A stretch of DNA of 64,000 bases from Acidobacteria bacterium RIFCSPLOWO2_12_FULL_68_19 (GTDB taxonomy: Bacteria; Acidobacteriota; Vicinamibacteria; Vicinamibacterales; UBA2999). This document shows positions 1 through 64,000 of the stretch, in pieces (within the stretch, counting starts at the first letter, position 1; every line of letters begins with the position of its first letter). The notes beneath the pieces are model-generated. The model did not search any database. It was not told the origin of the DNA and saw only the letters and a list, made by a program, of their open reading frames with translations. The stretch spans positions 4,682 to 68,681 of the forward strand of contig MELF01000023.1 in NCBI GenBank assembly GCA_001767525.1, given 5' to 3'. The position numbers were made by a program, and so were the translations under genes.

Positions 1-909
1 GTCGAGGCTGACGCCCATCTGGAAATCGAGCAGCGCGCCCGCTCCGAGACCCGACGGCGGCTTGCCGCCGACGGTGGCCGTGACTTGCGGGCGTGGCGGA
101 CGATTGGCCCGCCACGCGGTCGGGACGCGCACGACGATGCCAGCGGCTTCGAGGCGGGGAACATCGGTCAACAGTTGAAACGCCTCGGCGGGCGTCCACC
201 GCAACGGCTGATAGATCTCGCCCGCCTCGACCATCGTCTTCAGCCACGGACAGTCGGCGGCGGCACGCTGGACCGGCAGGAGCAACGAGAGTAGTCGCGT
301 CTTGTTGGCGGCGCCAGCGTATTCACTCAGCGCGCGGCCAAGCGGCAGATGCTGGGCCCTGGCCTGGGTCGACAACTTCGTCGTGTAGGTCGCCAGAAAC
401 GCGAACGGCGCCTCATCATCGCGGCGGTTCTCGGCAAGGTTGAAGTGCACGCGGCCGACAAGATGCCACGCTGGGCTCCTACGTTGGAGAAAGTCCTGAA
501 CCGACGCATTGGATTCGGCAAGCTCAATTCGAAGCGCCGCCTCCATCTCGGTCCAGAGCGTTTCAAGGACCGAGGCTGCGATGTACTCGGCGCCGGTCAT
601 TGGCGGCGCCGCGGCGGCGAAGGCTTCGAGCTCGCCGGTCGGAGGCGCTGATATCGGCGTGACGTGTGCGTCGAGATCCGAGTGCGTGCAGACGGCCGTG
701 ACAAACCGCGCGGCAAACTCGCGCCAGTAGCTGAAGTCCGGTGGCAGCGTGGTCCCGACTTCGACGGCCCCGAGATCGAGCAAGCCGTGACCGGAACCGC
801 GAGCAAATGCCCCTTCGACGCTGTGCGAGAGTGCGGCCGACGGCCCGATGTCGTCGTCAGCGACCGTGAACAACAGGTGACCGCGCGGGGTCAGCGTCAG
901 CGACGGCAT
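1..909 (-). CDS. SNF2-family helicase, N-terminal portion (gene starts in window and runs off the left edge)
   Basis: Absent from the ORF track because it is open at the window edge. Manual minus-strand translation from ATG 909-907 gives MPSLTLTPRGHLLFTVADDD...VHFNLAENRRDDEAPFAFLATYTTKLS...EIYQPLRWTPAEAFQLLTDVPRLEAAGIVVRVPTAWR. I checked all in-frame triplets down to base 1 and found no stop. It resembles the SNF2-helicase-associated N-terminal region of bacterial SNF2/RapA-like proteins (from memory). Confidence 0.55.
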   Translation of the reverse strand, partial: MPSLTLTPRGHLLFTVADDDIGPSAALSHSVEGAFARGSGHGLLDLGAVEVGTTLPPDFSYWREFAARFVTAVCTHSDLDAHVTPISAPPTGELEAFAAAAPPMTGAEYIAASVLETLWTEMEAALRIELAESNASVQDFLQRRSPAWHLVGRVHFNLAENRRDDEAPFAFLATYTTKLSTQARAQHLPLGRALSEYAGAANKTRLLSLLLPVQRAAADCPWLKTMVEAGEIYQPLRWTPAEAFQLLTDVPRLEAAGIVVRVPTAWRANRPPRPQVTATVGGKPPSGLGAGALLDFQMGVSLD

Positions 910-1003
910 TGGGGGTGCCTTAGGGGCGCCGCGGTACTCTAGCCGGTCTCCGACCACGCCGCGGTTTGATCGTATCGGCCATGAGGACTCTGGGGATGAG
1001 AAG

Positions 1004-1273
1004 CTACGACTGCTTGGTGCGAGCCGCCCGACCGCGCGACTTGACCCGCTCGGCGAGTTGCCGACCCGAGGTCTTGTCGTAGGCACGGCCCTCGCCCCGA
1101 GCCAACTGATCAAAGCCCGCCTGCACGTCGGCACGAAGTTCCTCGCGCGCCTGGTCGCGTTCCTTCAGGAGTCGCAGTGCTTCGCGGACAACTTCGCTCG
1201 CCGTCTGATACAAACCGCTGTCGACCTTCTCATTGACGAGTCGTTCGAGCTCTGGCGTGAGCGAAACGTTCAT
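1004..1273 (-). CDS. parD: ParD-like ribbon-helix-helix type II antitoxin, no adjacent toxin
   Basis: 89 aa. MNVSLTPELERLVNEKVDSGLYQTASEVVREALRLL is a typical ParD/COG3609 N-terminus. No ParE-like ORF lies downstream; only 94 bp separate it from the SNF2 start. Confidence 0.8.
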   Translation of the reverse strand: MNVSLTPELERLVNEKVDSGLYQTASEVVREALRLLKERDQAREELRADVQAGFDQLARGEGRAYDKTSGRQLAERVKSRGRAARTKQS

Positions 1274-1675
1274 ATGGAACTGCCCTCACATCGAAGTTAG
1301 GCGCGATAACGAGTCTTGTCAAGATTTGTCATAATTGGACAGTACGAACAGGTCAGGACTGTCCCCACGATTGTCCCTGAGACGCGCCAAAACAGCGCCT
1401 CCAGAGCCAACGCGAATTCCAACGAGAACACTCGCGATCGTCTGAAGCGAGTATGGGCACACGCGTGGGAAGACATCGAGATTCTCAGACCTTGCCGATG
1501 GCGCAAGTTGTGCGTCGTTAACGTTCCAGGATGTCGCCTCGCGTTGACCGTTACGCTTTGCCTGGCCAGGCCCAACGGTGCCGCGGCCTGGGCTGAGCCA
1601 CGGTCTCCCGTATCGGGTCGCGGACTCTGTCTACTGCCATAGACAGATTCAGGTGCCATCAGCTATGCTGATCTA

Positions 1676-1882
1676 GTGACCGCGAAGGACCTTCGGCGCA
1701 TCCTGAGGTCCCTCCGTTGTGTCGAGAGCCGGCAACGCGGGTCGCATCTGCGCATTGAGTGTGGCCGGTGTGTGACGACCGTACCGGTTCATGCCGGTGA
1801 AGACATCGGGCCTGGTCTACTGCGCCGCATCGAGCGCGACTTGGAGCCGTGTCTCGGAAAGGGATGGTTGAAGAAGCCGTGA
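1676..1882 (+). CDS. hicA: HicA mRNA-interferase toxin
   Basis: 68 aa, GTG start. KDLRRILRSL...RQRGSHLRIE...VPVHAGEDIGPGLLRRIERDL fits the HicA/YcfA family pattern. Followed by an overlapping hicB. Confidence 0.85.
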   Translation: MTAKDLRRILRSLRCVESRQRGSHLRIECGRCVTTVPVHAGEDIGPGLLRRIERDLEPCLGKGWLKKP

Positions 1883-2274
1883 AGACCTACCGTGTCGCCT
1901 ATGAACGTGACGAATCGGGCTGGTGGGTTGCGTCGGTGCGTGGCGTCCAGGGTTGCCACACGCAGGGTCGCACCGTCGACGAAGCTCGCCGACGGATTCG
2001 AGAAGCGCTGGAGCTGTTCGTCGACGATGCGCGCCAGGCCTCCATTGTGGATGACGTGAAGTTGCCGAGTGCTGCGGCACGGGCGATTCGCGCCTACGCC
2101 ACTCTTCGCAAGAGGGCCGATCAGGAAGACCGCCGCGCAGCCCTCGCGGCTCGACGCGCGGTCCGGGTACTACGCACGGGCAAGCTGAGGATGAGCGCAC
2201 GCGACGCTGGCCGGCTCCTCGGACTGTCGCATCAACGCGTCCATCAACTCACGCAAGAAGAGGGTGCTCGATAG
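1849..2274 (+). CDS. hicB: HicB antitoxin with C-terminal HTH-like tail
   Basis: YRVAYERDESGWWVASVRGVQGCHTQGRTVDEARRRIREALELF is the HicB/UPF0150 fold signature. The C-terminal MSARDAGRLLGLSHQRVHQL is HTH-like. ATG at 1864 is an alternative start. Confidence 0.8.
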   Translation: MSRKGMVEEAVKTYRVAYERDESGWWVASVRGVQGCHTQGRTVDEARRRIREALELFVDDARQASIVDDVKLPSAAARAIRAYATLRKRADQEDRRAALAARRAVRVLRTGKLRMSARDAGRLLGLSHQRVHQLTQEEGAR

Positions 2275-2343
2275 ACATTGCCAGCGGCCCGAAAATGGCT
2301 GGAGAACGCTCGCCGCCCGAGCTGGACTTGCTGACCTCGATGG

Positions 2344-3846
2344 GTGGGCGCCACGGCGCATCGATGCAGGGCCGAAGGGTCGGATGAAGACACGGGAGAT
2401 CGGACGGCGGTGAGGGCGGTGGGTCGCAACGATTCGTGTCCCTGCGGCAGCGGCCGTAAGTTCAAGCACTGTTGCCTTCGCAGCCAGGATGTCGAAGACA
2501 ACCTGCGAGTTCGGTTGCGTTCCGCCGAGGGTGCGCTCGTACCCGTTCTGTTCTCCTACGCCGCTCACGAGTTCGGACGTGAATATTTCGACGAAGCCTG
2601 GGACGAGTTCTTCTTGTGGAACGACGTGCCAGACGACATCGCGAACTCCAAGGAGTGTGGAACCACCTTCGATCCGTTCTTTGTGTTCGACTTCGTACCG
2701 GATGCCGCCGAGGAGCCGCTGCCAGATGGCTGGCCGACCGAGCCGCTGGCGCTGCACTTCCTCCACTACGAGGTTGAATCCGGTCCCGAACTGCACCGCG
2801 AATTCATCGAGCGAGCCTGCAAGAGCCCTGCAAGCTTCTTCGTGGTCGAAGCTGTCTTCGCCGGGCGAGCTCTCGACATCAAAGACATCCTCACTGGGCG
2901 CCGATTCCACGTGCTCGAACAAAGCGCCTCGCGCACCCTGCACGTCGGTGATCTGCTCTTCACGCGAGTCGTCACCGCAGGCGGCGGGAGCATCATGATC
3001 GGGGCCTGCCCCTGGGTGATCCCCGCGTCGTGGCACATTCCGATTATCGATACGCGCGAACGTCTCCGCCCGAAGGGGCTCCTGTCGCGTGAAGACTTGT
3101 TCGACTTCGACTTCGAGATCCGTCAGGCGTACCACGAGATCGTCGAGGCACTGCTGCACCCCGCGCCTCCCGTCATCCAGAACACGGACGGCGACCCGCT
3201 CGAATTGACGACGCTGACCTATGAGCTCGGCATCACGGTGAACGAGGCCGTCGAGCGGCTGATGCCGTTGGCCACGCTGCGCGGCGAAGTCCACATCGCA
3301 GACGACGTGCGGGATGCCACCGGTGCGCTCATGGCCGCTGCGCTGACCTGGATCAAGGCCGGCAATCGCAAGCACAAGGATTGGGACAACACCACACTCG
3401 GAACGCTTCGCCTCGAGGGTTCGAGACTCGTGGTCGAGGTCAACTCCGCACGTCGCCGTCGTCGCATCGAGAAAGAGATCGCGAAATCTCTCGGATCGGC
3501 AGCGACGCTGGTCGACGCGACGATCACTGACATGACCGAGGCTCTCGGGCGCCGGCGCGAGAGGCGCGCCATCACGCCACTGCACCTGGCGACGCCAGCC
3601 GATTCGCCGCGGCCGCCCGAATTCGAAGCGATTGAGGCCGAGCTCGCACGCAAGCACTGGGACGCCTGGCTCGACACCAAAGTGCCGGCGCTTGGCGACC
3701 GCACGCCGCGGCAAGCGGCCAAGACCGCGTCCGGTCGTGAGCGGCTCGAAGCCCTTCTGGCCGACTATTCCCAGAAGAGTGTCAGCGGTCGTACCGCGTT
3801 CGAGCCGGACATCGGCACCTTGAAGCGGAAGCTGGGGCTGGGCTGA
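2344..3846 (+). CDS. SEC-C motif protein with C-terminal Xre/MbcA/ParS(DUF2384)-like segment
   Basis: N-terminal [18 protein letters not shown] is a SecA-type metal-binding SEC-C motif. C-terminal [35 protein letters not shown] resembles the toxin-binding domain of Xre/MbcA/ParS antitoxins. The true start is probably a GTG near 2410, just before the SEC-C motif. Confidence 0.7.
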
Positions 3847-4055
3847 CACGTCGCGCGCGAATCGCACCAATGCCTCGCCGACTCGAGCGCCGTTGCGGTC
3901 GCGACCGGTCCTGAAGTGCCTCTGCGGCTATGCCTTTCGAAGACGACCGAGCGTCGCGCTTGCGAAGCGGGCATAACGAGCTCGGACTGTAGGAAGCCTC
4001 GCCACACCCGTCCACTCGCCGACATTGACGGACTCGAGATGATCGTTCTGGGCAC

Positions 4056-4409
4056 TCAGTCGCTCGGCAGGATACGAAAGGGCTTCCGGCCTCTGATTCT
4101 GTAGGCTGAGAAATCCGTACGATCCGTCGTGAACACGGAGGTGCAATCGAGCTCCTCGGCCAACGCGACAAGCGTGGCATCCGCAAAGTCCATCGGCAGA
4201 TCGGCATGCTTGTCGAGCAGCTTCCGGACACGCTGTAATGACGCCGTGCTCGAAGGAACGAGAAGCGCGCCCCCGGAGAGGAAGAAATCGACGCAGGCGG
4301 CGCGTCCGCCTTGAACACCGGCCAAGAGGTAAGTGGCTTCAGCCAGCACTGCAGCGGGCAAGGTGCTCGCGGGTCGGCTCGCGACTCCGACCTTCGACGT
4401 GTGCCCCAC
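4056..4409 (-). pseudogene. PIN-domain (VapC-like) toxin lacking its N-terminal segment
   Basis: LPAAVLAEATYLL...LLDKHADLPMDFADATLVALAEELDCTSVFTTDRTDFSAYR...FRILP matches the middle and C-terminus of PIN toxins. An in-frame TGA at 4425-4427 lies just upstream of the GTG, so the usual N-terminal xxDTxxL acidic motif has no room. No antitoxin ORF is seen upstream. Confidence 0.5.
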
Positions 4410-4629
4410 ACGCGATCGAGGAAGTCAATCGTCAACCGGCCCTGACGGTGCACGGGCTGCGCACCGCAGTACGTGGCACCCTGCACGGGCCGATGTTGTT
4501 ACTGGTGAATCGGCAAGGGCGTGAGCTGTTTCTCACGGCGCCCGCATCATGACGGCCTGCAGGTCGGCGCGGTCGATCCGGGGCGGCGACGACCTTGTCG
4601 CAGGGTCGAAGCTGGAATAGATTGCCGTC

Positions 4630-6096
4630 GTGGCCCCGCGCGTCCGCTTTGCCCCCTCGCCCACGGGCTACCTGCACGTCGGCGGCGCGCGCACGGCGCT
4701 CTTCAACTGGCTGTACGCGCGCCGGCACGGCGGCACGTTCGTCCTCCGCATCGAAGACACCGACGTGCAGCGGTCGTCGGCCGACATGGTCACCGGCATC
4801 CTCGACGGGCTGCGGTGGCTGGGGCTCGACTGGGACGAGGGGCCCGAGGCCGGCGGTCCGCACGGGCCGTACTTCCAGTCGGAGCGGCTCGACCGGTACC
4901 GCGCGGCCGCCGCCCGCCTGGTCGCGGAGGGGCACGCGTACTTCTGTTACTGTTCGCCCGAGCGGCTGCGCGACGAGCGCGAGAAGGCGGAGGCGCGCGG
5001 CGAGGCGTGGCGGTACGACCGCGCGTGCCTGGCGCTGGCGCCGGAGCGGGTGGCCGAGCTCGAAGCGGTTGCCGCGCCGCGGGCGGTCCGCTTCAAGGTG
5101 CCTGCGACCCACACGGCATTCGACGATGTCGTGCACGGCCCTATCGCGTTCGATCCGCGGAGCATCGAGGATTTCGTCGTGCTCCGCTCCGATGACCATC
5201 CCACCTACCACCTCTCGGTCGTCGTCGACGACGTGGAGATGGGGATCACGCACGTGATCCGGGGCGACGACCACATCTCGAACACGCCGAAGCACCTGCT
5301 GCTCTTCGAAGCGCTCGGCGCGGCGCCGCCGACCTTCGCGCACGTGCCGCTCATCCTCGGCGCGGACAAGAAGCGGCTCAGCAAGCGGCACGGCGCCACC
5401 TCGGTCACCGAGTACCGGCGGCAGGGGTACCTGCCGGCCGCGATGGTGAACTTCCTGGCGCTGCTCGGCTGGTCGCCCGGCGACGACTGCGAGTTGATGT
5501 CGATGGCGGAGCTCGTCGGCAGCTTCTCGCTCGAGGGCATCAGCGGCAGTAGCGCCGTCTTCAACGTCGAGAAGCTCGATTGGATGAACGGGCAGTACCT
5601 CGCGCGGCTGCCCGCGGGCGAGCTGGCGGCCGCCGTGGCGCCGTTGCTCGTCGCCGCCGGCCTGTCGGCGCCGGGCGACCCGGCCTGGTTTCATCGGCTG
5701 CTCGATCTGCTGCGGCCGCGGGCGAAGCGGCTGACCGATGTCGCCGACCTCGCGCGGCCGTTTCTCGTCGAGACGGTTGAGTACGACCCCCAGGCCATGG
5801 AGAAGCACCTGGAAGGAAGCGACGTGCCCGGGCACGTCGCCGCGCTCGCCGCGGCGCTCGGCACGACCGATCCCTTCGACGAACCGCATGTGGAAGCGAC
5901 CGTGCGAGCAACGGCGGCTGACCGGGGGGTGAAGGCCGGCGTGCTCATCCACGCCGCGCGCGTCGCCGTGACCGGGCGGACCACGAGCCCCGGCCTCTTC
6001 GAGGTGCTCGTGCTGCTCGGTCGGGATCGCAGCGTGGCGCGGCTCGAACGGCTCGTCGACTTCCTGGCCACGCCCCGGGCCGGCACTATTCCCTGA
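4630..6096 (+). CDS. gltX: glutamate--tRNA ligase
   Basis: 488 aa. HIGH-type motif PSPTGYLHVGGARTALFNW, IEDTD, and KMSKS-type RLSKRHG; full-length class I GluRS architecture. Confidence 0.97.
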   Translation: MAPRVRFAPSPTGYLHVGGARTALFNWLYARRHGGTFVLRIEDTDVQRSSADMVTGILDGLRWLGLDWDEGPEAGGPHGPYFQSERLDRYRAAAARLVAEGHAYFCYCSPERLRDEREKAEARGEAWRYDRACLALAPERVAELEAVAAPRAVRFKVPATHTAFDDVVHGPIAFDPRSIEDFVVLRSDDHPTYHLSVVVDDVEMGITHVIRGDDHISNTPKHLLLFEALGAAPPTFAHVPLILGADKKRLSKRHGATSVTEYRRQGYLPAAMVNFLALLGWSPGDDCELMSMAELVGSFSLEGISGSSAVFNVEKLDWMNGQYLARLPAGELAAAVAPLLVAAGLSAPGDPAWFHRLLDLLRPRAKRLTDVADLARPFLVETVEYDPQAMEKHLEGSDVPGHVAALAAALGTTDPFDEPHVEATVRATAADRGVKAGVLIHAARVAVTGRTTSPGLFEVLVLLGRDRSVARLERLVDFLATPRAGTIP

Positions 6097-6332
6097 GCAA
6101 ATCTGCCTCTGGACCACCCGTGCGCATGCCGTTCATGGCGCGCGCCGCGCGCTGCTCGCCGGGGAGTTGCCGCCGTGTGACGCCACGGCCCGAGCGCCGC
6201 TCGATCCGGTGCGACGTCCTCTCGAGCGGCCGGCATCTCGGTTTGCGCCAGGCCGCGTTCTCTCTGTACAATTCGAGGTTCCTGCCCTGCGGGTGTTTGC
6301 CCTCTAGCGCGGACCGACACGCGACCAGGTAC

Positions 6333-6406
6333 TGGGAGGTCGTTCAACGGTAGGACACGTGGCTCTGGACCACGTTATCGGGGTTCGAATCCCTGCCTCC
6401 CAGCCA
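6333..6406 (+). tRNA. tRNA-Gln (anticodon CUG), CCA encoded
   Basis: 74 nt folded by hand. Acceptor stem TGGGAGG/CCTCCCA, D stem GTTC/GGAC, anticodon stem CGTGG/CCACG with loop CTCTGGA (anticodon CTG), T stem CGGGG/CCCTG with loop TTCGAAT. U1-A72 pair and G73 discriminator are as in bacterial tRNA-Gln. Confidence 0.95.
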
Positions 6407-6773
6407 CTAAGTCGTTCACTAGCAACAACTTACGGCACGAGAGATCCGGCCCGATCAACTGGTCTTGCGCCACATTATCAGTCTCGGTATCGACACCCGA
6501 GCAACCGCTTGACGTTCAAGGGGTTAGCGAACGCCAGGGCCACGTTCGCCGATTCGCCCAGAGACACGAATGAGACACGCGGCAAATTCGATCGCCGTCC
6601 CGCGCGCGCGCCCACACCTCGTCCTGTCCGATGCCGGCGGGCGATGAGCTCGGGCCTGGATGCTGGGGCGACGATGCTATCGTCGTCGGGCCGGGGCGAT
6701 ATCGATGCGCCAAGGATGAAGGCCATCGAGAACGGATGTCGCCATGGAGCGGGCTGTCACGCGCTGAACTGCG

Positions 6774-7412
6774 ATGTCGGATTTGGTTCATCAGGTCACT
6801 GTCGACCACTCCGAGAGGCGCTCGGCATTACTGGATGCTGTGCGTCGGACCGGCGCGTTCCAGGTGCGGATGGCGCGTCTCGCGACCGGTGACTATCTGA
6901 TTGGGAACGATGTGCTCATCGAGCGGAAGTCGGTCGCCGACTTGGCCGCCTCTCTCGTCGACGGACGCCTGTTTCCGCAGGTGGCACGACTGGCTCACAG
7001 CGGCTACCGATCCCTTCTGCTGATCGAAGGCTCGGCGACCACGTCGATTCCTGATGTGCATCCCCACTCGCTCGAAGGCGCACTCGTGTCGATCACGGCC
7101 ATGTGGCGCGTGCCGGTGCTGCATTCGTCCGATGCGGAACAGTCGGCGCGCATGCTGCACTTCCTTGCCGATCAGGTGCGTGGACCGCACGAGCGAGTTC
7201 TGCGGCGATTCGACCAGAAGCCGAAACGCCTCGCATCGAGAAAGCTCTTCCTGTTGCAGGGGCTACCAGGCGTCGGTCCTGCTCTCGCGCAGCGCCTGCT
7301 CGACCACTTCGGGACCATCGAACGCGTCTTCACGGCTGACGCGTCCGCACTGGGTGAGGTCCGAGGTGTCGGTCCCAGGAAGGCCGCCCGCATCCGGGAA
7401 CTCGTTCTCTGA
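6774..7412 (+). CDS. ERCC4/XPF-type nuclease with C-terminal (HhH)2, copy 1
   Basis: 212 aa. Has the ERCC4 catalytic signature LATGDYLIGNDVLIERKSVADLAASL (GDY...ERKxxxD). The C-terminus has two helix-hairpin-helix motifs: LQGLPGVGPALAQRLLDHFG and VRGVGPRKAARIRELV. Confidence 0.8.
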   Translation: MSDLVHQVTVDHSERRSALLDAVRRTGAFQVRMARLATGDYLIGNDVLIERKSVADLAASLVDGRLFPQVARLAHSGYRSLLLIEGSATTSIPDVHPHSLEGALVSITAMWRVPVLHSSDAEQSARMLHFLADQVRGPHERVLRRFDQKPKRLASRKLFLLQGLPGVGPALAQRLLDHFGTIERVFTADASALGEVRGVGPRKAARIRELVL

Positions 7413-7475
7413 CGTGGGGCACGGCTCTATCGATCGGTTGCCTCTCCATCGCTGACGATCTATATTGATCGAGAA

Positions 7476-7889
7476 GTGGCCACACGGCGCAGCCTGCCCG
7501 TCCGAGGGCGATCGCTCCTGAAGGGCGGGCGCAAGCGTGTCCTCGTCGTTTTGTTCGTCCCGAGCGTCGAGCGTGATGGGAGGGCTCCCATCGACCAGGA
7601 TCGCTGGGTCGACGCTGCCTTGGACATGTTCGGGCGTGTGTTTGGAGGGGCGACCGCCTATCCAAAGGCGAAGGGTGTCTGGCGCGACGATGAACGAAAC
7701 GGCGCACTGGTGAAAGACGAACCAGTCGTCGTCCATTGCTACACGACGCGCGCCGACATCGAGGACGCCAGACACCTGGCGGAACTCGGGACCTTCTGCA
7801 GAACGATGGGCCGCGACGCCCGTCAGGGCGAGGTTGGGTTGGTCATTGGAGACGAGTATTTTGCGATCCGTGAGTTCACGGAGGAGTGA
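7476..7889 (+). CDS. hypothetical protein (137 aa), second gene of ERCC4 cassette
   Basis: GTG start. Non-Arg-biased composition: VLVVLFVPSVERDGRAPIDQDRWVDAALDMFGRVFGGATAYPKAKGVWRDDERNGALVKDEPVVVHCY. Tightly spaced with flanking same-strand genes. No family recognised. Confidence 0.55.
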   Translation: MATRRSLPVRGRSLLKGGRKRVLVVLFVPSVERDGRAPIDQDRWVDAALDMFGRVFGGATAYPKAKGVWRDDERNGALVKDEPVVVHCYTTRADIEDARHLAELGTFCRTMGRDARQGEVGLVIGDEYFAIREFTEE

Positions 7890-7892
7890 CAG

Positions 7893-8258
7893 ATGAAGTC
7901 GAGCCTCGACATGAACAAGATCGCTCGTGGGCTTCGCGCGGAACGCAAGGGCACAGTCTCGGTCGGCGGCGGCTACTTCGGGGCGATGCAGCTGCTGGCG
8001 GAGATCGAGGCGCGCTTCCGCGTGCCGATGGGCGGAGGGCGGGCAACGGATCCCGAGTGGACCGAACGACGGCTGGTCCCGTTGGCCCCCCGAACCCTCA
8101 AGCGTCTCGAGGCGATCACGGAAGGCGTCAGAGCGCGGAGCGGCGTGAGCGTGGAACCGATGCAGCTCGCCGCCTTGTTGCTCGAGAAGACGACCGAACA
8201 GCTCAACGACGATGACGTGAGGGATCTAGTCACTGGCCAGCGGCGTGCGAGTCGGTGA
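7893..8258 (+). CDS. hypothetical protein (121 aa), third gene of ERCC4 cassette
   Basis: ATG 4 nt after the previous stop, with GGAGGAG upstream. Sequence includes MNKIARGLRAERKGTVSVGGGYFGAMQLLAEIEARFRVPMGGGRATDPEWTERRLVPLAPRTLKRLEAI. No family recognised. Confidence 0.55.
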   Translation: MKSSLDMNKIARGLRAERKGTVSVGGGYFGAMQLLAEIEARFRVPMGGGRATDPEWTERRLVPLAPRTLKRLEAITEGVRARSGVSVEPMQLAALLLEKTTEQLNDDDVRDLVTGQRRASR

Positions 8259-8262
8259 TTGA

Positions 8263-8577
8263 GGGCAAACGCCCACGCATCTGGATGCCACAGACATTCA
8301 AGTTCAGGCCGACGCTGGACCATGTTCACGAACCGCAAGAGACCAGCTCGACACGGATGAGGCCGAAATCCGCCGGCGATATGCCACACGCCTCTTTCAG
8401 CAGCGCCTGCACCAGCGCGAGTTCCGCGAGCGCGTCGTGCGGGCGTACCAGCATCACTGTGCAGTCTGCCGCCTGCGGCGCGATGAGCTTCTCGACGCGG
8501 CTCACATCGTACTGAAGCGGTGGCGTCGAACACTCGAACAAAACCGAGCGGAGCGGCACGGAGCGCCACCGGTCCGC
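8263..8577 (+). pseudogene. HNH (HNH_2-type restriction-endonuclease-like) fragment, truncated at the islet junction
   Basis: In-frame LDTDEAEIRRRYATRLFQQRLHQREFRERVVRAYQHHCAVCRLRRDELLDAAHIV matches the FR..V..AY...CAvC......L.AAHI core of HNH_2 nucleases. There is no N-terminal domain or start codon. Homology is lost after AAHIV, and the frame runs into the tRNA-fragment repeat. Confidence 0.5.
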
Positions 8578-8625
8578 GGCTCTTTGGACCACGTTATCGG
8601 GGTTCGAATCCCTGCCTCACCGCCA
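8578..8625 (+). repeat. degenerate copy of tRNA-Gln 3-prime half (att-like)
   Basis: GGCTCTTTGGACCACGTTATCGGGGTTCGAATCCCTGCCTCACCGCCA versus tRNA 6361-6406: a 2-nt insertion in the anticodon-loop part and two substitutions in the acceptor arm. No 5-prime half upstream. Confidence 0.75.
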
Positions 8626-8636
8626 TTTAAGTTGTT

Positions 8637-8888
8637 CTATCCATTCACATTTCCTCCGAGCTCAGGCCCCGTCTCCCCCAGGTCTCCAAGATTCCTGCAG
8701 GACGAGGGCTGATCCAGCAGCCGAATCGCACCGTCCAGCGCTGCCGGACTCAGGTGCATGTACCGCTGTGTCATGCCGAGCTCACCGTCGCAGACGCTGA
8801 TGACGTCGAGCACACGTTCGAGTTCCGATCGATGGTCGTGCCCACAGGTCACGCCCTGTATGCGCGAGAGCGCGTGCCTGAGGGGCAA
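8637..8888 (-). pseudogene. tyrosine-recombinase (integrase) C-terminal remnant
   Basis: GHDHRSELERVLDVISVCDGELGMTQRYMHLSPAALDGAIRLLD resembles the box II region (H.LRH ... LGH....T..Y.HL) that carries the catalytic Tyr. There is no room for the remaining roughly 300 aa. It lies directly after an att-like repeat. Confidence 0.45.
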
Positions 8889-9230
8889 GAGGGCTACGAG
8901 TTCTCCGTCCTCGGCGACTTCGACGCCAACGCGTGGGACCTATTCAGGTTGCTGTACGACCGGATTCAGCACGGACTCGCCGTCCGCCACGTGGAACGAG
9001 GCGAGCTCGGCTGGCGGATCACGGACGCACGTCATCTCGTCGGCCGCATCACGTGGGATCCTGACCGCGCCGGGGAGGTTCCGCTGTTGGTCATCGACGG
9101 CCGACCCTTCACCTGGGATCAGGTGGGCCGGATGTTGATGTCCTTCGAGGGCTTCACGCTTCGGGCGTTCGTGGACGACAGCATCGAGGTCATCGGAGGC
9201 CCACTTCTGGACGAAGAGGGGAAAGTCTGA
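8754..9230 (+). CDS. hypothetical protein
   Basis: GYEFSVLGDFDANAWDLFRLLYDRIQHGL...LVGRITWDPDRAGEVPLLVIDGRPFTWDQVGRMLMSFEGFTLRAFVDD looks protein-like. The N-terminal about 26 codons overlap the integrase remnant on the other strand, so ATG 8832 is the more likely start. Confidence 0.45.
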   Translation: MHVPLCHAELTVADADDVEHTFEFRSMVVPTGHALYARERVPEGQEGYEFSVLGDFDANAWDLFRLLYDRIQHGLAVRHVERGELGWRITDARHLVGRITWDPDRAGEVPLLVIDGRPFTWDQVGRMLMSFEGFTLRAFVDDSIEVIGGPLLDEEGKV

Positions 9231-9296
9231 ATCGGGAATCCTTTCCGCTTGATTCTCGTCTGGCGACGATGACATCGTCGTCGTGCGGAATCGGAT

Positions 9297-9944
9297 ATGG
9301 ACGCGCGAAGAACGAAAGGGTCGCTTGCTTCAAGGATCACTACGTCGCCGGGCATCCCTGACTCTGTCCATCAGCTCGCTGTCGACCACTCCGAGCGCGA
9401 CTCGGTATTGCTGGACGCGGTGCGTCGGAGCGGCTGGTTCGACGTGCGGATGGCACGTCTGGCTACCGGCGATTACTTGGTGAACGGCGAAGTGCTGGTC
9501 GAGCGAAAGACCATTCGTGACCTGGTCGCCTCGCTCGTTGACGGTCGCCTGTTTCCGCAAGTGGCACGATTGGCTCACAGCCCACACCGATCGCTGCTCC
9601 TGATCGAAGGTCCGACGCCTTTCTCGCTGCCGGACGTGCATCACCACTCGGTGGAAGGAGCACTCGTTTCGATCGCCGCCATGTGGCGGCTTCCCGTGCT
9701 GCAATCATCCGACTCGGAACAATCGACCCGCATGCTGCGGTTCCTGGCGGAGCAGGTGCGCGGACCACAGGAGCGAATCCTGCGGCGATTCGACAGGAAG
9801 CCGAAACGTCTTGCGTCGAGGCGGCTTTTCCTGCTGCAGGGGCTGCCAGGAGTGGGACCCGCGCTCGCACACCGGCTCCTCTGCCACTTCGGTTCAATCG
9901 AGCGGATCGTCACCGTGGACGCCGCCACACTGGCCGAGGTGTGA
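9297..9944 (+). CDS. ERCC4/XPF-type nuclease, copy 2, ended by an in-frame TGA before the last HhH
   Basis: Paralog of 6774-7412 (RMARLATGDYLVNGEVLVERKTIRDLVASLVDGRLFPQVARLAHS...LLQGLPGVGPALAHRLLCHFG). TGA at 9942-9944 sits where copy 1 has CGA (Arg). The homologous GIGARTAARIRELV continues in frame up to 10049. Confidence 0.7.
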   Translation: MDARRTKGSLASRITTSPGIPDSVHQLAVDHSERDSVLLDAVRRSGWFDVRMARLATGDYLVNGEVLVERKTIRDLVASLVDGRLFPQVARLAHSPHRSLLLIEGPTPFSLPDVHHHSVEGALVSIAAMWRLPVLQSSDSEQSTRMLRFLAEQVRGPQERILRRFDRKPKRLASRRLFLLQGLPGVGPALAHRLLCHFGSIERIVTVDAATLAEV

Positions 9945-10306
9945 GGCATCGGCGCAAGAACGGCGGCGCGTATTCGAGAGCTCGTTGGCAGTCCATCTCC
10001 GGGCGGCTCTATCCACCACCTCGCACAGGAGGACCAAACACGCGGCTGACGAACGTCGAGCGGAGACCACATAGCGATGCGAAAGAAACCAGTCGGCACC
10101 AGAAAACCGAAGGCGCTTCGCGAGCGTGTCGAGGCTCTGAGGAGAGCCGGCGTGATCGCGTGGAGCGGACGGCGGCTGCGACCAGCGAAGCCCGCGGGGC
10201 AAGGTCCGTGGCATCAGGACTATCGCCGACGTGCTTGTCGAGAACCGCGAGTAACGGTGTCTTCAACGCGAGTGCTTCGGTTAGCCGTCGTCCTGGAGGA
10301 GGTCCA

Positions 10307-10816
10307 TCACGAGCGATCTGTCGATGTCGCATTCGCTGGTTCTGCGCCTTCTCCCACGTGCGCGAGCGATTCGCGAATCAGAGCGGGTGCGATGCGGAAG
10401 CCCTCCGCGACGAGCGCGTCAAGCACGGGCTTGAGTGCAGGGAGCAATGCCCGTCGTCGCGCGTGAACGAGCACGCCGAGTGTTCCCCGCACGGCGAGAC
10501 CACGCGCCTGTGCCACCTTCCGGCCCACTCGCTCGTCGATCAGAAGGAGATCGGCCCGAAGAGATTCGGCGACGAGTATCGCCGCGGTCTCTCCTGGATC
10601 CAGCCCAAGGTCTGACTGTGGCGAGGGCTCATCGACGACACGCAACCATCGCGCATGGCGGAGCGCGTCAACGCCAGGCGCGGACGGACGCCGTTCCACG
10701 GCTTCATCCCACACCGCTCTTGGCACCACGACGTCCTCAAAGAGCGCTGGAAGGAGGTGAAGGGCTCCGACCCGCGAGAGATAGATCAGGGGCGAGCTGT
10801 CTGCGACGACCAGCAC
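10307..10816 (-). CDS. DUF3368 PIN-like toxin
   Basis: MLVVADSSPLIYLSRVGALHLLPALFEDVVVPRAVWDE...DPGETAAILVAESLRADLLLIDERVGRKVAQARGLAVRGTLGVLV is the typical DUF3368/COG2405 pattern. It lies downstream of a UPF0175 partner. Confidence 0.8.
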   Translation of the reverse strand: MLVVADSSPLIYLSRVGALHLLPALFEDVVVPRAVWDEAVERRPSAPGVDALRHARWLRVVDEPSPQSDLGLDPGETAAILVAESLRADLLLIDERVGRKVAQARGLAVRGTLGVLVHARRRALLPALKPVLDALVAEGFRIAPALIRESLAHVGEGAEPANATSTDRS

Positions 10817-10822
10817 GCGGCC

Positions 10823-11077
10823 TCAGCGCTGGCTCTTCGGAATGGCTCCGAGCTCTTGCCTGAACTCTTCGACGTCGTGATCGATGGCGTAGAGGCCGTG
10901 CCGGCCGGCCTCGATGAGGAAGTCGTCGAGCGTCATGTCGAGTGCGCGTGCCGCGGAGGCACGAGTCAATCGGCCGGCTCGTACTTCGTCGATGACCAGG
11001 AGAAGACGCGCGCGCCTGGCCAATTCGTCGGTCGGCTGCTCAGAGAGCGGGCCCGGAATCTCGACTGTGATCTCCAT
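10823..11077 (-). CDS. UPF0175-family antitoxin
   Basis: MEITVEIPGPLSEQPTDELARRARLLLVIDEVRAGRLTRASAARALDMTLDDFLIEAGRHGL fits the UPF0175/COG2886 pattern. Start taken at internal ATG 11077, not the track start 11272. Confidence 0.75.
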   Translation of the reverse strand: MEITVEIPGPLSEQPTDELARRARLLLVIDEVRAGRLTRASAARALDMTLDDFLIEAGRHGLYAIDHDVEEFRQELGAIPKSQR

Positions 11078-11280
11078 GGAACTTCTCATTCCGATTGTAG
11101 CCGTACCATCCGCTCCCAGCGGCATCCTGAAGCGAGGCTGCACAGAGCGACAGGGCCTGAGACACAATGAGACATTTTGTGCGTGAACAAAGCAGAACGG
11201 AGGGGAGCCTACCGAAGCGATAACGTCGAAAACTGGAACAAGACAGAGCGGGGCGGCACGGGCCGCACCCATTCACCGCT

Positions 11281-11324
11281 CTCTGGACCACGTTATCGGG
11301 GTTCGAATCCCTGCCTCCCAGCCA
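11281..11324 (+). repeat. exact copy of tRNA-Gln 3-prime half (att-like)
   Basis: 44/44 nt identical to 6363-6406 (anticodon loop through CCA). Upstream sequence cannot form the anticodon stem or 5-prime half. Confidence 0.9.
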
Positions 11325-11616
11325 AGTTCGAACCCCGGGTCGCACACCGACAGAACATCAATCATTTCGAACACTTCCACGCTCGAATACATGCAGTCGG
11401 ACTGGGAACGTCAAACCGATCTTGGACACTTTGGCGACTAAGAACTCAGCCAATTGTCGAAATTCCTAATGTTGTCGCCGGGCCGGTCCGCTTCAGCACT
11501 CGCGAGAATTGACCCGCGTCTGCTCGCCGAGAATGGACCACTCGCAGCAGGCTCGCATCGTGTATCTGGGGCTGACGTGCGTGCATGCTATCGTATCGAA
11601 TCTGTCAGGAGGCGCT

Positions 11617-12402
11617 GTGCGCTACGCCGAGTTCCGTGATCGACTCGAAGATGCGCTTCAGGAGGCGGGGCTCTTCTTCCAAGGCGCTGATCGGCACGTC
11701 GAGACGATTGACCTCGCGCACGCCGCACGGAGCTGGAAGGTTCATCTCTTCGGAGCGGCACTTCCGAGCGCAGATCCCTTCCACGTTTCGGCGGAGATCG
11801 GTTTTGAGTGGAGTCCCGTCGATGCGGCTCGCGCGTACACCACCGAAGAAGACCTCCTCACGGAACTCGTGGGCAGGAGGCGGCGACCGATCAGGACGGA
11901 GCGCAGGTGGACACGGATAGACCTTTCGCTTCACGCGAGCCTCCCGTACGGTTCGACGACGTCGATGCCGGACTCCCGCGTTCTCGGCTCGTGGACGGCT
12001 TCTGTTGTAGAGAAGGCTGATGCTGCCTTCACCGACATCGAGGAGAAGAAAGGGCGCGTCGTGGCCGTCCTCGGCGGGCACGGGGACGTCGAAGTGCACG
12101 CGCACTGCAAACCTGACGGCGTCATTTCGCTGAGGGCGGTGGCCATCTCCGGCTTCCGCTTGGTTCGTGTGCCCCGGGTCTGGGACGATCCCGAGCGCCG
12201 CGAGGCCGAGAGGGACCTCGCCGACCTTGGTGGACTGGCGCGGAGGCTCAAGACCGCACTCGATGAGTGGACGAGGAGTGTCTCGGAACTCGCGACCTGG
12301 ATCCGGTACTCGCCGCCGCCACCGGAAGCGAAACCAGCCGAACCGTGGGTCGAGGATCAATCCGAGGACGACAATGACAGCGGGCCGGAGACGACGCACT
12401 GA
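11617..12402 (+). CDS. hypothetical protein (261 aa), convergent with SWIM-SNF2 helicase
   Basis: GTG at 11617 preceded by AGGAGG (11607-11612). Sequence includes VRYAEFRDRLEDALQEAGLFF and an acidic, Pro-rich C-terminus. No family recognised. Confidence 0.5.
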   Translation: MRYAEFRDRLEDALQEAGLFFQGADRHVETIDLAHAARSWKVHLFGAALPSADPFHVSAEIGFEWSPVDAARAYTTEEDLLTELVGRRRRPIRTERRWTRIDLSLHASLPYGSTTSMPDSRVLGSWTASVVEKADAAFTDIEEKKGRVVAVLGGHGDVEVHAHCKPDGVISLRAVAISGFRLVRVPRVWDDPERREAERDLADLGGLARRLKTALDEWTRSVSELATWIRYSPPPPEAKPAEPWVEDQSEDDNDSGPETTH

Positions 12403-12503
12403 CTGAGAGCGCGCCGATAGCGGCGTTGTTGCGCTGGTTCGCCGTGTGCGGCTGCCTCGATGAAGCGGCGCGACAGTTTCTCTGCGCGATCGATCTTGCT
12501 CAA

Positions 12504-15263
12504 CTACGCGTTCGGTCGAACGCGCCGAGTGGGACCTCTTCCGGTGGCCGGCGGTGTGGCGGCGGCCTGGAGCAGCTGCGCCATCCCGGAGAAGAGCGCT
12601 CCCAACGTCGACGCGGCTTCAGGCGGCGCCTCGATGACCAATCCGCCGCTGGCGGTACGTCGCACGGTCACGCCGGCCACGAGACGCTGGATGGCGGCAG
12701 CCGAATCCGCTGGCTCGGGCGCGTTGGCGATTGTGGCGAGCGCCACGTCATGCGACTCGTCCCCTGCCGCCACAACCGCCTCGATCTCGCGCTCGGCACC
12801 ATCGTTCTCGGCCACGCTGACATCCTCAGCGCGGCTCGGCGCGGGCGAGATCGCCGGCACGACGATACGCTCGATGCGGGAGAGAAAACTTCCGGAGCGC
12901 TCGAAGACCACCGCGTCGGTCGTCCCGTCGAACAGTCCAGTGAAGAGCGCCTGCTTGGACCCGACGAGCTCGGCGATCCGTGACTCGATTCCCGGCTCGC
13001 TCACCAGGTTGTAGACGTCAATCGGGCGGCGCTGTCCGAGACGGTAGATCCGGCCGATGCGCTGCTCGAGCACGGCGGGATTCCAGGGAAGCTCGATGTT
13101 GATGCAGGCGCTCGCGGCGCGTTGCAGGTTGAGGCCGACGCCGCCGGCGTCGGTTGCGAAGAGCACGCGGCAGGCGGGGTCGTCGTGGAAGTCGACGATG
13201 TTCTGCGTGCGCCGCTTCTGGCCCTCCTCGCCGGTGAAGAACGCCGGTCTGACGCCCTCTCGCGAGAGCTGGTCGCGCGTCGCCCAGTGCGCGAGTCGGA
13301 GCATCCGCCGCCACTGGCTGAACACCACCACCTTGCGCCCTTCGGTCAGCGCGAGCTGACCGATCAGCTCACGCAGTTCCACCAGTTTCGGGCTCGCCAG
13401 TCCCCGAAGCGTGGAGTCGGTGGGCCGCTCGATCCGCGACAGGTCGGGCCAGACCTGTTCGAAGCGCAGCTGGGCCAGGCCGTTGGCGATGATGCGCTGC
13501 GTGGTGAGCAGCGTCATCAGACGGAGGAACTCCGCCTGCGTGAGCGGACGCCGCTTTGCGCGGCCGAGGATCTGCGCGATCGGCATGGTGAGCGCGTCGT
13601 GCTCGTCGATCTGCTCCGCGGTCATCTCGATGGGAATCCGCGTGTCGGTCCGCGCGGGCAGCTGCGAAAGCACCTCTCGCCGCACGCGCCGGACCATGCA
13701 CACGGCTAGACGGGTCCGCAGCGTCTCGAGGTTCCGGGCGCCGCTGATCTCCGTTGTTCCATCCACGGGCGTGGTGTGCCACGCGGCCAGGCGCCATTTC
13801 GGCTCCAGCGCCAGGTCGTCGACCCACTCGACAATCGACGCGAGCTCGTCGAGCCGGTTCTCCATCGGTGTGCCGGTCAGCACGAGACGGTACGGTGGAT
13901 CCAGGCGCTTCACGGTCAGCGCGGTCTTCGTCGCCCAGTTCTTGATCCGCTGGGCCTCGTCGAGCACTACGATGTCGGGCGCCCATTCGCGAACGACGTC
14001 GATGTCGCGAATGAGCTGCTCGTAGTTGCCCAGGAGGAATCCGCGCCGACACGCCTCGAACGCCGCGCAGCGCTGGGAGGGTGTCCCCTCGACGACGGTG
14101 GCCGGAGCGTCGGTGAAGGCCTGCCACTCACGAAGCCACTGCGGCTTGAGCGCGGCGGGGACAACGATGAGGCCACGGCGGACGCGGCCAGCATGCCAAA
14201 GAGCGTGGCAGGCGGCAATCGCCTGCGCGGTCTTGCCGAGACCCATATCGTCGGCAAGGAGCAGGCGTCCCCGCACGAAGAACCGGTCAACGCCGTCGCG
14301 CTGATAGGGATAGAGCGATTGCTTGAGGGTGTGCAGCGCGCGGTGCAGGCGCGTCCGGGTGCTCGCGGTCTGCACCTGACGCGCGAGCCGCACGCGCTCT
14401 TGCTGCAGCAGTGCGTGCAGTGCCGGCTCGCTGTTGCCGTCGCTGAGCACGCCGAGCAACCGATCCACGAGCGTCCGCCGCTGCTGCAGCCCTTCGGGAA
14501 TCGCGGCGGTCCAGCCACGTCCCTTCGTTGAGCGCAGCCAGCGCCGCAGACCGCGATCGGGCACACCGTCGACCCAGCGCACGCGCGCCAGCCAGTGGCC
14601 AAGGCCGGTCAGCGGGCGGACGGGATCCCACCGCAACGGTGCCGGCGCGGGAGCCTCCTCGCGTTCGATATCCACCCGACGCCGCTTCGAGACCACGTCC
14701 TCGAGGACGGCGACGAGGTGCTTGCACAGCCCGAGCGAGTTCCGGAGGAAATCGGCGCAGTCGCAACTGCCGTCGAGCGGCTCGATCCGACGGAGGAGCG
14801 TGCGGTACGGGCGTGCGCGCGACCCACGGCGCCTGGTCGCGTACAGACCCAGCAGCCGGCTCCGTGGACGTCCGACGATCTGAATCTCGTCCACGTGAGT
14901 GGACGCGCAGCGGCGAAGCACCGCCTCGAGCGCGTCGCGCTGGATGGGCCAGTCGCCTCCCTGCGTGACCGACAGGACGTGGCGCACGATGCGCTCGGCC
15001 GGCACGCCGCCCGTTCGCCGGCGCGCGCGCGCGAGCAGCGTCTGGTAGGCCTCGCTCTCGGTGATGGCGATCGTCTCGGGCTGAGATGAACGACTCTGCA
15101 TATCTTCCCCGTTGTCGGAAGTTGGGATCGGTGTCGGCGAGTCGACGTATTCTTCCACAGACGCGATAAACGGAGCTGGGACGTCGTTTTGAACTCCGAT
15201 ATCGACGGTGCGAGGTGGCCGCATGGCGAAGAAGCGTCGAGCACAGGCCGTGGGCATGAACAA
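12504..15263 (-). CDS. SNF2-family helicase with N-terminal SWIM zinc finger
   Basis: SWIM motif CDCADFLRNSLGLCKH. Helicase motifs LLADDMGLGKTAQAIA (I), VLDEAQRIKN (II), LTGTPMENRLDEL (III), LFATDAGGVGLNLQ (V), ELPWNPAVLEQRIGRIYRLGQ (VI). The N-terminal boundary is uncertain (see the frameshift finding); ATG at 15101 is an alternative start. Confidence 0.85.
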   Translation of the reverse strand: MFMPTACARRFFAMRPPRTVDIGVQNDVPAPFIASVEEYVDSPTPIPTSDNGEDMQSRSSQPETIAITESEAYQTLLARARRRTGGVPAERIVRHVLSVTQGGDWPIQRDALEAVLRRCASTHVDEIQIVGRPRSRLLGLYATRRRGSRARPYRTLLRRIEPLDGSCDCADFLRNSLGLCKHLVAVLEDVVSKRRRVDIEREEAPAPAPLRWDPVRPLTGLGHWLARVRWVDGVPDRGLRRWLRSTKGRGWTAAIPEGLQQRRTLVDRLLGVLSDGNSEPALHALLQQERVRLARQVQTASTRTRLHRALHTLKQSLYPYQRDGVDRFFVRGRLLLADDMGLGKTAQAIAACHALWHAGRVRRGLIVVPAALKPQWLREWQAFTDAPATVVEGTPSQRCAAFEACRRGFLLGNYEQLIRDIDVVREWAPDIVVLDEAQRIKNWATKTALTVKRLDPPYRLVLTGTPMENRLDELASIVEWVDDLALEPKWRLAAWHTTPVDGTTEISGARNLETLRTRLAVCMVRRVRREVLSQLPARTDTRIPIEMTAEQIDEHDALTMPIAQILGRAKRRPLTQAEFLRLMTLLTTQRIIANGLAQLRFEQVWPDLSRIERPTDSTLRGLASPKLVELRELIGQLALTEGRKVVVFSQWRRMLRLAHWATRDQLSREGVRPAFFTGEEGQKRRTQNIVDFHDDPACRVLFATDAGGVGLNLQRAASACINIELPWNPAVLEQRIGRIYRLGQRRPIDVYNLVSEPGIESRIAELVGSKQALFTGLFDGTTDAVVFERSGSFLSRIERIVVPAISPAPSRAEDVSVAENDGAEREIEAVVAAGDESHDVALATIANAPEPADSAAAIQRLVAGVTVRRTASGGLVIEAPPEAASTLGALFSGMAQLLQAAATPPATGRGPTRRVRPNA

Positions 15264-15264
15264 C

Positions 15265-15429
15265 GACGGACAAGCGGGTCGCTGCGTTGACCGGCAGCAC
15301 GACGCCCTGAGGTTTGCTGAAGAGGACGGTGGCGTAACAATCGCCGAGGGTGGTTGTTGACGTCACCTCACACGGTGTGCTGTGACCGAGCCGATCGAGG
15401 AGCTTACGAGTGCGGCGTACGACGACCAT
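15265..15429 (-). pseudogene. DUF6933-like leader ORF in a different frame from, and abutting, the SNF2 ORF
   Basis: MVVVRRTRKLLDRLGHSTPCEVTSTTTLGDCYATVLFSKPQGVVLPVNAATRLSV resembles the DUF6933 N-terminus as I remember it (..KLL..LG....STT.LGDWYA......q.lvL.v...trL.vv.P). After about 15265 this frame becomes Arg-rich nonsense, while the similarity seems to continue in the SNF2 frame (MPTACARRFFAM...VPAPFIASVEEYV). Confidence 0.4.
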
Positions 15430-15601
15430 GGGTCACTCGTCCCCGTTGGTCGGGGCGCACCGGACCGGCCGCTGCGCCCTCAGGCGTCGGGGCTGGCGGG
15501 CGTTCCATGCAGGCGTCAGCGTCCGAGCGCGCAGTAGCCCCGGCAACTTCGTGATCTCGATGTTGCAAACTACGGCACCTTGCGATGCGCCGTCAGGCGC
15601 G

Positions 15602-15898
15602 TCAGCGGTCGATTCTCGATCGCCAGTAATCGGGGCGGCGGCTTTGATGGGCGAGGACCTCGACGCGCACCACATCGGGCGGCAGGCTGTAGATCAGCGA
15701 GAACGGGAAGCGCTGGAGACCATACTTGCGTAGATCGGCGTCGACGGAGATTCCAATCTCTGGATGCGCCAGCAGAATGTCGAGCGCCCGTCGAACATCC
15801 GCGCCGAAACGCTGGCCGAGGCCAGAGACCTGATGCTCGTAGTATGCCGCCGCCTCAATGAATTCCAACTCCGCTTCCGGGTGGAATTCAAGTCTCAT
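15602..15898 (-). CDS. ParE/RelE-family type II toxin
   Basis: 98 aa. MRLEFHPEAELEFIEAAAYYEHQVSGLGQRF...RFPFSLIYSLPPDVVRVEVLAHQSRRPDYW is the plasmid-stabilisation ParE-like pattern. A 4-nt overlap joins it to the upstream antitoxin. Confidence 0.8.
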   Translation of the reverse strand: MRLEFHPEAELEFIEAAAYYEHQVSGLGQRFGADVRRALDILLAHPEIGISVDADLRKYGLQRFPFSLIYSLPPDVVRVEVLAHQSRRPDYWRSRIDR

Positions 15899-16128
15899 CG
15901 ATTCAAGCGCGCGCGAAGGTTTTCGAAGACACGGTCGCCCGAAACGGGCTGGACCTTCCCGTCAATAACCTCGCGGTGTCGCCGTTGGGCCTCGTCGATC
16001 CACGCCAGCTCAACGTCGGCCTCGACTGGTCCGTCGAGTTCGGCAAGCAGTGCGCGAATGAGGCCCGTCCTGTCGTCCGAGTCCAACGATCGGATCTGTG
16101 CTTCCAGTTCGGCAACAACTCTCGACAT
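15895..16128 (-). CDS. addiction-module antitoxin (putative addiction module component type)
   Basis: 77 aa. VAELEAQIRSLDSDDRTGLIRALLAELDGP...AWIDEAQRRHREVIDGKVQPVSGDRVFENLRARL is typical of the small helical antitoxins paired with ParE/RelE toxins. Confidence 0.7.
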   Translation of the reverse strand: MSRVVAELEAQIRSLDSDDRTGLIRALLAELDGPVEADVELAWIDEAQRRHREVIDGKVQPVSGDRVFENLRARLNR

Positions 16129-16468
16129 GTCACCTCCGTACAGCCAGCGTTGGCCGTCTCCATATTCTACAGCCGTGACCCACGGTGGCAGATTGACCGT
16201 CCCCCTGGCATTCCGGCCGTGCGCCCATCGGCTTGATCTACTCCTTGTGGGAGACGTTCCGAGTGCACTCCGGAGATTCCCTTCGATGAAACTCGGGGAA
16301 GCCCTTTACGTCGAGTGTCATTTCGAGTGTCATTGCGCTGGCAAAATACGAAAACGGACGCGAACGGACGAAAGCCGACGACAGAAGGCGAAAACGCTAA
16401 ATCGCTGGCTTCTCGCGAGTTCCAGCGACACGGCCCATGTCTATTGGTGTTTCGTGAGGTTGGCTCGG

Positions 16469-16489
16469 CGAATCCCTGCCTCCCAGCCA
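16469..16489 (+). repeat. short copy of tRNA-Gln 3-prime end (last 21 nt)
   Basis: CGAATCCCTGCCTCCCAGCCA is identical to 6386-6406. Upstream sequence diverges. Confidence 0.6.
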
Positions 16490-16742
16490 AATACGCCTCT
16501 GACTGTCAGTCATTTAGTCGCGGGTGATCGCGCCATCCCCGATTACGTGGTCTGCGAACACATTCTGAACGTTTCACGGCTGCGTTGGTAAACGTCACCA
16601 CGAAGTTGCTGGACGTCAAGGAGTTGGACGGTTCCGTCACGACGGTCCGATTGAGTAGGGACCTCGAGCTCTTGACGAAAAGTTGACGAGCTGGCCGCTA
16701 TGACTGCGTCCGTACGCGGTCCGGTCAGTCCCTCCGGTATTC

Positions 16743-18731
16743 TTGGGCGCGGCATTGACCAAACCATCTGCACGCGCGTCCGCGTACTACTCCAGACCCG
16801 TGGATCTCTTTCTCGCTACCGATCCGTACGAGGTGCTTGGTGCTCTGAGTGCGGCACACATCTACGACCTCGAAGTCGAGCAGCGTCAGGCGTGGGAAGA
16901 GGAGTTGAACATCCTAAGAGTCGCTCTACGGGGGCTATCTGGCACTCTCTGTCTCGAATTCGACGTCCCGCGCCTTGGCAGCCGAATCGACGCCGTGCTG
17001 GTTTCTGGGCCAGCAATCTTTCCCATCGAGTTCAAGTGCGGAGAACGTCAGTTCCGTCTCCCCGACTACAACCAGGCGTGGGACTACGCGTTGGACCTCA
17101 AGAACTTTCACGCTGCGAGTCACGACGCACCGATTTGTCCCGTCCTCGTGGCGACGGAATCTGACACCGCCGATGAGACCTGGCAGGGCCCATATCCGGA
17201 CGGCGTGCGGCCGCCGTATCGTTGCGGCGCTCGCCACCTCGGCGATGTTCTTCAACGTGGTCTCGCACTGACCAGCGGACCTCCGATCGACGGCGAGGCT
17301 TGGGGAGCCGCTCCATATCAGCCGACGCCAACCATCATTGAGGCGGCCCGGGCTCTCTACGCGCGACACTCGGTCGAGGCGATTTCGCGCAGCGACGCCG
17401 GCGCCAAGAACCTACGCGTCACGTCAGCCAGCGTCGAGGAGATCATCGAGCGCTCCCGAGGCGACCGTGACAAGTGTGTCGTCTTCGTCACGGGCGTACC
17501 CGGCGCCGGGAAGACGCTCGTGGGCTTGAACGTGGCGACACGGCGGCGGATGTTGGGAGAAGCCCGTGCGGTCTATTTGTCAGGAAACGGTCCGCTGGTG
17601 GCTGTTCTTCAGGAGGCGCTCACGCGTGACGAACTCGCGCGCATCGGACACACCGAACGGAAGGGGGCGGTGCGCCAGAGGGTGAAGCCGTTCATTCAGA
17701 ACGTCCACCACTTCCGGGATGAGGGCGTGCGCACGACCATTGCCCCTTACGACCACGTGGTCATCTTTGATGAAGCACAGCGCGCGTGGACGCGGGCGAA
17801 GACCGCCGACTTCATGAAGCGTCGGAAGAAGATTGCGACTTTCGACCAGTCCGAACCGGAGTTCCTTATTTCCTATCTGGACCGGCACGATACGTGGGCG
17901 GTTGTCATCTGTCTCGTTGGAGGCGGGCAGGAGATCCACACGGGCGAGGCGGGGATCGGCGAATGGCTCGAGGCCGTTCGGCTCCACTTCCCGCACTGGC
18001 GTGTTCATGTTTCACCGAATCTCACCGACTCTGAATACGCGGCGCAGTCACCTCTGGAGCGCCTCGCCGCCGTGGCGTCGATCGTCTGGGACGATCGACT
18101 CCATCTCGCAACGTCAATGCGATCGTTCCGGGCGGAGAAGGTGTCCGCGTTCGTCAAGGCTGTTCTCGACAGTGACGTAGTCTCGGCCCGAACACTGCTC
18201 CGGGAGGTTACGCGGCGGTATCCGATTGTCGTCACGCGCGACCTGGCACGCGCGAAGACATGGATCCGCAGCCACGCTCGTGGTTCCGAGCGCTACGGGC
18301 TGGTCGCATCGTCGCAGGCCCAACGCCTCAAGCCACACGCGATCGATGTCCGCGTCAACGTCGATCCGGTCCAGTGGTTCCTGAACGACAGGCATGACAC
18401 GCGATCGAGCTATTACCTGGAGGATGCCGCAACCGAATTTCAGGTGCAGGGTCTCGAGCTCGACTGGGTCTGCGTGACGTGGGATGCAGATTTGCGACGC
18501 CATGCGGAGTCATGGCGCTACCACTCGTTTCGCGGAGACGGATGGACGACAGTCCACAAGGAAGACCGGAAGCGCTATCTGCTGAACGCCTACCGCGTTC
18601 TGTTGACACGGGCGCGCCAGGGAATGGTCATCTTCGTGCCGCCTGGCGACGAGTCGGACCCGACTCGTGCTCCGTCGTTTTACGACGACACCTACCAGTA
18701 CCTCACCGGCCTTGGAGTCGCCGAGGTCTGA
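16743..18731 (+). CDS. DUF2075-family P-loop NTPase with N-terminal PD-(D/E)xK-like nuclease motif
   Basis: 662 aa. N-terminus RIDAVLVSGPAIFPIEFKCGE (a D...E.K restriction-endonuclease-like motif) and QAWDYALDLKNFH. Walker A VTGVPGAGKTLVG and Walker B VVIFDEAQRAW. ICLVGGGQEIHTGEAG is typical of DUF2075. Confidence 0.8.
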   Translation: MGAALTKPSARASAYYSRPVDLFLATDPYEVLGALSAAHIYDLEVEQRQAWEEELNILRVALRGLSGTLCLEFDVPRLGSRIDAVLVSGPAIFPIEFKCGERQFRLPDYNQAWDYALDLKNFHAASHDAPICPVLVATESDTADETWQGPYPDGVRPPYRCGARHLGDVLQRGLALTSGPPIDGEAWGAAPYQPTPTIIEAARALYARHSVEAISRSDAGAKNLRVTSASVEEIIERSRGDRDKCVVFVTGVPGAGKTLVGLNVATRRRMLGEARAVYLSGNGPLVAVLQEALTRDELARIGHTERKGAVRQRVKPFIQNVHHFRDEGVRTTIAPYDHVVIFDEAQRAWTRAKTADFMKRRKKIATFDQSEPEFLISYLDRHDTWAVVICLVGGGQEIHTGEAGIGEWLEAVRLHFPHWRVHVSPNLTDSEYAAQSPLERLAAVASIVWDDRLHLATSMRSFRAEKVSAFVKAVLDSDVVSARTLLREVTRRYPIVVTRDLARAKTWIRSHARGSERYGLVASSQAQRLKPHAIDVRVNVDPVQWFLNDRHDTRSSYYLEDAATEFQVQGLELDWVCVTWDADLRRHAESWRYHSFRGDGWTTVHKEDRKRYLLNAYRVLLTRARQGMVIFVPPGDESDPTRAPSFYDDTYQYLTGLGVAEV

Positions 18732-18745
18732 CTGAATCGGGCCGT

Positions 18746-19213
18746 TCAACGCCTTAATAGACGCTCATCGAAATCGAATGGATGTGGATCGCCGACGCGA
18801 ACGGCTCCGAAATCCTGGTGTCGCGGATTCAACAGGTAGTTCAACTCCGATTCAATGACAGCGCTCGGCACTTTCAGGACCGCTGACCTGCCCGCCTTAA
18901 CCCATTCGTCACCAATCAGCTGGAGCTCGGGCGGAGCCGGATACGAGCGCCAGTTAGGGGGAAGGCGCTTCGAGTCGAGACGCTCCACAAGGGCTTCATC
19001 GAACGTACAGGCGATGAGGACGTACGCACTCAGGATCGACCGGCGCCGCAGGTGGACTAACAGCTCCAACGTCGCTAACGCCGCGCTCTCGGACGCGTAG
19101 ACGAGGGGCGTGCCTGGTGAATTCCAGCGTCCGCCTTCGAGACGAGCGCCCTCGCCATCGAAAGCGTTCGCGGCGTGTCTGGCCTTGACGATCCGCCAAG
19201 CCGTAATCGCCAC
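18746..19213 (-). CDS. RES-domain toxin
   Basis: AWRIVKARHAANAFDGEGARLEGGRWNSPGTPLVYASESAALATLELLVH...VLKVPSAVI carries the R-E-S residues pattern. GTG at 19213 shares one base with the TAG of the upstream antitoxin. The track N-terminal extension is rejected. Confidence 0.85.
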   Translation of the reverse strand: MAITAWRIVKARHAANAFDGEGARLEGGRWNSPGTPLVYASESAALATLELLVHLRRRSILSAYVLIACTFDEALVERLDSKRLPPNWRSYPAPPELQLIGDEWVKAGRSAVLKVPSAVIESELNYLLNPRHQDFGAVRVGDPHPFDFDERLLRR

Positions 19214-19731
19214 TACGAGAAGACGCCGTGCTCGAGGCGGCCGACCAGCCGCTCCACCTCTTGAACACCTAGCTCGGTACGCGCAAGGTCCAAAGGAATA
19301 CCGCCGCCCAAGGCCGGCTGTGCTGTTGTGAGCCATTCCACTGCGGCATCGCGATCGCCTTCAAAGAGCTGGAGCGCCTTTCCGAACAGTCTGGCGGCCC
19401 GTAGAAGGCGATCGGATTCATCCGAAAGGAATCGGCTGTCTGTTTTGCGGCGCGTCAGCGTGCGGCGTGGAATGTTGATGAGGTCGATAAGGCGATCAAC
19501 CGACAGCGAAGTGTTTCGCTGGAATCGCTCGAACGCGCGATACGGGATGCCGCGCTGAACCGCTCGGAGCAAGCCTGGCGCGTCGAACGTATCGAGGCCC
19601 AACAGGACGACGTACGCGTGCGGCCCGGGCTGACCCGCTCGGAGCTGCTGCCGAAAGCGATCGAGGTCCTTGGTGGTCTCGGTTCCCTCATGAAGCGCGG
19701 CGGCTGCGGTCTTGGCCATATGGCCATCCAT
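19213..19731 (-). CDS. Xre/MbcA/ParS-type antitoxin (DUF2384) of the RES toxin
   Basis: GIPYRAFERFQRNTSLSVDRLIDLINIPRRTLTRRK...SDRLLRAARLFGKALQLFEGDRDAAVEWLTTAQPALGGGIPLDLARTELGVQEVERLVGRLEHGVF. Start at ATG 19731 or 19719. Confidence 0.85.
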   Translation of the reverse strand: MDGHMAKTAAAALHEGTETTKDLDRFRQQLRAGQPGPHAYVVLLGLDTFDAPGLLRAVQRGIPYRAFERFQRNTSLSVDRLIDLINIPRRTLTRRKTDSRFLSDESDRLLRAARLFGKALQLFEGDRDAAVEWLTTAQPALGGGIPLDLARTELGVQEVERLVGRLEHGVFS

Positions 19732-19871
19732 TATGCGCCATTTGCGCCCTTGACGAACACTTGACAGATTGCGCACGAAGGGGCCGTCCCCGACCGGAGA
19801 CGCCCGACGATCTGCCCGATTTTCCTAAGGAAACCGAAGCAACCCAGAATCACCCACGTCGATTGGGCCGC

Positions 19872-19915
19872 CTCTGGACCGCGTTATCGGGGTTCGAATC
19901 CCTGCCTCCCAGCCA
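19872..19915 (+). repeat. copy of tRNA-Gln 3-prime half, right boundary of the islet array
   Basis: 43/44 nt identical to 6363-6406 (A to G at 19881). No 5-prime half; preceding bases cannot pair as an anticodon stem. Confidence 0.9.
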
Positions 19916-19960
19916 CACCCCTCCGTTGACGGCCCACTCCAATCGACGATAATCGGCGCC

Positions 19961-20719
19961 ATGCGACTGCGACTCCTGCCGCTCGCGCTGGCCTTCCCCC
20001 TCGCGTCGTCCGCCTTCGGCGAAGAGCTGAAGGTCCATGCCGCCGCCGGCGTGAAGGCCCCCTTCCTGAAGCTGGCCGCCGACTACGAGGCGAAGACGGG
20101 CCACACGGTCACCGTCGTCTTCGACACGGCGGGGGCCGCCAACAAGCGCTTCCTCGCGGACCCGGATGCGGCGCTCCTCATCACGACGCAGGCGCTCGTC
20201 GGCGAGGGGGAGAAGAACGGCCGGCTCGCCGGCGGGACGAGCTATCGCCTCGGCGAGACGGTGGCCGGCTTTGCCGCGCCGCCGGGATCCCCGAAGCCGG
20301 ACATCTCGACGCCGGAGAAGCTGAAGGCGGCGCTGCGCTCGGCGCGCCGCATCGCCTTCTCCGACCCGGCCAGGGGCGCCACCGCGGGCACGCACTTCAT
20401 GAAGGTGATCGAGACGCTCGGCATCAGGGACGAAGTGCTGAAGAAGGCTACGCTCGCCCAGGACGGCGTCGAGACGATGCGCCTCGTGCTCGAGGGGACG
20501 GTCGATCTGGGCGTCACCCAGACGAGCGAGATCGTCCAGGCCAATCGCGCGGCGCTCGTCGGTCCCTTCCCGAAGGAGTTCGACCTGGCGACCACCTATT
20601 CCCTGTGGCACCGGGCCGGTCTGTCTCCGGCGGCGAGCGGTTTCGTCGCCCTGATCACCAGCCCCGCCGGACGGGCGAGGCTGGCGGAAGACGGCGTGCG
20701 GTCGGCTGCCGGACGATAG
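19961..20719 (+). CDS. periplasmic substrate-binding protein, ModA/molybdate-binding-like
   Basis: Signal peptide MRLRLLPLALAFPLASSAFG. LKVHAAAGVKAPFLKLAADYEAKTGHTVTVVFDTAG resembles type-2 periplasmic-binding-fold (ModA-like) proteins. Confidence 0.55.
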   Translation: MRLRLLPLALAFPLASSAFGEELKVHAAAGVKAPFLKLAADYEAKTGHTVTVVFDTAGAANKRFLADPDAALLITTQALVGEGEKNGRLAGGTSYRLGETVAGFAAPPGSPKPDISTPEKLKAALRSARRIAFSDPARGATAGTHFMKVIETLGIRDEVLKKATLAQDGVETMRLVLEGTVDLGVTQTSEIVQANRAALVGPFPKEFDLATTYSLWHRAGLSPAASGFVALITSPAGRARLAEDGVRSAAGR

Positions 20720-20743
20720 CCGGCTGGCGCACGGCTTCCCGCG

Positions 20744-22078
20744 TCACGGGGCGAGCGCCTTGCGCTCCGCGTCCACGTCGGCTTCCCACGACGCGATGAG
20801 CGGACGCAGCGCGCGGATGAGATCGACGCGCTCTCGCGCCAGATCGTCGTGTTCGCCGACATCCGCGCGCAGGTTGAAGACGAACAGCGCGTTCCCTTCG
20901 ACCAGGAGCTTCCAGTCGCCTCGCCTCACGGCCTTCTGCGTCCGCGTGCGCCAGAAGAAGGTGCGCTCGACGGGCGGCGCCTGGCCGGCCAGGATCGGGA
21001 GAAGATTGATGCCTTCGAGGCGCGCCTCGGGCGGCACGGGCGTCCCGGTCGCGGCGAGAATCGACGCGGTGAGATCCATGAAGATGCCCGGCTGGCCGCT
21101 GGTCCTGCCGGCCGGCAGCCGCCCGGGCCAGCGGAAGATCGCCGGCACGCGCACCCCGCCTTCCCACAGCGTCCCCTTCCGGTTCGACAGCGGCGTGTTC
21201 CGCGACAGCCATTCGCCACCGTTGTCGTTGGTGACGACGACCAGCGTGTTCCGCTCGAGCCCGAGCGTCGCCAGCGTCCGCAGAATCTCGCCGATGCCCG
21301 CATCGGCCCGCTCCAGCATCGCCGCATAGTCCCGCCTGGTCGGCGGCGGATCGTCGGTCGGCGCCTGCAGCGCCACCTGCCTCGCCTTCACGTAGCGATC
21401 CGGCGGCTGCCACGGCCAGTGGGCCGCGTTGTAGGAGACATCCACGAAGAACGGCTCGGCCGCGTGCTGCTCGATGAACCTGACGGCGCGAGCCGTGATC
21501 AGGTCGGTCATGTAGCCGTCGACTTGGACGGGCGTCGTGTTCTCGAACAAGTCGTCGAGGCCGCTGGCGGCCTCGTGGGTGTAGAAGTCGATGGCCCCGC
21601 TCTTGAAACCGAAGAAGTAGTCGAAGCCGTGCTCGTTCGGGGCGAACTCGGGCTTCCAGCCGAGATGCCACTTCCCGATGAGTCCCGTGGCGTACCCGTT
21701 CTTCTTCAGCAACTGGGGCAGCGAGCGGCCCGTCGGGAGCAGCCCGCGGTCCCTCGGCCCGGCGCTCGCAAGCGCCTCTTCCAGACCGACCCGCTGCTGA
21801 TATCGTCCGGTGATGAGCGACGCGCGCGTCGGCGTGCAGACCGGCGCGGCATAGAAGTCGGTCAGCCTGACCCCTTCCTTCGCCAGACGGTCGATGTGCG
21901 GCGTCCTGATGTCGGTCGCCCCATACGCCCCGAAGTCGCCGTAGCCGACATCGTCGGTGACGATCAGGACGACATTCGGACGCTCGGGACCGCGTGAGGG
22001 ACCCTGCCCGGCCGCGGCAGCCGGCCCGCCGGCCAGCAGGACTGCCGCCGCGATGAGAATCGTCGCCGAACGGGCCAT
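20744..22078 (-). CDS. arylsulfatase-family sulfatase
   Basis: Signal peptide. NVVLIVTDDVGYGDFGAYG and formylglycine motif CTPTRASLITGR. SD GGAGGTG before the ATG. Confidence 0.9.
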   Translation of the reverse strand: MARSATILIAAAVLLAGGPAAAAGQGPSRGPERPNVVLIVTDDVGYGDFGAYGATDIRTPHIDRLAKEGVRLTDFYAAPVCTPTRASLITGRYQQRVGLEEALASAGPRDRGLLPTGRSLPQLLKKNGYATGLIGKWHLGWKPEFAPNEHGFDYFFGFKSGAIDFYTHEAASGLDDLFENTTPVQVDGYMTDLITARAVRFIEQHAAEPFFVDVSYNAAHWPWQPPDRYVKARQVALQAPTDDPPPTRRDYAAMLERADAGIGEILRTLATLGLERNTLVVVTNDNGGEWLSRNTPLSNRKGTLWEGGVRVPAIFRWPGRLPAGRTSGQPGIFMDLTASILAATGTPVPPEARLEGINLLPILAGQAPPVERTFFWRTRTQKAVRRGDWKLLVEGNALFVFNLRADVGEHDDLARERVDLIRALRPLIASWEADVDAERKALAP

Positions 22079-22100
22079 GTCACCTCCTGCGCCGCCCGCG

Positions 22101-24119
22101 CTACTCCCTGGGTAGGCGCAGTGCGAGCAGCTCGCTGCTGTAATTGCCGCCGCCGATGGCCACGATGATGTGCTGCCGGCCGTCCAGCATGTAAGTCATC
22201 GGCGATCCGGTCTGCGGCGCCGGCATGTACATCGCCCCCCGCTCCTGCCCCGTCGCCTTGTCGTAGGCACGGAGCATCGCCCCGCGGCGGCCATCGGGCA
22301 GCGTGAAGAACCCGCCTTCGCCGGCGATCACGAGCGTCTTCGTCGTCAGCGTTCCAAGGCGTCCCTGGCGCCCCGTGCGCGGGATGGTCAGGCCCTTGAG
22401 CGCCGGGTGGTTGCGGATGTTGTCCGGCGTCTCGCCGTGGGCGATCTGCCACACGATCTCGCCCTTGTTGAGATCGATTGCCGTGATGCGTCCGTAGGGC
22501 GGCTTGATGAGCGGGAGCCCCTGCACGGTGACCGTTCCGCCGCCCTCGTCCCCGCCTCCACCTCCACCGGCGGTCGCCGGCGGAGGCGCCTTCGGGTTCG
22601 GGGCGACGCCGCGGATGTAGTCCATGTCCGACCGCTTCGGGTCGTTGATGAGCCCCAGCGGCGTCACCGTCGTCGTCGAATAGACGTAGAGGATGCCCGT
22701 GTCCGGGTCGTAGGAGCCGCCCGGCCAGTTCGCGCCGCCGCCCGCCGACGGCAGCATGAGCGTCCCGAGCGGGCCCTCGAACCGGCTGACGACGGCCGGG
22801 GTGAAGATCGGGCCGATCTTGTAGCGTGACGCGATCTTTACCGCCTCGGCCTTCAGCTCCGGCGTGAAGTCGATCAGGTCATCGAGGGTGACCCCTTGCC
22901 GATCGAAGGCGGGCGGCCTGGTCGGAAACCGCTGCGTCGGCGAATACCACTCGGTCGGGATGTCACCTTTCGGAACGGGCCGCTCCTCGATCGGCCAGAC
23001 GGGCTGTCCGGTCGCCCGGTCGAGGACGTAGACCCACGACTGCTTGGTCGGCTGCGCGATGGCCCGAATCTGCCTGCCGTTCACGGTGATGTCGGCGAGG
23101 ATCGGCGCGCACGGAATGTCCCAGTCCCAGATGTCGTGATGGATGAACTGGTAGTGCCACTTGCGCTGGCCGGTCCGGAGGTCCAGGGCGACCAGGCCGG
23201 AGCTGAACAGATTGGCGCCGGGACGATGGCCGCCGTAGTAGTCGCCGGTGGCATCCTCGACCGGCAGGTACACCAGGCCGAGCTCCTCGTCTATGGCCAT
23301 GTGCGCCCACACGCCCGCGTTGCCGGTGTAGCTCCACGACTCGTTCTCCCAGGTGTCGATGCCGAACTCGCCGAGCCGCGGGATCGTGTGGAAGATCCAG
23401 AGGCGCTTGCCCGTCACCACGTCGAAGGCGCGAACGTACCCCTTCTGGTTCCTGCGGCTCTTGGGCGCCGCGCCCGACAGGTGCGCCGCGCCGATGACGA
23501 TCGTGTTCCCGGAGACGACCGGCGCCGCGTGCAGCCCGATCTCGCCGGTGACGAGATCCATCTCCTGGTCGTTCTGGAGCTTGAGATCCACGATGCCGTT
23601 CCTGCCGAAGGTGGGCACCGGACGGCCGATCTTCGCGTCGAGCGCGACGAGCTGATAGCCCGGCGTGACGTAGAGAATCCGCTCTTCCTTCCCGTTGGTC
23701 CAGTACGCCACCCCTCGGCCCGACAACTGCCTCGGCGCCGCCTCGCCGCGCTTGCCCTCATCCAGGCTGAACTTCCAGAGCAGTTCGCCCGTGCCGGCGT
23801 TCAGCGCGATCACGGAGCGGCGCGTGCCCGCCGTCGCGTAGAGCACGCCGCCAACCATCAGCGGGGTCGTCTGGAGATTGAATTCAGGACGCGGACCGAG
23901 GTTGTCGGTCTTGAACCGCCACGCGACTTCCAGCTTGCTGAAGTTGTCGGCGTCGATCTGATCGAGCGGGGAGTAGCGGGTCTGGCGGAGGTCGCCGCCG
24001 TAGGTCCGCCATTCGCCCGTCCTCGCGCCCGACTGCCCTCTCACGGGCATCGTGAGCACCAGGAGCAGACAGCTCACCAGCCCAAGTCCGATGACGAAGC
24101 GAGAGAACGTTCGCGTCAT
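22101..24119 (-). CDS. PQQ-dependent dehydrogenase (glucose/quinate-type beta-propeller)
   Basis: 672 aa, signal peptide. WRTYGGDLRQTRYSPLDQIDADNFSKLEVAWRF plus repeated W-containing propeller blades. Confidence 0.85.
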   Translation of the reverse strand: MTRTFSRFVIGLGLVSCLLLVLTMPVRGQSGARTGEWRTYGGDLRQTRYSPLDQIDADNFSKLEVAWRFKTDNLGPRPEFNLQTTPLMVGGVLYATAGTRRSVIALNAGTGELLWKFSLDEGKRGEAAPRQLSGRGVAYWTNGKEERILYVTPGYQLVALDAKIGRPVPTFGRNGIVDLKLQNDQEMDLVTGEIGLHAAPVVSGNTIVIGAAHLSGAAPKSRRNQKGYVRAFDVVTGKRLWIFHTIPRLGEFGIDTWENESWSYTGNAGVWAHMAIDEELGLVYLPVEDATGDYYGGHRPGANLFSSGLVALDLRTGQRKWHYQFIHHDIWDWDIPCAPILADITVNGRQIRAIAQPTKQSWVYVLDRATGQPVWPIEERPVPKGDIPTEWYSPTQRFPTRPPAFDRQGVTLDDLIDFTPELKAEAVKIASRYKIGPIFTPAVVSRFEGPLGTLMLPSAGGGANWPGGSYDPDTGILYVYSTTTVTPLGLINDPKRSDMDYIRGVAPNPKAPPPATAGGGGGGDEGGGTVTVQGLPLIKPPYGRITAIDLNKGEIVWQIAHGETPDNIRNHPALKGLTIPRTGRQGRLGTLTTKTLVIAGEGGFFTLPDGRRGAMLRAYDKATGQERGAMYMPAPQTGSPMTYMLDGRQHIIVAIGGGNYSSELLALRLPRE

Positions 24120-24132
24120 GCTGCCTCCCAGG

Positions 24133-24954
24133 TCAGGGCGCCAGCCCTTCGGTCACCTCGATATAGGTGCCCCAGGGATCGGTCAGGAACGCGACCCTCG
24201 TCCGCGTATTCGGAACCTGGCGCGGCGGCGCGTCGAACTTCAGGCCATCGGCGGCGAGCCTCTTCTCGAACTCCTCGATGTTCTTCACGTCGAAGCCGAG
24301 GTGATCGATCGCGCGGCCCCTGGTCGGCGCGAGCTTCCCGGCGCCGGCCGAGAACGAGAGATTGAACCGATGGAAGTAGTCGCAGTCGATGAGCCCCGGC
24401 CTCGCCACGCGCTGGCGCTTGCCGGGCAAGCCTCCGAAGACCCTGGCGTACCACGCCTGCATCGCCGGAATGTCCGCCTCGGTCGGATAGAGGTGCACGT
24501 GATCCATGCCGACCGATCCCGGCAGCGACGGGTCGCCGAATACCTCCACGCGAATCCCGCTGTCGGGGGCGTAGACGTATCCCTGATTCGGATTCACCTC
24601 TCCGACGTCGAACTTCACGCCCGCCGCCTTCCAGCGGGCGCGCGCGGCGGCGATGTCCTTGTACACGAACCCGAAATGATCGAAGACCGATCCGGCGGCC
24701 GGCTCTGCAGCATCCGCCTGCCGGAGCATGATGAACACGCCGGGGAACTGGACCAGCGTGAGCGGGCCGTTGGTGACCAGCGTCCCCCCGAGCGCGTCGG
24801 TCCAGAACCGCTTCTGCGCCTCGACGTCCTTCACCGCCACATGGATGTGGCCGAGCGCCACACCCATGTCGTTCGGCGGCGCCAACTGCGCCGGCGCCGG
24901 AGTCGACCACGCAAGAACGAGCAGCCAGGCAACGAGCCAGTGTCGCGTCTTCAT
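24133..24954 (-). CDS. VOC (glyoxalase/bleomycin-resistance/dioxygenase) family protein with signal peptide
   Basis: Start taken at MKTRHWLVAWLLVLAWSTPAPAQ (ATG 24954). Two VOC-like halves: LGHIHVAVKDVEAQKRFW and IDHLGFDVKNIEEFEKRL. The Arg-rich track extension is rejected. Confidence 0.7.
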   Translation of the reverse strand: MKTRHWLVAWLLVLAWSTPAPAQLAPPNDMGVALGHIHVAVKDVEAQKRFWTDALGGTLVTNGPLTLVQFPGVFIMLRQADAAEPAAGSVFDHFGFVYKDIAAARARWKAAGVKFDVGEVNPNQGYVYAPDSGIRVEVFGDPSLPGSVGMDHVHLYPTEADIPAMQAWYARVFGGLPGKRQRVARPGLIDCDYFHRFNLSFSAGAGKLAPTRGRAIDHLGFDVKNIEEFEKRLAADGLKFDAPPRQVPNTRTRVAFLTDPWGTYIEVTEGLAP

Positions 24955-24974
24955 GGCGCAGCCGTCGCCCGGGG

Positions 24975-26090
24975 CTACCGCGAGCTGGTCGTCGTCCGGG
25001 GCGAGCTCTCGGCCACGAGCGTATTGGTCAGCGTGCCGAGCCCCTCGTAGGAGCAGACCTGGACGTCCCCTGGGATCAGGTGCCGGCCGAGGCCGCCGTG
25101 CGATCCGGGAGGCGTGCCGAGGGCAATCACGGTGCCCACCGGCAAGGTGAGCATGTTCGAGAGGTAAGCCGCGTACTCGTACATGCTGTGCCACGCCTGG
25201 TTCGTGTTCGAATTCTGCACGAGGGTGCCGGCCACCGTCATCTTCAACTGCAGGTTGAGCGGATCGACGAACTCCTGCGGGACGACGAACGGGCCGACCG
25301 GCTTGAAGCTGTCCCATCCCTTCTGCACCAGCCAGTCCTGGCGGATCGGGTCGGGCGATCGCTCCTGGCGATCGGAGATGTCGTTCGTGTTCGCGTAGCC
25401 GAACATGTAGTTCTTCACCTGGTCCACCGGGACGCGGCGCATCGGCCTGCCGACGATGCCGAGCAGCTCGCATTCGTACTCGTAGTCCTTGCGCCGGTCG
25501 GCGTGCCAGTTGACGACCGGGTCGCCGTCGCCGATGAAGACCTCCGGCGTGTTCGGAATCATGAAGAGGCGCGGGTTCTGCGGCCGATCGTCACTCGCCG
25601 CGCGCTCCCAGATGCCCGGCATCGACTCGGGGATCTTGCGCGCCGCCGCGGGCGGCGGAGTCCCCGGCGCCGGCCGGTAATTGGAGAAGCCGTAGAAAGC
25701 CAGCCGCGGCACGAACGGCCGCAGCGCGTCCACCGCCCTGTAGTCGTGGACGTAGGCCGGCCGCTTCGCCGGAAGCATCGGGCCCACCTGCGCGACAATC
25801 TGCTTGATCCTGGGGCCCACCGTGCTCCACTGGTCCATGATCGACAGCAGGTCGCCGGGAATGCCGGTCACGTTGGCCGCCTTCGCCGCCGGCGGCAGCT
25901 CCACGACGAACCCGCCAACCTGCTGCGGCTCGAGCGGATGCCGTATGACCACGCCCAGAAAGGTCCGATTCTGATACGCAAACATGCCAAGACCGAACCG
26001 TTCCGCCGTCTGAGCCTGCAGCGCCGGGACCGAGGCGCCGGCGAGGGCCAGCAGCACGGCGACGGTAAGAGCCGAAAGAACCTTTCGCAT
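24975..26090 (-). CDS. fumarylacetoacetate hydrolase (FAH) family protein with signal peptide
   Basis: Signal peptide MRKVLSALTVAVLLALAGASVPALQA. YECELLGIVGRPMRRVP...FGYANTNDISDRQ...GTPPG...LIPGDVQVCSYEGLGTLTNTLV fits the FAH C-terminal domain. Confidence 0.8.
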   Translation of the reverse strand: MRKVLSALTVAVLLALAGASVPALQAQTAERFGLGMFAYQNRTFLGVVIRHPLEPQQVGGFVVELPPAAKAANVTGIPGDLLSIMDQWSTVGPRIKQIVAQVGPMLPAKRPAYVHDYRAVDALRPFVPRLAFYGFSNYRPAPGTPPPAAARKIPESMPGIWERAASDDRPQNPRLFMIPNTPEVFIGDGDPVVNWHADRRKDYEYECELLGIVGRPMRRVPVDQVKNYMFGYANTNDISDRQERSPDPIRQDWLVQKGWDSFKPVGPFVVPQEFVDPLNLQLKMTVAGTLVQNSNTNQAWHSMYEYAAYLSNMLTLPVGTVIALGTPPGSHGGLGRHLIPGDVQVCSYEGLGTLTNTLVAESSPRTTTSSR

Positions 26091-26207
26091 CGATGTCCTC
26101 CGCGACGTGGCCCCGAGCGGGATCCACGGAAAGGCCCATCTTCCGAGCCGACCATGCGCCTGTCAAGGGAAAAGGCCGGGGGTCATGCTAGGATTCGGCC
26201 GCTTTCC

Positions 26208-26837
26208 ATGCGTCCAGTGCTGCTCGCGTGGGGTTTCCTCGTCAGCGGCGTCCTCTTCGCAGGCGAAGCGGCCGCACAGGACACGGCGGTCCGCCTCGAG
26301 GGAGACGGCAGGCTCGGCCCGGCCGCCGAGGAACACCGCGGCGCCTCCGCCGCGTACGGCTACGAAGGCACCCCGTCGGCTGTCGTTCCCGCCATGATCG
26401 CGCTGGCCGGCCTCACGAGCGATGACGTGGTCTACGAGCCCGGGTGCGGCGACGCCCGGGTGCTCATCGCCGCCGTCCAGGCCGGAGCGGCAAGGGGGCT
26501 CGGCGTCGACATCGACCCGGACCTCGCGGAGGTGGCCTATGCGGCCGTGAACGCCGCCGGCCTCGAGAACCAAATCGAGATCCGCTGGGGCAATGCGCTG
26601 GGCGTCGACATGTCCGACGCCACGGTCGTGTTCCTGTTCATGGGCGAAGCCTTCAACCTGCGGATGCGCCCCTTGCTCTGGAAGCAGCTTCGCCCCGGCG
26701 CGCGCGTCGTGTCGAACGACTTCGGCATGGGCGACTGGATGCCCGACAGGACGGTTCGCGTCGAAACCCCCGGCCGCACCTACGTGCTGTACCGGTGGAC
26801 GATGACGCAGGCGATCAAGGACAAGGCAACCGAGTAG
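26208..26837 (+). CDS. class I SAM-dependent methyltransferase-like protein with N-terminal signal/anchor
   Basis: Only the last 209 codons of track ORF 25080-26837 look real. MRPVLLAWGFLVSGVLFAGEAAAQ, then VVYEPGCGDARVLIAAVQAGAARGLGVDIDPDL (motif I) and ATVVFLFMG. Confidence 0.7.
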   Translation: MRPVLLAWGFLVSGVLFAGEAAAQDTAVRLEGDGRLGPAAEEHRGASAAYGYEGTPSAVVPAMIALAGLTSDDVVYEPGCGDARVLIAAVQAGAARGLGVDIDPDLAEVAYAAVNAAGLENQIEIRWGNALGVDMSDATVVFLFMGEAFNLRMRPLLWKQLRPGARVVSNDFGMGDWMPDRTVRVETPGRTYVLYRWTMTQAIKDKATE

Positions 26838-26844
26838 CCCTTCA

Positions 26845-28992
26845 TCACCGGCTGCTCGACACCGGTGCCTGCAGTCCCGCGTGCGCCTGCGCGATGACAT
26901 AGGCCCGAACGGCCTCGGCCTCGTCCGCGTCGAGGACCTCTGCGAACGACGCCATCCCGTTGGCCTTCATCGCGCCGCCAAGGACGACGGCGGCCCACGC
27001 CTCCTTCGACGCGAGCGCCGCGCTGTAGCGCAGGTCCGGCAGGATGCCGAAGTTGACCGCCCCGTCCGGGCCGTGGCACCGCCCGCAGTAGTTCCGGTAC
27101 TCGGCTTCGCCGCGCGCGACGACCGCCGCGGCGGCAACGGCCGGCGGCGGCGTGAGCCTCCGCTCCGGGAGCGGCGGCGGCGGCGGAAGCGCCGCCTTGC
27201 CGTCGAGCGCGTAGACGAGCAGACGCGAAATGTTCGGGAGCGAGTTCCCCTTCGCGTTCGCCCGGGCGCCAGACATCGCCCACGACCCGCCGGTACCCAC
27301 CACGATCGCGACATACTGCGTGCCGCCCACCGAGTAGCTCATCGGCGCGGCAATCACGCCCGTCTGCGTCTCGGCCGCCCAGAGCTCCTTGCCGGTGGTC
27401 GCCTCGAGCGCCTCGACGCGTCCGGTGCCGGTCCCCTGGAAGACGAGCCCGCCCGCGGTGGAGAGCACGCCGCCGTTGGCCGCGCCCTCGCGCGGCACGC
27501 GCCACACCTCGCGCTGCCGCACCGGGTCCCACGCAATGAGCCGGCCGCCGACGGTGGCGAGCGTCTTCTGCATGGCCGCCGCCCGCGCCGCGGGGTCCGC
27601 CGGGGCGTTGCTCCGCTGGATGCCGAGGTTCGTCGTGAGCGGCGACGGCCGAAACGCGTCATCGTGCGCGAACGTGTAGTTCGCCATGTGCACCGGCAGG
27701 TAGACGAGGCCGGTACGCGGGCTGAACGACATCGGATGCCACGTATGCGCGCCGTTTGGATTCTGCAGCGAGACGAACGGCCGGCGCGTACTGTAGAAGC
27801 GCGCACCCGGCGTCTCGGCCGGCCGGCCGGTCTTCGTATCGACGTGCGTGGCCCAGCTCGTCTCGGTGAACTTCTCCGCCGAGACGAGCTGGCCGGTCTT
27901 GGCGTCGAGCACGTAGAAGAAGCCGTTCTTCGGCGCCTGCATCACCACGCGGCGCGTCCCGCCCTCGAAATCGAGGTCCGCGACGATGATGTGCTGCGTC
28001 GCCGTGTGGTCCCACGTCTCTCCCGGCGAGGTCTGGTAGTGCCAGACGTACGACCCGTCGTCGGGGTCGAGCGCGACGATGGAGGCGAGAAAGAGGTTGT
28101 CGCCCTTCCCTTGGCTGCGGAGGAAGTGGTTCCACGGCGAGCCGTTCCCGACGCCGACGTAGAGCAGATCGAGCTCCGGGTCGTAGGCCATCGAGTCCCA
28201 CACCGTGCCGCCGCCGCCCAGCTTCCACCACTCGCCGCTCCACGTGGAGGCGGCCATCTTCAGCGCCGGGCTCTCGAAGCCGTCGGCGGGATTGCCCGGC
28301 ACGGTGTAGAAGCGCCACGCGAGCTGTCCCGTCTCCGCGTCGTAGGCCGACAGGTACCCGCGCACGCCGAACTCGGCGCCGCCGTTGCCGATGAGCACCT
28401 TCCCCTTGACGACGCGCGGCGCGCCGGTGATCGTGTAGGGCTTGCTGCGGTCGATCGTATTGACGTCCCAGAGCTCCCGGCCGGTCGCGGCGTCGAGCGC
28501 GATGAGGCGTCCGTCGAAGGAGCCGACGAACACCTTGCCGTTCCACACGGCGACGCCCCGATTGACGACGTCGCAGCAGGCGTTGACGGCCCACTCGCCG
28601 GGCACCTCCGGGTCGTACGCCCAGAGCGGCTTGCCCGTGGCGGCGTCGTACGCCTTCACCCGGCTCCACGCCGTCGAGACGTACAGCACGCCGTCGACGA
28701 CAATCGGCGTCGCCTCCTGGCCCCGCCGCGAATCGAGATCGGCGTACCACGCGAGGCCGAGCCGGCCGACGCTCTGGGCGTCGATCCGATCGAGCGGGCT
28801 GAACCGCTGCTCGCCGTAGGTCCGGCCGTGCGACATCCACTGGCCGGGCTCCGTCTCGGCCGCCGCGAGCCGCGTGGCGGTCACGGCGGCCGGCGCGGGC
28901 GCGTCCTCGGCCGCCGGGTCGCGTGAAGGGGTGCATCCGGATACGGCAGAAGCGATGAGCAGCAGTCCGAACACGCACGCACGCTCGACCAT
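26845..28992 (-). CDS. quinohemoprotein alcohol dehydrogenase (PQQ propeller plus C-terminal cytochrome c)
   Basis: 715 aa. Lipoprotein-type signal (SAVSGC). WMSHGRTYGEQRFSPLDRIDAQSVGRLGLAWY, vicinal Cys ACCDVVNRG, and C-terminal heme motif CGRCHG. Confidence 0.9.
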   Translation of the reverse strand: MVERACVFGLLLIASAVSGCTPSRDPAAEDAPAPAAVTATRLAAAETEPGQWMSHGRTYGEQRFSPLDRIDAQSVGRLGLAWYADLDSRRGQEATPIVVDGVLYVSTAWSRVKAYDAATGKPLWAYDPEVPGEWAVNACCDVVNRGVAVWNGKVFVGSFDGRLIALDAATGRELWDVNTIDRSKPYTITGAPRVVKGKVLIGNGGAEFGVRGYLSAYDAETGQLAWRFYTVPGNPADGFESPALKMAASTWSGEWWKLGGGGTVWDSMAYDPELDLLYVGVGNGSPWNHFLRSQGKGDNLFLASIVALDPDDGSYVWHYQTSPGETWDHTATQHIIVADLDFEGGTRRVVMQAPKNGFFYVLDAKTGQLVSAEKFTETSWATHVDTKTGRPAETPGARFYSTRRPFVSLQNPNGAHTWHPMSFSPRTGLVYLPVHMANYTFAHDDAFRPSPLTTNLGIQRSNAPADPAARAAAMQKTLATVGGRLIAWDPVRQREVWRVPREGAANGGVLSTAGGLVFQGTGTGRVEALEATTGKELWAAETQTGVIAAPMSYSVGGTQYVAIVVGTGGSWAMSGARANAKGNSLPNISRLLVYALDGKAALPPPPPLPERRLTPPPAVAAAAVVARGEAEYRNYCGRCHGPDGAVNFGILPDLRYSAALASKEAWAAVVLGGAMKANGMASFAEVLDADEAEAVRAYVIAQAHAGLQAPVSSSR

Positions 28993-29133
28993 GGCGATGT
29001 CCCTCCGGTGGGGGCGATTATGAGCCGCGGCAAGAGACGTGGCAAGACGCCGATTGTGCCAATCCTGCGTCTCTCCTCATCCTGGTGTTCGCCCTACCGG
29101 GCTGGGGCGTTTGTACTTGGTGAAGGAGGGGAG

Positions 29134-29229
29134 ATGAATACCATCGATGTTCTCTTCATGGTGGGCTCTTGGATTGGCGGCCTCGCCTATTACGCCCTGC
29201 TGGTGTCGTCTACGTCCGGTCTGGCGTGA
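29134..29229 (+). CDS. candidate 31-aa hydrophobic small protein
   Basis: ATG preceded by GAAGGAGGGG. MNTIDVLFMVGSWIGGLAYYALLVSSTSGLA forms one predicted TM helix. Divergent from the quinohemoprotein ADH gene. Confidence 0.3.
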   Translation: MNTIDVLFMVGSWIGGLAYYALLVSSTSGLA

Positions 29230-29309
29230 AGCCGGTGCCGTCGCGCCTGTTGCTGTCGAGGCGTAGCGGAGGCGCGAGCGTTCGGCCAGAACGATCCTGC
29301 TGGTCGTGG

Positions 29310-29342
29310 TCCCGAAACCGCACCTCGAATGCGGTTCCGGGA
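29310..29342. terminator. hairpin between convergent genes
   Basis: TCCCGAAACCGCA-cctcgaa-TGCGGTTCCGGGA (13-bp stem, one mismatch). No clear T-tract. Confidence 0.35.
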
Positions 29343-29397
29343 CGCATGTCGCCCCGATCGGCCCCTCTGCCGAGCGCCCTGCGCGCCGGCGAACCCG

Positions 29398-30220
29398 TCA
29401 CTCCTCGAGCGTGACGTTCTGGCTCCAGTAGACCCACCCGCGCCCTTCGGGCGGCCCGAGCTGCCTGGCCGGCGCCGCCGGCTCGTTCGACGGCGGCGGC
29501 GATCCGGGCAGCGGTTCGAGATACGTCACCTTGGCCCGCAGCGCGATCGCCTGCTGCTGGATCTTCGCGTTCATCCGCAGTTGATAGGCGCGGTTCACCA
29601 GGTCGTATATCGACCCCGCCGTCAGCACAAAGCCGTCACCGGCGAGGAGCACGCCTGCCCTCTTCGCCAACGCCTCGACGACCGCACTCCCGGTCGCGGG
29701 ACTGGCAACGAGCGGAAGGCCGTTGGCGAGGAATCCGCCGCCGTTGACGATGGGACGCAGTGTGAGGGGACCGGTCGTGAAGGCGACGACCTCGGGCGGC
29801 CGCGCGTAGAGCACGGCCTTCACGTCGGGCCGGGCCTTGTAGATCTCGCCGTGCAGATTAGGTTTCCCGCGCCTGATCGTCGCGCGGACCATTGACGGAA
29901 TTGCTGTCGAGATCGTTCTCGATGAAGTCGCTCGTGGACACCCCGCCGGGCGAGAGGAACCGGGCGATGTAGTAATGATTCGGATTCGTCCGGCTGCGCG
30001 CGGTCACGTGCCCCTGGATGTCCAGGATGTCCGCTTCACGCGCGAGGATCCGGTTGGCGAGCGCCAGCTCCTCGAGCAGCGCCTGTTCGGGATGCGCGGC
30101 GGCGGCAGGCGTTTCCCCGGTGCGAGTCTCCTCGGCACGGGGTTCCGACGCGCAGCCCCAGAGGAAGAGAGTTCCCAGCGCGATCACGACAGGGGCGCGC
30201 AGCAGCGTTCGACCAGTCAT
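29398..30220 (-). pseudogene. class II aldolase/adducin-family lipoprotein split by a frameshift near 29860-29890
   Basis: The N-terminal half (30220-29858) has a lipobox LFLWGC and LALANRILAREADILDIQGHVTARS. The C-terminal half (29892-29398, other frame) has GKPNLHGEIYKARPDVKAVLYARPPEVVAF. Together they make one aldolase_II domain. Confidence 0.6.
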
Positions 30221-30279
30221 GATTGTCACCTCCCGGCGAGGCAAGTATAGTGGACCGCCCCGTGACCAGGAGGTTGCCC

Positions 30280-30969
30280 GTGCGGCAGGTTCGTTCAGCG
30301 GTGCGCCGTGTCGTTGCCTCGGTTCTCGTGGTGGTGCCCTTCTGGGCGTCCGCGGTCCTTGCCGCGCAGGCGCCGCCGAGGGATCCCGACCGGTGGGAAC
30401 CGTCCGTCGCCGCCTTCGAGGAACAGGATCGCAGGAGTCCGCCGCCGAGAGGAGGCGTCGTCTTCGTGGGCGCGTCGAGCATCGTGCGCTGGAACGTCGC
30501 GCATTTCTTCCCGGACCTGCCGGTGATCAACCGCGGGTTCGGCGGATCCGAGATGGCCGACACGGCCCACTTCGCCCCGCGCACCGTCCTTCCGTACCAG
30601 CCCCGCATCGTCGTCCTCTACCCCGGCGAGAACGACATCGCCCGCGGCGTGGCGCCGGAAGCGGTGGCGGCCGGATTCGAACGGTTCGTCAGGACCGTGC
30701 GCGGCGCCCTGCCGCAGACGCGCATCCTCGTCATCGGCCTCAAGCCGACGCCGGCGCGCTGGCGCTTCAACGATCAGATGCTCGAGACGAACCGGCGGCT
30801 GCGCGAGATCGCCGGTCGCCATGAGGGGATCACGTATATCAGCGTGGAAAAGGCGATGCTCGGACCCGACAGGCAGCCGCGCCCCGATCTGTTCATCCAG
30901 GACGGCCAGCACATGACCGAGGCGGGGTACGAGATCTGGACGGACATTCTCCGCCCGCACCTGCGCTAA
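30280..30969 (+). CDS. SGNH/GDSL-family hydrolase
   Basis: GTG 30280 with AGGAGG 6 nt upstream, preferred over track start 30223, which would overlap the divergent gene. Signal peptide. VVFVGASSIVRW, YPGENDI and DGQHMTEAGYEIW blocks. Confidence 0.75.
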   Translation: MRQVRSAVRRVVASVLVVVPFWASAVLAAQAPPRDPDRWEPSVAAFEEQDRRSPPPRGGVVFVGASSIVRWNVAHFFPDLPVINRGFGGSEMADTAHFAPRTVLPYQPRIVVLYPGENDIARGVAPEAVAAGFERFVRTVRGALPQTRILVIGLKPTPARWRFNDQMLETNRRLREIAGRHEGITYISVEKAMLGPDRQPRPDLFIQDGQHMTEAGYEIWTDILRPHLR

Positions 30970-31292
30970 GCCGCACTATTCATGAATCAGTCGTTCACGC
31001 TTCTCGGTGCGTGGTGCTCGGTTCGTGTTCACGGTCGGTTCGCGGGTTCGCGGTTCACTGGGCGGAGGTCTCTGGCTCGTCCTCGCCGGAACACCTCGAA
31101 CCGGCTCGACGGGGAACGAGGAACGGCAGCACCGAACCGGAACACGAACGGAGAAGGGAGAACCCAGCAGTGTGAACGACGCGTTCGTGAATAATCCAGG
31201 TTAAGGGAGGCGGCGTCCGGCTTCGGAGGGACCACTCCCGGACGGGGGCGACCGGCGCTCGCCGAGAGCGCCGGTCGCCGCAATTGCCGACT

Positions 31293-33182
31293 CTACAGAT
31301 ACGACGCGAGCACCAGCAGCTCGGCCGCCTGCGCCGGCGTCAGCCACTTGCCGCTGATCGCCCGGAGCTCGTTCTCGAACGCCCCGAGCGAGCCGTGCCG
31401 CAGTTTGACGATCACCGAGTTGGCCACGCCGCCGTTGCTGATCCAGCTGCGAATCAGCGCCTCGACGGCGTCGAGCGTCACGTTCACCTGCACGCTGAAC
31501 GACCCGGCGGCACTGTTGCCCGAATCGTCGGTCGCGGTGCACGAAACCGTCGTCGTGCCAATCGGGAACATCGAGCCAGACGCCGGCACGCAGGCGACGT
31601 CCACGGAGGCGTCGACGCTGTCGCTGGCCGTTGCCGAGAAGCTCACCGCCGCGCCCCCCGCGCCCGTGGCCGCGGCCGTCACGTCGCCCGGCATCGTCAG
31701 CACCGGCGGCGTCGTGTCCACCACCGCCACGTCGAACGACGCGCTGGCGGTGTTGCCCGCGGCGTCAGTCGCCTCGCACGTCACGGTCGTCGTGCCGAGC
31801 GGGAACGTCGATCCCGACGCCGGCTCGCAACTGACGGCCACGGCGCCATCGACGTCGTCGAGCGCGGAGGCCACGTAGCCGACCGTCGCCCCGGCGCCGG
31901 AGGTCGCCTCGGCGTTGATCTGGTTCGGCACGGACATCTCCGGAGCCGTGGTGTCCTCGGGCTCCGCGAGGTGAGTAATCACCAGGGCCGGCCGCTTGTC
32001 CGCCTCCTCGTTGTCCGACGACCAGAAGTAGTAGTAGTTTCCGTTCTCGCAGACGGCGTTCGAGCGGCTGATGGCGAACCCGTAGTTCGGCTGACTCTCG
32101 TCGCGCCAGCTCTTGTAGAGGTTCGTGATGTCGATCTCGGCGAAATTCAGGAACCCGGGGTTGCCGCTCGAGGGCAACGTCACCGAGGCTTCGACGGACG
32201 GGGACACCGGTGGACGCGTGTTCCAGGTCAGCGTCATTTCGTTCCACGGGACCGTAACCCGCTGGACAACGAAGGTGGACGTTGGCGGTTCCGCACCGTA
32301 GGACCCGCCAAGCTTCATGTACAGCTTGAGTTTCACGCTCGTCACGTCCGCCGCGGTGGGCAGCGACGAGACGTCGAACTGGAGGTAGCTGCGGGCGTGC
32401 CAGCCGTTGCAGGTGCTGTTCCAGTGAGCCAGCAGCGAGTGGCTGCCCAGGTTGAGCGTGGCACGGTAAGGGTCGTCGTCGGTGTGCCAGTCCCACGTGT
32501 CCTTGCCGGCTGTCTCGCTGCCTTCGTCCGACCCGTTATTTGCGCCGGGGCCGGGACGGAACGTCAGGGTCGTTGTCGGAGGCAGAGGCTCGCCGCCGTC
32601 CAGCGCAAGATTGTCCACCGTCACCTGGCCGTTGCCTCCCATGCAGGAACGCACATGGAGTATGACCCTCACGCGATCGGGATCGCCTGACAGGCTCGTC
32701 ATGCCAACCTGCCACCGGCCGGTGGCACGCGTGCCGGCAGGGACGTTCAACGCCTCCCCAAACCGGTCGTATCCGACCCTGACCCATCCGACGTCCGTCG
32801 CGCCACTGAAGAATCCAAAGGACGCTTGGGCTCGGTTGTGCGAAATCACACCAAGGAGATCGAAGTCACCGTCGAATTCCACCTTTGCTGACTGTCGGTC
32901 CACGGGACTCCCAAAGTTGAACTCCTTGGAGACGAAGTAGCTGCCGCACGTGGAACCGCAGCCGGCCATGAAGGCCCGAATCGCGCTCGACCCGTCGAAT
33001 GGCGACAGCACCTCGCCCCACGTCCGGGTCCCAACGCAGGGATCGTGAGGAGCATAGGTCCAGGTTGCCGCGGATCCTGGAGGAATCGGGTCGAGGACTT
33101 GGACGTTCGCCTCCGCCACGCCGGAGACGAACAACGTAAGAATGGCGATGAAGGCCCCTCGTCTGGCACACGCAGCAATCAT
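31293..33182 (-). CDS. secreted protein with DNRLRE/CBM-like domain and two HYR (hyalin-repeat) domains
   Basis: Start at MIAACARRGAFIAILTLFVSGVAEA (ATG 33182). LQFDVSSLPTAADVTSVKLKLYM...WNEMTLTWNTRP...YGFAIS. Two repeats of DxTxPxxxxP...A.....GA.V.......D..D....V.C.P.SGS.FP.GTTTV.C.A.D..GN. Confidence 0.7.
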   Translation of the reverse strand: MIAACARRGAFIAILTLFVSGVAEANVQVLDPIPPGSAATWTYAPHDPCVGTRTWGEVLSPFDGSSAIRAFMAGCGSTCGSYFVSKEFNFGSPVDRQSAKVEFDGDFDLLGVISHNRAQASFGFFSGATDVGWVRVGYDRFGEALNVPAGTRATGRWQVGMTSLSGDPDRVRVILHVRSCMGGNGQVTVDNLALDGGEPLPPTTTLTFRPGPGANNGSDEGSETAGKDTWDWHTDDDPYRATLNLGSHSLLAHWNSTCNGWHARSYLQFDVSSLPTAADVTSVKLKLYMKLGGSYGAEPPTSTFVVQRVTVPWNEMTLTWNTRPPVSPSVEASVTLPSSGNPGFLNFAEIDITNLYKSWRDESQPNYGFAISRSNAVCENGNYYYFWSSDNEEADKRPALVITHLAEPEDTTAPEMSVPNQINAEATSGAGATVGYVASALDDVDGAVAVSCEPASGSTFPLGTTTVTCEATDAAGNTASASFDVAVVDTTPPVLTMPGDVTAAATGAGGAAVSFSATASDSVDASVDVACVPASGSMFPIGTTTVSCTATDDSGNSAAGSFSVQVNVTLDAVEALIRSWISNGGVANSVIVKLRHGSLGAFENELRAISGKWLTPAQAAELLVLASYL

Positions 33183-33422
33183 TGGCGATGTCCTTTCTAT
33201 GAACGCCTCCGTAGAAGGTAGGTGCCACCGAGAAGACAGACAATGCGTGGATCCACGTATGTGCCTCTTCCGCACACGCGAACGTCACGAGTGCGAACTA
33301 TTTCGCGAAGCGGCGCACGTAACGGCCGCTGGCGCAGGCGCTCTATCGACAACCTGTTCGGCGCACCAGTGCACGTTGGTACGTAGATTCACGTATGCCG
33401 CTACGCCGCGAGCAGTGGCAGC

Positions 33423-34028
33423 ATGGCCATGATGTCGCGGCTCACCGCACACGATCTGACGCGGCTGTGGCAATTGCTGCACGAACTGCACGCACTGCTC
33501 GTCCCGCTCGCGGCAACCGGCGACGGCGCGCTCAACGAGCGATTCAGGCACGCCCGGAATCGACGGCTGCGGCTGCCGGTTCGGCTGACCACCTGGATCC
33601 GACGACGGCTGCAGCCGTTTCCGGACGTTCAGCCGCCGACGCTGCACGAACCGCTGGCCGTGAGAGTTGCCGGACGCCGATTGGCAATCCGCTTCGTCGA
33701 CACACCGAGCGGGCACGTCCTCCACGTCAGCGACGATCCCCGGGCGGCGCCTCCCGCGCCCCTGGCGACGTGGCGACTCACCGGGCGCGAAGCCGAAGTC
33801 CTGCGGTGGCTCATCGAGGGGAAGACGAACGCCGAGATCGCGCGGATCCTGGCCACGCAGCCGCGCACGGTCGACAAGCACTGCGAGCGGATCTACCAGA
33901 AGCTCGGGGTCGAGAATCGCACCGCCGCGGTGCGTCAGGTCCTCGATGGGACGCCTCTCGGCGAGCTGCACCCGCGCCGGACCGCCGCGAAAAAACCCGC
34001 CGTCGCCCGTCGAGCCTCGATCGGATAA
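33423..34028 (+). CDS. LuxR-family transcriptional regulator (short paralog)
   Basis: C-terminal HTH LTGREAEVLRWLIEGKTNAEIARILATQPRTVDKHCERIYQKLGVENRTAAV. Confidence 0.85.
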   Translation: MAMMSRLTAHDLTRLWQLLHELHALLVPLAATGDGALNERFRHARNRRLRLPVRLTTWIRRRLQPFPDVQPPTLHEPLAVRVAGRRLAIRFVDTPSGHVLHVSDDPRAAPPAPLATWRLTGREAEVLRWLIEGKTNAEIARILATQPRTVDKHCERIYQKLGVENRTAAVRQVLDGTPLGELHPRRTAAKKPAVARRASIG

Positions 34029-34038
34029 GCTCGGTGCG

Positions 34039-35169
34039 ATGGGCTCCACGCCAAGGCTGTCGGCGCGCGATTTCGACGCGCTCTGGCGGCTGGTGCACGA
34101 CCTGCACGGCGTGCTCGAGCCGGAGGCGTTCGTCCGTCTCGTCCTCGTCCAGCTCCCGGCGCTGATTCCCTCCGAGATCACCACGTTCGACGAGATGTGC
34201 CCGTCCACGGGCGCGTCCCGTCACTGGGTTGCGCCGGAAGCCGCCGTTCCGCTCGGTCTGATCTCCATCTGGCAGCAGGTCATGCACGAGCATCCGGTGC
34301 TCGCCTACATGCTGCGGACCGGCGACTCGAGCGCGTACAAGATCTCCGACTTCTCAACCCGGCGACAGTTCCGCGACTCGACGTTCTACAACGAGTGGTA
34401 CCGGCGGATCGGCGTCGAGCACGCGTTGAACACGTCGGTGGCTGCCTCTCTTGCCGACGGGCTCGTCGTCGGGCTCGGCCTGCACCGGCGCGATCCGGAT
34501 TTCACCGAGCGCGACCGGACGATGCTCAACCTGCTGCGGCCGCACCTGGTGCAGGCGTACCAGAACTCGCTCGTCGTGTCCGGGCTGACCTCCGTCATCG
34601 ACGGCCGGCACAACGGCGCCGTCGTGCTCGGTCGCGACGGACGCGTCCTGGCGGCGACGCCGGCGGCCCGGGCGGCGCTGAACGCGTTCTTCGAGCGCAA
34701 CGGCCGGGATGCGGCGCGGCTGCCCGAACCGATCGAACGCTGGCTGACGGCGCAAATGAAGGAGTTCGGGTCGAAGGACCGGCTGCCCGTGCCGCATCTG
34801 CCGCTCACGGTCGACGGCCCGCGCGGACGGCTCGTCGTGCGCCTCCTCGACTCGGCTGCCGGACCGGTACTCCACCTGACGGAGGAGCGCCACTCCATTC
34901 CCCCCGAGGCGCTCGACGAGTGGAAGCTCACGGCTCGCGAGGCCGAGGTGCTGACGTGGCTGGTCGAAGGCAAGACGAACGCCGAGATTGCCGTCATCCT
35001 GAGCGTCCGGGCCCGCACCGTGGACAAGCACTGCGAGCGGGTGTACCAGAAGCTCAGCGTCGAGAACCGGACGGCGGCGGTGCGGTATGTGCTGGACCGT
35101 GCGCCGGCGGTCGTGCGGCCGCTGCACCCGACGCATGTGGCCTCGCCGGGCGGCCGAGGCAACGCATGA
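34039..35169 (+). CDS. LuxR-family transcriptional regulator with N-terminal sensor region
   Basis: Start at MGSTPRLSARDFDALWRLVHDLHGVL (ATG 34039). C-terminal LTAREAEVLTWLVEGKTNAEIAVILSVRARTVDKHCERVYQKLSVENRTAAV. Confidence 0.85.
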   Translation: MGSTPRLSARDFDALWRLVHDLHGVLEPEAFVRLVLVQLPALIPSEITTFDEMCPSTGASRHWVAPEAAVPLGLISIWQQVMHEHPVLAYMLRTGDSSAYKISDFSTRRQFRDSTFYNEWYRRIGVEHALNTSVAASLADGLVVGLGLHRRDPDFTERDRTMLNLLRPHLVQAYQNSLVVSGLTSVIDGRHNGAVVLGRDGRVLAATPAARAALNAFFERNGRDAARLPEPIERWLTAQMKEFGSKDRLPVPHLPLTVDGPRGRLVVRLLDSAAGPVLHLTEERHSIPPEALDEWKLTAREAEVLTWLVEGKTNAEIAVILSVRARTVDKHCERVYQKLSVENRTAAVRYVLDRAPAVVRPLHPTHVASPGGRGNA

Positions 35170-36206
35170 AGCCGCCCGGTCTCACCTCGATGGCGGCGCT
35201 GTGCCTCCTGTGCCTGCAGGCCGGGCCGAGCGACGCCCGCGGGCAGGCCGCACAGGCGCCGGTCGCCGCCGGGACCGCGAGCGAAATCGCCGGCGTGGTG
35301 AGAGGCGGCGCGGCAATCGACCAAGTCCTGACCGGATTCAACGGACTCGACGATCCCATCGGGCTCACCGACGGGACGCTCGTCTTCTCCGAGCCTGGCG
35401 CCGGCCGCCTCCACCGGCTGAACCCGCAGACCGGCGAGGTCTCGGTGCTGGTGGCCGACTCGAACGAATCACACGGGGTGACCGAGGACGCCCGGGGACG
35501 CCTGATCTCGGCGCAGGCATGGGATGGATCGACGCGCATCGGCGTGATCTATCCGCCAGGCAGCGTGGCGACGCTCGCGGACAGCTACGACGGGCAGCCG
35601 TTCAGCCGGCCGAACGATCTCGTCGCGGCCAGAAGCGGCGGCGTCTACTTCACCGATCCCGGGCTGACCAGGCAGCAGGCGGACGCGCTGGTGAAGCGGC
35701 TCGGCAGGCCGCTCGGGCCGCGGCTGCCGCCGGCGGTGTACTACATCCCGCCCGGCGGCCGCGCCATCCGGATCGAGGTCACGATGATCCGGCCCAACGG
35801 GATTCAGTTGAGCCGCGACGAAAAGGTGCTCTACGTCAGCGACTCGAACGGGACCGAGGTGATTGCCTGGGACATTCAGGGGGACGGCCTGGTGCGCAAC
35901 CGGCGTCCCTTCGGCACGCTCACGGGGCGCAGCGCCCGCGACAACGGCCTCGGCGGCGTGCCGACCTTCGCCGACGGGATGACGATCGACAACGACGGCC
36001 GCCTCTACGTCGCCACCGGCGGCGGCGTCGAGGTGCTCGGCGCCGAGGGGCGGCACCTCGGCACGATTCCGGTGAAGTGCCCGCCGGCGGACTGTCAGAA
36101 TCTCGCCTTCAGCGGCCCGGAGAAGCGCACGCTCTACATTGCCGGCGCCGGCTCGCTCTACCGGGTGCAGATGATCGCGCGCGGATTCGCCGGCCGGGCC
36201 AAGTAG
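35166..36206 (+). CDS. SMP-30/gluconolactonase/LRE-family protein
   Basis: ATGA overlap with the upstream regulator. Signal peptide. FSRPNDLVAARSGGVYFTDP, IRPNGIQLSRDEKVLYVSDS, ADGMTIDNDGRLYVA and NLAFSGPEKRTLYI are typical propeller blades. Confidence 0.85.
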   Translation: MKPPGLTSMAALCLLCLQAGPSDARGQAAQAPVAAGTASEIAGVVRGGAAIDQVLTGFNGLDDPIGLTDGTLVFSEPGAGRLHRLNPQTGEVSVLVADSNESHGVTEDARGRLISAQAWDGSTRIGVIYPPGSVATLADSYDGQPFSRPNDLVAARSGGVYFTDPGLTRQQADALVKRLGRPLGPRLPPAVYYIPPGGRAIRIEVTMIRPNGIQLSRDEKVLYVSDSNGTEVIAWDIQGDGLVRNRRPFGTLTGRSARDNGLGGVPTFADGMTIDNDGRLYVATGGGVEVLGAEGRHLGTIPVKCPPADCQNLAFSGPEKRTLYIAGAGSLYRVQMIARGFAGRAK

Positions 36207-37586
36207 CTACCGGGTCGCCCGCGCCCCGGTCCATTTCGCCCGCAGCGCCGCGCGGTCCACCGCCTGCCCGCGAAGATAGACGGCGTTGATGCGGCGTGTG
36301 TTGTGGATGTTCTCGAGCGGGTTCGCGTCGAGCACGATGAAGTCGGCGCTCTTGCCCGCGGCCACCGTGCCGAGCCGGTCGAGCCCGAGAATCTCCGCCG
36401 AGTTGCGGGTGGCCACGGTGATGGCCTCCTCCGGCGTCAGCCCCGCCTCCACCATGCTCGCCATCTCCATGTGCGAGCCGAACCCGAAGTACTGCGCGCC
36501 GTTGGTGGCCCCGGCGTCGTCGCCGAGGCCGAAGCGCACGCCCGCCGCCTTCAGCCTGGCCACGCCGCGCGGCACCACCCCCGCCTTCCAGCGCGCCGGC
36601 GCGTCCGGGGGCACCTTCGGGTTCTCCAGCAGCCGGATGTCCTCCTCGGTGAACGTTTCGCGCAGCAGCGGATCGTCGATCCACGCCGGCCGCGGACCGA
36701 AGATCTGGTTGCGCGTGCCCCAGAGCGTCAGCAGCACGAAGACGTGGGGCCGCGCCTTGACGAGCGCCACCAGCTCGTCATCGACCTCCTGGCCGAGCCG
36801 CCACGGCGGGTGCGCCAAGCCGTCGATCCCGGCGCGAAGGATCGCCTTCACGTCCTCGCGGTCCTGCGTGTGGGTGATCGTCCGCAGCCCGAGCCTGTGC
36901 GCCTCGTCTATCGCCGCGGTGAAGAGCTCCGGCGTCAGCTTCCTGACCTGCCCCTCGCGGTCGTCCACCCAGATCTTGACGTAGCGATCGATCTGCTTCG
37001 ACCCGAGCTCGCGCACGGCGGCGCGCGCCTCCTCCGGCGTCGATACGCCGTACGGCGCATCCCGCAGCGGCGGCGCCGGCCCGCCGCTCGGCATCGCCAG
37101 CCCGCGGCCCGCCGTCAGGAAGAGCGCCATGCCGGCCGGGGGCGCTGCGCGCAGCTCGTCCCGCAGCGCGTAGCCGAGGTCGCGCTCGGTGCCCATGCTC
37201 ATGAACGCCGCCACGCCGTGGTAGGCCAGTCGCTGCAGGTGATCCAGCAGGTTCTCCCGCGTGTAGTTCTCCACGAGAAAGCTCGCGCTCCGGCGGTAGC
37301 CGAGATGCCCGTGGGCGTCGATGATGGCCGGCATCACGGTCTTGCCCGCGAGGCTCACCCGCAAGGCGCCCTCCGGCGCCTGCACGTCGGCCGCGCGCCC
37401 CACCTGGGCGAACGCGCCACCTTCCACCACGAACACCGCGTTCTCGATCGGCGGACGCTCGTCGCCGACGATGAGCCGGGCCCCCTCGAAGAGCACGGCG
37501 CTCGACCGCGGCGCGGCCGGGGGCGGCGCGCAGCCGGAGAGCACGAGCAGTGCCGAGACGATCAGCGCGATGGTGTGGACAGCCAT
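36207..37586 (-). CDS. amidohydrolase-family metallohydrolase (lipoprotein)
   Basis: Lipobox LVLSGC. VMPAIIDAHGHLGY. C-terminal DFIVLDANPLENIHNTRRINAVYLRG. Paralog of 50167-51633. Confidence 0.85.
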   Translation of the reverse strand: MAVHTIALIVSALLVLSGCAPPPAAPRSSAVLFEGARLIVGDERPPIENAVFVVEGGAFAQVGRAADVQAPEGALRVSLAGKTVMPAIIDAHGHLGYRRSASFLVENYTRENLLDHLQRLAYHGVAAFMSMGTERDLGYALRDELRAAPPAGMALFLTAGRGLAMPSGGPAPPLRDAPYGVSTPEEARAAVRELGSKQIDRYVKIWVDDREGQVRKLTPELFTAAIDEAHRLGLRTITHTQDREDVKAILRAGIDGLAHPPWRLGQEVDDELVALVKARPHVFVLLTLWGTRNQIFGPRPAWIDDPLLRETFTEEDIRLLENPKVPPDAPARWKAGVVPRGVARLKAAGVRFGLGDDAGATNGAQYFGFGSHMEMASMVEAGLTPEEAITVATRNSAEILGLDRLGTVAAGKSADFIVLDANPLENIHNTRRINAVYLRGQAVDRAALRAKWTGARATR

Positions 37587-38542
37587 TCCTTTGCGAGCTC
37601 GCTGTAGGTGTTCGCCCCAGTGATTCGGCCGAGCAGCTCCGGCGCGAGCGGCGGCCGGCTCGACACCTCGCCATTGTCCTTCAGTTCACGAAAGATTGCG
37701 TCGCACAGCGCCAGCGCGGCGCTCGAGACGATGTTCGGGTAGATGTTGACCTTCATGCGGGTGCCCGCCAGGTGCGTCTTCGGCACGCCAATTCCGAGCA
37801 CCGGAACCGGCACCTCCCGGGCGATGCGGTTGATCGTCTCGGCGCTCATGCCGGTGAAGCTGTTCATGACGATGTCGGCGCCCGCCTGGGCAAACGCGAC
37901 GCCCCGGCGGATCACCGTGTCCGGATCCTCCGCGACCGTGCGGCCGATGACGACGAAGTCGCGGACGGTGCGCGCCTCGACGGCCGCCTGCAGCCGCTCG
38001 CGCATCTGCTCCACCGGCTGCAGCTCGGTGGTCGTCGGCCCGCCCGGACCCGCCCACGTCTCCATCTTCTTCGGGTTCCGGCTGTCCTCGATGTGCAAGG
38101 CGGCGATGCCGGCCCGCTCGTACAGTTGCACCGTCCGGTACACGTTCAGCGACGTCTCACCCGCCTGGTCGGCGTCGACGATGGCGGGGATCGACACCTC
38201 GCGTGCGATGCGGCCGGCGATCTCCACCATGTCGGTCGTCGTGATGACGCCCCAGTCGGGCACGCCGAGGTAGGTCATCGACATCATGTTGCCGCCGATG
38301 TAGATGGCGTCGAACCCACGCGCCTCGGCGAGCTTGCCGGCGATGACGGTGTAGGCCTCCGGGGCGATGACGAGCCCGGGGCGCTCGAGCAGCGCCCGGA
38401 GCCGGCCGGCCGGCGCGCCTGGTGCGGCCGATGACGTCTGCGCCGCAGCGGCGGCAGACGGCGTGCTCCCGAGGGCGAATACTCCGCCCGCGGCCGCGCC
38501 CGCCCGCTGCAGGAAATCGCGGCGGGATGATGAACTCTCCAT
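37562..38542 (-). CDS. isocitrate lyase/PEP mutase-family enzyme with twin-arginine signal
   Basis: MESSSSRRDFLQRAGAAAGGVFALG is a Tat motif (SRRDFL). IVDADQAGETSLNVYRTVQLYERAGIAALHIEDS is the ICL/PEPM (PrpB-like) barrel signature. Confidence 0.8.
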   Translation of the reverse strand: MESSSSRRDFLQRAGAAAGGVFALGSTPSAAAAAQTSSAAPGAPAGRLRALLERPGLVIAPEAYTVIAGKLAEARGFDAIYIGGNMMSMTYLGVPDWGVITTTDMVEIAGRIAREVSIPAIVDADQAGETSLNVYRTVQLYERAGIAALHIEDSRNPKKMETWAGPGGPTTTELQPVEQMRERLQAAVEARTVRDFVVIGRTVAEDPDTVIRRGVAFAQAGADIVMNSFTGMSAETINRIAREVPVPVLGIGVPKTHLAGTRMKVNIYPNIVSSAALALCDAIFRELKDNGEVSSRPPLAPELLGRITGANTYSELAKEWLSTPSR

Positions 38543-38705
38543 GGGGACTCCTGCAGGCTCAGTGCCTGAATACGGACTGCGGCGTGGTGAACACCGCGCG
38601 GTTCTCGCGCGGCAGGGATTGGGTGGGGTACATCAGCTCGTCGATCGTGTTCGGGAGGGTGGACGTCCCGACGTCCACCCTCCTCCAGGAGAGCCGCCCC
38701 GACAA

Positions 38706-40883
38706 CTACCTGGCGAGCGGGTTGGGACGGATCTGGAAATGGACCGCCTTGCTCGTCGCGCCCTTGCCACCCTCGTAGTGCCACGGGTTATAGCTCCCGT
38801 AGTTCGCCCACAGGCCGCGCCCCTTCCAGCCGCCCTTCGGATCGTCTATGCGACCCTCGACGCCGCGATGGTAGAAGCCCATCGGGTAGGGGACGCGGAG
38901 CACGACGAACTTCCCGCCGACGAGCGCGAGCAGCGCGTCCGAGTAGGAGCCGGTGGCAATCGGGACGTTCCGGCCGAGGCCGAGCGTGTCGAACTGATCC
39001 ACCCAGTTGTAGTAGAGCATGTCGGCGTTCGACTCGTCGCCGACCCCCTTGAAGTTCGGACCCGGCGTCAGGTACAGCGACCACCCCTCGGGGCAGTGCT
39101 GCCCGGTCGCCGCCGGGCCGTTCAGCACCGTGCACTTCCGCCGATCGAAGCTCGCCAGGTGGCTGCTCCCGGCGAGCGCGGTCCAGACGACCCCGTTGCG
39201 ATCGATGTCGATGCCGCGCGGCAGGTACGCGCTGACCCGCGACCGCGGGTTGTTGAACGGCGGCTCGTACACCTCGGCGAGCGCGGTGGCCGCCGGATTC
39301 GGACCCGGCACCACCCGGATGATGGCGCCGGGCACGCCCGGCGCCGCCGTCCAGACCGAGCCGTCGACCGGGCTCGGGATCACGCCGTAGCTCCCGCCCT
39401 GGATCCGCTTGTCCCTGGCGGGATCGATCGGATCGTTCGGCTCCACGTAGGCGTCGCGCCGGCCGTTGCCGTTCGTGTCGATGACGTAGGGCGTCCATCC
39501 CTGGGCCCGCTGGGCGTCGCCGGTCTCGTCGTAGAGCTTCGTGTTGAACCAGCCGAGCACCTGCCGGCCGGCGCTGTTGCCGCTGCTGAACCAGAGCGTG
39601 TGGTTCGGGTCCTCGCCGAACTGCAGGTGGTGCGTCGTGAAACAGGTGTCGATGAAGGTGAACTGCTTCGTCTTCGGGTCGTACAGCGACAGATGACGGC
39701 CCGACTCATCGAGCGGGAATTGCTGCGCCGACGGATGGCTCGATCCGGCCTTGCAGAACGCGGGGTTGTTGCCGCCGCGGATCGCGTGCGTGAGCCACAC
39801 GCGCCCCGTCTGGTCCATCATCGGGTTGTGCAGGCTCGGGCGGCTCGCCCAGATGACCTCCTCGCCCCAGTAGGGCGACGGCTGCACCACCTTCTGCGGC
39901 GTCGCAAACGGCGTGTCCGGGTCGCGCACCGGCACGGTCACACCCGTGGCCGTGTGCCGCACCGGATCGAGGATGTTCATCTCGGGCGCGCTGAAGCGCG
40001 AAATGCTGTAGACCAGGCCGTTCGGGTTGAGCGTCGGGTTGCGCTTGTCGGTGGAGATCGTGTCGTGCACGAACCCGCGGTCCGTGTTCCAGTCCCACAT
40101 GCTGATCACGACGTTCCGCTCGGCGCCCTGGGGCCGCGGCGGCGCCTGCGGTACCTCGCCGGCGGCGATGCGGTCGGTCCAGTCGGCGTACATCGCCAGG
40201 GCGCGCGTGCGGCCCATCCGCGTGACCGTCCCGTACATGTTGGAGCCGATCTGGCCCGACTGCAGCCGCCGCTCCCAGGCGGCGGTCGAGGAATCGAACA
40301 CGCCGAGGCTCTTCGGGAACTCCCGCGTCGCCTTGCTGCCGATCTGGTGGCACGCGCCGCATCGCATCTCCGTCAGCCAGTCGGCCTGGGTCCGCATCGC
40401 CGGCGCGATGCCGTTCCCCTTGTCGCCGGTGCCAGGGAACTCGTGCTTGCCGGGCGGCTGCGCGAGGGCGTACCAGTAGCTGGACGGGTAGTACTCCGCC
40501 GCGGCGCGCGGTGTCGGGGCGGCAACGGCCGTGAGGTTCAGTTGCCGGCCCGGCCGGGCCTGGACCTTCGGCGAGTCGACCAGCCCGTACCCGCGCACCC
40601 ACACGTCATAGTTCGCAGCCGGCAGGTCGGGCACGACGTAGCGGCCGCGGTCGTCGGTGACGACGATTCGCGCGAACTTCGTCGGGAGGTCGCGGGTTTC
40701 CGCGATCACCCAGACGCCCGCCTCTGGGCCGCGTGCGCCGGCGACGACCCCTCCGATGTCATCGCTGTCGATCGGGACGGCGCCGCCATTCACCTGCGAG
40801 GCGGAGGTCGCCACGAGCGACATCATGAGAAACACGACGAGGCCCCAGCCGAGCGGCCCCAGGGACGGCAGTCGCTTGCGCAT
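38706..40883 (-). CDS. carboxypeptidase-regulatory-like domain protein with CXXCH heme motif
   Basis: Signal peptide. VWVIAETRDLPTKFARIVVTDDRGRYVVPDLPAANYDVWVRGYG (CarboxypepD_reg-like). MRCGACHQIG (CXXCH). Long propeller-like C-terminus. SD AGGAGGG. Confidence 0.7.
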   Translation of the reverse strand: MRKRLPSLGPLGWGLVVFLMMSLVATSASQVNGGAVPIDSDDIGGVVAGARGPEAGVWVIAETRDLPTKFARIVVTDDRGRYVVPDLPAANYDVWVRGYGLVDSPKVQARPGRQLNLTAVAAPTPRAAAEYYPSSYWYALAQPPGKHEFPGTGDKGNGIAPAMRTQADWLTEMRCGACHQIGSKATREFPKSLGVFDSSTAAWERRLQSGQIGSNMYGTVTRMGRTRALAMYADWTDRIAAGEVPQAPPRPQGAERNVVISMWDWNTDRGFVHDTISTDKRNPTLNPNGLVYSISRFSAPEMNILDPVRHTATGVTVPVRDPDTPFATPQKVVQPSPYWGEEVIWASRPSLHNPMMDQTGRVWLTHAIRGGNNPAFCKAGSSHPSAQQFPLDESGRHLSLYDPKTKQFTFIDTCFTTHHLQFGEDPNHTLWFSSGNSAGRQVLGWFNTKLYDETGDAQRAQGWTPYVIDTNGNGRRDAYVEPNDPIDPARDKRIQGGSYGVIPSPVDGSVWTAAPGVPGAIIRVVPGPNPAATALAEVYEPPFNNPRSRVSAYLPRGIDIDRNGVVWTALAGSSHLASFDRRKCTVLNGPAATGQHCPEGWSLYLTPGPNFKGVGDESNADMLYYNWVDQFDTLGLGRNVPIATGSYSDALLALVGGKFVVLRVPYPMGFYHRGVEGRIDDPKGGWKGRGLWANYGSYNPWHYEGGKGATSKAVHFQIRPNPLAR

Positions 40884-40951
40884 ACGCTCTGACCCTCCTG
40901 CAGTCAGCGGCGACGATACACCCGCGGAACTCGACGGTCAATCGGCCGGCC

Positions 40952-41052
40952 GGTAGCCGGTAGGCGGTAGCCGGTAGGCAAGGCGCAAGCATTCACTGCC
41001 AACTCCCAACCGCCAACTCCCAACGCCCAACTGCCTACCGGCTACCAGCTAG
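40952..41052. repeat. GGTAGC/GCTACC palindromic intergenic element (REP-like), copy 1
   Basis: GGTAGCCGGTAGGC occurs twice at 40952-40979. The inverted partner TGCCTACCGGCTACCAGCTAG is at 41032-41052. The loop carries three CCAACTCCCAAC-like units. The right arm overlaps the stop codon of the MBL gene. Confidence 0.7.
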
Positions 41053-42591
41053 TTGGTCGCCGGCTGCCCGACGATCTTCACGAACTCGTCGTTGGTGCCG
41101 ACGCGCCCGTGGATCGGCACGTGCTGCGCCACGTCGAGCCGCAGCCGCTGGATCGTCTGCTGGAGCGCCCGCATGTTCGGGTTGGGCATTGGCAGCGGCG
41201 CGCCCTGCGCCGGCGGCGAGTACAGATCCGCGTTCAGCAGGATCCGCTCGCGCGGCAGGTGCACGACGAGCATCGTCGCGGCGTGGTTGAGCCCCTGCAC
41301 GGGATGGACGTCCATCGTGCGCGTGCCGTCGCTGATGACGTACTTCTGATTGACCAGCTCGAACACCGGATCCCGGACCTGGTCGGGGTTGACGAGGAAG
41401 AGCCGATCGGGCTGGAGCGTCCGCGGCGCCGGCGAGAAGTGCACCTTCTCGTAGAACTCGCGGTTGGCCTGGTGGGTGACAATCGCCGCCCCTTCGGCCA
41501 CGAACGGGCGCATGCCGCCCGAGTGGTCGAAGTGGTGGTGCGTGTTCACGAGATAGCGGATCGGCTTCTTCGGGGCGAGCCGGTACGCCTCCGCAATCAC
41601 CGCGAGACCGCGCTCCTCGTTGAGTGGTCCCTCGACGACCGCGACGAAGTCGCGGAACTCGACGGCCATGCTGTTGTGGGAACCGCCGCCGATGTACCAG
41701 ACGCCCTCGGCGAGCTTCTGCGACTCCACGCGGGACAGCGGCGGCGCCGGCGCCTTCACCGCGTCGGGCGCCGCCACCACCTGCACGGGCGCGTTCGCCT
41801 GGACGGCGCTCACCTGGATCTCCATCGTGTTGTGCCCCGGGTTCAGCCGATCGTCGCCCTGATGGTGATGCAAGACCGACGGGAACTTCACGCTGCCGAA
41901 CTGCTTGTACGGACCGTAACGCGTCTCGTACAGCAGGTCGCCGAAGGCCGGGTTGGCCACGCGCGTCTGCACGAACTCGACCTCGTTGCGATCGTTGATC
42001 GTCGCGGTGACGCGGTACTTGCCGAGCGCCGTGATCGAGACGTTCGTCACCTGCCGGCCCCGCGGCATCGACGTCACGACCGTTGGATTCGCGCCCTGCG
42101 CCAGCGCCGCTTTGACGAACCCGTGCGGCGTCATGATGATGTCGAGCTGCCGCTGCTCCGCCACCGGCAGGCCGTCGAGATATCCCCGCACGATCGGCTG
42201 GGGCATGGTCCCCTGCATGTTCCACGCGACGTTGCCGCTGACCAGGAAGTCGAGCCGCTGCTCGCCCTGAATCGGCGTACCGCCGCCGCCGCGCGGCGGA
42301 TAGTTCCCCTGCCGCCGCGTGACCTGCTCGCGGGAGAAGCGCGCGCCGAAATCGATCGCCTTGGTGTAGCTCGTCACCTCGAACTTCGGCCAGTCGTCAG
42401 AGGGACTGAAGCTCTGACCTGGAGCCGCGTTCCATCCGGTCCCGGAGATCTGGAGCGTCGTCAGATTGTCGGCGCCGATGTTCTTCGCCACGGCCTGCAG
42501 GAGGGCCCGGCCGTCCTGCGCGCCCACGCTCCCGACCATCAGCGCCAGCAACGCCGACACAGTGATTAGTCTGGTTGCCACGTCCGCCTCC
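41049..42591 (-). CDS. MBL-fold metallo-hydrolase (exported)
   Basis: GTG 42591 preceded by GAGGAGG. Signal peptide VATRLITVSALLALMVGSVGAQ. Metal motif NTHHHFDHSGG. The track N-terminal extension to 42923 is rejected. Confidence 0.8.
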
Positions 42592-42757
42592 TCTCTTGTG
42601 ATAGCCGCATAACTATGCCTGAAGCCCTCCGCGGTGGGAAGGCCCAGAACGCCCGCGGCCGTTGGGCCGCTATGCGGACCGGAACGCGAATTTCGTACTC
42701 GTTGCGTCCGCCCGCATAGCGGTCCCAGCCGCGCGACGCGCGGCAGAAGAGACTGGC

Positions 42758-42838
42758 AACCAGCCAAGGGGTTCCGCGGGGATATCAAGGGGCGGAGCCC
42801 CTTGGCTGGTTTGACAGGGGGGACACGCCGGGTATACT
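42758..42838 (+). promoter_or_regulatory. 14-bp perfect inverted repeat abutting a near-consensus sigma70-type promoter
   Basis: AACCAGCCAAGGGG (42758-42771) and CCCCTTGGCTGGTT (42798-42811). TTGACA (42811-42816), a 16-nt spacer, then TATACT (42833-42838). Located upstream of 42958. Confidence 0.45.
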
Positions 42839-42957
42839 CCGACCCGGACGAAGGGGGATCGATGAACCGGAACACGCTCCGCCTCAGCCAGGAGTTCATC
42901 CTCGCCGACCGGCGAGACGTCACGTCGCGGGAATCCGGCGCAAGTCCGGTGGACTAA

Positions 42958-43902
42958 GTGGCGCCAGGACCCGCGCGCGGCGCACCTCGCCGCATCGACT
43001 TCCATCACCACTTCGTGCCCCCGCGTCACCTCGACGCGATCCTGGCGCAGCGGGAGAGCGGCCGGACGCCGTCCTGGTCGGCGGATCTCTCGGTGGCGGA
43101 AATGGACAGGAACGGGATTGCCACCGCCATCTGCTCGCTCGTGCAGCCTGGCGTCTGGCTCGGCGGGGTGGAGTCGTCGCGGGCGCTCGCCCGGGAGTGC
43201 AACGAGTACGGCGCGCGGATGGTGGCGGACCATCCGGGGCGGTTCGGCCTGTTCGCCGCCATTCCGCTTCCCGACGTGGACGGGAGCCTGCGCGAGATCG
43301 AGTACGCGCTGGACGGCCTCGGGGCGGACGGCATCGGCCTGATGACGAGCGTCGAGGAGAAGTACCTCGGCGATCCGGCGTTCGTCCCGGTCTACGAGGA
43401 ACTGGATCGGCGGCGGGCCCTGGTCTACGTCCACCCGACGCAGCCGACGTGCTGCAAGGGGCTCGTGCCCGGCGTCACGGTCTCGACCATCGAGTACGCC
43501 ACCGACACCACCCGCACGATCGCCAGCCTGATCTTCAGCGGCACCGTGGCGAAGTTCCCGAACATTCGGTTCATCTTCTCGCACGGCGGCGGCACAGTGC
43601 CCTTCCTGCTCGGCCGCTTCGAGCGCCTGGCGACCGAGAAGAAGGACCCGTGGCTAAAGGACGGCGCGGCGCCGCTGCTCAGGACGTTTCATTACGAGAT
43701 CGCCCAGGCCAACCATCCCGGGGCGCTCGATGCGCTGCTCCGGCTGGCGCCGGTCTCGAACGTGCTGTTCGGGAGCGATTATCCGTTTCGCCCCGCGTCG
43801 GAAGCGGTCGCGGGGCTGGCGGCCTATGCGTTCACGGACGACCAGCGCCGCGCCATCGATCGCGACAACGCCGAACGTCTCGTGCCGAAACTGAAGGGCT
43901 AG
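42958..43902 (+). CDS. amidohydrolase_2 (ACMSD/LigW-like) family protein
   Basis: RIDFHHHFVPP metal-binding start, IPLPDVDGSLREIEYAL, VYVHP, and FIFSHGGG...FGSDYPF end motif. Confidence 0.85.
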   Translation: MAPGPARGAPRRIDFHHHFVPPRHLDAILAQRESGRTPSWSADLSVAEMDRNGIATAICSLVQPGVWLGGVESSRALARECNEYGARMVADHPGRFGLFAAIPLPDVDGSLREIEYALDGLGADGIGLMTSVEEKYLGDPAFVPVYEELDRRRALVYVHPTQPTCCKGLVPGVTVSTIEYATDTTRTIASLIFSGTVAKFPNIRFIFSHGGGTVPFLLGRFERLATEKKDPWLKDGAAPLLRTFHYEIAQANHPGALDALLRLAPVSNVLFGSDYPFRPASEAVAGLAAYAFTDDQRRAIDRDNAERLVPKLKG

Positions 43903-43904
43903 GT

Positions 43905-43964
43905 GGTAGCCGGTAGCGGGCATCGGTGGTGACAGTGGCTACCGGCTACCAGCTACGAGCTAGC
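43905..43964. repeat. GGTAGC/GCTACC palindromic intergenic element, copy 2
   Basis: GGTAGCCGGTAGC (43905-43917) and its perfect complement GCTACCGGCTACC (43938-43950), followed by AGCTACGAGCTAGC. Lies between convergent genes. Confidence 0.7.
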
Positions 43965-43966
43965 GA

Positions 43967-46930
43967 TCAGAACGTCGCCCTGAACCCGAGCTGCAGCATC
44001 CGCGGCTGATACGCCACGTTCCCGTTGAAGGCCGGCTTGCCGTACTCCGGGCTGCTCTCGTTGAACACGTACGCACCGAAGTTCTCGTGGTTGAAGAGGT
44101 TGAACACCTCGAGGATGCCGTCGATCGACAGCCGCCCCACGATCGGCAGCCGCTGCTGCACGCGCATGTCGACGCGGTGGATCGGCTCGCCGACGATCCC
44201 GTTGCGGGGCAGGAACGAGCCGTCGGCGCGGAACCGCAGGCTCGGGGCAGCCGCACCCACGCCTTCAACGCGCCGGTCCACGCCGGTGGTCGTGGCAAAG
44301 CGCTCGCCGGACCCGAAGAAGTAGATGCCGCTCACCTGCAGGCCAGCGCCGACCTCCCAGAGACCATTGATGACGGCCCGGTGCCGCTGATCCCCGGCCT
44401 GGCCGAAGCCGGCCGCCAGCCACTGGCCGGCGTAGCCGTATTCGCCGCCCATGTCCGGCGCGAGCGGAAAGCCCGTCGGCCGCCGTGCCACCACGCCGTT
44501 GGAGCCGAGGTACCACTGATCTCGAACCGGCGTCGCGTCCCTGAAATACGAGAGCGTATAGGTCGCCATCGCTTGCCACCGGTTGCTGTACCGCTTGGTC
44601 CACGTGAAGTCTCCGGCGTGGTAGTTCGACCACCCCTCCAGCAGCTCGAAGTTCACCAGCCCCCAGTCGGGGAATGGCCGGCGGCTGATGTCGTTGAAGG
44701 AATAATTGGCGCCGGTCGCGGGGTTGTACGACAGGTTGGCGTTCACCTGGACTTCCTCGAGCCGCCCGCCCGTGTAGACGTAGTTGGCTTCGACGGACAT
44801 GTCGTTGCCGAGCTGGTGCTGAACGCCGGCCGAGGCCTGATGGCTGTAGGAGGTGTGCCGTCCGGGATAGTTGATCTCCTGGTTCAGCGTCCGCCGCACG
44901 CACCCGGGCACGAAGTTGACGTCGCAGGCGCGTAGCAGCGCCTGGGCCCGCGTCGGCTTCGGCCCGCCGAACTCGCCCTCGCCGCTCGGGCCCGTCCCGA
45001 ACCAGTTCGGCACGAAGTTGGAACGGCCGTCGCTGACGATCTCCATCTCGAAGGTCCGCTGGTACAGCTCCGACTGCTGCACGCCGTCATTGGGCGCGAA
45101 GGCGAAGAACAGGCCGTACCCGCCCCGGATCACGGTCCGGTCGTTGACGCGGAGGTTCAGGCCGACGCGCGGCGCCACGTTGTTGCTGTCGCGCGGCTGA
45201 TCGCCCGACAGCCACGGCAGGAACTTCAGCTTCTCGGAGTGGCCGTTGCTGTCGATATCGTACCGCACGCCGAGGTTGAGCGTCAGGTTGTCGCTCATCC
45301 TCCAGTCGTCCTGGAGCCATGCGGCAAAGACGTGGCGGGTGATGTAGTGCTTGTAGTCGTCATCCGACAGGCCGTGAAACACCCGAGTCGTAATCGGCGA
45401 AAGCGGGGCCAGGTTCCACGTGGATATGTCGTTCCATGTCGGGAAGAGCGCCTGAATGTTGGCTGGGACCGGGAAGTTGCGCGCGTCGAGCTCGCCCATG
45501 CAGCGGAGGCACCAGCGGAACTCGTTGTGAAAGCGGAAGTACTCGCCGCCGAGCTTCACGTCGTGCCGGCCGCCCCAGTCGTACGACGTCGTGAAATCGT
45601 CGCGGAGGGTCTGCGTGTCCTGGAAGATATTGAGCGCATTGGCGCCGATGGTATAGCCGCGCAGCTGCACGAGCGGCGGGCTGCCCTGCAGCACCGGATG
45701 GAAGGGGATCGGACCGCCCTTCCAGTTCACGTTCGGCTGGTCCTCTCGCGCGTAGTCGGTGGCGCCGGCGCGGACCTCGTTCACCGCCCGGCTGCTGAGC
45801 ACCTGGGTGAACGTGCCGTTGTACTGCGGCGCCACCCGCTTCCGCGTACCGCCCGCCGAAGGATGCGTGGTGGCGCTGCTGTTGCCGCCAAGCGCGTAGA
45901 AGAGGTTGTTGAACCCCGAGGCGCGCACCGACAGGCGCGTCTGCGACGTGAACTGGTAATCGAGGCGCCCCATCATCTTGTGCACGCGGCTCGGGAAGTT
46001 GACGTCGACGTTGAAGCTCGGGTACGGGCTCGTGTAGTAGAAGATCTTCGGCTCGCGCTCGTACTCGTACGCGCCGAAGAAATGGATGCGGTCCCGCCGG
46101 ATCGGCCCGCCGAAGGTCGTGCTCACCTGCTGGTTGGAATAGGACAGGACGCGCTTCTGAATGAAGTCCTCCGCGTTGAAGTTGTCGCTGCGGAAGTAGC
46201 CGCCGACGCTCCCGGCGAACGCGTTCGTTCCGGACTTCGTCACCGCATTCACGATCATCCCGGACGAACGCCCCATCGTCGCGTCGAACCGGTTGGCGAC
46301 CACGGTGAACTCGGCGATCGCGTCCCGGCTGAATCCCACCTGCTCGGTATCGGTCTGCGAGTGGTAGTTGATCGTCAACTGCTGACCGTCCACGTTGGTC
46401 TGCGAGTACCCCTGCCGGAACTGCACCATCCCGCCCCCCTCGTTCCGGCGGGCGCCCGGCGCCAGCAGCGTCAGGTCCATCCAGTTGCGTCCGTTGATCG
46501 GCAGCTCCTGCATCTGCCGCGGGTCGATGTTGGCGCCGATGGTCGAGCCGGTCGTGTCCACGAGCGGCGCCTCGCCGGTGACTGTGACCGTCTCCTGGAC
46601 CGCCGACGGCGACATCTGCAGGGGGACCGGGAGCGTCTGCCCGATCAGGATCTGGACCGCCCGCGTCACCGTGGTGAAGCCGGCGAGCTCGGCCGTAATC
46701 CGATAGTTCCCGACGCGCACCGGCAGCCGGAACTCGCCGCGCTCGTCGGTGACGGCGGTGAACGTGTTGCCGCTGGCTTCGTGCACCGCGGTAATCGTGA
46801 CGCCGGGCAGGACCCCGCCCGTGGAGTCGGCCACCGCACCGGCGAAGGTGGCTTCCTGGGCGTACGCGCCGGTAGGGAGCAGCAGGACCAGGGACACGAG
46901 AAGCACCCTCTTCAGGACGTCGGCTGTCAT
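43967..46930 (-). CDS. TonB-dependent receptor with N-terminal carboxypeptidase-regulatory-like domain (paralog 1)
   Basis: Start at MTADVLKRVLLVSLVLLLPTGAYAQ (ATG 46930). GGVLPGVTITAVHEASGNTFTAVTDERGEFRLPVRVGNYRI. Plug-like VDTTGSTIGANIDPRQMQELPINGRNW. C-terminal ...YQPRMLQLGFRATF. Confidence 0.9.
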   Translation of the reverse strand: MTADVLKRVLLVSLVLLLPTGAYAQEATFAGAVADSTGGVLPGVTITAVHEASGNTFTAVTDERGEFRLPVRVGNYRITAELAGFTTVTRAVQILIGQTLPVPLQMSPSAVQETVTVTGEAPLVDTTGSTIGANIDPRQMQELPINGRNWMDLTLLAPGARRNEGGGMVQFRQGYSQTNVDGQQLTINYHSQTDTEQVGFSRDAIAEFTVVANRFDATMGRSSGMIVNAVTKSGTNAFAGSVGGYFRSDNFNAEDFIQKRVLSYSNQQVSTTFGGPIRRDRIHFFGAYEYEREPKIFYYTSPYPSFNVDVNFPSRVHKMMGRLDYQFTSQTRLSVRASGFNNLFYALGGNSSATTHPSAGGTRKRVAPQYNGTFTQVLSSRAVNEVRAGATDYAREDQPNVNWKGGPIPFHPVLQGSPPLVQLRGYTIGANALNIFQDTQTLRDDFTTSYDWGGRHDVKLGGEYFRFHNEFRWCLRCMGELDARNFPVPANIQALFPTWNDISTWNLAPLSPITTRVFHGLSDDDYKHYITRHVFAAWLQDDWRMSDNLTLNLGVRYDIDSNGHSEKLKFLPWLSGDQPRDSNNVAPRVGLNLRVNDRTVIRGGYGLFFAFAPNDGVQQSELYQRTFEMEIVSDGRSNFVPNWFGTGPSGEGEFGGPKPTRAQALLRACDVNFVPGCVRRTLNQEINYPGRHTSYSHQASAGVQHQLGNDMSVEANYVYTGGRLEEVQVNANLSYNPATGANYSFNDISRRPFPDWGLVNFELLEGWSNYHAGDFTWTKRYSNRWQAMATYTLSYFRDATPVRDQWYLGSNGVVARRPTGFPLAPDMGGEYGYAGQWLAAGFGQAGDQRHRAVINGLWEVGAGLQVSGIYFFGSGERFATTTGVDRRVEGVGAAAPSLRFRADGSFLPRNGIVGEPIHRVDMRVQQRLPIVGRLSIDGILEVFNLFNHENFGAYVFNESSPEYGKPAFNGNVAYQPRMLQLGFRATF

Positions 46931-47027
46931 GGACACACCCTCCTCAGGTTTGGAACACAACCGAGAGACGAGGCCGGGACCGACGCCGGAATGAATGATG
47001 GAGCAGGAATAACGGAAGACAGGGTGG

Positions 47028-47057
47028 ACACTAGGCCATCGGCGGGCCCGGTGTCAA
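47028..47057 (-). promoter_or_regulatory. candidate promoter of TonB receptor paralog 1
   Basis: Minus strand reads TTGACA (47057-47052), an 18-nt spacer, then TAGTGT (47033-47028), about 100 nt upstream of ATG 46930. Confidence 0.3.
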
Positions 47058-47060
47058 TAC

Positions 47061-47127
47061 GCACTGGCGGTAGCACTGGCGGTAGCCGGTAGGCGGTAGC
47101 TGGTAGCCGCTACCGACTACCAGCTCC
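47061..47127. repeat. GGTAGC/GCTACC palindromic intergenic element, copy 3
   Basis: GCACTGGCGGTAGCACTGGCGGTAGCCGGTAGGCGGTAGCTGGTAGCCGCTACCGACTACCAGCT. Lies immediately downstream of the stop of TonB receptor paralog 2. Confidence 0.7.
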
Positions 47128-47136
47128 GAGCGGTCT

Positions 47137-50088
47137 TCAGAACGCGAGGCGGAAGCCGATCTGCAGCATCCGCGGCTGGTACGCCACGTTGCCGTTGAAC
47201 GACGGCTTCCCGTACTGCGCGTTGCCCTCGTTGGCGGTGTAGGAGCCGTAGTTCGCGTGATTGAACAGATTGAACACCTCGAAGAGGCCGTCGAGCGTCA
47301 CGCGCCCTCCCAGCGGGACCCGCTCCTGCAGTCGCAGGTCCACGCGGTGAATCGAATCGCCGATAATCGCCGCGCGTGGAATGATCGTGCCGTTGGCGCG
47401 CAGCCGCAACTCGGAGGCCGCGTTCGCCCCTTCGTTGCGCCGGTCGACACCGGTGTTGGTGGCAAACCGCTCGCCAGACCCGTAGAAGTAGATGCCGCTC
47501 ACCTGGAAGCCGTGCCCGGCGTCCCAGACGCCGTTCAGGACGGCCCGGTGGCGCTGGTCGCCCGCCTGGCCGAAGCCCGGGTTGATGGCCGAGCCGGCGT
47601 AGCCGTACGCCCCGCCCATGTCGGGGGCGAGCGGGACACCGACCGGCCGGCGCGCCATCACGCCGTCCGGCCCGAGGTACCACTGCGGCCGCTCCGGCAG
47701 CCCGTCCTTGAAGAACCCGAGGGTGTAGGTGGCGGTCGCCTGCCACCGGTTGCTGAAACGCCTGGTGAAGGTCAGATCCGTGCCGTGATAGTTGGACCGT
47801 CCTTCGAGATATTCGAGGAGCACGACACCCCAGTCGGGAAACGGCCGGCGGCTGATGTCGCTGAACGGATAGTTGGCGCCCGTGGCGGGGTTGTAGGTGA
47901 GGTTCGCGTTGTGGACGGTCTCTTCGAGGCGCCCCCCCGTGTACACGTAGTTCGCCTCGACCGACATCGTGTCCCCGATCTGGCGCTGCACGCCGACGGA
48001 GGCCTGATGGCTGTACGGCGTCCGGCGGCCGGGATAGCTGATTTCCTGCACGATGGCGCGCCGGACGCATCCGGCGACGAAGTTGACGTCGCACGCCCGC
48101 GCGAGCGACGCGTCCCAGCCCGGCCGCGGACCGCCCCATTCGCCGTCGCCGCCCGGGCCGGGACCGAACCAGTTTGGAACGAAATCGGCACGGCCGTCGT
48201 TGGCGATCTGGTACTCGAACCGGTGCACCATCGAGTAGCTCTGCTGGACGCCGTCGTTCGGCGAGAACGCAAAGAAGAGCCCGTAGCCGCCCCGGAGCAC
48301 CGTGCGGTCGTCGAGGCGGAGATTCACCCCCATCCGCGGCGCGACGTTGTTGCTGTCGTGCGGCAGATTGCCGGGGAGGAACGGCATCAGGGTCAGCTCC
48401 TCCGCATGCGCGTTGGAATCCCAGTCGTAGCGGACCCCGAGATTGAGCGTGAGCCGGTCGCCCAGGCGCCAGTCGTCCTGGATCCAACCGGCAAGGAGGT
48501 GGCGGACGACGTTGTAGTGGTGCTCGGTGTCCGACACCGAGTGGAACACCTGCGAGGTGAGCGGCGCCAGCGGCTGCAGGTTCCAGGTCGACGCATCGTT
48601 CCAGACGGGGAACAGCGCCTCGAGATTGGCCGGCGGCCGGCCCAGGCGCGCATCGATCTCGCCCATGCACCGGTTGCACCAGCCGAAGTCCACTTCGAAA
48701 CGGAAATACTCACCACCCATCTTGACGTCGTGGCGGCCGCCCCAGGCGTAGCTCGTCGTGTAGTCGTCGCGAACGCTCTGCGTGTTCTGGAAGATGTGGA
48801 ACGAGTTGGCACCGATCGTGTACCCCTGGAACTGGATGACGGGGGCGTTGCCGTTCAGCACAGGGCGGTACGGGAACTGTCCTCCCTTCCACCTGACCGA
48901 GGGCGCGTCCTGCCGCTCGTAGTCGGTCACCCCCACCCGGACTTCGTTCACCGACCGGTTGCTGAGCACCTGGGTCAGCGTCCCGTTGTACTGCGGCGTC
49001 TCACGGGTGCGCAGGCCGCCGGCCGACGGGTGACTCGTCGCCCCGCCGCCGGCATAGAACTCGTTGTTGAAGTACGACACGCGCCCCGAGAGCCGCGTCT
49101 GCGGCGTGAACTGTGCGTCGATTCGGCCGAGCACCTTGTGCACCCGGGTCGGGAATTCCTGGTCGATGTTGAAGCTCGGATAGGGGCTCGTGTACGTGTA
49201 GGTCTTCGGCTCGCGCTCGTACTCGTAGGCGCCGAAGAAGTGCACGCGATCGCGGCGGATCGGCCCGCCGACGGTCGTGCTCACCTGCTGGTTGGAGTAG
49301 GGCAGTACGCGGCGCGTGATGAAGTCCTTCGCATTGAAATCGTCGCTTCGGAAGTAGCCGCCGACCGAGCCTGCAAACGTGTTGGTCCCCGACTTGGTGA
49401 CCGCGTTGACGACCATCCCCTGGGAGCGTCCCTGCGTCGCGTCGAACCGGTTCGCGACCACTTCGAATTCTGCGATCGCATCCCGGCTGAACCCGGGCTG
49501 TTCCGTGTCGGTCTGCGAGTGATAGTTGACGGTGAGCTGCTGCCCGTCGACGTTGGTCTGCGAGTAGCCCTGGCGGAACTGCGCCAGGCCGCCCCCTTCG
49601 TTCCGCCGCGCGCCCGGTGCCAGCAGCGTCAGATCCATCCAGTTGCGGCCGTTGATCGGCAGCTCCTGCATCTGCCGCGGATCGATGTTCGCGCCGATCG
49701 TGGAGCTGGTCGTATCGACGAGCGGCGTCTCGCCGGTGACCGTCACCGTTTCCTGTACGGCCGACGGCATCATCTGCACGTCCATGTCGACCGTCTGACC
49801 GATGAGGACCTGGAGCGACCGGCTCACGGTGGTGAAGCCGGCCAGTTCCGCCGCAATCCGGTAGATTCCGACGCGCACGGGCAGCCGGAACTCGCCGCGC
49901 TCGTCGGTCACCGTCGTGAACGTGTTGCCGCTCGCCTCATGGACGGCGGTGATGGTGACGCCCGGCAGCACCCCGCCGGTCGCGTCGGTGATGCTCCCCG
50001 TGAAGGTCGCCTCCTGCGCGGAGGCAAACATGGGCAGGAACAGGATCACCAAAATGGCCAGGAACCAACGCGGCAATACCGATCTCAT
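47137..50088 (-). CDS. TonB-dependent receptor with carboxypeptidase-regulatory-like domain (paralog 2)
   Basis: 983 aa. Collinear with paralog 1 throughout (GGVLPGVTITAVHEASGNTFTTVTDERGEFRLPVRVGIYRI ... YQPRMLQIGFRLAF). SD AGGAGGG. Confidence 0.9.
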   Translation of the reverse strand: MRSVLPRWFLAILVILFLPMFASAQEATFTGSITDATGGVLPGVTITAVHEASGNTFTTVTDERGEFRLPVRVGIYRIAAELAGFTTVSRSLQVLIGQTVDMDVQMMPSAVQETVTVTGETPLVDTTSSTIGANIDPRQMQELPINGRNWMDLTLLAPGARRNEGGGLAQFRQGYSQTNVDGQQLTVNYHSQTDTEQPGFSRDAIAEFEVVANRFDATQGRSQGMVVNAVTKSGTNTFAGSVGGYFRSDDFNAKDFITRRVLPYSNQQVSTTVGGPIRRDRVHFFGAYEYEREPKTYTYTSPYPSFNIDQEFPTRVHKVLGRIDAQFTPQTRLSGRVSYFNNEFYAGGGATSHPSAGGLRTRETPQYNGTLTQVLSNRSVNEVRVGVTDYERQDAPSVRWKGGQFPYRPVLNGNAPVIQFQGYTIGANSFHIFQNTQSVRDDYTTSYAWGGRHDVKMGGEYFRFEVDFGWCNRCMGEIDARLGRPPANLEALFPVWNDASTWNLQPLAPLTSQVFHSVSDTEHHYNVVRHLLAGWIQDDWRLGDRLTLNLGVRYDWDSNAHAEELTLMPFLPGNLPHDSNNVAPRMGVNLRLDDRTVLRGGYGLFFAFSPNDGVQQSYSMVHRFEYQIANDGRADFVPNWFGPGPGGDGEWGGPRPGWDASLARACDVNFVAGCVRRAIVQEISYPGRRTPYSHQASVGVQRQIGDTMSVEANYVYTGGRLEETVHNANLTYNPATGANYPFSDISRRPFPDWGVVLLEYLEGRSNYHGTDLTFTRRFSNRWQATATYTLGFFKDGLPERPQWYLGPDGVMARRPVGVPLAPDMGGAYGYAGSAINPGFGQAGDQRHRAVLNGVWDAGHGFQVSGIYFYGSGERFATNTGVDRRNEGANAASELRLRANGTIIPRAAIIGDSIHRVDLRLQERVPLGGRVTLDGLFEVFNLFNHANYGSYTANEGNAQYGKPSFNGNVAYQPRMLQIGFRLAF

Positions 50089-50166
50089 GACGACCCTCCT
50101 ACGAGGCGGCGGCTCCGCCGAAATGTGATGTCTTGCTGCTATGTCCAGGGTGGTGGGTGGGGCATT

Positions 50167-51633
50167 CTAGCGCCGGTCGCCGAGGGAGCGCCAGCGCGCC
50201 AGCAGACCGGCCCGGTCCACTTGCCGGCCCCGCAGGTAGACGCCGGCGATCCGGCGCGTATTGGAGATGTTCTCCAGCGGATTGGCGTCGAGCACGATGA
50301 AATCGGCGCTCCGGCCGGGCGCCACTAGACCGGTATTCATCCGCGCGATGTCGGCGGCGTCGCGCGTGGCGGCGACAAGGGCCTCGGCCGGCGTCATCCC
50401 GATCGCGACGAGCGATTCCAGCTCCAGGTGGGCGAAGTACCCGATCCGGTGCCGGATCTGCCCCGTGTCGGTCCCGACGACGACGCGGATTCCCGCCGCG
50501 CGGAGCCGCATGGCGTTGCGGCCGTCGCGTTCGAGCGCCCGGCGCGCCTCCTCCACCTGCGCCGGCGTCAGCCGCGCCAGCTCGTCGGCCAGCTGCTCCT
50601 GGTTCTGCTGCGGCGGATACGTCTCGCCGAGCAGCGGATCGTCCAGCCACGCCGGGCGGCCGCCGCCCTGCGCGTTCATCCACGCGGGCCGAAGGCCCGG
50701 CGTCATCCACATGCGCGGCCGGTCGTTCTCCGCGACTCGCGCCCGGACCATCGCCAGGATCTCATCATCGACCTCGTCGCCGCCGCGCACCGGGACGTGC
50801 GTCCATCCTTCGACGCCGGCGCGCACCAGCTCCTTCGCGTCGGCGAGCGTCACGTTGTGGGCCGCGACGGGAATATTGCGCTTGGACGCTTCCTCGACAA
50901 TCGCGCGGTAGATCGGCGGCGTCAGCTTCTTCGCGCGTCCCTCTCGATCGTCCACCCAGATCTTGATGAAGTCCGGCTTCAGGCGGGCGTAGTCCTCGAC
51001 CGCCGCGCGCGCCTCGTCGACCGTCGTCACCGGGTAGGGCACGTCGGCGCGCGAGGGATGTCCCTGCGCGCCGGAGCCGGGCCACGCAATCCCCGGTCCG
51101 GTCGTGCGGAAGAGCGCCGCGCCCGGAACGATCTCTCCCTGGAGCCGCATCGGCACGTCGCCCCAGCCGGTCCGGCCGCCGCGCAGATCCGCGCGGTCCA
51201 CGAGATCGGCGATGCTCACCACGCCGGCGATGCCGTGGTAGGCCAGGCGCTCGAGATGATCGATGAGATTCTCGCGGGTGTACATCTGCTTCGACATCGA
51301 TCCGGCCGGCACGTCCTGGTAGCCGATGTGGCCGTGGAGGTCGACCATGGCGGGCATCACCGTCTTGCCGGTCAGATCCACGCGCCGGGCATCGTCGGGC
51401 ACCGGCAGCGCGCCCCGGCGGCCGGCCGCCGTGAACCGATCGCCCTGGACGAGGAAGACCGCGTCCTCGACGGCGGGGCCGCCGTCCCCTGAGATGAGCC
51501 GCGCCCCTTCGAAGGCGGTGACGTTGCCGGCCTGGCGCTCGGCCGGCGGCGAGCAGGCCGCCCCCGCGGCGAGACCGACGACGAGGAACAAGTAGATCGG
51601 GCAGGGCGCCGCTGGCGTCCGGACGTGGCGCAT
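50167..51633 (-). CDS. amidohydrolase-family metallohydrolase
   Basis: VMPAMVDLHGHIGY and DFIVLDANPLENISNTRRIAGVYLRG. N-terminal signal/lipobox (AGAACS). Paralog of 36207-37586. Confidence 0.85.
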   Translation of the reverse strand: MRHVRTPAAPCPIYLFLVVGLAAGAACSPPAERQAGNVTAFEGARLISGDGGPAVEDAVFLVQGDRFTAAGRRGALPVPDDARRVDLTGKTVMPAMVDLHGHIGYQDVPAGSMSKQMYTRENLIDHLERLAYHGIAGVVSIADLVDRADLRGGRTGWGDVPMRLQGEIVPGAALFRTTGPGIAWPGSGAQGHPSRADVPYPVTTVDEARAAVEDYARLKPDFIKIWVDDREGRAKKLTPPIYRAIVEEASKRNIPVAAHNVTLADAKELVRAGVEGWTHVPVRGGDEVDDEILAMVRARVAENDRPRMWMTPGLRPAWMNAQGGGRPAWLDDPLLGETYPPQQNQEQLADELARLTPAQVEEARRALERDGRNAMRLRAAGIRVVVGTDTGQIRHRIGYFAHLELESLVAIGMTPAEALVAATRDAADIARMNTGLVAPGRSADFIVLDANPLENISNTRRIAGVYLRGRQVDRAGLLARWRSLGDRR

Positions 51634-51642
51634 GGAAGGCTC

Positions 51643-52869
51643 CTAGACTGTCTGTTGCCTGAGGGGCACGGCGACGTGCGGCGCCGGGAACGGGTACGCG
51701 CCGAGGCGCGACACCAGCAGGCTGGCGCCGAGGAGCGCCGCGGCAAACGCCACCAGCGTCACGTCGTAGGACCGCGTCAGGTCGAAGGCGAGCGCCATCA
51801 GCACCGGCCCGAGGCCGGTGCCGAGCGTGAAGATGGCGAACAGGTACCCGTAGATCTCGCCGTAGGCGCGGAGGCCGAAGTACCGCCCCGCGAGGAAGCC
51901 GATCACGTCGACTTCGGCGCCGAGACCGAACCCGAGCGCCACGGCCGCCACGAGCGGCGCCACGCCGGCGGCCCCGGATGTCAGCAGCCCGATCGCGACG
52001 AGCGGCAGCAGAAAGATCGCGGCCGCGACGTACGGCCCGAAGAAGCGATCCATCAGATACCCGGAGATCACGCGCCCGCCGATCGTCGAGAGGCCGACCC
52101 CCGACAGCGTGGCGGTCGCCCGGCGCACGTCGACGCCGCGGTCGGTGAGCATCGGCACCAGGTGCCCGACCATCCCGTTGATCGTGGTGACGACCAGGAA
52201 CACCGCCACGGCCAGCAACCAGAAGCTCGGCGAGCGAAGGGCGGCGGCGACGGTGAGGCCCGGCAGCGCCGGATCCGCGCGACCAGGGGCCACCGCTCCA
52301 CGATCCGGTTCGCGGATGAACAATGCGACGGAGGGAAAGGCGACGGCAAACGTCAGCGCGCCGAGCGCGACATATCCCGCCCGCCATCCATATCCCTGAA
52401 TCACCCATCGGGCGAACTGCGGCACCAGCGTCGCACCCAGTCCGATGCCGGCCATCGCGATCCCCAGCGCCAGCCCGCGCCGCTCGTCGAACCAGGCCGA
52501 CACCGCCTTCGCGTACGCCGGCGGCGCCTGCCCGACGCTGACGAGTCCGCAGAAGCCGGCCAGGACGATGAAGACGACCGGCGAGGCCGGGCTGAGCGCG
52601 ACGGCGGCCGTGGCCAGGGCGAAGATCGGAATGAAGGTGAGCGTCACGCGGCGGATGCCGAGGCGATCGATCGCGCGCCCCATGAACGGATAGGCGAGCG
52701 CCGCCAGCGTGTGGCCGGCCAGCAGCGACGAGGCAAAGGTCGCCCGGTCCCACCCGAACTCGGTGGTAATCGGACCGAGGAACAGCCCGAACGTGAAGAA
52801 CACGATCGGGCCGTTGGCCACCATCAAGCCGAGCGTCGCGCCGAACACGACCCACCAGGGGCTCTTCAT
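51643..52869 (-). CDS. MFS transporter
   Basis: Start at MKSPWWVVFGATLGLMV (ATG 52869, ATGA overlap with the upstream gene). About 12 hydrophobic segments, with GRAIDRLGIRR between TM2 and TM3. Confidence 0.85.
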   Translation of the reverse strand: MKSPWWVVFGATLGLMVANGPIVFFTFGLFLGPITTEFGWDRATFASSLLAGHTLAALAYPFMGRAIDRLGIRRVTLTFIPIFALATAAVALSPASPVVFIVLAGFCGLVSVGQAPPAYAKAVSAWFDERRGLALGIAMAGIGLGATLVPQFARWVIQGYGWRAGYVALGALTFAVAFPSVALFIREPDRGAVAPGRADPALPGLTVAAALRSPSFWLLAVAVFLVVTTINGMVGHLVPMLTDRGVDVRRATATLSGVGLSTIGGRVISGYLMDRFFGPYVAAAIFLLPLVAIGLLTSGAAGVAPLVAAVALGFGLGAEVDVIGFLAGRYFGLRAYGEIYGYLFAIFTLGTGLGPVLMALAFDLTRSYDVTLVAFAAALLGASLLVSRLGAYPFPAPHVAVPLRQQTV

Positions 52870-53903
52870 CTGCGCAGGTCGAAGAACCGTTCCACGTTCG
52901 TCGTGAAGATCGCCTGCTGCTCGGCCTCCGAACACGACGAGTTCCTGACCGAATCGATGCTGGCCTGGATCGACCAGTAGCCGCCGGTCGCGTCAAACGG
53001 CGCGTCGCTGCCGAAGAGCAGGCGGCCGGCGCCGAGGAAGTCGCGGGCCACGTTGACGGCGCCCGCCGAGAACGCGCCGATGTCGCCGTAGAACCGGCGG
53101 AAGTAGTCGAGCGGCGGGCGCGTCAGCCGGCCGCCGGTCTCGACCTTCAGCTCCTCGGCGAACATCTCGAACATCGACTGCATGCGGCCGTGGAAGAACG
53201 GCACCATGGCAACGGTGTGGTGCACGAGGATCTCGAGCTCGGGATGGTCCTGCATGATCCCGCCGAAGACGAGCCGCATCATCGCCGCCGTGCTCTCGTA
53301 CGGCCAGCCGAACACCTGCCAGACGAGGTATTTCGAGTCGCCCTCGGCGGTGTAGTCCGCGTGGTCCCGCCCGCGAGCCGGATGCAGCAGGATCGGCACG
53401 CGCCGCTCGGCGAGCGTCCTGAACACGGCGCGGAACTCCGGCGCGTCGAGCGGACGGCCGTTCACGTTCGAGTAGATCTGCACCGCGCAGAGCCCGAGCT
53501 GCCCGGTGGCCCGCTCGATCTCGCGGCAGGCGAGATCGGGTTCGTTCATCGGCACGGCCGCGGCGGCGCCGGCGAAGCGGTCAGGGTACTTCGCCACGAG
53601 CCCGGCGAGCTCGTCGTTGGCGATGGTGGCGAGCTCCACGCTCGCCGCGGGTGCGATGCGTTCAGGTGGCGGACCGGCCAGGCTGATGACCTGCCGGTAC
53701 CCCTCGAAGCGGTCCATCATGCGGAACCGCGCGTCGAGGCTCGTCAGTCCTTCGTAATTGGGCGCTTTGCGCCCGGTGCGGACGTATTGCAGGTGCGCGG
53801 GGCTGCCGGCGGCGAAGTCGGCCGACCCGGCCCGCGCCCAGCGGGTTTCTTCGTATTTCGGCGGAATGATGTGGCAGAAGGCGTCAATCACGCGGCCGAT
53901 CAT
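52866..53903 (-). CDS. amidohydrolase_2 (ACMSD-like) family protein
   Basis: VIDAFCHIIPPKY start, VPILLHP, HHTVAMVPF, and FGSDAPFD end motif. Confidence 0.85.
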   Translation of the reverse strand: MIGRVIDAFCHIIPPKYEETRWARAGSADFAAGSPAHLQYVRTGRKAPNYEGLTSLDARFRMMDRFEGYRQVISLAGPPPERIAPAASVELATIANDELAGLVAKYPDRFAGAAAAVPMNEPDLACREIERATGQLGLCAVQIYSNVNGRPLDAPEFRAVFRTLAERRVPILLHPARGRDHADYTAEGDSKYLVWQVFGWPYESTAAMMRLVFGGIMQDHPELEILVHHTVAMVPFFHGRMQSMFEMFAEELKVETGGRLTRPPLDYFRRFYGDIGAFSAGAVNVARDFLGAGRLLFGSDAPFDATGGYWSIQASIDSVRNSSCSEAEQQAIFTTNVERFFDLRR

Positions 53904-53938
53904 ATACTTAGCGCCGGCTCGCAGGTGGGAGGTGTGTG

Positions 53939-54036
53939 GCCGGTAGTGGGGAGCCGCGGGCTCCCGCTACCGGCTGCAGCTACCGGCGCCACCCCCTACC
54001 GACTACCAGCTGCTACCAGCTGGCTGGCAGCTGGTC
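53939..54036. repeat. GGTAGC/GCTACC palindromic intergenic element, copy 4
   Basis: CCGGTAGTGGGGAGCCGCGGGCTCCCGCTACCGG hairpin, then GCAGCTACCGG...CTACCGACTACCAGCTGCTACCAGCTGG. Lies in a divergent intergenic spacer. Confidence 0.7.
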
Positions 54037-54049
54037 CAAGGAGGCCACC

Positions 54050-55063
54050 ATGTTCCGCACACGTCGCATCCGCGTGGCGCTCGGCGCCGTCCTGACGGCG
54101 TTCGCCCTCGCCGCCGGCGCCTGGGCGCAGGCCAATCCGTATCGGACCGTCGACAACTTCTTCAGGATGCCTGACGGGAGAAAGGTCGGATCGACCGCCG
54201 GCATCACGATCGACCGTGACGGCACGCACATCTGGGTGTTCGAACGCTGCGGCGGCAACTACTGCACCGAATCGGCGGTCGCGCCGATCCTGGAGTTCGA
54301 CCCATCGGGCACGGTCGTCCGGAGCTTCGGCGCGGGGATGTTCATCCGCCCGCACGGCATCCACATCGATCGCGACGGCAACGTCTGGGTGAGCGACGGC
54401 GAAGGGCCCGACGGCAAGGATCCCAAGCGGAACGGCAAGGGCCACCAGGTGTTCAAGTTCAGCCCGGAGGGAAGACTCCTGATGACGCTCGGCAAGGCGG
54501 GCGTCGCCGGCAGCGGGCCCGACACGTTCAACATGCCGTCGGCCATTCTGGTCGCGCCGAGCGGAGACCTCTTCATCGGCGACGGCCACGGAGGCAACTC
54601 GAACGCGCGCATCGTGAAGTTCTCGAAGGACGGACGGTTCATCAAGTCGTGGGGCAAGAAGGGAACCGCCCCGGGCGACTTCGAGACGCCGCACGCGCTC
54701 GCCATAGATTCGCGCGGCCGCCTCTTTGTCGGCGACCGCGGCAACAACCGTGTCCAGATCTTCGACCAGGACGGAAAGTTCCTCGAGGAATGGACGCAGT
54801 TCGGCCGGCCGAGCGGCGTGTTCATCGACCGCAACGACACGCTGTACGTCGCCGATCACCAGTCGGACGAGAAGACCAATCCGGGGTTCACCAAGGGGAT
54901 CCGGATCGGCAGCGTCCGCGACGGCAGGGTCACGGCCTTCGTCCCCGACCCCGATCCGAACGGGTCTCAGGAGGGGGTCGCCGTTGACGCCCAGGGCAAC
55001 ATCTACGGGTCGCTGACCGGCGGGATGGCGCTGAAGAAATACGTCAGGAGCGGCACGAACTGA
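54050..55063 (+). CDS. NHL-repeat beta-propeller protein (peptidyl-alpha-hydroxyglycine lyase-like)
   Basis: ATG 54050 with AAGGAGG upstream. Signal peptide. Repeats PHGIHIDRDGNVWVSD, PSAILVAPSGDLFIGD, PHALAIDSRGRLFVGDRGNNRVQIF, PSGVFIDRNDTLYVAD. The track extension to 53936 translates the repeat element. Confidence 0.8.
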   Translation: MFRTRRIRVALGAVLTAFALAAGAWAQANPYRTVDNFFRMPDGRKVGSTAGITIDRDGTHIWVFERCGGNYCTESAVAPILEFDPSGTVVRSFGAGMFIRPHGIHIDRDGNVWVSDGEGPDGKDPKRNGKGHQVFKFSPEGRLLMTLGKAGVAGSGPDTFNMPSAILVAPSGDLFIGDGHGGNSNARIVKFSKDGRFIKSWGKKGTAPGDFETPHALAIDSRGRLFVGDRGNNRVQIFDQDGKFLEEWTQFGRPSGVFIDRNDTLYVADHQSDEKTNPGFTKGIRIGSVRDGRVTAFVPDPDPNGSQEGVAVDAQGNIYGSLTGGMALKKYVRSGTN

Positions 55064-55069
55064 GGCCGC

Positions 55070-55504
55070 CTACCGCACCTCGGCGCCGAGGCGCTCGAAG
55101 AAGCGGTCCATCAGCATGCGGGCCGTGGCGTCGAGCAGCCTCGAGCCAACCGCCGACACCACGCCGCCGACCTGGCCGTCGGCATCGCAGATTGCCACAG
55201 TGCCGGCCCCGGCCGCGGTCAACTGAATCCGCGCGCTGCCCCGCACGAAGCCGGGCGCGCCTTTCCCCTCGACATGCAGTGTGAAGCGATCCGGCGGCTG
55301 CTGATCGGTCAGCCGCACCGTGCCGACATAGGCGCCCTTGACCGTCCCGATGCCGAGCCGCAGGTGCACGTCGTACTGGTCGTCGGCGGTCCGGACGAGG
55401 CGCTCGGCGCCCTCGATGCACCGCTGGAGCACGTCTGGATCGACCAGCGCCGCGAAGACCCGTGCCGGCGGCGCGGCGAGACGGTAGGTCCCGGTGAGCT
55501 TCAC
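55070..55504 (-). CDS. CoxG-like SRPBCC protein
   Basis: GTG 55504 (GTGA overlap with the upstream gene). KLTGTYRLAAPPARVFAALVDPDVLQRCIEGAERL...VGSRLLDATARMLMDRFFERL. Confidence 0.8.
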   Translation of the reverse strand: MKLTGTYRLAAPPARVFAALVDPDVLQRCIEGAERLVRTADDQYDVHLRLGIGTVKGAYVGTVRLTDQQPPDRFTLHVEGKGAPGFVRGSARIQLTAAGAGTVAICDADGQVGGVVSAVGSRLLDATARMLMDRFFERLGAEVR

Positions 55505-56340
55505 CTCGACGCGGCGCGCTGGAGCGCCCGCGCGGTGTTGACCCGCGCGAGGTGCGCCCGGTAGTCGGCCGACGCGTGGATGTCGGCCAGCGGGGTCACG
55601 CCCGCGGCCGCCTGTCCGGCGGCCGCCGCAAGACTTCCCTCGGCCAGTGCCTGTCCTTCCAGCGCCCTTTCGACGGCCGCCGCGCGGTACGGCACCGGCG
55701 CGACGCCGGTGATGCCGACGCGGACGCGCCTGGCTGTCGCGTCGACGACCGCCGCGACGCCGCAGAGCGCGAAGCCGCTCGCCTTCTGCTCCGTCTTCAC
55801 GTAGGCCGAGGCGGCCGCCGCCGTCACGCGAATCTCGCACAGGATCTCGCCCGGCTTCACCGCGGTCTCGAGGATGCCGGTGAAGAACGCGCCCGCCGTG
55901 ACCGTCCGGCGCCCCTGCGGGCCGGCGATCTCGATCTCCGCGTCGAGCGCGAGGATCGCCGCCGGCCAGTCGCCGGCCGGGTCCGCGTGCACGAGGCTGC
56001 CGCCGATCGTCCCCTTGTTGCGCACCTGCAGATCGCCGATGGCCGAGGCGACCTCGACGAGCAGCGGGCAGAGGTCGGCAAGCGTGCGGCTCGCGGCGAT
56101 CTCGGCATGCGTCACCATCGCGCCGATGGCGAGGCGGCCGTCGCGCGCCTCGATCTGCCGCAACCCGTCGAGGCGCCCGATGTCGACGACGAGTCTCGGC
56201 TGCGCCAGACGCAGCTTCATCGCCGGGATAAGGCTGTGTCCGCCGGCAAGGAGCCTCGCCTCGTCACCGTGCTTCGACAGCAGCGACAGCGCTTCGTCCA
56301 GCGTCTTCGGGCGGGCGTAATCGAACGGGGCGGCAAACAT
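55501..56340 (-). CDS. xanthine dehydrogenase-family FAD-binding medium subunit (CoxM-like)
   Basis: FDYARPKTLDEALSLLSKHGDEARLLAGGHSLIPAMKLRLAQP; 279 aa. Confidence 0.9.
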   Translation of the reverse strand: MFAAPFDYARPKTLDEALSLLSKHGDEARLLAGGHSLIPAMKLRLAQPRLVVDIGRLDGLRQIEARDGRLAIGAMVTHAEIAASRTLADLCPLLVEVASAIGDLQVRNKGTIGGSLVHADPAGDWPAAILALDAEIEIAGPQGRRTVTAGAFFTGILETAVKPGEILCEIRVTAAAASAYVKTEQKASGFALCGVAAVVDATARRVRVGITGVAPVPYRAAAVERALEGQALAEGSLAAAAGQAAAGVTPLADIHASADYRAHLARVNTARALQRAASR

Positions 56341-56395
56341 GATGTCTCCTCGCCGGGTCCGCGGCGGCCCGATCGAATCGGCCGCGGCACCCGGC

Positions 56396-58732
56396 CTACC
56401 TGCGGTTGATGGCGCGCCAGATCTTTTCCGGCGTGAGCGGCATATCCAGGTGCTTGACGCCGAGCGGCCGCAGCGCGTCGATGACGGCGTTGGCGATGGC
56501 GGGCGTGGCGCCGATGGTCCCGGCTTCCCCGACGCCCTTCACACCCAGCGGATTCGCCGTCGTCGGCGTCACCGTGGCGCCCATCGCGTATTCCGGAATG
56601 TCCTCGGCCCGGGGCAGCGCGTAGTCGGTGAACTCGCCGGTGAGCAACTGGCCGTTCTCGTCGTAGACCGTCCGTTCGAAGAGCGCCTGGCCGATCGACT
56701 GCGCGATGCCGCCCTGCAGCTGCCCTTCGATGAGCAGCGGGTTCATCTGGTTGCCGCAGTCGTCCACCGCCACGTACTTGACGATCGTGACCTTGCCGGT
56801 CTCGCGGTCGAGATCGACGGCGCAGATGTGGGTGCCGAATGGAAACGTGAAGTTCTCCGGCTCGAAGAAGGCCGACGCCTCCAGGCCCGGCTCGAACCCC
56901 GCCGGGAGGTTCTTCGCGACGTACGCCTCCGCGGCCAGATCGGTCCACCCGAGATCCCTGCCGGCGCCGCCCTTCAGAGAGAAGCGCCCCTCCTGGAACT
57001 CGACCTGCTCGGGCCTGGCGCCGAGCAGATGCGCCGCCAGGCGCTTCGCCTTGTCGACGACGCGATCGATGCACATTACGAGCGCCCCGCCGCCGACCGC
57101 CGTGGCGCGGCTGCCGTAGGTGTCGCGCCCGTAGTGGGCGATGCTCGTGTCGCCGTGCAGCACGACGATGTCGTCGATGGGCACGCCGAGGCGGTCGGCC
57201 GCGATCTGCGCGAAGCTCGTCTCCTGTCCCTGGCCGTGGGGCGTCGCGCCGGTGATGACCGTCACCTTGGCGGACATCTCGATGCGCACGCAGCCCCACT
57301 CCCAGCCGCCGGCCATCATCGCCTTGGACGGGCCCATGCCGCAGATCTCGACATAGGTCGAGACGCCGATGCCGAACAGCCCGCCGTCGCGCCGGCGTGC
57401 CTCCCGCCGGCCGACGAGCTCGTCCCAGCGCGCCAGCTCCATGGCCTTGCGGAGCGCCGCGTCGTAGTCGCCGCTGTCATAGGTCAGGCCGGTCGCCGTA
57501 GGGAACGGGAACTCCTGCGGCTTCGGGAAATGCCGGCGCCGCAGCTCGATCGGGTCCTGTCCCGTCTCGCCGGCGACCAGGTCCATGAGCCGTTCGATCA
57601 GGTACGTCGCCTCGGGCCGGCCGGCGCCGCGGTAGGCGTCGGCGGCCATCTTGTGGGTGTAGACGCCGATGACGTCCATGCGGACGGCCGGAATCTTGTA
57701 GCTCCCGGTCAGCACGAGGCCGGTCAGCGTCGGGATGGCCGGCGTGAGCAGTTGGAGGTAGGAGCCGAGGTCGGCAATCGTGCGATTGCGGAGCCCGAGA
57801 ATCGTGCCGTCGTTGCTGACGGCCACTTCGTAGTCGCCGATCTGGTCGCGGCCGTGAATGGTCGCCGCCGCGTTCTCGCGCCGCCGCTCGATCCACTTGA
57901 CGGGCGCGCCGAGGCGCATCGCCAGGTACGAGCAGATCGCCTCCTCGACGTACAGATTGAGCTTCGATCCGAAGCCGCCGCCGACCTCGGGCGCCACGAC
58001 GCGGAGCTTGTTCTCGGCGATGCCGATCATGCCGGGAAGGAGCGTCCGCACGAGGTGCGGGATCTGCGTCGAGGTCCAGAGCGTGAGCGTGCCGCTGCCG
58101 CGGTCGAACGACGCCACGCAGCCGCGCGGCTCGATCGCCATCGGCGTGAGGCGCTGGTGGTACATCCGCTGCCGGACCACCCGGTCGGCGTTCTTGAACG
58201 CGGCGTCGATGTCGCCGCCCGCCAGGTGCCACGTGAACGCCACGTTGGTCCCGAGGTCCGGGTGCGTGAGCGGCGAGCCTTTCTCGAGCGCCTTCTCGGC
58301 ATCGACGACGACCGGCAGCGGCTCGTACTCGACCTGCACGGCTTCGGCCGCATCGACGGCCGCGTAGGGCGTTGCCGCCACGACGACGGCCACCGGGTGG
58401 CCGACGAAGTAGACGCGGTCGGAGGCGAGCACGGTATGCTTCGGCGCCTTCAAGTCGGGCATGCTGGCGGCGCACGGCACGGTGCCGCAGTGCGCGTTCA
58501 GGTCGGCGCCGCTGAAGACGCCGGCGACGCCGGCGAGCGCCCGGGCGGCCGCGCCGTCGACGCGGCGGACGCGCGCGTGGGCGTGGGGACTGCGGACGAC
58601 CACCGCATGGAGCATCCCGGGCAGCCGCAGGTCGTCGACATAGGTGGCCAGCCCCTTCAGCAGGCGCGGGTCCTCCACCCGTTTCATCGCCCTGCCGACG
58701 TAGCCGACCTTTTCTTTGACGATTGTGCTCAT
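56396..58732 (-). CDS. molybdopterin-binding large subunit, form II CoxL-like
   Basis: 778 aa aldehyde-oxidase/xanthine-dehydrogenase family. The active-site loop reads AYRGAGR (in KMAADAYRGAGRPEATY), the form II signature rather than the AYxCSFR of genuine CO dehydrogenases. Confidence 0.9.
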   Translation of the reverse strand: MSTIVKEKVGYVGRAMKRVEDPRLLKGLATYVDDLRLPGMLHAVVVRSPHAHARVRRVDGAAARALAGVAGVFSGADLNAHCGTVPCAASMPDLKAPKHTVLASDRVYFVGHPVAVVVAATPYAAVDAAEAVQVEYEPLPVVVDAEKALEKGSPLTHPDLGTNVAFTWHLAGGDIDAAFKNADRVVRQRMYHQRLTPMAIEPRGCVASFDRGSGTLTLWTSTQIPHLVRTLLPGMIGIAENKLRVVAPEVGGGFGSKLNLYVEEAICSYLAMRLGAPVKWIERRRENAAATIHGRDQIGDYEVAVSNDGTILGLRNRTIADLGSYLQLLTPAIPTLTGLVLTGSYKIPAVRMDVIGVYTHKMAADAYRGAGRPEATYLIERLMDLVAGETGQDPIELRRRHFPKPQEFPFPTATGLTYDSGDYDAALRKAMELARWDELVGRREARRRDGGLFGIGVSTYVEICGMGPSKAMMAGGWEWGCVRIEMSAKVTVITGATPHGQGQETSFAQIAADRLGVPIDDIVVLHGDTSIAHYGRDTYGSRATAVGGGALVMCIDRVVDKAKRLAAHLLGARPEQVEFQEGRFSLKGGAGRDLGWTDLAAEAYVAKNLPAGFEPGLEASAFFEPENFTFPFGTHICAVDLDRETGKVTIVKYVAVDDCGNQMNPLLIEGQLQGGIAQSIGQALFERTVYDENGQLLTGEFTDYALPRAEDIPEYAMGATVTPTTANPLGVKGVGEAGTIGATPAIANAVIDALRPLGVKHLDMPLTPEKIWRAINRR

Positions 58733-58739
58733 GACCGCC

Positions 58740-59210
58740 TCACCGTCTGGCGGCGGCGTGCTCCACCGCGTCGATGATGTGCGTATAACCGGTGCAGCGA
58801 CAGAGATTGCCCCTGAGCGCGTGGGCGATCTCCTCGCGCGTCGGCCGCTTTCGATCCGCCAGCAGCTGGACCGCGGTCATCACCATGCCGGGCGTGCAGT
58901 AGCCGCACTGCAGCGCGTGCCGTTCCCAGAAGCCTTCCTGGACCGGATGCAGATCGCCGTTCACGGCCAGGCCCTCGATCGTGGTGAGGGCGCAGCCGTC
59001 GGCCTGGACGGCGAACATCGTGCACGACTTCACCGCCTTGCCGTCGACGAGGACGGTACAGGCGCCGCAGAGGCTCGTCTCGCAGCCGACGTGCGTGCCC
59101 GTCAGCCCGCAGACCTCCCGCAGGTAGTGCACGAGCAGCAGCCGGGGCTCGACCTCGTGCGTGTGGAGCGTGCCGTTGATGGTGACGCGAATCTGGACCG
59201 GACTGGCCAT
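58740..59210 (-). CDS. (2Fe-2S)-binding small subunit (CoxS-like)
   Basis: GTHVGCETSLCGACTVLVDG and GYCTPGMVM...GNLCRCTGY cysteine clusters. Confidence 0.92.
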   Translation of the reverse strand: MASPVQIRVTINGTLHTHEVEPRLLLVHYLREVCGLTGTHVGCETSLCGACTVLVDGKAVKSCTMFAVQADGCALTTIEGLAVNGDLHPVQEGFWERHALQCGYCTPGMVMTAVQLLADRKRPTREEIAHALRGNLCRCTGYTHIIDAVEHAAARR

Positions 59211-59386
59211 GTGGACCCCCGCGGAAGAGGCGGTCTGACGCGAAGGTCGAGATGATTCGTCAATCGGGAGGCGTTGTCAACTGCTGCGGGATCAGCCGCC
59301 GGCGAGCGCGCCGACGAGTACGCGTACACCGCTCATGCACCCCTTTGTCGAGAGCCACTATCATACGGCTCGAGGATGACGCCGGG

Positions 59387-60673
59387 ATGACGGGTCCGCG
59401 GACCGGGATCGCGCCCCGGGTGAACAGACCGGCCCAGGTGCTCTTTGCCAGCCTGGTCGGCACCACGATCGAATTCTTCGATTTCTACATCTACGGCACG
59501 GCCGCGGTACTCGTCTTTCCAACCGAGTTCTTCCCGGCCTCGGACCCGGCGACGGCCAGGCTCGCCTCGCTCGCCACCTTCGGCATCGCGTTCCTCGCGC
59601 GGCCGCTGGGCTCGGCGCTGTTCGGCCACTTCGGCGACCGCGTCGGGCGCAAGACGACGCTCATTGCAGCGCTCCTGACGATGGGCGTCTCCACGGTGGC
59701 GATCGGAGCGCTGCCGACCTACGGCACGATCGGGCTGGCCGCCCCGGCGCTGCTCGCGCTCTGCCGCTTCGGGCAGGGGCTCGGGCTCGGCGGCGAATGG
59801 GGCGGCGCCGTCCTGCTGGCGATCGAGAACGCGCCGCCGGGCCGGCGCGCCTGGTACGGAATGTTTCCGCAGCTTGGGGCGCCGCTCGGCTTCTTCATGT
59901 CGACCACCATCTTCCTCGGGTTGTCGGGATGGCTCGACGACGGGCAGTTCCTGGCGTTCGGCTGGAGGATTCCGTTCCTGGCGAGCGCGGTGCTCGTGCT
60001 CGTCGGGTTGTACGTGCGGCTCACGATTACCGAGACCCCCATGTTCACCGCCGTCATCGAGCGACAGGAGCGCGTCCGCGTGCCGATGCTGGTGGTGCTC
60101 CGCCGCCATCCGGGCGCGGTCGTCAGAGGGACGCTCATCTCGCTCGCCACCTTCGTCGTCTTCTATCTGATGACCGTCTTCACGCTGTCGTGGGGGACGA
60201 GCGAGCTGGGGTTCACGCGCGAGCAGTTCCTGCGGATCCAGCTCGTCGGCGTCGTGTGCTTCGCCGTCATGATTCCGGTCTCGGCGACGCTGGCGGAACA
60301 GGGGCGGCGGCGGGTGCTCGTCGCCGCGACCATCGGCATCGGGCTGTTCGGGCTGGCGCTGGCGCCTGTGTTCTCGCTGGGAACCGCCGGCGCCGTGCTG
60401 ACGCTTGGAATCGGTCTCGGCCTGATGGGGTTCACCTACGGGCCGCTCGGCACCGTGCTGTCGGAGCTCTTCCCGACGGCGGTGCGCTACACCGGCAGCT
60501 CGATCGCGTTCAACCTGGCCGGCATCTTCGGCGCGTCGCTCGCGCCGTACGCGGCGACATGGCTCGCCGGCACCTACGGCCTCGAGTATGTGGGCTACTA
60601 TCTGACAGGCGCCGCCCTGCTGACGCTGGCGGGACTCCTCGCGACGGGCGAAACCAAGGATCGCCACCTATGA
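59387..60673 (+). CDS. MFS transporter, metabolite:H+ symporter (MHS) type
   Basis: Start at MTGPRTG (ATG 59387). IEFFDFYIYGTAAVLVFP and LARPLGSALFGHFGDRVGRK are characteristic of the ProP/ShiA-like MHS family. Confidence 0.88.
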   Translation: MTGPRTGIAPRVNRPAQVLFASLVGTTIEFFDFYIYGTAAVLVFPTEFFPASDPATARLASLATFGIAFLARPLGSALFGHFGDRVGRKTTLIAALLTMGVSTVAIGALPTYGTIGLAAPALLALCRFGQGLGLGGEWGGAVLLAIENAPPGRRAWYGMFPQLGAPLGFFMSTTIFLGLSGWLDDGQFLAFGWRIPFLASAVLVLVGLYVRLTITETPMFTAVIERQERVRVPMLVVLRRHPGAVVRGTLISLATFVVFYLMTVFTLSWGTSELGFTREQFLRIQLVGVVCFAVMIPVSATLAEQGRRRVLVAATIGIGLFGLALAPVFSLGTAGAVLTLGIGLGLMGFTYGPLGTVLSELFPTAVRYTGSSIAFNLAGIFGASLAPYAATWLAGTYGLEYVGYYLTGAALLTLAGLLATGETKDRHL

Positions 60674-61371
60674 GAACTGCCCTCTGCGCCGCATGTGTCG
60701 CTTTCCTCGTCTGTGCGCCCGCCGCGCTCGGCGCCCCTGGGCCCGCCGCGCAAACAGCGGAGCCAGCGCCCGGCGGCCTGCCGGCGATCATCCCGATCTT
60801 TCCGCTCGAGAGCGCAACGCTGTTTCCGAACGGGTCCGCTCCGCTGCACATCTTCGAGCCGCGCTACCGCGCGATGGTGGCCGACGCCTTGAAGGGCGAC
60901 CGCATCATCGGGATGGTGATGCTGCAGCCGGGCCACGAAGCGGACTATGAGGGACGGCCGCCGATCTTTCCGGTCGGCTGCGCCGGGCTCATCACCGACT
61001 ACGAGCAACTGCCCGACGGCCGGTACAACATCGTGCTCGGCGGGCTGGTGAAGTTTCGCGTCATCGGCGAGGACCAGAGCCGGCCGTACCGACTCGCGCG
61101 CATCACGACGATCCCCGAACCGCTCGACGACAAGCAGACGGCGGCGCTGGCCGAGCGGCGGAAGCGCCTCGAGGCGCTCGTCGATGCGCTGTCGGACAAG
61201 GTGGCCGTCGGACAGCCGCCGCCGGGGATGCAGGACGACACTCTCGTGGACCTCCTGTCGCAGTACGTGCCGATGGACCGGCTGGCGCGGCAGCGGCTGC
61301 TCGAGCTGGAGGACCCGCTCGCCCGCGCCGGCACGCTCATCGAATTGCTGGAGGGGATGGTGCCGAAGTAG
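60670..61371 (+). CDS. LON N-terminal substrate-binding-domain protein
   Basis: ATGA overlap with the upstream gene. IPIFPLESATLFPNGSAPLHIFEPRYRAMV...GCAGLITDYEQLPDGRYNIVLGGLVKFRV fits the Lon N-terminal (PUA-like) domain. Confidence 0.8.
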   Translation: MRTALCAACVAFLVCAPAALGAPGPAAQTAEPAPGGLPAIIPIFPLESATLFPNGSAPLHIFEPRYRAMVADALKGDRIIGMVMLQPGHEADYEGRPPIFPVGCAGLITDYEQLPDGRYNIVLGGLVKFRVIGEDQSRPYRLARITTIPEPLDDKQTAALAERRKRLEALVDALSDKVAVGQPPPGMQDDTLVDLLSQYVPMDRLARQRLLELEDPLARAGTLIELLEGMVPK

Positions 61372-61372
61372 C

Positions 61373-61392
61373 GCGCAGGCCTCAGCCTGCGC
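61373..61392 (+). terminator. GC hairpin after the Lon-N gene
   Basis: GCGCAGGC-ctca-GCCTGCGC, a perfect 8-bp stem starting 2 nt after the stop. No T-tract. Confidence 0.35.
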
Positions 61393-61393
61393 G

Positions 61394-61540
61394 AACAACG
61401 CCGATGAGGCGGTCATCGATCGAGCGAAGCTTCGAGACTGTCTGCTGTCGGCAGAGCATCCTCACGGACGCTTCAAGACGCGAGTCTTTGCCGCCCTTGG
61501 CTTTTCACCTGCCATTGCTCTTGTACTTCGCCGTCGCTGA
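61394..61540 (+). pseudogene. DUF6883-like fragment
   Basis: NNADEAVIDRAKLRDCLLSAEHPHGRFKTRVFAALGFSP resembles the DUF6883 N-terminus (..i...KL..YLL...HP.G..KA.fF..lGF, from memory). No start codon, and it terminates after about 48 codons. Confidence 0.4.
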
Positions 61541-61616
61541 ACCTCACGATCCCAACCTGGCAGATGCTTGCCAGGTCGGCGTTGGCCGTCTCTACGTCGA
61601 CCGCAGCAAAGGACAT
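61473..61616 (-). pseudogene. DnaQ-like 3-prime-5-prime exonuclease N-terminal fragment
   Basis: MSFAAVDVETANADLASICQVGIVRFSDGEVQEQW carries the Exo I motif (DxE). Homology ends after about 35 aa and a stop follows. A normal domain is about 170 aa. Confidence 0.5.
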
Positions 61617-61746
61617 GGACAATGCATTCTCTCGGTCTTGGCACCCAACCCGGCTCTCTGCCGTCAACGGCACCGATGAGCCGCGGCGGCCATTGACTGA
61701 CGCTTCGAATCGCCCGATGTTCACTCGGCCGCCGTCGGTGCGCATG

Positions 61747-62085
61747 TTATGCCTCGGCGGAGCTGGTTGTGGGCAACCCGAGCCACATGCACACGGCTCG
61801 TTCAACGGACGCCAACTGAGGGCCGCCGAGTCTTCCCAACGAGCGAATCAACTTGGCGTGGGGAATGGTGACGAGATTCTGCGCATCGAACACGCCCACG
61901 CGCAGGAATGACACGGACACGGCCACCTCGAATCGGGACTGGCGTGGACTCGTGGTGTGCGGAACGACCGTCACAAGAGCACGGTCGGTGTCCTCCGCGG
62001 GGATGCTGATGACGAGCGCGGGGCGCACCTTCGCTGCCATGCCGAGGTCCACCAACCAGACCTCGCCCCGGCGCGGCGATGTCAT
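61747..62085 (-). CDS. mazF: MazF/PemK-family endoribonuclease toxin
   Basis: RRGEVWLVDLGMAAKVRPALVISIPAEDTDRALVTVVPHTTSPRQSRFEV...VFDAQNLVTIPHAKL. Confidence 0.85.
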   Translation of the reverse strand: MTSPRRGEVWLVDLGMAAKVRPALVISIPAEDTDRALVTVVPHTTSPRQSRFEVAVSVSFLRVGVFDAQNLVTIPHAKLIRSLGRLGGPQLASVERAVCMWLGLPTTSSAEA

Positions 62086-62270
62086 TCAGGCTGCTCGCGA
62101 CGATCGAGTTCGGTAAACAGGTGATCGGCGGCCGCCACCAAATCGTCGTCGTGCGGCAAGTCGTGCGGGGCCAAGGCCACCCGACGCGCGAGTTCCGCCA
62201 CGAGCTCCGACCGATCCCGATCCGGGAGCGCCTCGAATTCGTCGAGCAGCTTCTGCGTGGCCTGCGTCAC
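62082..62270 (-). CDS. cognate small antitoxin (addiction-module-component type)
   Basis: 62 aa. LLDEFEALPDRDRSELVAELARRV. ATGA overlap with mazF. Confidence 0.65.
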   Translation of the reverse strand: MTQATQKLLDEFEALPDRDRSELVAELARRVALAPHDLPHDDDLVAAADHLFTELDRREQPE

Positions 62271-62401
62271 GAAATCAGAGTCCCATGTTGTGTTCTTCGC
62301 GTCAAGATCGTCGGTGATTCAGAGGCATAACGGCCAGCGCTCACCAGCGGCCAGCCCGGGATTCCGCCCGCGGGCCGTCTGGTGCAGCGCATGTTGGGTC
62401 G

Positions 62402-62734
62402 CTACCCCAGTTCAAGGAAGGTCTCCTCGCCTTGTGCCTCGAACCTCCGGATGTCGTCTGCCCGCTGCCTCAGCAGTCGGGCGACGTCTTCGGTGGCGCA
62501 GTTCCCCAACCGGAGCCAGACGACCTTGGGCGGTGCGCCGCGGAGCACGCTCAGGCGATGAAAATCCTCATCCTTCGTGACCAGCAGGCAGTTGTGCTCG
62601 CGAGCTAATTGCCACACCGCGGCGTCCGCCGACCCGCCAGCACCAAGCAGGCGGATGTGGAGGCAACCAGGAAAGACGTCGGCCAGTGATTGCACAAGCT
62701 CTTCGGACAATTGTTCGTCGAAGAGCAGGCGCAC
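62402..62734 (-). CDS. DUF5615 PIN-like toxin
   Basis: MRLLFDEQLSEELVQSLADVFPGCLHIRLLG...DAAVWQLAREHNCLLVTKDEDF. Downstream of a DUF433 partner. Confidence 0.8.
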   Translation of the reverse strand: MRLLFDEQLSEELVQSLADVFPGCLHIRLLGAGGSADAAVWQLAREHNCLLVTKDEDFHRLSVLRGAPPKVVWLRLGNCATEDVARLLRQRADDIRRFEAQGEETFLELG

Positions 62735-62739
62735 AAGGT

Positions 62740-62967
62740 TCAGGCAGCTGGGATTCCGAGGGTCCGGCGCTCGCGCTCAGCCGCGTACGCCAGACACGCG
62801 CGGATGTCTTCTCGGGCGAGCTGCGGGAAATCGGCCAGGAGTTCGTCTTCCGACATCCCGCCCGCCAAATACCCGAGAATGTCGCCCACTGCGATACGGG
62901 TCCCGCGAACACAGGGCTTGCCGAACCGGATGGCCGGATCGATGCTAATGCGTTCCAGAGGGCTCAT
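62740..62967 (-). CDS. DUF433 antitoxin
   Basis: ISIDPAIRFGKPCVRGTRIAVGDILGYLAGGMSEDELLADFPQLAREDIRACLAYAA is the canonical DUF433 pattern. Confidence 0.85.
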   Translation of the reverse strand: MSPLERISIDPAIRFGKPCVRGTRIAVGDILGYLAGGMSEDELLADFPQLAREDIRACLAYAAERERRTLGIPAA

Positions 62968-63111
62968 GGGCCAAGTCTAAGGGAACCCGTAGACAGGGGC
63001 AAACAGGGAGTCTGTTCGTCGACCCAACGCTGCGGCTCACTTGCGGCGGCCGCACACTGCCGTTTCTATCGCCCGGATCCTACCGCGGCCGCCGACAAGT
63101 GCAGCCGCTTG

Positions 63112-63447
63112 TTATGCCTTGAGGATTGATTTCACTTGCCGCCGCACGTCTGGAATCCGGTGCTGCACCACGTCCCATACCAATTCGTAATCCACCCCAA
63201 AGTAGTCGTGAATCAGACGGTCACGCATGCCGGCCATGCCCCGCCAGTCGACGCCGGGATGCTGGGCGCGAAGGTCGACGGGCACCTTCTTCGCTGCCTC
63301 CCCGATGATTTCGAGGCTGCGAACGAAAGCCCGACACAGCGTTTGATTCGCGACGAACGCCTCGAATGAAAGACCGGGCGTCTGACTGAGCAGGTACTCA
63401 GCCTCTAGCAGGATGTGCCGAAGGTAGTCACGCGGCTCGAAGGACAT
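63112..63447 (-). CDS. hepT: HepT (DUF86) toxin
   Basis: [12 protein letters not shown]...[14 protein letters not shown]...[27 protein letters not shown], including the RxxxxH HEPN motif. Confidence 0.88.
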
Positions 63448-63745
63448 CCTGCGCCTCGGCCAAGATGCGAGGACCGAGGAACGGGGACAGCGCTTCAGTC
63501 GTCACCAACTCCACGCGGCGACGCAACAGGGATTCGAGCAACTCCGACAAGGCAATGAAATGCGCGTACGATTTCTGGCCCGGCGAGAACTGAACCAGGA
63601 CATCGACGTCGCTATCGGGGCGGGCCTCGTCGCGGGCCACCGAGCCAAATAGAGCCAGCCGAGCAACACCCAGCGCGCGGATCGCGGGCTCGGCTCCGGC
63701 AATTCGGGCCATCGCCACGTCGCAGGTTAGAGGCGCCGATTCCAT
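63428..63745 (-). CDS. mntA: MNT nucleotidyltransferase antitoxin
   Basis: [24 protein letters not shown] (GSxxRxxxxxxSDxD motif). A 20-nt overlap joins it to hepT. Confidence 0.85.
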
Positions 63746-63876
63746 ACCTTCAATGTAGCCTGTTTACCCCTACGGCCCCAACTCTCGCCGAGAGGCATAA
63801 CGCCACGAATGAGCCGCGCGCGTCCGCGAGCCAGCGCGCGACGGCTCCATTCGTTTGTTGGGCTGTCCCGCTTCGG

Positions 63877-63999
63877 CTATTCCGGTTCGGCTCGGGGTTC
63901 GACTCGGCCAACCGCTTCGTCGGTCGCCAAGTCGAGTTCGGCGAACTCTTCCACCGTGAGCGCGCGAATCCGCGTCTTGAGGCACGCCTTGGGAATCGC
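63877..63999 (-). CDS. C-terminal end of an unidentified protein (partial at window edge)
   Basis: Manual translation gives ...AIPKACLKTRIRALTVEEFAELDLATDEAVGRVEPRAEPE, with the stop codon (TAG on the minus strand) at 63877-63879. No family recognised. Confidence 0.25.
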   Translation of the reverse strand, partial: AIPKACLKTRIRALTVEEFAELDLATDEAVGRVEPRAEPE

Positions 64000-64000
64000 G

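Follow-up and report, generated by a model that had tools for sequence, protein, structure and literature searches.

How did 13.5 kb of DNA, divided by repeated copies of the 3' part of a tRNA-Gln gene, come to lie beside that gene in an acidobacterial genome? The window analysed here comprises 64,000 nt of Acidobacteria bacterium RIFCSPLOWO2_12_FULL_68_19 (GCA_001767525.1, MELF01000023.1, 4,682-68,681 of the forward strand), an uncultured, Vicinamibacterales-like acidobacterium. It was compared with related loci, labelled L004, L014 and so on, from Vicinamibacterales-like Acidobacteriota.

The tRNA-Gln gene, its copies and the core flanks

Across the whole window ARAGORN found a single tRNA, tRNA-Gln(CTG) at 6333-6406, and Rfam on 5500-21000 gave this gene and no second match, in keeping with the one complete tRNA that the preliminary description had predicted. 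The gene is the attL core of the array. Four copies of its 3' part lie downstream, all on the plus strand (blastn-short of the tRNA against the window), and core genes stand on either side:

4630-6096, plus strand: gltX (glutamyl-tRNA synthetase), left core flank (Pfam tRNA-synt_1c 1e-103, Anticodon_2)
6333-6406, plus strand: intact tRNA-Gln(CUG) with encoded CCA (ARAGORN; Rfam RF00005, 58.1 bits)
8578-8625, plus strand: att copy 2, degenerate, 48 nt (blastn-short and inspection by eye)
11281-11324, plus strand: att copy 3, 44/44 to tRNA-Gln (blastn-short)
16469-16489, plus strand: att copy 4, 21/21 to tRNA-Gln, starting in the T loop (blastn-short)
19872-19915, plus strand: att copy 5, 43/44 to tRNA-Gln (blastn-short)
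19925-20719, plus strand: core resumes, first a conserved promoter region, then the SBP_bac_11 gene (19961-20719; Pfam SBP_bac_11 1e-28)

The ladder first described was recovered copy by copy in this search, and the start-to-start spacings (2219, 2699, 5165 and 3426) are those given earlier. Copy 2 matches the tRNA at 34/34 positions in 8585-8618; the gapped alignment around this block spans 63 nt (8575-8637, 87%), and inspection by eye shows two extra nucleotides (TT) in its anticodon-loop part and two substitutions near its 3' end. Over the rest of the 64 kb the tRNA gave weak matches that are exact but no longer than 12 nt (E at least 0.2), the sole exception being an inverted 15/16 match at 16537-16552. 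Neither ARAGORN nor Rfam detected a 5' tRNA half at any of the four copies, in agreement with the earlier observation. Counted along the tRNA, the copies start at nt 31, which is the anticodon loop's first base, or at nt 54 within the T loop (positions taken from the sequence and the ARAGORN anticodon position). Williams reportedly distinguished, in 2002, sublocation classes of tRNA and tmRNA integration sites, and blocks of identity that reach the gene's 3' end from either the anticodon loop (44 nt) or the T loop (21-22 nt) are, we take it, the two classical sublocations. Both are used here at one tRNA gene inside one array.

The gltX protein is 62-88% identical to homologues in Acidobacteriota/Vicinamibacterales MAGs, and homology on the right flank begins at 19925 and 19948 (L181 and L186). 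GC content is 61.8-65.6% in the islets against 71.9% in gltX and 69.0% in the right flank, and GC3 of the islet ORFs is 0.72-0.84 against 0.89-0.92 in the flanks (gltX 0.92, SBP_bac_11 gene 0.91). The composition of the islets is foreign, though the difference from the core is modest; AT-richer stretches had been remarked in them.

Islet contents, integrase traces and arm motifs

The following features lie between the tRNA gene and the right core flank:

6407-6600, plus strand: non-coding left arm of islet 1, conserved in L004 and L014
6561-6577: motif A, left copy, GAGACACGAATGAGACA, a tandem motif 155 nt past the tRNA end
6774-7412, plus strand: ERCC4a, intact short-XPF-type nuclease, 212 aa (Pfam ERCC4 3.5e-26, HHH_5)
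7476-7889 and 7893-8258, plus strand: two hypothetical genes of islet 1 (137 aa and 121 aa), no family match
8510-8577, plus strand: right-arm remnant of islet 1, directly before att copy 2
8646-8783, minus strand: C-terminal stub of a tyrosine integrase, about 46 aa, with the catalytic-Tyr region MTQRYMHLSPAALDGAIRLLD (tblastn)
8782-9230, plus strand: first gene of islet 2 (DUF7686/DUF7713), 5'-truncated (Pfam DUF7713 1.5e-20, DUF7686 1e-19)
9297-9944, plus strand: ERCC4b, 215 aa against 250 aa in L014
10307-10816, minus strand: DUF3368 PIN-like toxin, intact (Pfam DUF3368 8e-12)
10823-11077, minus strand: UPF0175 antitoxin, intact (Pfam UPF0175 3.5e-9)
11150-11324, plus strand: right arm of islet 2, then att copy 3
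11159-11174: motif A, right copy, GAGACACAATGAGACA, 122 nt before the repeat
11617-12402, plus strand: hypothetical gene of islet 3 (gene call)
12504-15263, minus strand: SNF2-family helicase of islet 3, 919 aa (Pfam SNF2-rel_dom 5e-35, Helicase_C)
15602-15898, minus strand: ParE-like toxin of islet 3 (Pfam annotation of identical genes in L001 and L084)
15895-16128, minus strand: Unstab_antitox antitoxin of islet 3 (annotated likewise from L001 and L084)
16313-16489, plus strand: right arm of islet 3, then att copy 4
16313-16334: motif C, GAGTGTCATTTCGAGTGTCATT, tandem, in the right arm of islet 3
16490-16700, plus strand: left arm of islet 4, with the inverted core-like 16-mer (16537-16552) and motif B
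16672-16687: motif B, left copy, TTGACGAAAAGTTGAC, 183 nt past copy 4
16743-18731, plus strand: DUF2075/Schlafen-group-3-helicase-like ATPase of islet 4 (PADLOC PDC-S41 9e-272, full length; Pfam SLFN-g3_helicase 1e-80)
18746-19213/19336, minus strand: RES toxin of islet 4 (Pfam RES 9e-31)
19213-19719/19776, minus strand: Xre/MbcA-type antitoxin of islet 4 (Pfam Xre_MbcA_ParS_C 4e-16, Xre-like-HTH)
19750-19915, plus strand: right arm of islet 4, then att copy 5
19750-19765: motif B, right copy, TTGACGAACACTTGAC, 122 nt before the repeat

The cargo is as the preliminary description had it, toxin-antitoxin (TA) genes (DUF3368/UPF0175, ParE, RES/Xre) together with nuclease and helicase genes (ERCC4-HhH, SNF2, PDC-S41), the latter three likely serving in defence. 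ERCC4a combines an ERCC4 domain with (HhH)2, and the GD...ERK...D columns are invariant among 16 members of the ERCC4 family. The two hypothetical products of islet 1 had no match in Pfam, PADLOC, NCBIfam or PHROGs; such genes accompany ERCC4 in L097 and L098 (ORFs of 150 aa and 121 aa after ERCC4), and L096 2708-3168 is 84% identical in nucleotides to the 121-aa gene. Pfam, PADLOC and other family searches likewise gave no match for the islet-3 product at 11617-12402. The SNF2 helicase has a weak SWIM zinc-finger match, below the Pfam cut-off, and in PADLOC just generic ZorD/DpdE/DrmD-like helicase-core matches.

Decay in islet 2 is real. Besides the integrase stub, its first gene has lost the Cys-rich N-terminus of about 48 aa found in the 201-202-aa homologues of L014 and L096, homology to L014, L090 and L096 beginning exactly at 8782, and ERCC4b has a CGA>TGA nonsense codon within the second HhH. 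The proposed kinship of islets 1 and 2 is borne out by ERCC4a and ERCC4b, which share 76.6% nucleotide identity over 624 nt and both match Pfam ERCC4 and HhH; 8510-8625 is 82.8% identical to 11210-11324 (116 nt), and motif A is missing from 8510-8625.

The window contains no intact integrase. The C-terminal remnant reported after copy 2 is genuine, with tblastn identities of 62% to the full-length integrase of L005 (E 4e-10) and 54% to the L008 integrase (E 2.5e-9); it is the only tblastn integrase match of that kind in the window and adjoins copy 2 in the canonical arrangement of a tRNA followed by a minus-strand integrase gene. Two weaker look-alikes, at about 6480-6545 and 16545-16640, did not hold up, as comparison with four full-length relatives gave only chance-level tblastn matches and Pfam found nothing in the reverse-strand frames of these stretches after copies 1 and 4. 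The former, rejected as an integrase remnant, lies inside the non-coding left arm conserved across species. In relatives, full-length PF00589 integrases adjoin tRNA-Gln (L011, L017) and tRNA-Ser(GCT) (L005), and L008 has a near-full-length homologue beside tRNA-Ser(GCT).

The arms carry paired motifs. Motif A lies 155-157 nt past the tRNA in the window, L004, L014 and L090. On the right, its distance to the 44-nt copy is 122-124 nt in the window, L014, L090, L092, L096, L105 and L135. Both members of the pair are seen in the window, L014 and L090, and just the left one in L004. Shuffled sequences predict 0.02 matches to motif A per 64 kb, and 0.13 to motif B, which occurs twice; both are far above expectation. 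In L005, L007, L014 and L097, tRNA-Gln or an att copy is directly followed by motif C; in L104 the motif sits about 1 kb upstream of ERCC4. No left motif was found for islet 3. The right arms of islets 2 and 4 can be aligned over about 130 nt, and a core-like CCACATTATC occurs at 6470-6479 in the islet 1 left arm. The arm motifs are putative integrase-bound sites.

A hypervariable locus with a recurrent islet family

The DNA 3' of tRNA-Gln differs in every relative compared, and L006, L008, L014, L090, L105 and L135 have repeat ladders of their own; tRNA-Gln is a hypervariable hotspot in these bacteria. Islets 1 and 2 are members of a recurring family of integrase-less elements of 2-3 kb, which are bounded by tRNA-Gln and its 44-nt copy, with conserved tandem motifs in both arms and a short-XPF (ERCC4-HhH) nuclease as cargo, often with a DUF3368/UPF0175 TA pair. 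A unit of about 2.7 kb recurs in L014, L090, L096 and L105; in L090 the islet-2 cassette between tRNA-Gln and the 44-nt copy makes up a 2.77-kb integrase-less unit. The islet-2 core (8782-11280) is 96.2% identical to that of L014 and 91.8% to that of L075, against 83.2% and 69.8% for gltX of the same pairs, which argues for modularity and transfer. The window and the L014 MAG have 100% identical UPF0175 proteins.

The left arm of islet 1, by comparison, diverges like core DNA (about 91-92% identity to L004, 74-77% to L014), which fits long residence better than recent insertion. All listed contigs with an identical gltX, SBP or UPF0175 gene, from at least eight samples, showed the same arrangement, save L014-type contigs, so that the array looks fixed in the population. 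No empty site, circular junction or polymorphism in islet number was seen. The predicted adjacency of gltX, tRNA-Gln and the 19961 gene was absent from the relatives compared; in those the 19961 homologue is bordered differently on its left, and not by tRNA-Gln, and rearrangement is therefore also part of the history of the locus.

Origin of the array and comparison with known systems

We consider it probable that four small CIME-like islets without integrases, partly decayed, make up the 13.5 kb as a tandem accretion array at the tRNA-Gln(CUG) 3' end. The central proposal of the preliminary description, that the copies are att duplications at a tRNA gene bounding four foreign tandem islets, stands. 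The islets would have entered by site-specific tyrosine-integrase recombination of an element attP, which has the tRNA 3' part, with either the tRNA gene or an att copy already present; every insertion would have rebuilt the tRNA and left a displaced 3' copy at the far end of the islet. Two integrase specificities may have been at work, crossover in the anticodon loop producing the 44-nt repeats (islets 1, 2 and 4) and crossover in the T loop the 21-nt repeat (islet 3). Today the islets have no recombinase save the stub in islet 2, they keep their att cores, and matched tandem motifs persist in both arms of the islet 1+2 composite and of islet 4; from these features together we infer CIME-like (cis-mobilizable element) behaviour. 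Unable to move alone, the islets could be excised and integrated by a cognate integrase from another element, or might be exchanged by recombination through their conserved arms. Neither about 1.8 Mb of related loci nor a viral collection yielded an ERCC4-family islet with an integrase, and the proposed helper integrase is hypothetical. The TA pairs plausibly explain why islets persisted after integrase loss.

It is possible, though we are inclined to doubt it, that site-specific mobilisation is over and that the islets are dead, fixed remnants of larger integrase-bearing elements, the islet-2 copy having spread by homologous recombination, for instance after transformation, with the tRNA, att, arm and ERCC4 sequences as anchors. 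The identical array in all contigs of the population, the decay of islet 2 and copy 2, the lack of an integrase in the window and in every family member, and the core-like divergence of the left arm all fit such an origin. However, an integrase-less unit that keeps both arms and a fixed motif spacing where gltX is only 70-83% identical is hard to accept as functionless debris, and the highly identical islet-2 segment stops exactly at the att copy. The earlier view of a decayed graveyard, too small to be intact, is only half right: it describes islet 2, with its stub, truncated gene and nonsense codon, but the unit of about 2.7 kb is itself a recurrent form with conserved arms.

The paired motifs could instead be operators for islet regulators, UPF0175 or Xre antitoxins, controlling promoters at both islet ends rather than serving as integrase arm-type sites, since the UPF0175 operon has the right motif A upstream of it, motif B beside the Xre start contains TTGACA-like hexamers, and the left-hand motifs precede the first cargo gene. 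We think this unlikely, because motif A pairs occur in L105, where no UPF0175/DUF3368 homologue was found, motifs A and B both lie 122 nt from the att core despite unrelated TA genes, the right arms of islets 2 and 4 share their alignable stretch, and in four genomes of differing cargo motif C comes directly after tRNA-Gln or an att copy. It is very improbable that the ERCC4-HhH islets are autonomous integrase-free elements in which the short XPF and a DUF7685/7686/7713 partner drive insertion or homing at tRNA-Gln. ERCC4 homologues of at least 65% identity are almost always beside tRNA-Gln or the 44-nt copy and never beside an integrase, an analogous 3.2-kb ERCC4 islet occupies tRNA-Ser(GGA), and the nuclease motif is invariant; yet XPF-family nucleases cut DNA without rejoining it, the repeats begin at classical tyrosine-integrase sublocations, and the islet-2 cassette has an integrase stub fused to it. 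Moreover, motif type and ERCC4 similarity do not go together (motif C is present in L097 and L104), islet 4 has the same arm architecture without an ERCC4 gene, and ERCC4 is also cargo of larger islands. That the fragments are decayed local tRNA duplications or a dispersed tRNA-derived repeat has nothing in its favour beyond the repeats themselves and is effectively refuted: no 5' halves are left, the copies begin exactly at the anticodon or T loop, the intervening segments are unrelated except for the ERCC4 paralogues, and the repeat does not occur in the remaining 50 kb of the window and is, in other genomes, always linked to tRNA-Gln.

The accretion array that we favour is a clear but ordinary case of site-specific insertion piling mobile DNA at one spot, and tandem accretion of such islets is a known kind of structure. 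Two of the cargo proteins have recognisable counterparts. ERCC4a aligns over its full length with the archaeal short XPF of Aeropyrum pernix (2BGW/2BHN; E 1e-27 across residues 8-211), with the same domains and GD...ERK...D kept, but it is bacterial and on mobile islets, in a family often paired with a DUF7685/7686/7713 protein, and its role is putatively defence or element maintenance. The islet-4 ATPase fits the PADLOC PDC-S41 model end to end (9e-272), itself a candidate defence system; homologues elsewhere have no tRNA linkage, which marks the gene as cargo rather than integration machinery.

The definitions of CIMEs and tandem accretion come from Streptococcus thermophilus and its ICESt1-related elements (Pavlovic 2004, Bellanger 2011, reviewed in PMC5704250): CIMEs have lost integration and transfer genes and kept attL and attR, and new elements enter a resident element's att site to give tandem arrays (PMC5704250). 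Gene loss with att retention and tandem build-up are alike here, and TA-aided persistence is plausible. Our islets differ in being just 2-5 kb long, at a tRNA gene of an acidobacterium, with putative mobilisation and no known conjugative partner, and one integrase-less form with conserved arms recurs across genera rather than as a one-off deletion product. In Dehalococcoides several islands lie in tandem downstream of ssrA, a single small-RNA gene, each bounded by a short direct repeat of its 3' end; about half (15) have no integration module and were proposed by the authors to be CIMEs, and the downstream region is hypervariable among strains (PMC3146451). Tandem layout, 3'-end repeats, module-less islands and hypervariability are all shared with the tRNA-Gln array. 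The Dehalococcoides islands, however, involve a tmRNA target, the serine recombinase DsiB and reductive dehalogenase cargo, whereas the array described here has a tRNA-Gln target, a tyrosine integrase stub and a cargo of defence and TA genes.

The tRNA-Gln array and its flanks

The preliminary description had seen a complete tRNA-Gln gene followed by a ladder of its own 3' parts, and this ladder proved to be real. ARAGORN detects exactly one tRNA in the whole 64-kb window, as had been expected, and Rfam detects that tRNA alone between positions 5500 and 21000; a blastn-short search with the gene (6333-6406) returned four further matches, all on the same strand.

tRNA-Gln and its copies in the window
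6333-6406, + strand: intact tRNA-Gln(CTG), copy 1
8585-8618, + strand: att copy 2, 34/34 nt, within a gapped 63-nt match
11281-11324, + strand: att copy 3, 44/44 nt
16469-16489, + strand: att copy 4, 21/21 nt
19872-19915, + strand: att copy 5, 43/44 nt

The copies are spaced at 2219, 2699, 5165 and 3426 bp, exactly as first described, and delimit four segments, here called islets 1 to 4. Three of the four copies begin where the anticodon loop does, at tRNA nt 31; the 21-nt copy starts within the T loop, at nt 54, and every copy extends as far as the encoded CCA. In copy 2 two nucleotides, TT, are inserted in the loop part, and there are two substitutions close to its 3' end. As at integrative elements, these are direct repeats of the 3' part of a tRNA at the distal boundary, in one orientation and at canonical sublocations, and the arrangement of four segments and five att cores at one target gene is that of tandem accretion. 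Other matches to the tRNA in the window are exact runs of at most 12 nt, apart from an inverted 15/16 copy of nt 36-51 at 16537-16552, about 50 nt past copy 4. Another core-like decoy, CCACATTATC, lies at 6470-6479, about 64-73 nt past the tRNA (CCACGTTATC in the corresponding arm of L090, one of the loci and contigs from related genomes and metagenomes, numbered L001 onwards, that were compared with the window). Such decoys inside left arms might serve as additional core-type binding sites, or be what remains of older att copies.

The left flank of the array is gltX, whose nearest homologues are in Acidobacteriota/Vicinamibacterales MAGs (62-88% amino acid identity). The islets have a GC content of 61.8-65.6%, gltX one of 71.9% and the right flank one of 69.0%, and GC3 is 0.72-0.84 in islet ORFs against 0.89-0.92 in the flanking genes. 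This foreign composition is accompanied by variable presence among relatives, again as in integrative elements. tRNA-Gln(CUG) lies downstream of gltX in every relative with enough sequence, and the DNA past it differs in each, as judged by ORF-level blastp, all-against-all tblastx being too noisy at this GC content. Several relatives have ladders of their own.

Partial tRNA-Gln copies at related loci
L006: two 22-nt copies
L008: 21-nt copy, 82 bp past the tRNA
L014: 43-nt copy
L090: 44-nt copy
L105 and L135: further copies

An islet between 23-nt and 44-nt copies in L135 (5760-10873) carries amine oxidase and cytochrome c genes and is followed by a core-like permease. The first 70 nt or so past copy 3, at the left end of islet 3 (11325-11395), are 82% identical to the sequence past the last 22-nt copy of L006 (17533-17601), where the genes beyond are unrelated to those of the window. 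The other side of gltX is likewise rich in toxin-antitoxin and helicase genes (window 2344-3846; L001 1137-6178, upstream of the window start): it holds a SEC-C protein gene with a weak Xre_MbcA_ParS_C match, Xre/RES, ParD and HicB-like genes, and a second SNF2 helicase (with DUF3670) and its 319-aa partner. A window gene at 59252-60673, 53 kb from tRNA-Gln, has an 84% identical homologue (amino acids) in L008 (20812-21468) that sits only 9 kb from tRNA-Gln, which hints that far more than 13.5 kb differs between the two at this locus.

Integrase traces and arm motifs

A tblastn search of the window with full-length integrases of relatives gave one significant match, on the minus strand at 8646-8783. 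This stub of about 46 aa contains MTQRYMHLSPAALDGAIRLLD, is 62% identical to the integrase of L005 (E 4e-10) and lies directly past copy 2, the canonical position of an integrase gene relative to its tRNA; the C-terminal integrase remnant proposed there is thus confirmed. The weaker look-alikes that had been suggested past copies 1 and 4 are unsupported, because tblastn alignments past copies 1, 3 and 4 are at chance level and Pfam gave no match. The Pfam check, which covered the three reverse-strand frames past copies 1-4, returned no integrase domain even at the stub, most of which falls outside the PF00589 model, so that tblastn with full-length relatives is the informative test. No islet has an integrase gene beside its attL, the 46-aa stub after copy 2 being the sole trace. 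At related loci intact genes are present: full-length tyrosine integrases directly abut tRNA-Gln in L011 and L017 (PF00589, 4e-28 and 3e-26), another adjoins tRNA-Ser(GCT) in L005, and L008 has a near-full-length homologue. The family of the stub is found at tRNA-Ser(GCT) in both L005 (4420-5660) and L008 (4238-5323). tRNA-Ser(GCT) and tRNA-Gln share a 19-nt identity in the T arm (nt 49-67), and this may be how related integrases switch targets. The 44-nt att had no match in IMG/VR; a 28-nt version matched a phage tRNA cluster only, which is irrelevant to a parent element.

Arm alignments and motif scans revealed three tandem motifs near the islet ends.

Motifs near the islet ends
Motif A, GAGACAC-N3/4-GAGACA: left, 155-157 nt past the tRNA end; right, 122-124 nt before the 44-nt copy
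Motif B, TTGACG-N5-TTGAC: left, 183 nt past copy 4; right, 122 nt before copy 5
Motif C, GAGTGTCATT twice: none at the left of islet 3; right, 16313-16334, before copy 4

The motif A pair occurs at these spacings in the window (6561-6577 and 11159-11174), L014 and L090. It is also present in L096 and L105, the right-hand spacing is kept in L092, L096, L105 and L135, and in L004, where the contig ends, just the left motif is seen. Motif B flanks islet 4 and occurs just twice in the window. The number expected by shuffling is 0.02 per 64 kb for motif A and 0.13 for motif B. In L005, L007, L014 and L097 motif C also directly follows tRNA-Gln or an att copy, and in L104 it lies upstream of ERCC4. 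The conserved left arm matched no RNA family in Rfam.

As in cis-mobilizable elements (CIMEs), attL and attR are kept: each of the four islets has its core repeats, and motif A provides islets 1 and 2 together with a matched pair of arm motifs, as motif B does islet 4; in islet 3 a motif is present at the right only, and copy 2 is degenerate. We interpret the motifs as putative arm-type protein-binding sites of attL and attR, that is, integrase arm sites. The main rival reading takes them for operators that the islets' own antitoxins would bind. If the motifs are arm sites, islets 1 and 2 would be a single composite unit, since copy 2 between them is both degenerate and devoid of a motif, islet 4 would be a second unit with both arms, and islet 3 would retain its right arm only.

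Islet cargo and a family of ERCC4 islets

The islets between the repeats hold the following genes.

Contents of the islets
Islet 1: intact ERCC4+(HhH)2 nuclease (ERCC4a); two genes of unknown kind; one small ORF
Islet 2: integrase stub; DUF7686/DUF7713 gene; second ERCC4 gene (ERCC4b); DUF3368 (PIN-like)/UPF0175 toxin-antitoxin pair
Islet 3: hypothetical gene; 919-aa SNF2 helicase with a weak SWIM match; ParE-like toxin-antitoxin pair
Islet 4: DUF2075 ATPase, the PADLOC candidate PDC-S41 (end-to-end match, 9e-272); RES/Xre toxin-antitoxin pair

ERCC4a is a full-length homologue of the Aeropyrum short XPF (E 1e-27) and has both features of that type, an ERCC4 domain with GDXnERKX3D and a C-terminal (HhH)2; in ERCC4b a nonsense codon (CGA>TGA) cuts off the end of the (HhH)2, and the toxin-antitoxin pair of islet 2 is intact. 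PDC-S41 is a candidate system only, and the SNF2 helicase matches generic helicase cores only. PADLOC had no match for the ERCC4 and DUF7686 genes, and neither PADLOC, NCBIfam nor PHROGs gave a named system for these or the hypothetical genes. As expected of CIMEs, genes for integration or transfer are absent: the islet ORFs scanned include no recombinase, relaxase, transfer or phage gene. Nor does the array resemble a prophage or phage satellite, since PHROGs returned no match for eight islet ORFs apart from a weak nuclease match. The RES toxin gene (18746-19336) has an intact ORF in the window; gene calls include it in L088 and omit it in four otherwise matching contigs (L084-L087), which may reflect gene calling or polymorphism. 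Islet 4 was considered as a recurrent unit and rejected: PDC-S41 homologues in L178-L180 share the ORF only, with no tRNA linkage.

Islets 1 and 2 are members of a recurrent family of integrase-less ERCC4 islets. The islet ERCC4 protein has 858 homologues at E<1e-10, and those of at least 65% identity with flanks available are nearly always beside tRNA-Gln or a 44-nt copy. The unit in L090 is complete in just 2.77 kb, in the order tRNA-Gln, left arm, DUF7685/6/13, ERCC4, DUF3368, UPF0175, right arm and 44-nt copy. L014 and L096 carry this same unit, and its start is seen in L075; the islet-1 version, ERCC4 with 150-aa and 121-aa genes, is found in L097 and L098; and in L105 (3674-8218), as in the window, two ERCC4 islets stand in tandem, separated by a 44-nt att. 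In L092-L095 the right end (ERCC4, DUF3368, UPF0175, att) is joined to Hsp70/DnaJ/GrpE cargo. In these contigs ERCC4 lies at 7001-7798 and the att copy at 10501-10544, with a DnaJ-GrpE-Hsp70 operon and an SLFN_AlbA_2 gene attached; past the att copy are a large serine recombinase, DUF4268 and a type I restriction-modification specificity subunit. Among about 90 ERCC4 loci, none had an integrase beside the cassette. In L132 (67-3402) an ERCC4 gene (55% identical) lies in a 3.2-kb stretch whose ORFs do not exceed 229 aa; tRNA-Ser(GGA) marks one boundary of the stretch and a 23-nt repeat of that tRNA's 3' end the other, so a mini-islet of this kind occurs at another tRNA as well. The literature searched yielded no paper on miniature integrase-free ERCC4-HhH islets and no mention of DUF7685, DUF7686 or DUF7713.

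The core of islet 2 (8782-11280) is 96.2% identical to L014, against 83.2% for gltX, and 91.8% identical to L075, against 69.8%; the UPF0175 protein is identical in the window and the L014 species. The ERCC4 mini-islet family has moved between species. By contrast, the divergence of the left arm beside the tRNA is that of core DNA (about 91-92% identity to L004, 74-77% to L014). The high identity is limited by the att copy on the right and by position 8782 on the left, where the window has the integrase stub and L014, L090 and L096 have the left arm and an intact 5' end of the first gene. A single deletion has thus taken from the window copy the greater part of the integrase gene, together with about 48 codons from the first gene of islet 2.

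History of the array and its precedents

An empty site, with gltX, tRNA-Gln and the 19961 gene (SBP_bac_11, 19961-20719) adjacent, had been anticipated in relatives and was not found. Contigs shown with identical gltX, SBP or UPF0175, from at least eight samples, all have the same array, apart from L014-type contigs, and none displays an islet polymorphism or empty site. Samples with this population include ERZ27254759, ERZ28563660 and ERZ4903125. The gltX relatives in GTDB genomes have no homologue of the 19961 gene within 10 kb. In L186 (the MAG of L014) and L181-L183 this homologue keeps its right-hand synteny (80-86% nucleotide identity), and on the left it adjoins a CarboxypepD_reg/DUF6152/Rieske-cytochrome b block, not tRNA-Gln. 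Because of this different neighbour, and because homology of L181/L186 (9900-10015) to the window begins at 19925, 9 nt past copy 5, a rearrangement whose breakpoint falls between 19916 and 19925, at the right end of the array (19916-19960), is part of the history of the locus.

We consider it likely that the array arose in a CIME-like manner, the model best supported here: integrase-less, att-flanked islets would have piled up by tandem accretion at tRNA-Gln, having entered through tyrosine integrases with two sublocation specificities. That some islet is still mobile is held with much less confidence. The islets may yet be mobilisable in trans by the integrase of a related element, for which the between-species identity of the islet-2 core is the sole, indirect support, and their toxin-antitoxin pairs would account for their persistence. 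It seems rather improbable that the 2-3 kb ERCC4-HhH islets constitute a distinct and persistent class of integrase-free mobile element at tRNA 3' ends (tRNA-Gln, and tRNA-Ser in L132), whether satellite-like or nuclease-dependent. If they did, they might be obligate satellites whose conserved arm motifs hijack the integrase of an unseen helper or, more radically, might rely for insertion or homing on the archaeal-type short-XPF nuclease that they themselves encode.

To our knowledge, the mobile elements of Acidobacteriota have barely been described, and the locus offers, for this phylum, a clean, well-delimited case of islands accreted in tandem at a tRNA gene. The array is not made of random wreckage; one of its pieces is a member of a recurrent family of tiny islets that lack an integrase and combine conserved arms with a short-XPF nuclease and a toxin-antitoxin pair. 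Mobilisation of the mini-islets in trans, the integrase that would read the arm motifs, and a role of the bacterial short XPF and its DUF7685/7686/7713 partner as a defence module all become testable.

Our understanding of integration at tRNA genes is unchanged by these results. The type of structure is already known. Tandem accretion of integrase-less, att-flanked islets has a precedent in CIMEs (PMC5704250) and a second in the ssrA islands of Dehalococcoides (PMC3146451). Set beside these systems, the less ordinary part of the finding is the family of ERCC4-HhH islets, with its conserved arms and widespread occurrence.

Follow-up and report, generated by a model that had tools for sequence, protein, structure and literature searches.

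Every characterised member of the XPF family works in repair or recombination (PMC3424549). The described proteins closest to those reported here are Aeropyrum pernix XPF (2bgw/2bhn) and the C-terminal part of Hef (1j22, 1x2i), which consist of an ERCC4 nuclease domain and tandem helix-hairpin-helix motifs, (HhH)2, in this order and in ~210 aa. In bacteria, full-length homologues with 32-40% identity are already annotated on 155 plasmids as 'ERCC4 domain-containing protein', including Pseudomonas megaplasmids, Polaromonas JS666 plasmid 1, Sulfuricystis pSTJ1 and those of Variovorax and Hydrogenophaga, and some of them adjoin PRTRC or DinG genes. Thus, judging from these sequences, XPF genes on bacterial mobile elements are not new. 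Among the mobile elements themselves, CIMEs lack an integrase, keep attL and attR and accrete in tandem at tRNA genes (Guedon et al. 2017, PMC5704250), and tycheposon islands contain remnants separated by partial tRNAs (Hackl et al., bioRxiv 10.1101/2020.12.28.424599).

We analyzed two ERCC4 genes of a soil/groundwater acidobacterium. The window, i.e. the whole 64,000 nt stretch of DNA analyzed, harbors three islets in tandem, whose boundaries are formed by four copies of the tRNA-Gln 3′ end (Table 1). The tRNA-Gln 3′ end is repeated at 8567-8625, 11266-11324 and 19876-19915, the last of which is new in this analysis, and these positions place both nuclease genes near the tRNA-proximal end of their islets as originally predicted. 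Islet 1 is composed of the left arm, ERCC4, the 137-aa and 121-aa genes, a partial right arm and the tRNA 3′ fragment; the four-gene islet of L049 is homologous to it, as is L001 (L-numbers denote loci of relatives). It is devoid of the DUF7686/DUF7713 gene, and islet 2 is devoid of the 137-aa and 121-aa genes, in place of which it carries the PIN/UPF0175 pair. Islet 3 contains an SNF2/SWIM helicase, a ParE-like TA pair, an SLFN-g3 helicase and a RES-Xre TA pair. GAGACA repeats of the arm type, which are putative integrase arm-binding sites, are present in left and right arms; the form with a 3-nt spacer occurs at a single site in the window, in the left arm of islet 1.

Table 1. Features of the tRNA-Gln array, numbered from the first nucleotide of the window.
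Feature	Position	Strand	Description	Evidence or relatives
tRNA-Gln(CTG)	6333..6406	+	integration target, left array boundary	ARAGORN, Rfam tRNA
Islet 1	6407..8625	.	2.2 kb	direct repeats D2/D3
Arm-type tandem repeat	6561..6577	+	left arm, GAGACACGAATGAGACA	conserved in left arms of L002, L029, L034
15-bp palindrome	6670..6684	.	upstream of ERCC4 copy 1, GACGATGCTATCGTC	
ERCC4-(HhH)2 nuclease, copy 1	6774..7412	+	intact, 212 aa, motif GDYLIGNDVLIERKSVAD	
137-aa gene	7476..7889	+	abundant conserved family without Pfam match	2539 homologues
121-aa gene	7893..8258	+	customary partner of the 137-aa gene; no family match	
Islet 1/2 boundary	8510..8625	+	right arm (57 nt) and 59-nt tRNA-Gln 3′ fragment	repeats D2, D3; alignment A7
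Islet 2	8626..11324	.	2.7 kb, eroded	intact orthologue in L002
Possible tyrosine integrase C-terminal remnant	8700..8790	-	ELGMTQRYMHLSPAALDGAIRLLDQ	tblastn to L006, E=1e-7
DUF7686/DUF7713 gene	8754..9230	+	5′-truncated	
15-bp palindrome	9265..9279	.	upstream of ERCC4 copy 2, GACGATGACATCGTC	
ERCC4-(HhH)2 nuclease, copy 2	9297..10049	+	pseudogene or truncated gene	
L049-like remnant	10128..10252	+		blastn 80% to L049 5606-5728, plus tblastn matches
PIN-DUF3368 toxin-like gene	10307..10816	-		PADLOC candidate PDC-S70
UPF0175 antitoxin-like gene	10823..11272	-	probably 84-aa form, 10823-11077	
Arm-type tandem repeat	11159..11174	+	right arm, GAGACACAATGAGACA	
Islet 2/3 boundary	11210..11324	+	right arm and tRNA-Gln 3′ fragment	
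Islet 3	11325..19915	.	8.6 kb, without ERCC4, ends in tRNA-Gln 3′ fragment 19876-19915	

Both predicted nuclease ORFs were located, and that of copy 2 reads up to a TGA codon (9297-9944, + strand, 215 aa). With this stop masked, the two proteins are 75% identical over 211 residues without gaps (E=1e-115) and the genes are ~76% identical at the DNA level; the alignment recovers every shared stretch that had been quoted from them. Pfam searches detected ERCC4 (E=3.5e-26 and 2.5e-22) and HHH_5 (E=2.4e-12 and 4.1e-13) in the two proteins, along with HHH_2. The NCBIfam models for Hef nuclease (7.9e-52) and archaeal Xpf (1e-31) were matched as well, A. pernix XPF was matched over its full length (1e-27), and a match to the nuclease and HhH domains of Pfu Hef was also found. 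The GDXn-ERKX3D motif of the archaeal short form is conserved, being intact as GDY...ERKxxxD in both copies, and both have the tandem HhH tail. The searches agree with the predicted XPF/Hef layout, and the two ORFs encode short-form XPF/Hef-family enzymes. Of 30 copies inspected for the catalytic motif, 29 retain it (all but L034), and dN/dS between copies 1 and 2 is 0.20; the gene is under purifying selection.

In contrast to the archaeal XPF/Hef genes, those described here belong to a bacterium, reside on tRNA-linked mobile islets instead of a core repair locus and are preceded by a private palindromic element. The protein lacks the N-terminal helicase of euryarchaeal Hef and, by eye, the C-terminal PCNA-binding tail of crenarchaeal XPF, ending in ...AARIRELVL. 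The proteobacterial plasmid genes likewise encode a full-length short ERCC4-HhH protein on bacterial mobile DNA, but they are found on large plasmids with other neighbors, whereas the tRNA islets measure 2-5 kb. The family had been described as sporadic in bacteria, which is fair except that these plasmid homologues were already on record. The nuclease is not carried by any phage.

The TGA of copy 2 (9942-9944) is aligned with CGA in copy 1. As the L002 orthologue, which comes from another MAG, also reads CGA at this position and three assemblies share the TGA, the change is a recent and real CGA>TGA nonsense mutation, in line with the prediction of a single-codon change. It removes the second HhH hairpin, as had been proposed. 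The L002 orthologue is intact and encodes 250 aa, and its stop codon, which is ancestral, matches 10047-10049 of the window. The frame of copy 2 is indeed open up to this stop, but the homology to copy 1, which had been thought to continue to 10049, ends at 9986. A sequencing or assembly error at 9942, by which copy 2 would be intact, would account for a single C>T change relative to an orthologue with 97% identity; however, three ENA assemblies, including one with 3 SNPs at other sites, all yield the 215-aa ORF, and the adjacent DUF gene is damaged too, consistent with decay of the whole islet. We consider such an error highly improbable, and it is close to certain that the assignment to the XPF/Hef family and the nonsense mutation both hold.

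Copies 1 and 2 fall in different ERCC4 subclades in the NJ tree. The window at 8775-11330 is 97.4-98.3% identical to L002 compared with 83% for the flanking gltX, a contrast that homologous recombination, instead of site-specific transfer, could explain because the left limit of high identity (8775) is off the att core. In L002, the orthologous islet is intact and directly adjoins tRNA-Gln. Because of the separate subclades and the disparity with gltX, the two copies, which had been called paralogous, are xenologues on two separately acquired and differently eroded islets, not paralogues generated in situ. Local duplication as the source of the two copies was ruled out by the different subclades and separate islets.

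We surveyed about 100 ERCC4 loci in relatives, almost all of Vicinamibacterales/Acidobacteriota. The neighboring genes vary among the loci, and ERCC4 and its upstream palindrome are nearly invariant: no partner gene accompanies more than 41% of the copies, and the recurrent partners are all absent around 17 of 53. Of the 36 copies flanked by ≥1.5 kb in both directions, 17 are bracketed by direct repeats of 28-180 nt, which were verified as fragments of tRNA-Gln, -Ser(GCT), -Ser(GGA) and -Asn. The window has four tRNA-Gln cores and L003 has five; these and the cores of many further loci are all on the ERCC4 strand. The fullest form of the islet, seen in L049, L041 and L001, consists of core, arm, Zn-ribbon DUF7685/7686/7713 gene, ERCC4, 137-aa gene, 121-aa gene, arm and core. 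The 15-bp palindrome, whose family form is GACGATGNCATCGTC, is located upstream of 76 of ~85 evaluable ERCC4 copies. Even with ≤1 mismatch allowed, the two ERCC4 genes are its only sites in the window, and in 938 kb of sequence containing no SOS gene it was found only within islets and never before host genes. The palindrome is a putative operator, and a strict sigma-70 scan yielded no promoter there.

As the only constant gene in >100 tRNA-linked, repeat-bounded related loci, ERCC4 is probably the hallmark of a family of integrase-less tRNA islets, as the original prediction of a signature gene implied. Were it ordinary hitch-hiking cargo, its recurrence would reflect vertical inheritance of one ancient tRNA-Gln insertion. 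The gltX-tRNA-Gln context common to many loci and the near limitation to one order would fit, but the islets reside at four different tRNA genes, change their place in the array from genome to genome and far exceed the flanking gltX in identity; the conserved private operator and purifying selection also argue for a maintained function. This alternative is very unlikely. Like CIMEs and tycheposons, these islets are integrase-less with attL and attR, stand in tandem at a tRNA gene with partial tRNA copies between them, and newer elements push older ones outward. They differ in that the integrase-less form is common and recurrent, with the conserved ERCC4 hallmark and operator, and in that they reside in an acidobacterium. 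A parent ICE, IME or tycheposon with both an integrase and ERCC4 was not found.

An integrase remnant had been predicted beside both nucleases. That of islet 2 is a stretch of ~25 residues without statistical support from Pfam and PDB searches, and its five weak plasmid matches all fall within integrase genes; islet 1 has none. The window contains no cognate integrase, and neither do the repeat-bounded islets inspected except for a 6.8-kb element in L008. Since the islets retain the att core and arm-type repeats, they are probably moved by a tyrosine integrase supplied in trans in the style of CIMEs or satellites, a mode that we infer from the att architecture and the difference in identity between islet and gltX. 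By analogy with its family, the nuclease would act as a homodimer on branched DNA such as 3′ flaps, forks and nicked junctions, and cleave with the intact GDY...ERKxxxD site. ERCC4 probably has a promoter of its own, controlled by a dimeric repressor that binds the palindrome. A repressor-gated, structure-specific endonuclease is the most likely role. It may provide an accessory recombination- or repair-type function benefiting the element or the host. We slightly favor this explanation as a whole, combining an XPF-type hallmark nuclease, trans-mobilized islets and an accessory role, but the repair- or recombination-type role, which would be distinct from core nucleotide excision repair, is its least certain part and tentative when taken by itself.

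The nuclease itself might instead be the mobility machinery, independent of an integrase or hijacking a helper, and would then act at the palindrome. ERCC4 and the palindrome are the sole invariant content of integrase-less islets that spread between genomes, ERCC4 at tRNA-Gln is always on the tRNA strand and usually within ~1 kb of the left core, and its clades track the target tRNA, one being linked to Gln and the other to Ser(GGA) and Asn. However, XPF enzymes cut DNA without rejoining it, a shared core combined with arm-type repeats classically points to a tyrosine integrase, there are integrase remnants, recombinase genes are present in one islet, and the orientation relative to the tRNA differs between the tRNA-Ser loci L006 and L016. 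This is even less probable than the hitch-hiking of cargo. More serious, though still doubtful, is a defence or interference effector, which by itself or together with the upstream Zn-ribbon DUF768x protein or the 98-aa protein would target the branched intermediates formed when phages, plasmids or a helper element replicate, and which the operator silences until infection or helper induction. The arrays are rich in PIN/UPF0175 (PADLOC PDC-S70), ParDE, RES-Xre, SNF2, SLFN helicase, Wadjet and type I RM genes; ERCC4 turns over rapidly, spreads horizontally and is frequently truncated (window copy 2, L021, L023 and L042), and divergent copies are stacked in single arrays (the window and L049). 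On the other hand, no PADLOC model matches ERCC4, DUF768x or the 137-aa or 121-aa protein, and one-third of the copies examined for partners have none. XPF-family enzymes are not known to have a defence role, and one literature search on this point returned only an unrelated mention. Somewhat less likely than defence is an accessory repair gene induced by SOS or DNA damage, in which the palindrome is a host LexA-type or other damage-regulator box and the product helps the host with cross-links, blocked 3′ ends and stalled forks, like plasmid-borne umuDC-type cargo. The known functions of the family, RecQ adjoining ERCC4 in L010, DinG nearby on pSTJ1, purifying selection and the position of the palindrome shortly upstream of the start codon are in its favor. 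The motif resembles no LexA box known to us, and a useful repair gene would not usually be present as several divergent copies plus pseudogenes in one genome; the islet-only distribution of the palindrome would also speak against it, but the 938-kb scan is empty as an SOS test because that sequence has no SOS gene.

The surroundings of the islets are hyper-variable and rich in TA and defence genes, and pseudogenes are frequent, to which defence is at least as well suited as repair.

The L049-like remnant of islet 2 corresponds to the segment at and just past the 3′ end of the extended 121-aa-family gene in L049. The DUF7686/DUF7713 gene is homologous to L002 from 8775 onward; its orthologues are 201 aa long with an N-terminal Zn-ribbon (DUF7685), and its predicted structure (AF2 pLDDT 81) had no fold match in PDB. 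The 137-aa protein is predicted to adopt a PII/CutA-like fold (AF2 pLDDT 73), for which the best Foldseek match is the phage SAM lyase 6zm9 (E=1e-4).

The two ERCC4 genes, copy 1 in islet 1 and copy 2 in islet 2, were recovered as originally predicted and encode proteins of 212 aa and 215 aa, respectively. Once the stop codon of copy 2 is masked, a gap-free alignment of the two proteins spans 211 residues with 75% identity (E=1e-115), in agreement with the similarity that had been noted by eye, and the genes are ~76% identical at the DNA level. The ERCC4 fold was supported by Pfam PF02732, a PD-(D/E)XK-type nuclease domain, which scored 92 bits for copy 1 and 80 bits for copy 2 against a cut-off of 24 bits and places both in the XPF/Mus81/Hef family. 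In the PDB, copy 1 had a full-length match to Aeropyrum pernix XPF (2bgw/2bhn, 1e-27), and it also matched, as separate entries, the Pyrococcus Hef nuclease (1j22, 1e-22) and HhH domains. The catalytic signature GDY...ERKxxxD (GDXn-ERKX3-D) is intact in copy 1 (GDYLIGNDVLIERKSVAD) and copy 2 (GDYLVNGEVLVERKTIRD), is invariant across an alignment of relatives and, of 30 copies checked, is present in 29, all except L034 (L001 to L120 are related loci in other genomes and metagenomes). The tandem HhH tail was likewise found, HHH_5 and HHH_2 exceeding their cut-offs in copy 1, and in copy 2 if the stop is read through. Among NCBIfam models, copy 1 matched archaeal Xpf (1e-31) and euryarchaeal Hef (7.9e-52); the Hef match covers only the C-terminal nuclease region, positions 572-775 of 781, and scores far under the equivalog cut-off. 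This 212 aa protein lacks a helicase domain such as the N-terminal SF2 helicase of long-form Hef, and is therefore a short XPF form. By eye, its C-terminus (...AARIRELVL) ends just past the last HhH helix, leaving no evident counterpart of the PCNA-interaction motif that crenarchaeal XPF has there; PCNA is not known from bacteria. Between the copies, dN/dS was 0.20 with a dS of 0.83, indicating long-term purifying selection. By analogy with the family, the protein would be a homodimeric, structure-specific endonuclease cleaving flaps, forks or junctions.

The nonsense change predicted in copy 2 was confirmed: its ORF ends at TGA where copy 1 has CGA in the alignment, and beyond the stop the frame keeps its homology to copy 1 as far as 9986 and then stays open until a further stop codon. 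That codon terminates the intact orthologue (250 aa) of L002, a groundwater acidobacterial MAG (JACPCS010000112) that carries the orthologous islet directly beside gltX-tRNA-Gln. L002 has CGA at the critical codon, and apart from the stop its gene differs from copy 2 by only 8 synonymous and 6 non-synonymous changes. The window locus was also found in ENA assembly ERZ28563660 (sample label ANAN16-1_SAMN03842440, scaffold_626) and in two more assemblies, one identical and the other with 3 SNPs across 13.6 kb; the 215-aa ORF was called in all three assemblies, whose read sets are possibly not independent. The nonsense mutation in copy 2 is real and recent. As predicted, the second HhH is lost: the truncated product has neither the second hairpin (GIGxxxA) nor the final helix of (HhH)2, and is probably inactive. 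Copy 2 was recently inactivated, and erosion affects its entire islet.

The two nuclease copies did not arise by local tandem duplication, as judged from a neighbour-joining tree and from the 97% identical orthologue in L002. In the tree, L001 is the sister of copy 1 and has the gene order of islet 1, with ERCC4 followed by genes for proteins of 137 aa and 121 aa. Members of the copy 2 clade carry a DUF7686/7713 gene upstream, and several have a PIN/UPF0175 pair downstream. The window from 8775 to 11330 is 97.4-98.3% identical to L002, whereas the gltX genes are only 83% identical; islet 2 must therefore have passed from one lineage to another in recent times. This difference in identity is the one indirect hint that an integrase, supplied in cis or trans, may excise or transfer the islet. 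On the left, high identity to L002 begins at 8775 and not at the att core at 8625. The DUF gene of the window has lost its first ~50 codons, replaced by ~150 nt that include a minus-strand peptide resembling a tyrosine-integrase C-terminus, ELGMTQRYMHLSPAALDGAIRLLDQ. The peptide resembles one beside tRNA-Ser in L006, and its weak plasmid matches all lie inside integrase genes (5/5); Pfam and PDB searches with it gave no support. The integrase remnant predicted beside the nuclease is thus possible in islet 2 (~25 aa), but none was found in islet 1. Pairs of divergent ERCC4 copies also lie close together in L049 (4137 and 6703, on adjacent islets) and L080 (3646 and 7586).

ARAGORN found a single tRNA in the whole window, tRNA-Gln(CTG). 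Its 3′ end is repeated at 8567-8625 and 11266-11324, and these repeats define islets 1 and 2. The array is longer than had been described, as a fourth core (the tRNA fragment repeated at islet ends) bounds islet 3, past which ordinary genes follow (solute-binding protein, sulfatase). The 40-59-nt tRNA-Gln 3′ end thus lies at 6367, 8586, 11285 and 19876, forming the direct repeats characteristic of cis-mobilizable elements (CIMEs). No integrase ORF was found in islets 1 and 2 or anywhere in the 64-kb window, while the cores and the arm-type repeats in the adjoining arms are retained, as in CIMEs that lost the integrase and kept att. Taken together, the islet repeats, missing integrase and arm repeats match the definition of CIMEs and their tandem accretion (PMC5704250), and also resemble the remnants, separated by partial tRNAs, in tycheposon islands (bioRxiv 10.1101/2020.12.28.424599). 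Rfam searches of window 1-22000 and seven related loci returned tRNA and SRP RNA only. The left flank on the gltX side (1004-4409) is, like the islets, rich in toxin-antitoxin (TA) genes. At the distal end, each of islets 1-3 has a minus-strand gene, and islets 2 and 3 have a TA pair.

Features of the tRNA-Gln array and its left flank (window coordinates)
Feature	Position	Remarks
ParD-like gene	1004-1273	left flank
HicA/HicB genes	1676-2274	left flank
SEC-C protein gene	2344-3846	Xre/MbcA/ParS-type C-terminus
PIN protein gene	4056-4409	left flank
tRNA-Gln(CTG)	6333-6406	
Islet 1	6407-8625	
Arm repeats	6561-6577	
Palindrome	6670-6684	
ERCC4 copy 1	6774-7412	plus strand
137-aa gene	7476-7889	
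121-aa gene	7893-8258	
tRNA-Gln 3′-end repeat	8567-8625	
Islet 2	8626-11324	
DUF7685/7686/7713 gene	8754-9230	without first ~50 codons; full-length orthologue P0121, L002 9275-9877
Palindrome	9265-9279	
ERCC4 copy 2	9297-9944	plus strand; TGA at 9942-9944
Stop codon beyond copy 2	10047-10049	
125-nt remnant	10128-10252	
Arm repeats	11159-11174	
tRNA-Gln 3′-end repeat	11266-11324	
Islet 3	11325-19915	8.6 kb; SNF2/SWIM helicase, ParE-like TA pair, SLFN-group-3 helicase, RES-Xre TA pair
Fourth tRNA-Gln core	19876-19915	40 nt

We next consider the distribution of such islets. Relatives from a word-indexed protein search numbered 783 and were typically 212 aa long; an exhaustive search of representatives returned 4831 clusters at E<=1e-3. 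Scanning species-representative genomes yielded 24 loci, nearly all in Acidobacteriota/Vicinamibacterales except for one Gemmatimonadales locus and one Thermoplasmata locus at 34% identity; metagenomes added 80 loci, giving a total of 103 unique full-length copies. Gene content was taken from pipeline gene calls and tblastn rather than from a GC-frame gene caller, because the latter chose some antisense ORFs. Direct repeats of 28-180 nt, 2.1-10.8 kb apart, bracket 17 of the 36 copies that have flanks of 1.5 kb or more on both sides, and were verified as fragments of tRNA-Gln(CTG), tRNA-Ser(GCT), tRNA-Ser(GGA) and tRNA-Asn(GTT); other copies have a tRNA 1-4 kb away. The tRNA-derived repeat pattern of the window recurs in L002, L003, L029, L042 and L049, and the tRNA-Gln cores of related loci, five of them consecutive in L003, are all on the ERCC4 strand. 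At the tRNA-Ser(GGA)/tRNA-Ser(GCT) sites (L016 5541, 8212 and 12857; L006 7806-7846 and 11621-11661), the duplicated segment is the 5′ portion of the tRNA and the islets are located 5′ of the gene, opposite to the usual 3′-end arrangement.

The arms carry tandem GAGACAC-N2-3-TGAGACA repeats on both sides of the tRNA-Gln core, not only in the window but also in L002, L029, L034, L036 and L004. From their usual look these are putative integrase arm-binding sites, for which a cognate integrase was looked for and not found. Apart from a 6.8-kb element in L008, which has tyrosine-recombinase genes and repeats that may or may not be tRNA fragments, the repeat-bounded islets that were inspected are free of integrases. 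The setting of ERCC4 is thus mobile, tRNA-linked and integrase-less, and the islets would be moved by an integrase supplied in trans. In the surveyed neighbourhoods ERCC4 recurs on such mobile, tRNA-linked islets with variable partners, which upholds the proposal that it is their signature gene.

The fullest islet, ~4.1 kb in L049 and also found in L041 and L001, has the order core, arm, Zn-ribbon DUF7685/7686/7713 gene, ERCC4, 137-aa gene, 121-aa gene, arm, core. Compared with this form, islet 1 is without the DUF gene, and islet 2 is without the 137-aa and 121-aa genes, having the PIN/UPF0175 pair instead; its 125-nt remnant corresponds to a segment at and just beyond the 3′ end of the two missing genes. 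No partner gene is universal: among evaluable copies we scored the DUF gene in 14/69, a 98-aa coiled-coil-like ORF in 30/73, the 137-aa gene in 16/78, the 121-aa gene in 14/69 and PIN-DUF3368 in 8/65, and none of the partners accompanied 17 of the 53 copies whose flanks were long enough on either side for every partner to be scored. PADLOC, PHROGs and NCBIfam gave nothing informative on the partner genes. PADLOC-DB v2 had no match for the ERCC4, DUF, 137-aa and 121-aa proteins, and its sole match among the neighbours in islets 1 and 2 was PIN-DUF3368, to the candidate PDC-S70.

The genes for the 137-aa and 121-aa proteins make up a two-gene module that is highly conserved and very abundant, the 137-aa protein having 2539 hits; the module occurs alongside ERCC4 but also in its absence (L043). 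Neither protein had a significant Pfam or PDB sequence match. A PII/CutA-like fold is predicted for the 137-aa protein from a model of only moderate confidence (pLDDT 73), whose best PDB match was the phage SAM lyase Svi3-3 (6zm9, E=1e-4, TM ~0.55). In the DUF7685/7686/7713 protein, two beta-rich domains come after an N-terminal zinc ribbon (CxxC...CxxC). The AF2 model of this protein (pLDDT 81) found no fold match in the PDB at E below 0.5, and the fold may thus be undescribed. In the more divergent ERCC4 clade, a conserved ORF of 88-102 aa (MAQITINEGLAWLKTLKKRHEEL...) with a weak DUF6847 match lies between the upstream palindrome (see below) and ERCC4 (L010, L013, L014, L077, L108, L118 and L120; e.g. 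L014 9396-9704), and is seemingly truncated in L037, L039, L041 and L042 to a conserved, non-coding-looking block. A conserved 'type 2' block upstream of this clade was considered as a structured RNA, but it overlaps the conserved 98-aa ORF and is probably not one.

The palindrome, GACGATGNCATCGTC, is 15 bp long and nearly universal, being found upstream of 76 of ~85 evaluable ERCC4 copies at 50-200 nt or ~650 nt from the start. In the 64-kb window, its only occurrences with at most one mismatch are those preceding the two ERCC4 genes. The few sites apart from ERCC4 that were examined in 938 kb precede other islet genes (e.g. L016 8566, L032 1915, L118 3714 and L120 3059). Across these 938 kb no site was noticed in front of an evident host gene, and the element is conserved and private to the islets. 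A role as an SOS box was also considered; a motif scan of the acidobacterial loci recovered no gene for LexA, RecA, UvrA, ImuB or the like against which to compare the palindrome. We read it as a putative operator for a dimeric repressor, which would gate the expression of ERCC4. A strict sigma-70 scan placed no promoter at the palindrome.

The family had been expected to be only sporadic in bacteria, which is a fair description. A 2012 PD-(D/E)XK survey listed XPF/Mus81/Hef (PF02732) as 'Archaea & Eukaryota, no HGT observed' (PMC3424549). Today, in PLSDB, full-length ERCC4-HhH genes with 32-40% identity are annotated on 155 plasmids, 136 of which are Pseudomonas megaplasmids, and one such gene sits in the PRTRC region of Polaromonas JS666 plasmid 1. 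Together with the 4831 clusters, these annotated genes make the XPF homologue on bacterial mobile elements an already known kind. The loci and plasmid homologues place the bacterial branch almost wholly on mobile DNA, as predicted, rather than in core-repair contexts. A prophage origin was dropped, as relatives were absent from GenBank phages and IMG/VR. New here are the acidobacterial ERCC4 clade, its hallmark status for integrase-less tRNA mini-islets and the conserved palindrome. Acidobacteria are a major, poorly studied soil phylum, and their tRNA-linked defence/TA islands appear here as stacks of integrase-less modules. The islets offer a compact testable system with one nuclease gene, one conserved putative operator and defined att ends, to which natural knock-outs such as copy 2 add.

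Our literature search found no study on the function of bacterial XPF homologues. The role that we consider most likely is an accessory recombination- or repair-type activity on branched DNA, for the element or for the host; no other chemistry is known for the XPF family, and RecQ and DinG neighbours occur. In L010, a RecQ-family helicase gene (6219-8186; DEAD, Helicase_C, RecQ_Zn_bind, RQC, HRDC) lies directly downstream of ERCC4, recalling the helicase-nuclease pairing of Hef, there as separate genes. Next in likelihood, ERCC4 could be a defence or interference effector, as the setting is rich in TA and defence genes and turnover is high; against this, PADLOC has no model for it and many ERCC4 copies stand alone. 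A direct action of ERCC4 in islet mobility is unlikely, since the att architecture indicates a tyrosine integrase. We also give little credence to a broader proposal, that ERCC4 and the palindrome are the self-contained core of undescribed integrase-less, tRNA-targeting mini-elements of Acidobacteriota, with the nuclease acting directly in their life cycle. It could then serve excision/integration, exploit a helper element or interfere with one, and this would be the first biological role assigned to any bacterial XPF homologue.

A 10.9-kb element between tRNA-Gln cores was observed in L032, L031 and L033 (Ga0194128_10000789 and others, 2645-13544). It contains ERCC4, a DnaJ-GrpE-Hsp70-like operon and an uncharacterised 887-aa gene, and is flanked by Wadjet JetA/JetB, a type I RM system and a large serine recombinase, the called gene of which spans the right-hand core.

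Follow-up and report, generated by a model that had tools for sequence, protein, structure and literature searches.

A candidate toxin-antitoxin or defence operon of two small genes, separate from a neighbouring ERCC4 nuclease gene, in a decayed tRNA-Gln islet

The tRNA-Gln locus and its islets

We analysed a window of 64,000 nucleotides (the whole stretch of DNA presented, from contig MELF01000023.1 of Acidobacteria bacterium RIFCSPLOWO2_12_FULL_68_19), in which a tRNA-Gln(CUG) gene heads a ladder of islets (Table 1). Islet 1 carries three genes on one strand: a short ERCC4-type nuclease gene and two small genes, whose products we call B and C. The initial annotation had read them as a compact three-gene cassette, a candidate defence or element-maintenance module. 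Its three open reading frames were confirmed, as were the gaps of 63 bp (7413-7475) and 3 bp (7890-7892) between them and the GGAGGAG ahead of C, and both peptide samples that it quoted were found in the small frames.

Table 1. Features of the tRNA-Gln region, numbered from the first nucleotide of the window
Feature	Position	Strand	Description
tRNA-Gln(CUG)	6333..6406	+	ARAGORN; Rfam tRNA 58 bits; integration target heading the ladder of islets
Islet 1	6407..8625		Decayed integrative islet without integrase; direct-repeat family D2 and blastn-short of the tRNA
ERCC4 gene	6774..7412	+	212 aa; short bacterial XPF/Hef-type nuclease, ERCC4 domain and (HhH)2
Predicted sigma70-like promoter of B-C	7438..7466	+	TTGCCT-17 nt-TATATT; only promoter-like site in 6300-8800
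16-bp near-palindrome	7456..7471		CGATCTATATTGATCG; candidate operator for C; overlaps the -10 box
Protein B	7476..7889	+	137 aa, GTG start; predicted PII-like / SAM-lyase-like alpha/beta sandwich, basic disordered N-terminal tail
Ribosome-binding site of C	7879..7885	+	GGAGGAG, within the 3' end of B; visible in the sequence itself
Protein C	7893..8258	+	121 aa; conserved N-terminal segment ~1-45, predicted ribbon-helix-helix-like core ~58-103, basic tail
HNH-motif gene fragment	8437..8510	+	Islet 1 right end, downstream of C; ORF translation, …HHCAVCRLRRDELLDAAHIV…
tRNA-Gln 3'-part copy closing islet 1	8585..8618	+	Degenerate, att-like; blastn-short 34/34 nt
DUF7686/DUF7713 protein, islet 2	8754..9230	+	Pfam DUF7713 1.5e-20, DUF7686 9.6e-20
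Second ERCC4 gene, islet 2	9297..9944	+	Pfam; in-frame TGA within the (HhH)2 part
PIN/DUF3368 toxin and UPF0175 antitoxin pair, islet 2	10307..11272	-	Pfam DUF3368 8.4e-12, UPF0175 3.5e-9
tRNA-Gln 3'-part copy closing islet 2	11281..11324	+	blastn-short 44/44 nt

The mobile-islet setting proposed for these genes holds. Besides the copies that close islets 1 and 2, direct copies of the 3' part of the tRNA lie at 16469-16489 and 19872-19915, and the tRNA is the sole Rfam match in the ERCC4 region. The HNH fragment described beside the cassette was recovered as well, with its motif in the translated frame. No integrase gene was found in islet 1 or 2; a candidate integrase-tail remnant at 8637-8888 on the minus strand gave no Pfam match.

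The sister islet (8626-11324) does hold a second, interrupted ERCC4 gene and lacks both B and C, as had been stated. The two ERCC4 copies are 76% identical over residues 2-211, and in the second, which contains one TGA, homology extends past the stop. A DUF7686/DUF7713 gene often precedes ERCC4 in this islet family; the islet 2 protein is without the N-terminal zinc-ribbon part of the 192-aa version in the related locus L015 (L015:4462-5040). A non-coding block upstream of ERCC4 is conserved among the related loci L002, L003 and L039, and is absent from both window copies and from L015. From the missing small genes it had been argued that the three genes are kept or lost together. This argument fails: in islet 2, a PIN/UPF0175 toxin-antitoxin pair fills the slot that B-C takes in islet 1. 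What survives as cargo in this ladder of decayed islets at tRNA-Gln is largely toxin-antitoxin-like.

The ERCC4 gene and the travelling gene pair

The ERCC4 product matches the Pfam models ERCC4 (E 3.5e-26, covering model positions 1-139 of 140), HHH_5 (2.4e-12) and HHH_2. Its NCBIfam matches, to the Hef C-terminus (7.9e-52) and archaeal Xpf (1e-31), both lie well under the curated cut-offs, with 176 bits against an equivalog cut-off of 610. The GD...ERK...D motif is intact and is read as GDYLIGNDVLIERKSVAD, giving the order GDxn-ERKx3D followed by (HhH)2. In this motif, in its two helix-hairpin-helix elements and in its size of about 210 aa the protein resembles short archaeal XPF and the nuclease-(HhH)2 part of Hef; unlike these, it is bacterial, is encoded on a decayed mobile islet and has no helicase domain.

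Across genomes, this gene and the small pair go separate ways. Among 80 B-C loci from species-representative genomes of more than 10 phyla, C directly follows B in 76, the remainder being mostly cut by contig ends, and ERCC4 adjoins the pair in 3. Of 401 genomes surveyed in the phylum, 26 have ERCC4 and 6 have B, and the source genome is the only one to have both; at 28 ERCC4 loci from other genomes of the phylum, neither B nor C occurs within 1.5 kb. Thus the homologues of the three genes are not conservedly co-localised, and the co-occurrence expected of a nuclease cassette is missing. The order ERCC4-B-C does recur with equal spacing in related metagenome and MAG contigs (L001, L002, L003, L015, L016, L039 and a Logan contig); in one of these, L003, ERCC4 is frameshifted and B-C is intact. 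Against PADLOC-DB 2.0, neither ERCC4, B and C nor their neighbours gave a match at E <= 1. The claim of one unit is further contradicted by loci where B-C stands alone between ordinary chromosomal genes or in tRNA-flanked islets, and by the predicted promoter and candidate operator that the pair has inside the 63-bp gap. ERCC4 is separate cargo of decayed tRNA islets, outside the B-C unit, and should not be grouped with B and C in annotation.

The islets that carry the pair can be minute: L019 is a 1.33-kb tRNA-Ser islet with B-C as its sole content and L037 a 1.77-kb tRNA-Leu islet containing B-C, both flanked by tRNA repeats of 21-23 nt. A tRNA lies within 700 bp of 10 of the 80 loci, against about 1.2 expected, and islets with B-C are found at tRNAs for Gln, Ser, Leu and Asn; many loci have neither a tRNA nor repeats. 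No third conserved neighbour appeared among the loci compared, in a survey that used a crude gene caller based on the longest ORF, prone to antisense frames at the high GC content of these loci. Within the phylum B is patchy, occurring in 6 of 401 genomes and in none of 11 from the same family. As in type II toxin-antitoxin systems, two small co-directional genes are inherited together.

Both small frames had been described as non-artefactual in composition and of no recognised family, and on both points the description stands. Homologous clusters number 2539 for B and 1984 for C (about 2000-2500 at 90% identity, window type), and dN/dS is low, at 0.06-0.15 for B and 0.17-0.24 for C with dS saturated; neither protein matches Pfam, NCBIfam or PADLOC. 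At 50% identity the B superfamily falls into 1461 clusters. In the few cases where a homologue was shown with a name from its source, this was always 'hypothetical protein'. Soil and groundwater bacteria commonly carry the pair, its GC content tracks that of the host (r = 0.75), and protein identity across phyla is 65-85% with synonymous sites saturated. A tblastn search of GenBank phages with B gave no match, the viral contigs of IMG/VR yielded no relatives when scanned, and in PLSDB plasmids there was no close relative, just solitary DUF3574 genes of distant similarity from Bacillus and Priestia. B-C is an autonomous, horizontally travelling two-gene operon; with ERCC4 it does not make up a single functional cassette.

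Predicted properties of B, C and their promoter

Structure prediction with a Foldseek search, proposed earlier for the small proteins, was informative for B and gave no significant match for C. With high confidence, the AF2 model of B (pLDDT 88.6, pTM 0.80) is a PII-like alpha/beta sandwich. Its best PDB match is the phage SAM lyase Svi3-3 (6zm9; E 3.8e-6, TM 0.63/0.67, 128 columns), followed by 6znb (E 3.5e-5; TM 0.57-0.67 over both entries) and then by CutA trimers, with PII proteins also among the structural matches, and phage proteins in BFVD match the model up to E 3e-8. In both fold and length the model agrees with SAM lyases, which are PII-like ferredoxin-type sandwiches of about 125-150 aa. 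Sequence comparison finds no such link: hhalign of the B profile with T3 SAMase gave Prob 0.1, that is, no sequence similarity, and the B alignment, used as a profile against PDB sequences, gave nothing.

B is a distant relative of the uncharacterised family PHROG 3543 (phrog_3543), which is matched by 41 of 64 B relatives and, weakly and below threshold, by the window protein. A homologue in a Lactobacillus phage lies among small genes near the left end of that genome. B is also distantly similar to annotated DUF3574 (PF12098) proteins from Bacillus and Priestia plasmids (tblastn E 3e-7); the Pfam model does not match the window protein and matches 3 of 64 relatives at E ~3e-3, and the Bacillus genes are solitary, without a C partner. 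The similarity is one of superfamily only. Literature searches on DUF3574, on DUF7686/DUF7713 and on 'SAM lyase' with antitoxin found nothing relevant.

The most conserved residues of B are GGAT (57-60), G67-x-W69 and Q117-G-E119, with G58 and Q117 invariant or near-invariant. They probably lie in the loops that form the interface ligand site in SAM lyases and PII-like proteins, and B is likely to form a trimer. According to PMC7877911, the strictly conserved residues of Svi3-3 are G56, E69 and Q104, at the trimer interface; the SAM site also includes Tyr58 and Glu105; and known SAM lyases are barely alike among themselves in sequence. In B, a conserved Gly after helix 1 and a conserved Gln after helix 2 take, within the secondary structure, the positions of G56 and Q104, and Q117-G-E119 resembles Q104-E105. 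D71 follows G58 by 13 residues, as E69 follows G56, a match of sequence spacing; this acidic residue is seen in the window-type subfamily and is lost in the wider B family. Svi3-3 Tyr58 corresponds to a Thr in B (position 60). B is most likely to bind, or to cleave, a small metabolite with an adenosine moiety, SAM for example. Cleavage of SAM, which SAM lyases convert to MTA and homoserine lactone, is only one possibility, because the acidic position is not kept family-wide and Tyr58 is replaced by Thr.

In 5-6 of the 80 genomes, B carries independent nonsense or frameshift mutations while C is intact, an asymmetry of the kind expected for a toxin. The in-frame stops fall at codons C88, Y62, W69 and Y89; since the codons and the stop codons differ, these are ordinary nonsense mutations, and recoding is ruled out. 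Against the toxin reading, intact B with a damaged or missing C also occurs (L060, L073 and L078), and B-null alleles are only slightly in excess (5-6 against 2-4).

The AF2 model of C (pLDDT 68.9) has helices at 66-83 and 89-103 and an N-terminus of low confidence that is probably disordered. The C alignment found nothing as a profile against PDB sequences, and C matched no model in Pfam, NCBIfam, PADLOC or PHROGs. In four loci the N-terminal 44-47 residues of C are fused to unrelated C-terminal parts; in L087 and L094 they are joined to an unrelated domain of about 320 aa. We infer that C combines an N-terminal partner-binding segment with a DNA binder, whose ribbon-helix-helix-like character is read from the sequence pattern and the predicted helices.

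The pair appears to have its own sigma70-like promoter in the 63-bp gap, predicted to be strong and to start transcription near 7473. Most related loci likewise have a TTGC/TTGAC box some 17 nt ahead of TATATT. The near-palindrome lies upstream of B in 74 of 80 loci (<=2 mismatches) and nowhere else in 764 kb; its place is the B-C promoter, not the att repeats. It is missing in the 5 loci where C lacks its middle/C-terminal region and in one locus without C. This covariation suggests that the palindrome is an operator bound by the ribbon-helix-helix-like core of C. A candidate operator that stays nearly the same from phylum to phylum, and that covaries with a single protein domain, offers a protein-DNA pair open to direct test.

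Distant relatives extend the arrangement. Some encode B', C' and an HExxH protein (a weak PADLOC capP match, E 1.9e-4; no Pfam match for the related L014 protein), others B', C' and a trypsin-like protease. Defence genes of the Bub-like and AAA_21+DUF4276 kinds adjoin these cassettes. By hhalign, C' is a homologue of C (Prob 96%, E 2e-9).

Candidate functions and relation to known systems

We consider it somewhat probable that B-C is a toxin-antitoxin or defence-module operon lying, with a separate ERCC4 gene, inside the decayed tRNA-Gln islet. B would be the effector, or toxin, and C the repressor and neutraliser. C may bind the 16-bp palindrome through its ribbon-helix-helix-like core and so repress the operon, while its N-terminal ~45 residues would bind and neutralise B. 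Once C is lost or proteolysed, B would be both freed and induced, and its action on a small adenosine-containing metabolite such as SAM would harm the cell. In the distant relatives a dedicated CapP/ImmA-like metalloprotease or trypsin-like protease appears to be encoded right after C'; the two-gene form of the window would depend on host proteases. Addiction of this kind may explain why tiny tRNA-flanked islets retain B-C and nothing else. Counting against this reading, B and C match none of the known families of toxins, antitoxins or defence proteins in Pfam, NCBIfam or PADLOC, and a toxin-antitoxin pair would not usually reach 65-85% protein identity across phyla when its synonymous sites are saturated. 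The defence or toxin-immunity role first suggested for the cassette is compatible with what we find for the pair.

More tentatively, and with the greater probability lying against it, B-C could be the first example of a family of toxin-antitoxin or abortive-defence systems that is very large and so far undescribed. Its PII-like metabolite lyase, acting on SAM or a related adenosine conjugate, would arrest the cell or starve an invader of methyl-donor chemistry; a ribbon-helix-helix repressor-antitoxin would sit on a near-invariant 16-bp operator across more than 10 phyla; and some lineages would add a CapP-like or trypsin-like protease as a trigger for damage or infection. The pair is in any case widespread and unnamed, neither protein being matched by a model in Pfam, NCBIfam or PADLOC. 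Should B prove to be a toxin that cleaves a metabolite, its SAM-lyase-like fold, known so far from phage counter-defence, would also serve bacterial addiction or defence modules, adding a new toxin mechanism.

An anti-restriction or establishment module is an unlikely alternative with several points in its favour. Here a SAM-lyase-like B would burst on entry into a C-less cell, lower SAM and disarm SAM-dependent restriction or BREX, after which C would accumulate and shut the promoter, and B would be no addiction toxin. The best structural match of B is indeed a phage anti-restriction SAM lyase, its nearest structural relatives are small phage proteins, and there are phrog_3543 matches among its relatives; the Lactobacillus phage homologue lies near a left genome end, a strong predicted promoter overlapped by the candidate operator stands before B and then C, and the excess of nearby tRNAs marks the ends of integrated elements. 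However, GenBank phages, IMG/VR and PLSDB plasmids hold no close relative, the active-site residues of SAM lyases are only partly kept, and distant relatives are found in defence islands, together with CapP-like proteases. Moreover, the pair is often alone among chromosomal genes or the sole remnant of integrase-less islets, which is hard to explain for a gene needed just at entry.

Quite improbable, in our judgement, is a non-toxic regulatory pair in which B is a PII/CutA-like small-molecule sensor and C its partner transcription factor, placing themselves and perhaps other genes under metabolite-responsive control. The PII-like fold predicted for B, whose structural matches include CutA and PII proteins, the very strong purifying selection and conservation across phyla, and the apparent behaviour of C as a DNA-binding partner that covaries with the palindrome would all suit such a pair. 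Its patchy, accessory distribution (6 of 401 genomes, none in the same family), its location in islets and beside defence genes, and the repeated nonsense alleles in B do not, and since the palindrome occurs nowhere else in the 764 kb of flanks, no regulon is visible nearby.

A joint nuclease-based defence or element-maintenance system of ERCC4, B and C is very improbable. The three intact genes of islet 1 and the identical order and spacing in L001, L002, L003, L015 and L039 speak for it; against it stand the 3 of 80 B-C loci with an adjacent ERCC4, the 28 other ERCC4 loci without B or C, the independent distribution of ERCC4 and B over 401 genomes, a predicted promoter/operator that B-C retains even downstream of ERCC4, the frameshifted ERCC4 beside intact B-C in L003, and the lack of any PADLOC match. 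It is hardly credible that B and C are excisionase- or directionality-factor-like proteins, with the integrase-less islets moved by integrases in trans: C is small and probably binds DNA and the L019 mini-islet with its tRNA 3' repeats holds nothing but B-C, yet the pair and its operator are nearly identical in islets at Gln, Ser, Leu and Asn tRNAs, which imply different integrases, the palindrome lies at the promoter of the pair rather than at att repeats, many loci have no tRNA or repeats, and the predicted fold of B is that of a ligand-binding enzyme.

The toxin-antitoxin-like or defence-like reading of B-C can be set beside three known kinds of system. Phage SAM lyases (Svi3-3, 6zm9/6znb; T3 SAMase) and the CRISPR-associated SAM-AMP lyase are all PII-like trimers (PMC7877911, PMC12255297). 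The predicted model of B has their size and ferredoxin-like alpha/beta sandwich. It differs from them in having no detectable sequence similarity, a Thr for Tyr58, an acidic position unconserved family-wide, an extra hairpin and a basic N-terminal tail; and, unlike a phage early gene, B is chromosomal and paired with a regulator.

CapH/CapP and ImmR/ImmA are switches of a repressor and a protease by which DNA damage induces defence operons. The distant cassettes resemble them in their order of an effector-like B', a repressor-like C' and an HExxH metallopeptidase beside defence systems, whereas the window cassette has no protease gene and C is not an HTH protein.

Some type II operons, of the MqsR/MqsA and HigB/HigA type, place the toxin first and follow it with an antitoxin that has a C-terminal DNA-binding domain. 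B-C departs from these in that neither protein belongs to a described toxin or antitoxin family, B has a predicted PII-like/SAM-lyase-like fold rather than that of an RNase, kinase or gyrase poison, and conservation across phyla is unusually high. It agrees with them in its two small co-directional genes 3 bp apart, its own predicted promoter with a palindromic candidate operator, a modular second protein with predicted partner-binding and DNA-binding parts, a first gene that decays preferentially, and a patchy, horizontal spread, in islets and beside other toxin-antitoxin pairs.

Gene content of islet 1 and the autonomy of the B-C pair

We found the three ORFs of islet 1 where the initial annotation had placed them (see the table), with gaps of 63 bp and 3 bp between them and the GGAGGAG motif at 7879-7885. 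The first encodes a short XPF/Hef-type nuclease, with an ERCC4 domain (Pfam, E 3.5e-26) followed by helix-hairpin-helix motifs; in NCBIfam it matches the Hef C-terminus (7.9e-52) and archaeal Xpf (1e-31), both far under the equivalog cut-offs. The two small genes that follow, B and C, had been described as belonging to no recognised family, and neither protein has a match in Pfam, NCBIfam or PADLOC.

Coordinates of the features (window positions unless a related locus, L-number, is named)
Feature	Position	Strand	Remarks
tRNA-Gln(CUG)	6333-6406	+	heads the islet ladder
ERCC4 copy 1	6774-7412	+	212 aa
B	7476-7889	+	137 aa, GTG start
C	7893-8258	+	121 aa
Copy of tRNA-Gln 3' part	8585-8618		same strand as tRNA-Gln
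Copy of tRNA-Gln 3' part	11281-11324		same strand as tRNA-Gln
Copy of tRNA-Gln 3' part	16469-16489		same strand as tRNA-Gln
Copy of tRNA-Gln 3' part	19872-19915		same strand as tRNA-Gln
B'-C'-protease cassette	L014:6741-8520	-
B'-C'-protease cassette	L131:5001-6762
B'-C'-protease cassette	L133:5001-6712
B'-C'-protease cassette	L013:8068-9672

The small genes are real and under purifying selection. Homologous clusters number 2539 for B and 1984 for C, the few source names shown all being "hypothetical protein", and the best 120 matches of each protein are 75-98% identical; among 1.84 billion cluster representatives, 1461 matched a B profile at E <= 1e-3. With synonymous sites saturated, B and C show dN/dS values against relatives of 0.06-0.15 and 0.17-0.24, respectively, and the GC content of the module tracks that of its host flanks (r = 0.75), which argues that the conservation is due to selection and not to recent spread. 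The distribution of the pair is patchy: of 401 genomes from the window's phylum only 6 contain B, none of 11 from the same family does, and the window's own genome has one copy.

A scan with one genome per species gave 209 B relatives, and the best 80, which share 64-84% identity with the window protein, were analyzed as loci. Their hosts include Acidobacteriota, Rokubacteria, Planctomycetota, Myxococcota and other delta-proteobacteria, Gemmatimonadota, Chloroflexi, Dormibacteria, Latescibacterota and alpha-, beta- and gamma-proteobacteria, among others. C lies directly 3' of B in 76 of the 80, the remaining loci being mostly cut by contig ends, and clustering of neighbouring ORFs across these loci revealed no third conserved gene.

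The nuclease and the two small genes had been proposed to form one unit, a reading that the wider comparison does not bear out. ERCC4 adjoins B-C in only 3 of the 80 loci (L015, L039 and, as a fragment, L016), and a DUF7686/DUF7713 gene does so in only two. Conversely, ERCC4 homologues occur in 26 of the 401 phylum genomes, together with B only in the window's own, and neither B nor C lies within 1.5 kb of ERCC4 at any of 28 loci from other genomes. The order ERCC4-B-C does recur in close relatives of islet 1 (L001, L002, L003 and one Logan contig), so homologues of the small ORFs are found beside ERCC4, yet in one islet lineage only; in L003 the ERCC4 gene is frameshifted and B-C is intact. 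Co-localization is thus a property of one islet lineage and not of the genes: the B-C pair is autonomous, and ERCC4 is cargo that the tRNA-Gln islet lineage carries independently of it.

The tRNA-Gln ladder and other settings of the pair

Four decayed islets succeed one another in the tRNA-Gln region (6333-19915), forming a ladder. The tRNA copies closing islets 1 and 2 each have a 57-nt repeat 5' of them (8510-8566 and 11210-11266, 81% identical). According to Pfam, islet 2 carries a DUF7686/DUF7713 gene, another copy of ERCC4 (76% identical to copy 1, with one in-frame TGA) and, where islet 1 has B-C, a PIN/UPF0175 pair. The DUF7686/DUF7713 gene (8754-9230) lacks the N-terminal Cys-rich, zinc-ribbon-like part of about 50 aa seen in the 192-aa protein of L015:4462-5040, and is probably truncated at the left end of the islet. 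A candidate integrase-tail remnant at 8637-8888(-) had no Pfam match. The peptide IAWSGRRLRPAKPAG, encoded a little 3' of ERCC4 copy 2 (10077-10200), is also the C-terminal extension of P0198, a C homologue on another contig, which suggests a shared flank with a deletion or an insertion of B-C.

L002 (5050-5290), L003 (3590-3830) and L039 (5020-5260) share about 200 nt of conserved non-coding sequence immediately 5' of ERCC4; this block is missing from both window copies and from L015, which have in common a short hairpin, GGCGACGATG..ATCGTCGTCG (window 6667-6691 and 9262-9286). The tRNA-Gln island of L015 holds a helicase-like gene fragment with the P-loop MATGAGKT and a RelE/ParE-type-toxin-like ORF (1211-2059 and 2197-2784(-)) and, like the window islets, no integrase.

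Elsewhere, B-C may stand solitary among ordinary metabolic genes (L096, L099). A tRNA gene lies within 700 bp of the pair in 10 of the 80 loci, against about 1.2 expected (binomial P ~4e-7). In L019, B-C is all that lies between tRNA-Ser and a 21-nt copy of the tRNA end, an islet of 1.33 kb; in L037 a 1.77-kb islet at tRNA-Leu, likewise closed by a tRNA repeat, includes B-C, and L003 has the same tRNA-Gln arrangement as the window. No integrase was found in the B-C islets of the window, L019, L037 or L003. Where it is the sole content left in a decayed islet, B-C behaves as an addictive module would.

A candidate operator and the domains of protein C

The pair has its own promoter and palindrome, both of which covary with C. 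TTGCCT-17-TATATT (7438-7466), in the 63-bp gap, is the only sigma70-like promoter within 6300-8800, and its -10 box occupies the centre of a 16-bp near-palindrome, CGATCTATATTGATCG (7456-7471), which includes two GATC sites and ends 4 nt before the GTG of B. Only 9 nt separate the -10 hexamer from this GTG (7456-7478), so the window mRNA would have hardly any leader or none; in planctomycete versions a short leader includes a GGAG site, and the N-terminal tail is shorter. Allowing two mismatches, 74 of the 80 loci have the palindrome 5' of B, and it occurs nowhere else in their 764 kb. It is missing where C past residue 44-47 is swapped for unrelated sequence (L087, L088, L091, L094), where C lacks residues 37-88 (L055) and where no C was found (L073). 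The strongest argument that C would recognise the candidate operator through its middle and C-terminal part is this covariation, which fits an autoregulated operon.

The predicted model of C is mediocre (pLDDT 68.9), with the N-terminal 60 residues poorly defined and helices at 66-83, 89-103 and 106-120, and Foldseek found nothing for it. From sequence and operator covariation, the pattern GGGRxTDPxW-TERRLVPL-(helix)-(helix) fits a ribbon-helix-helix protein. The N-terminal 45 residues are the best conserved and are retained even where the remainder of C is exchanged, a sign that they may bind B; C would bind both operator and B. The four swapped loci come from Gemmatimonadota and Latescibacterota, and the unrelated domain in L087:2545-3648 and L094:6382-7482 is about 320 aa long, with no Pfam or NCBIfam match.

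Protein B and the nature of the module

Structure prediction resolved B (pLDDT 88.6, pTM 0.80) to a PII-like fold, modelled as a disordered basic tail followed by strand-helix-two hairpins-helix-hairpin. The closest solved structure is the phage SAM lyase Svi3-3 (6zm9, E 3.8e-6, TM 0.63/0.67 over 128 columns), followed in Foldseek by a second Svi3-3 structure (6znb) and CutA1 trimers (E ~1e-3). Among predicted viral structures, uncharacterised phage proteins match best (E 3e-8 to 1e-4) and annotated phage SAM hydrolases rank lower (E 4e-3). PHROG 3543, of no known function, is matched by 41 of 64 diverse B relatives (best E 8.9e-11), and "DUF3574" proteins of Bacillus/Priestia plasmids, whose genes are solitary, match B at 30-32% identity (E 3e-7).

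In SAM lyases, which form PII-like trimers, the active site lies between subunits and comprises conserved Gly56, Glu69 and Gln104 with Tyr58 and Glu105 (PMC7877911). Across the wide B family the top conserved positions are P29, W44, G58, T60, G67, W69 and an invariant Q117 within Q-G-E. By secondary-structure position, G58 after helix 1 and Q117 after helix 2 correspond to G56 and Q104, and D71 follows G58 by 13 residues, as Glu69 does Gly56. However, D71 is lost in the wider family, Tyr58 is replaced by Thr, and the B profile shows no similarity to T3 SAMase. The model thus indicates that B shares the fold of SAM lyases, and probably the kind of ligand site, although B cannot be filed as a SAM lyase. 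B is a proposed toxin that would act on an adenosine-type metabolite.

Among the 80 window-type loci, nonsense mutations interrupt B at four separate codons (L030, L043, L047, L092), and B is frameshifted in L093 and L085, with C intact in each; the converse, C damaged or missing beside an intact B, occurs in about 2-4 of the 80 loci. The excess of B-null alleles is modest, and its direction agrees with B being costly. We read B-C as an autonomous and probably self-regulated module of two genes, horizontally distributed and of the toxin-antitoxin or defence kind; the fold of its putative effector would be novel among such modules.

Distant B homologues (B', 32-50% identical) are likewise followed by a C homologue (C'); hhalign of the C profile gave Prob 96%, E 2e-9 for L013 and Prob 53%, E 1.3e-4 for L131, a Luteolibacter chromosome. 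The third gene after C' encodes a trypsin-like protease in L013 (Pfam Trypsin_2, 1.4e-9) and a 258-277-aa protein in L014, L131, L133 and L134, with a HELGHH motif in L014 and a weak match to the PADLOC CapP model in L131 (E 1.9e-4). Known defence genes adjoin these cassettes: AAA_21 and DUF4276 in L014, and Multi_ubiq/ThiF/BubE in L133 and L134. The B'-C'-protease cassettes of these distant relatives follow the same logic as repressor-protease switches that release a defence effector.
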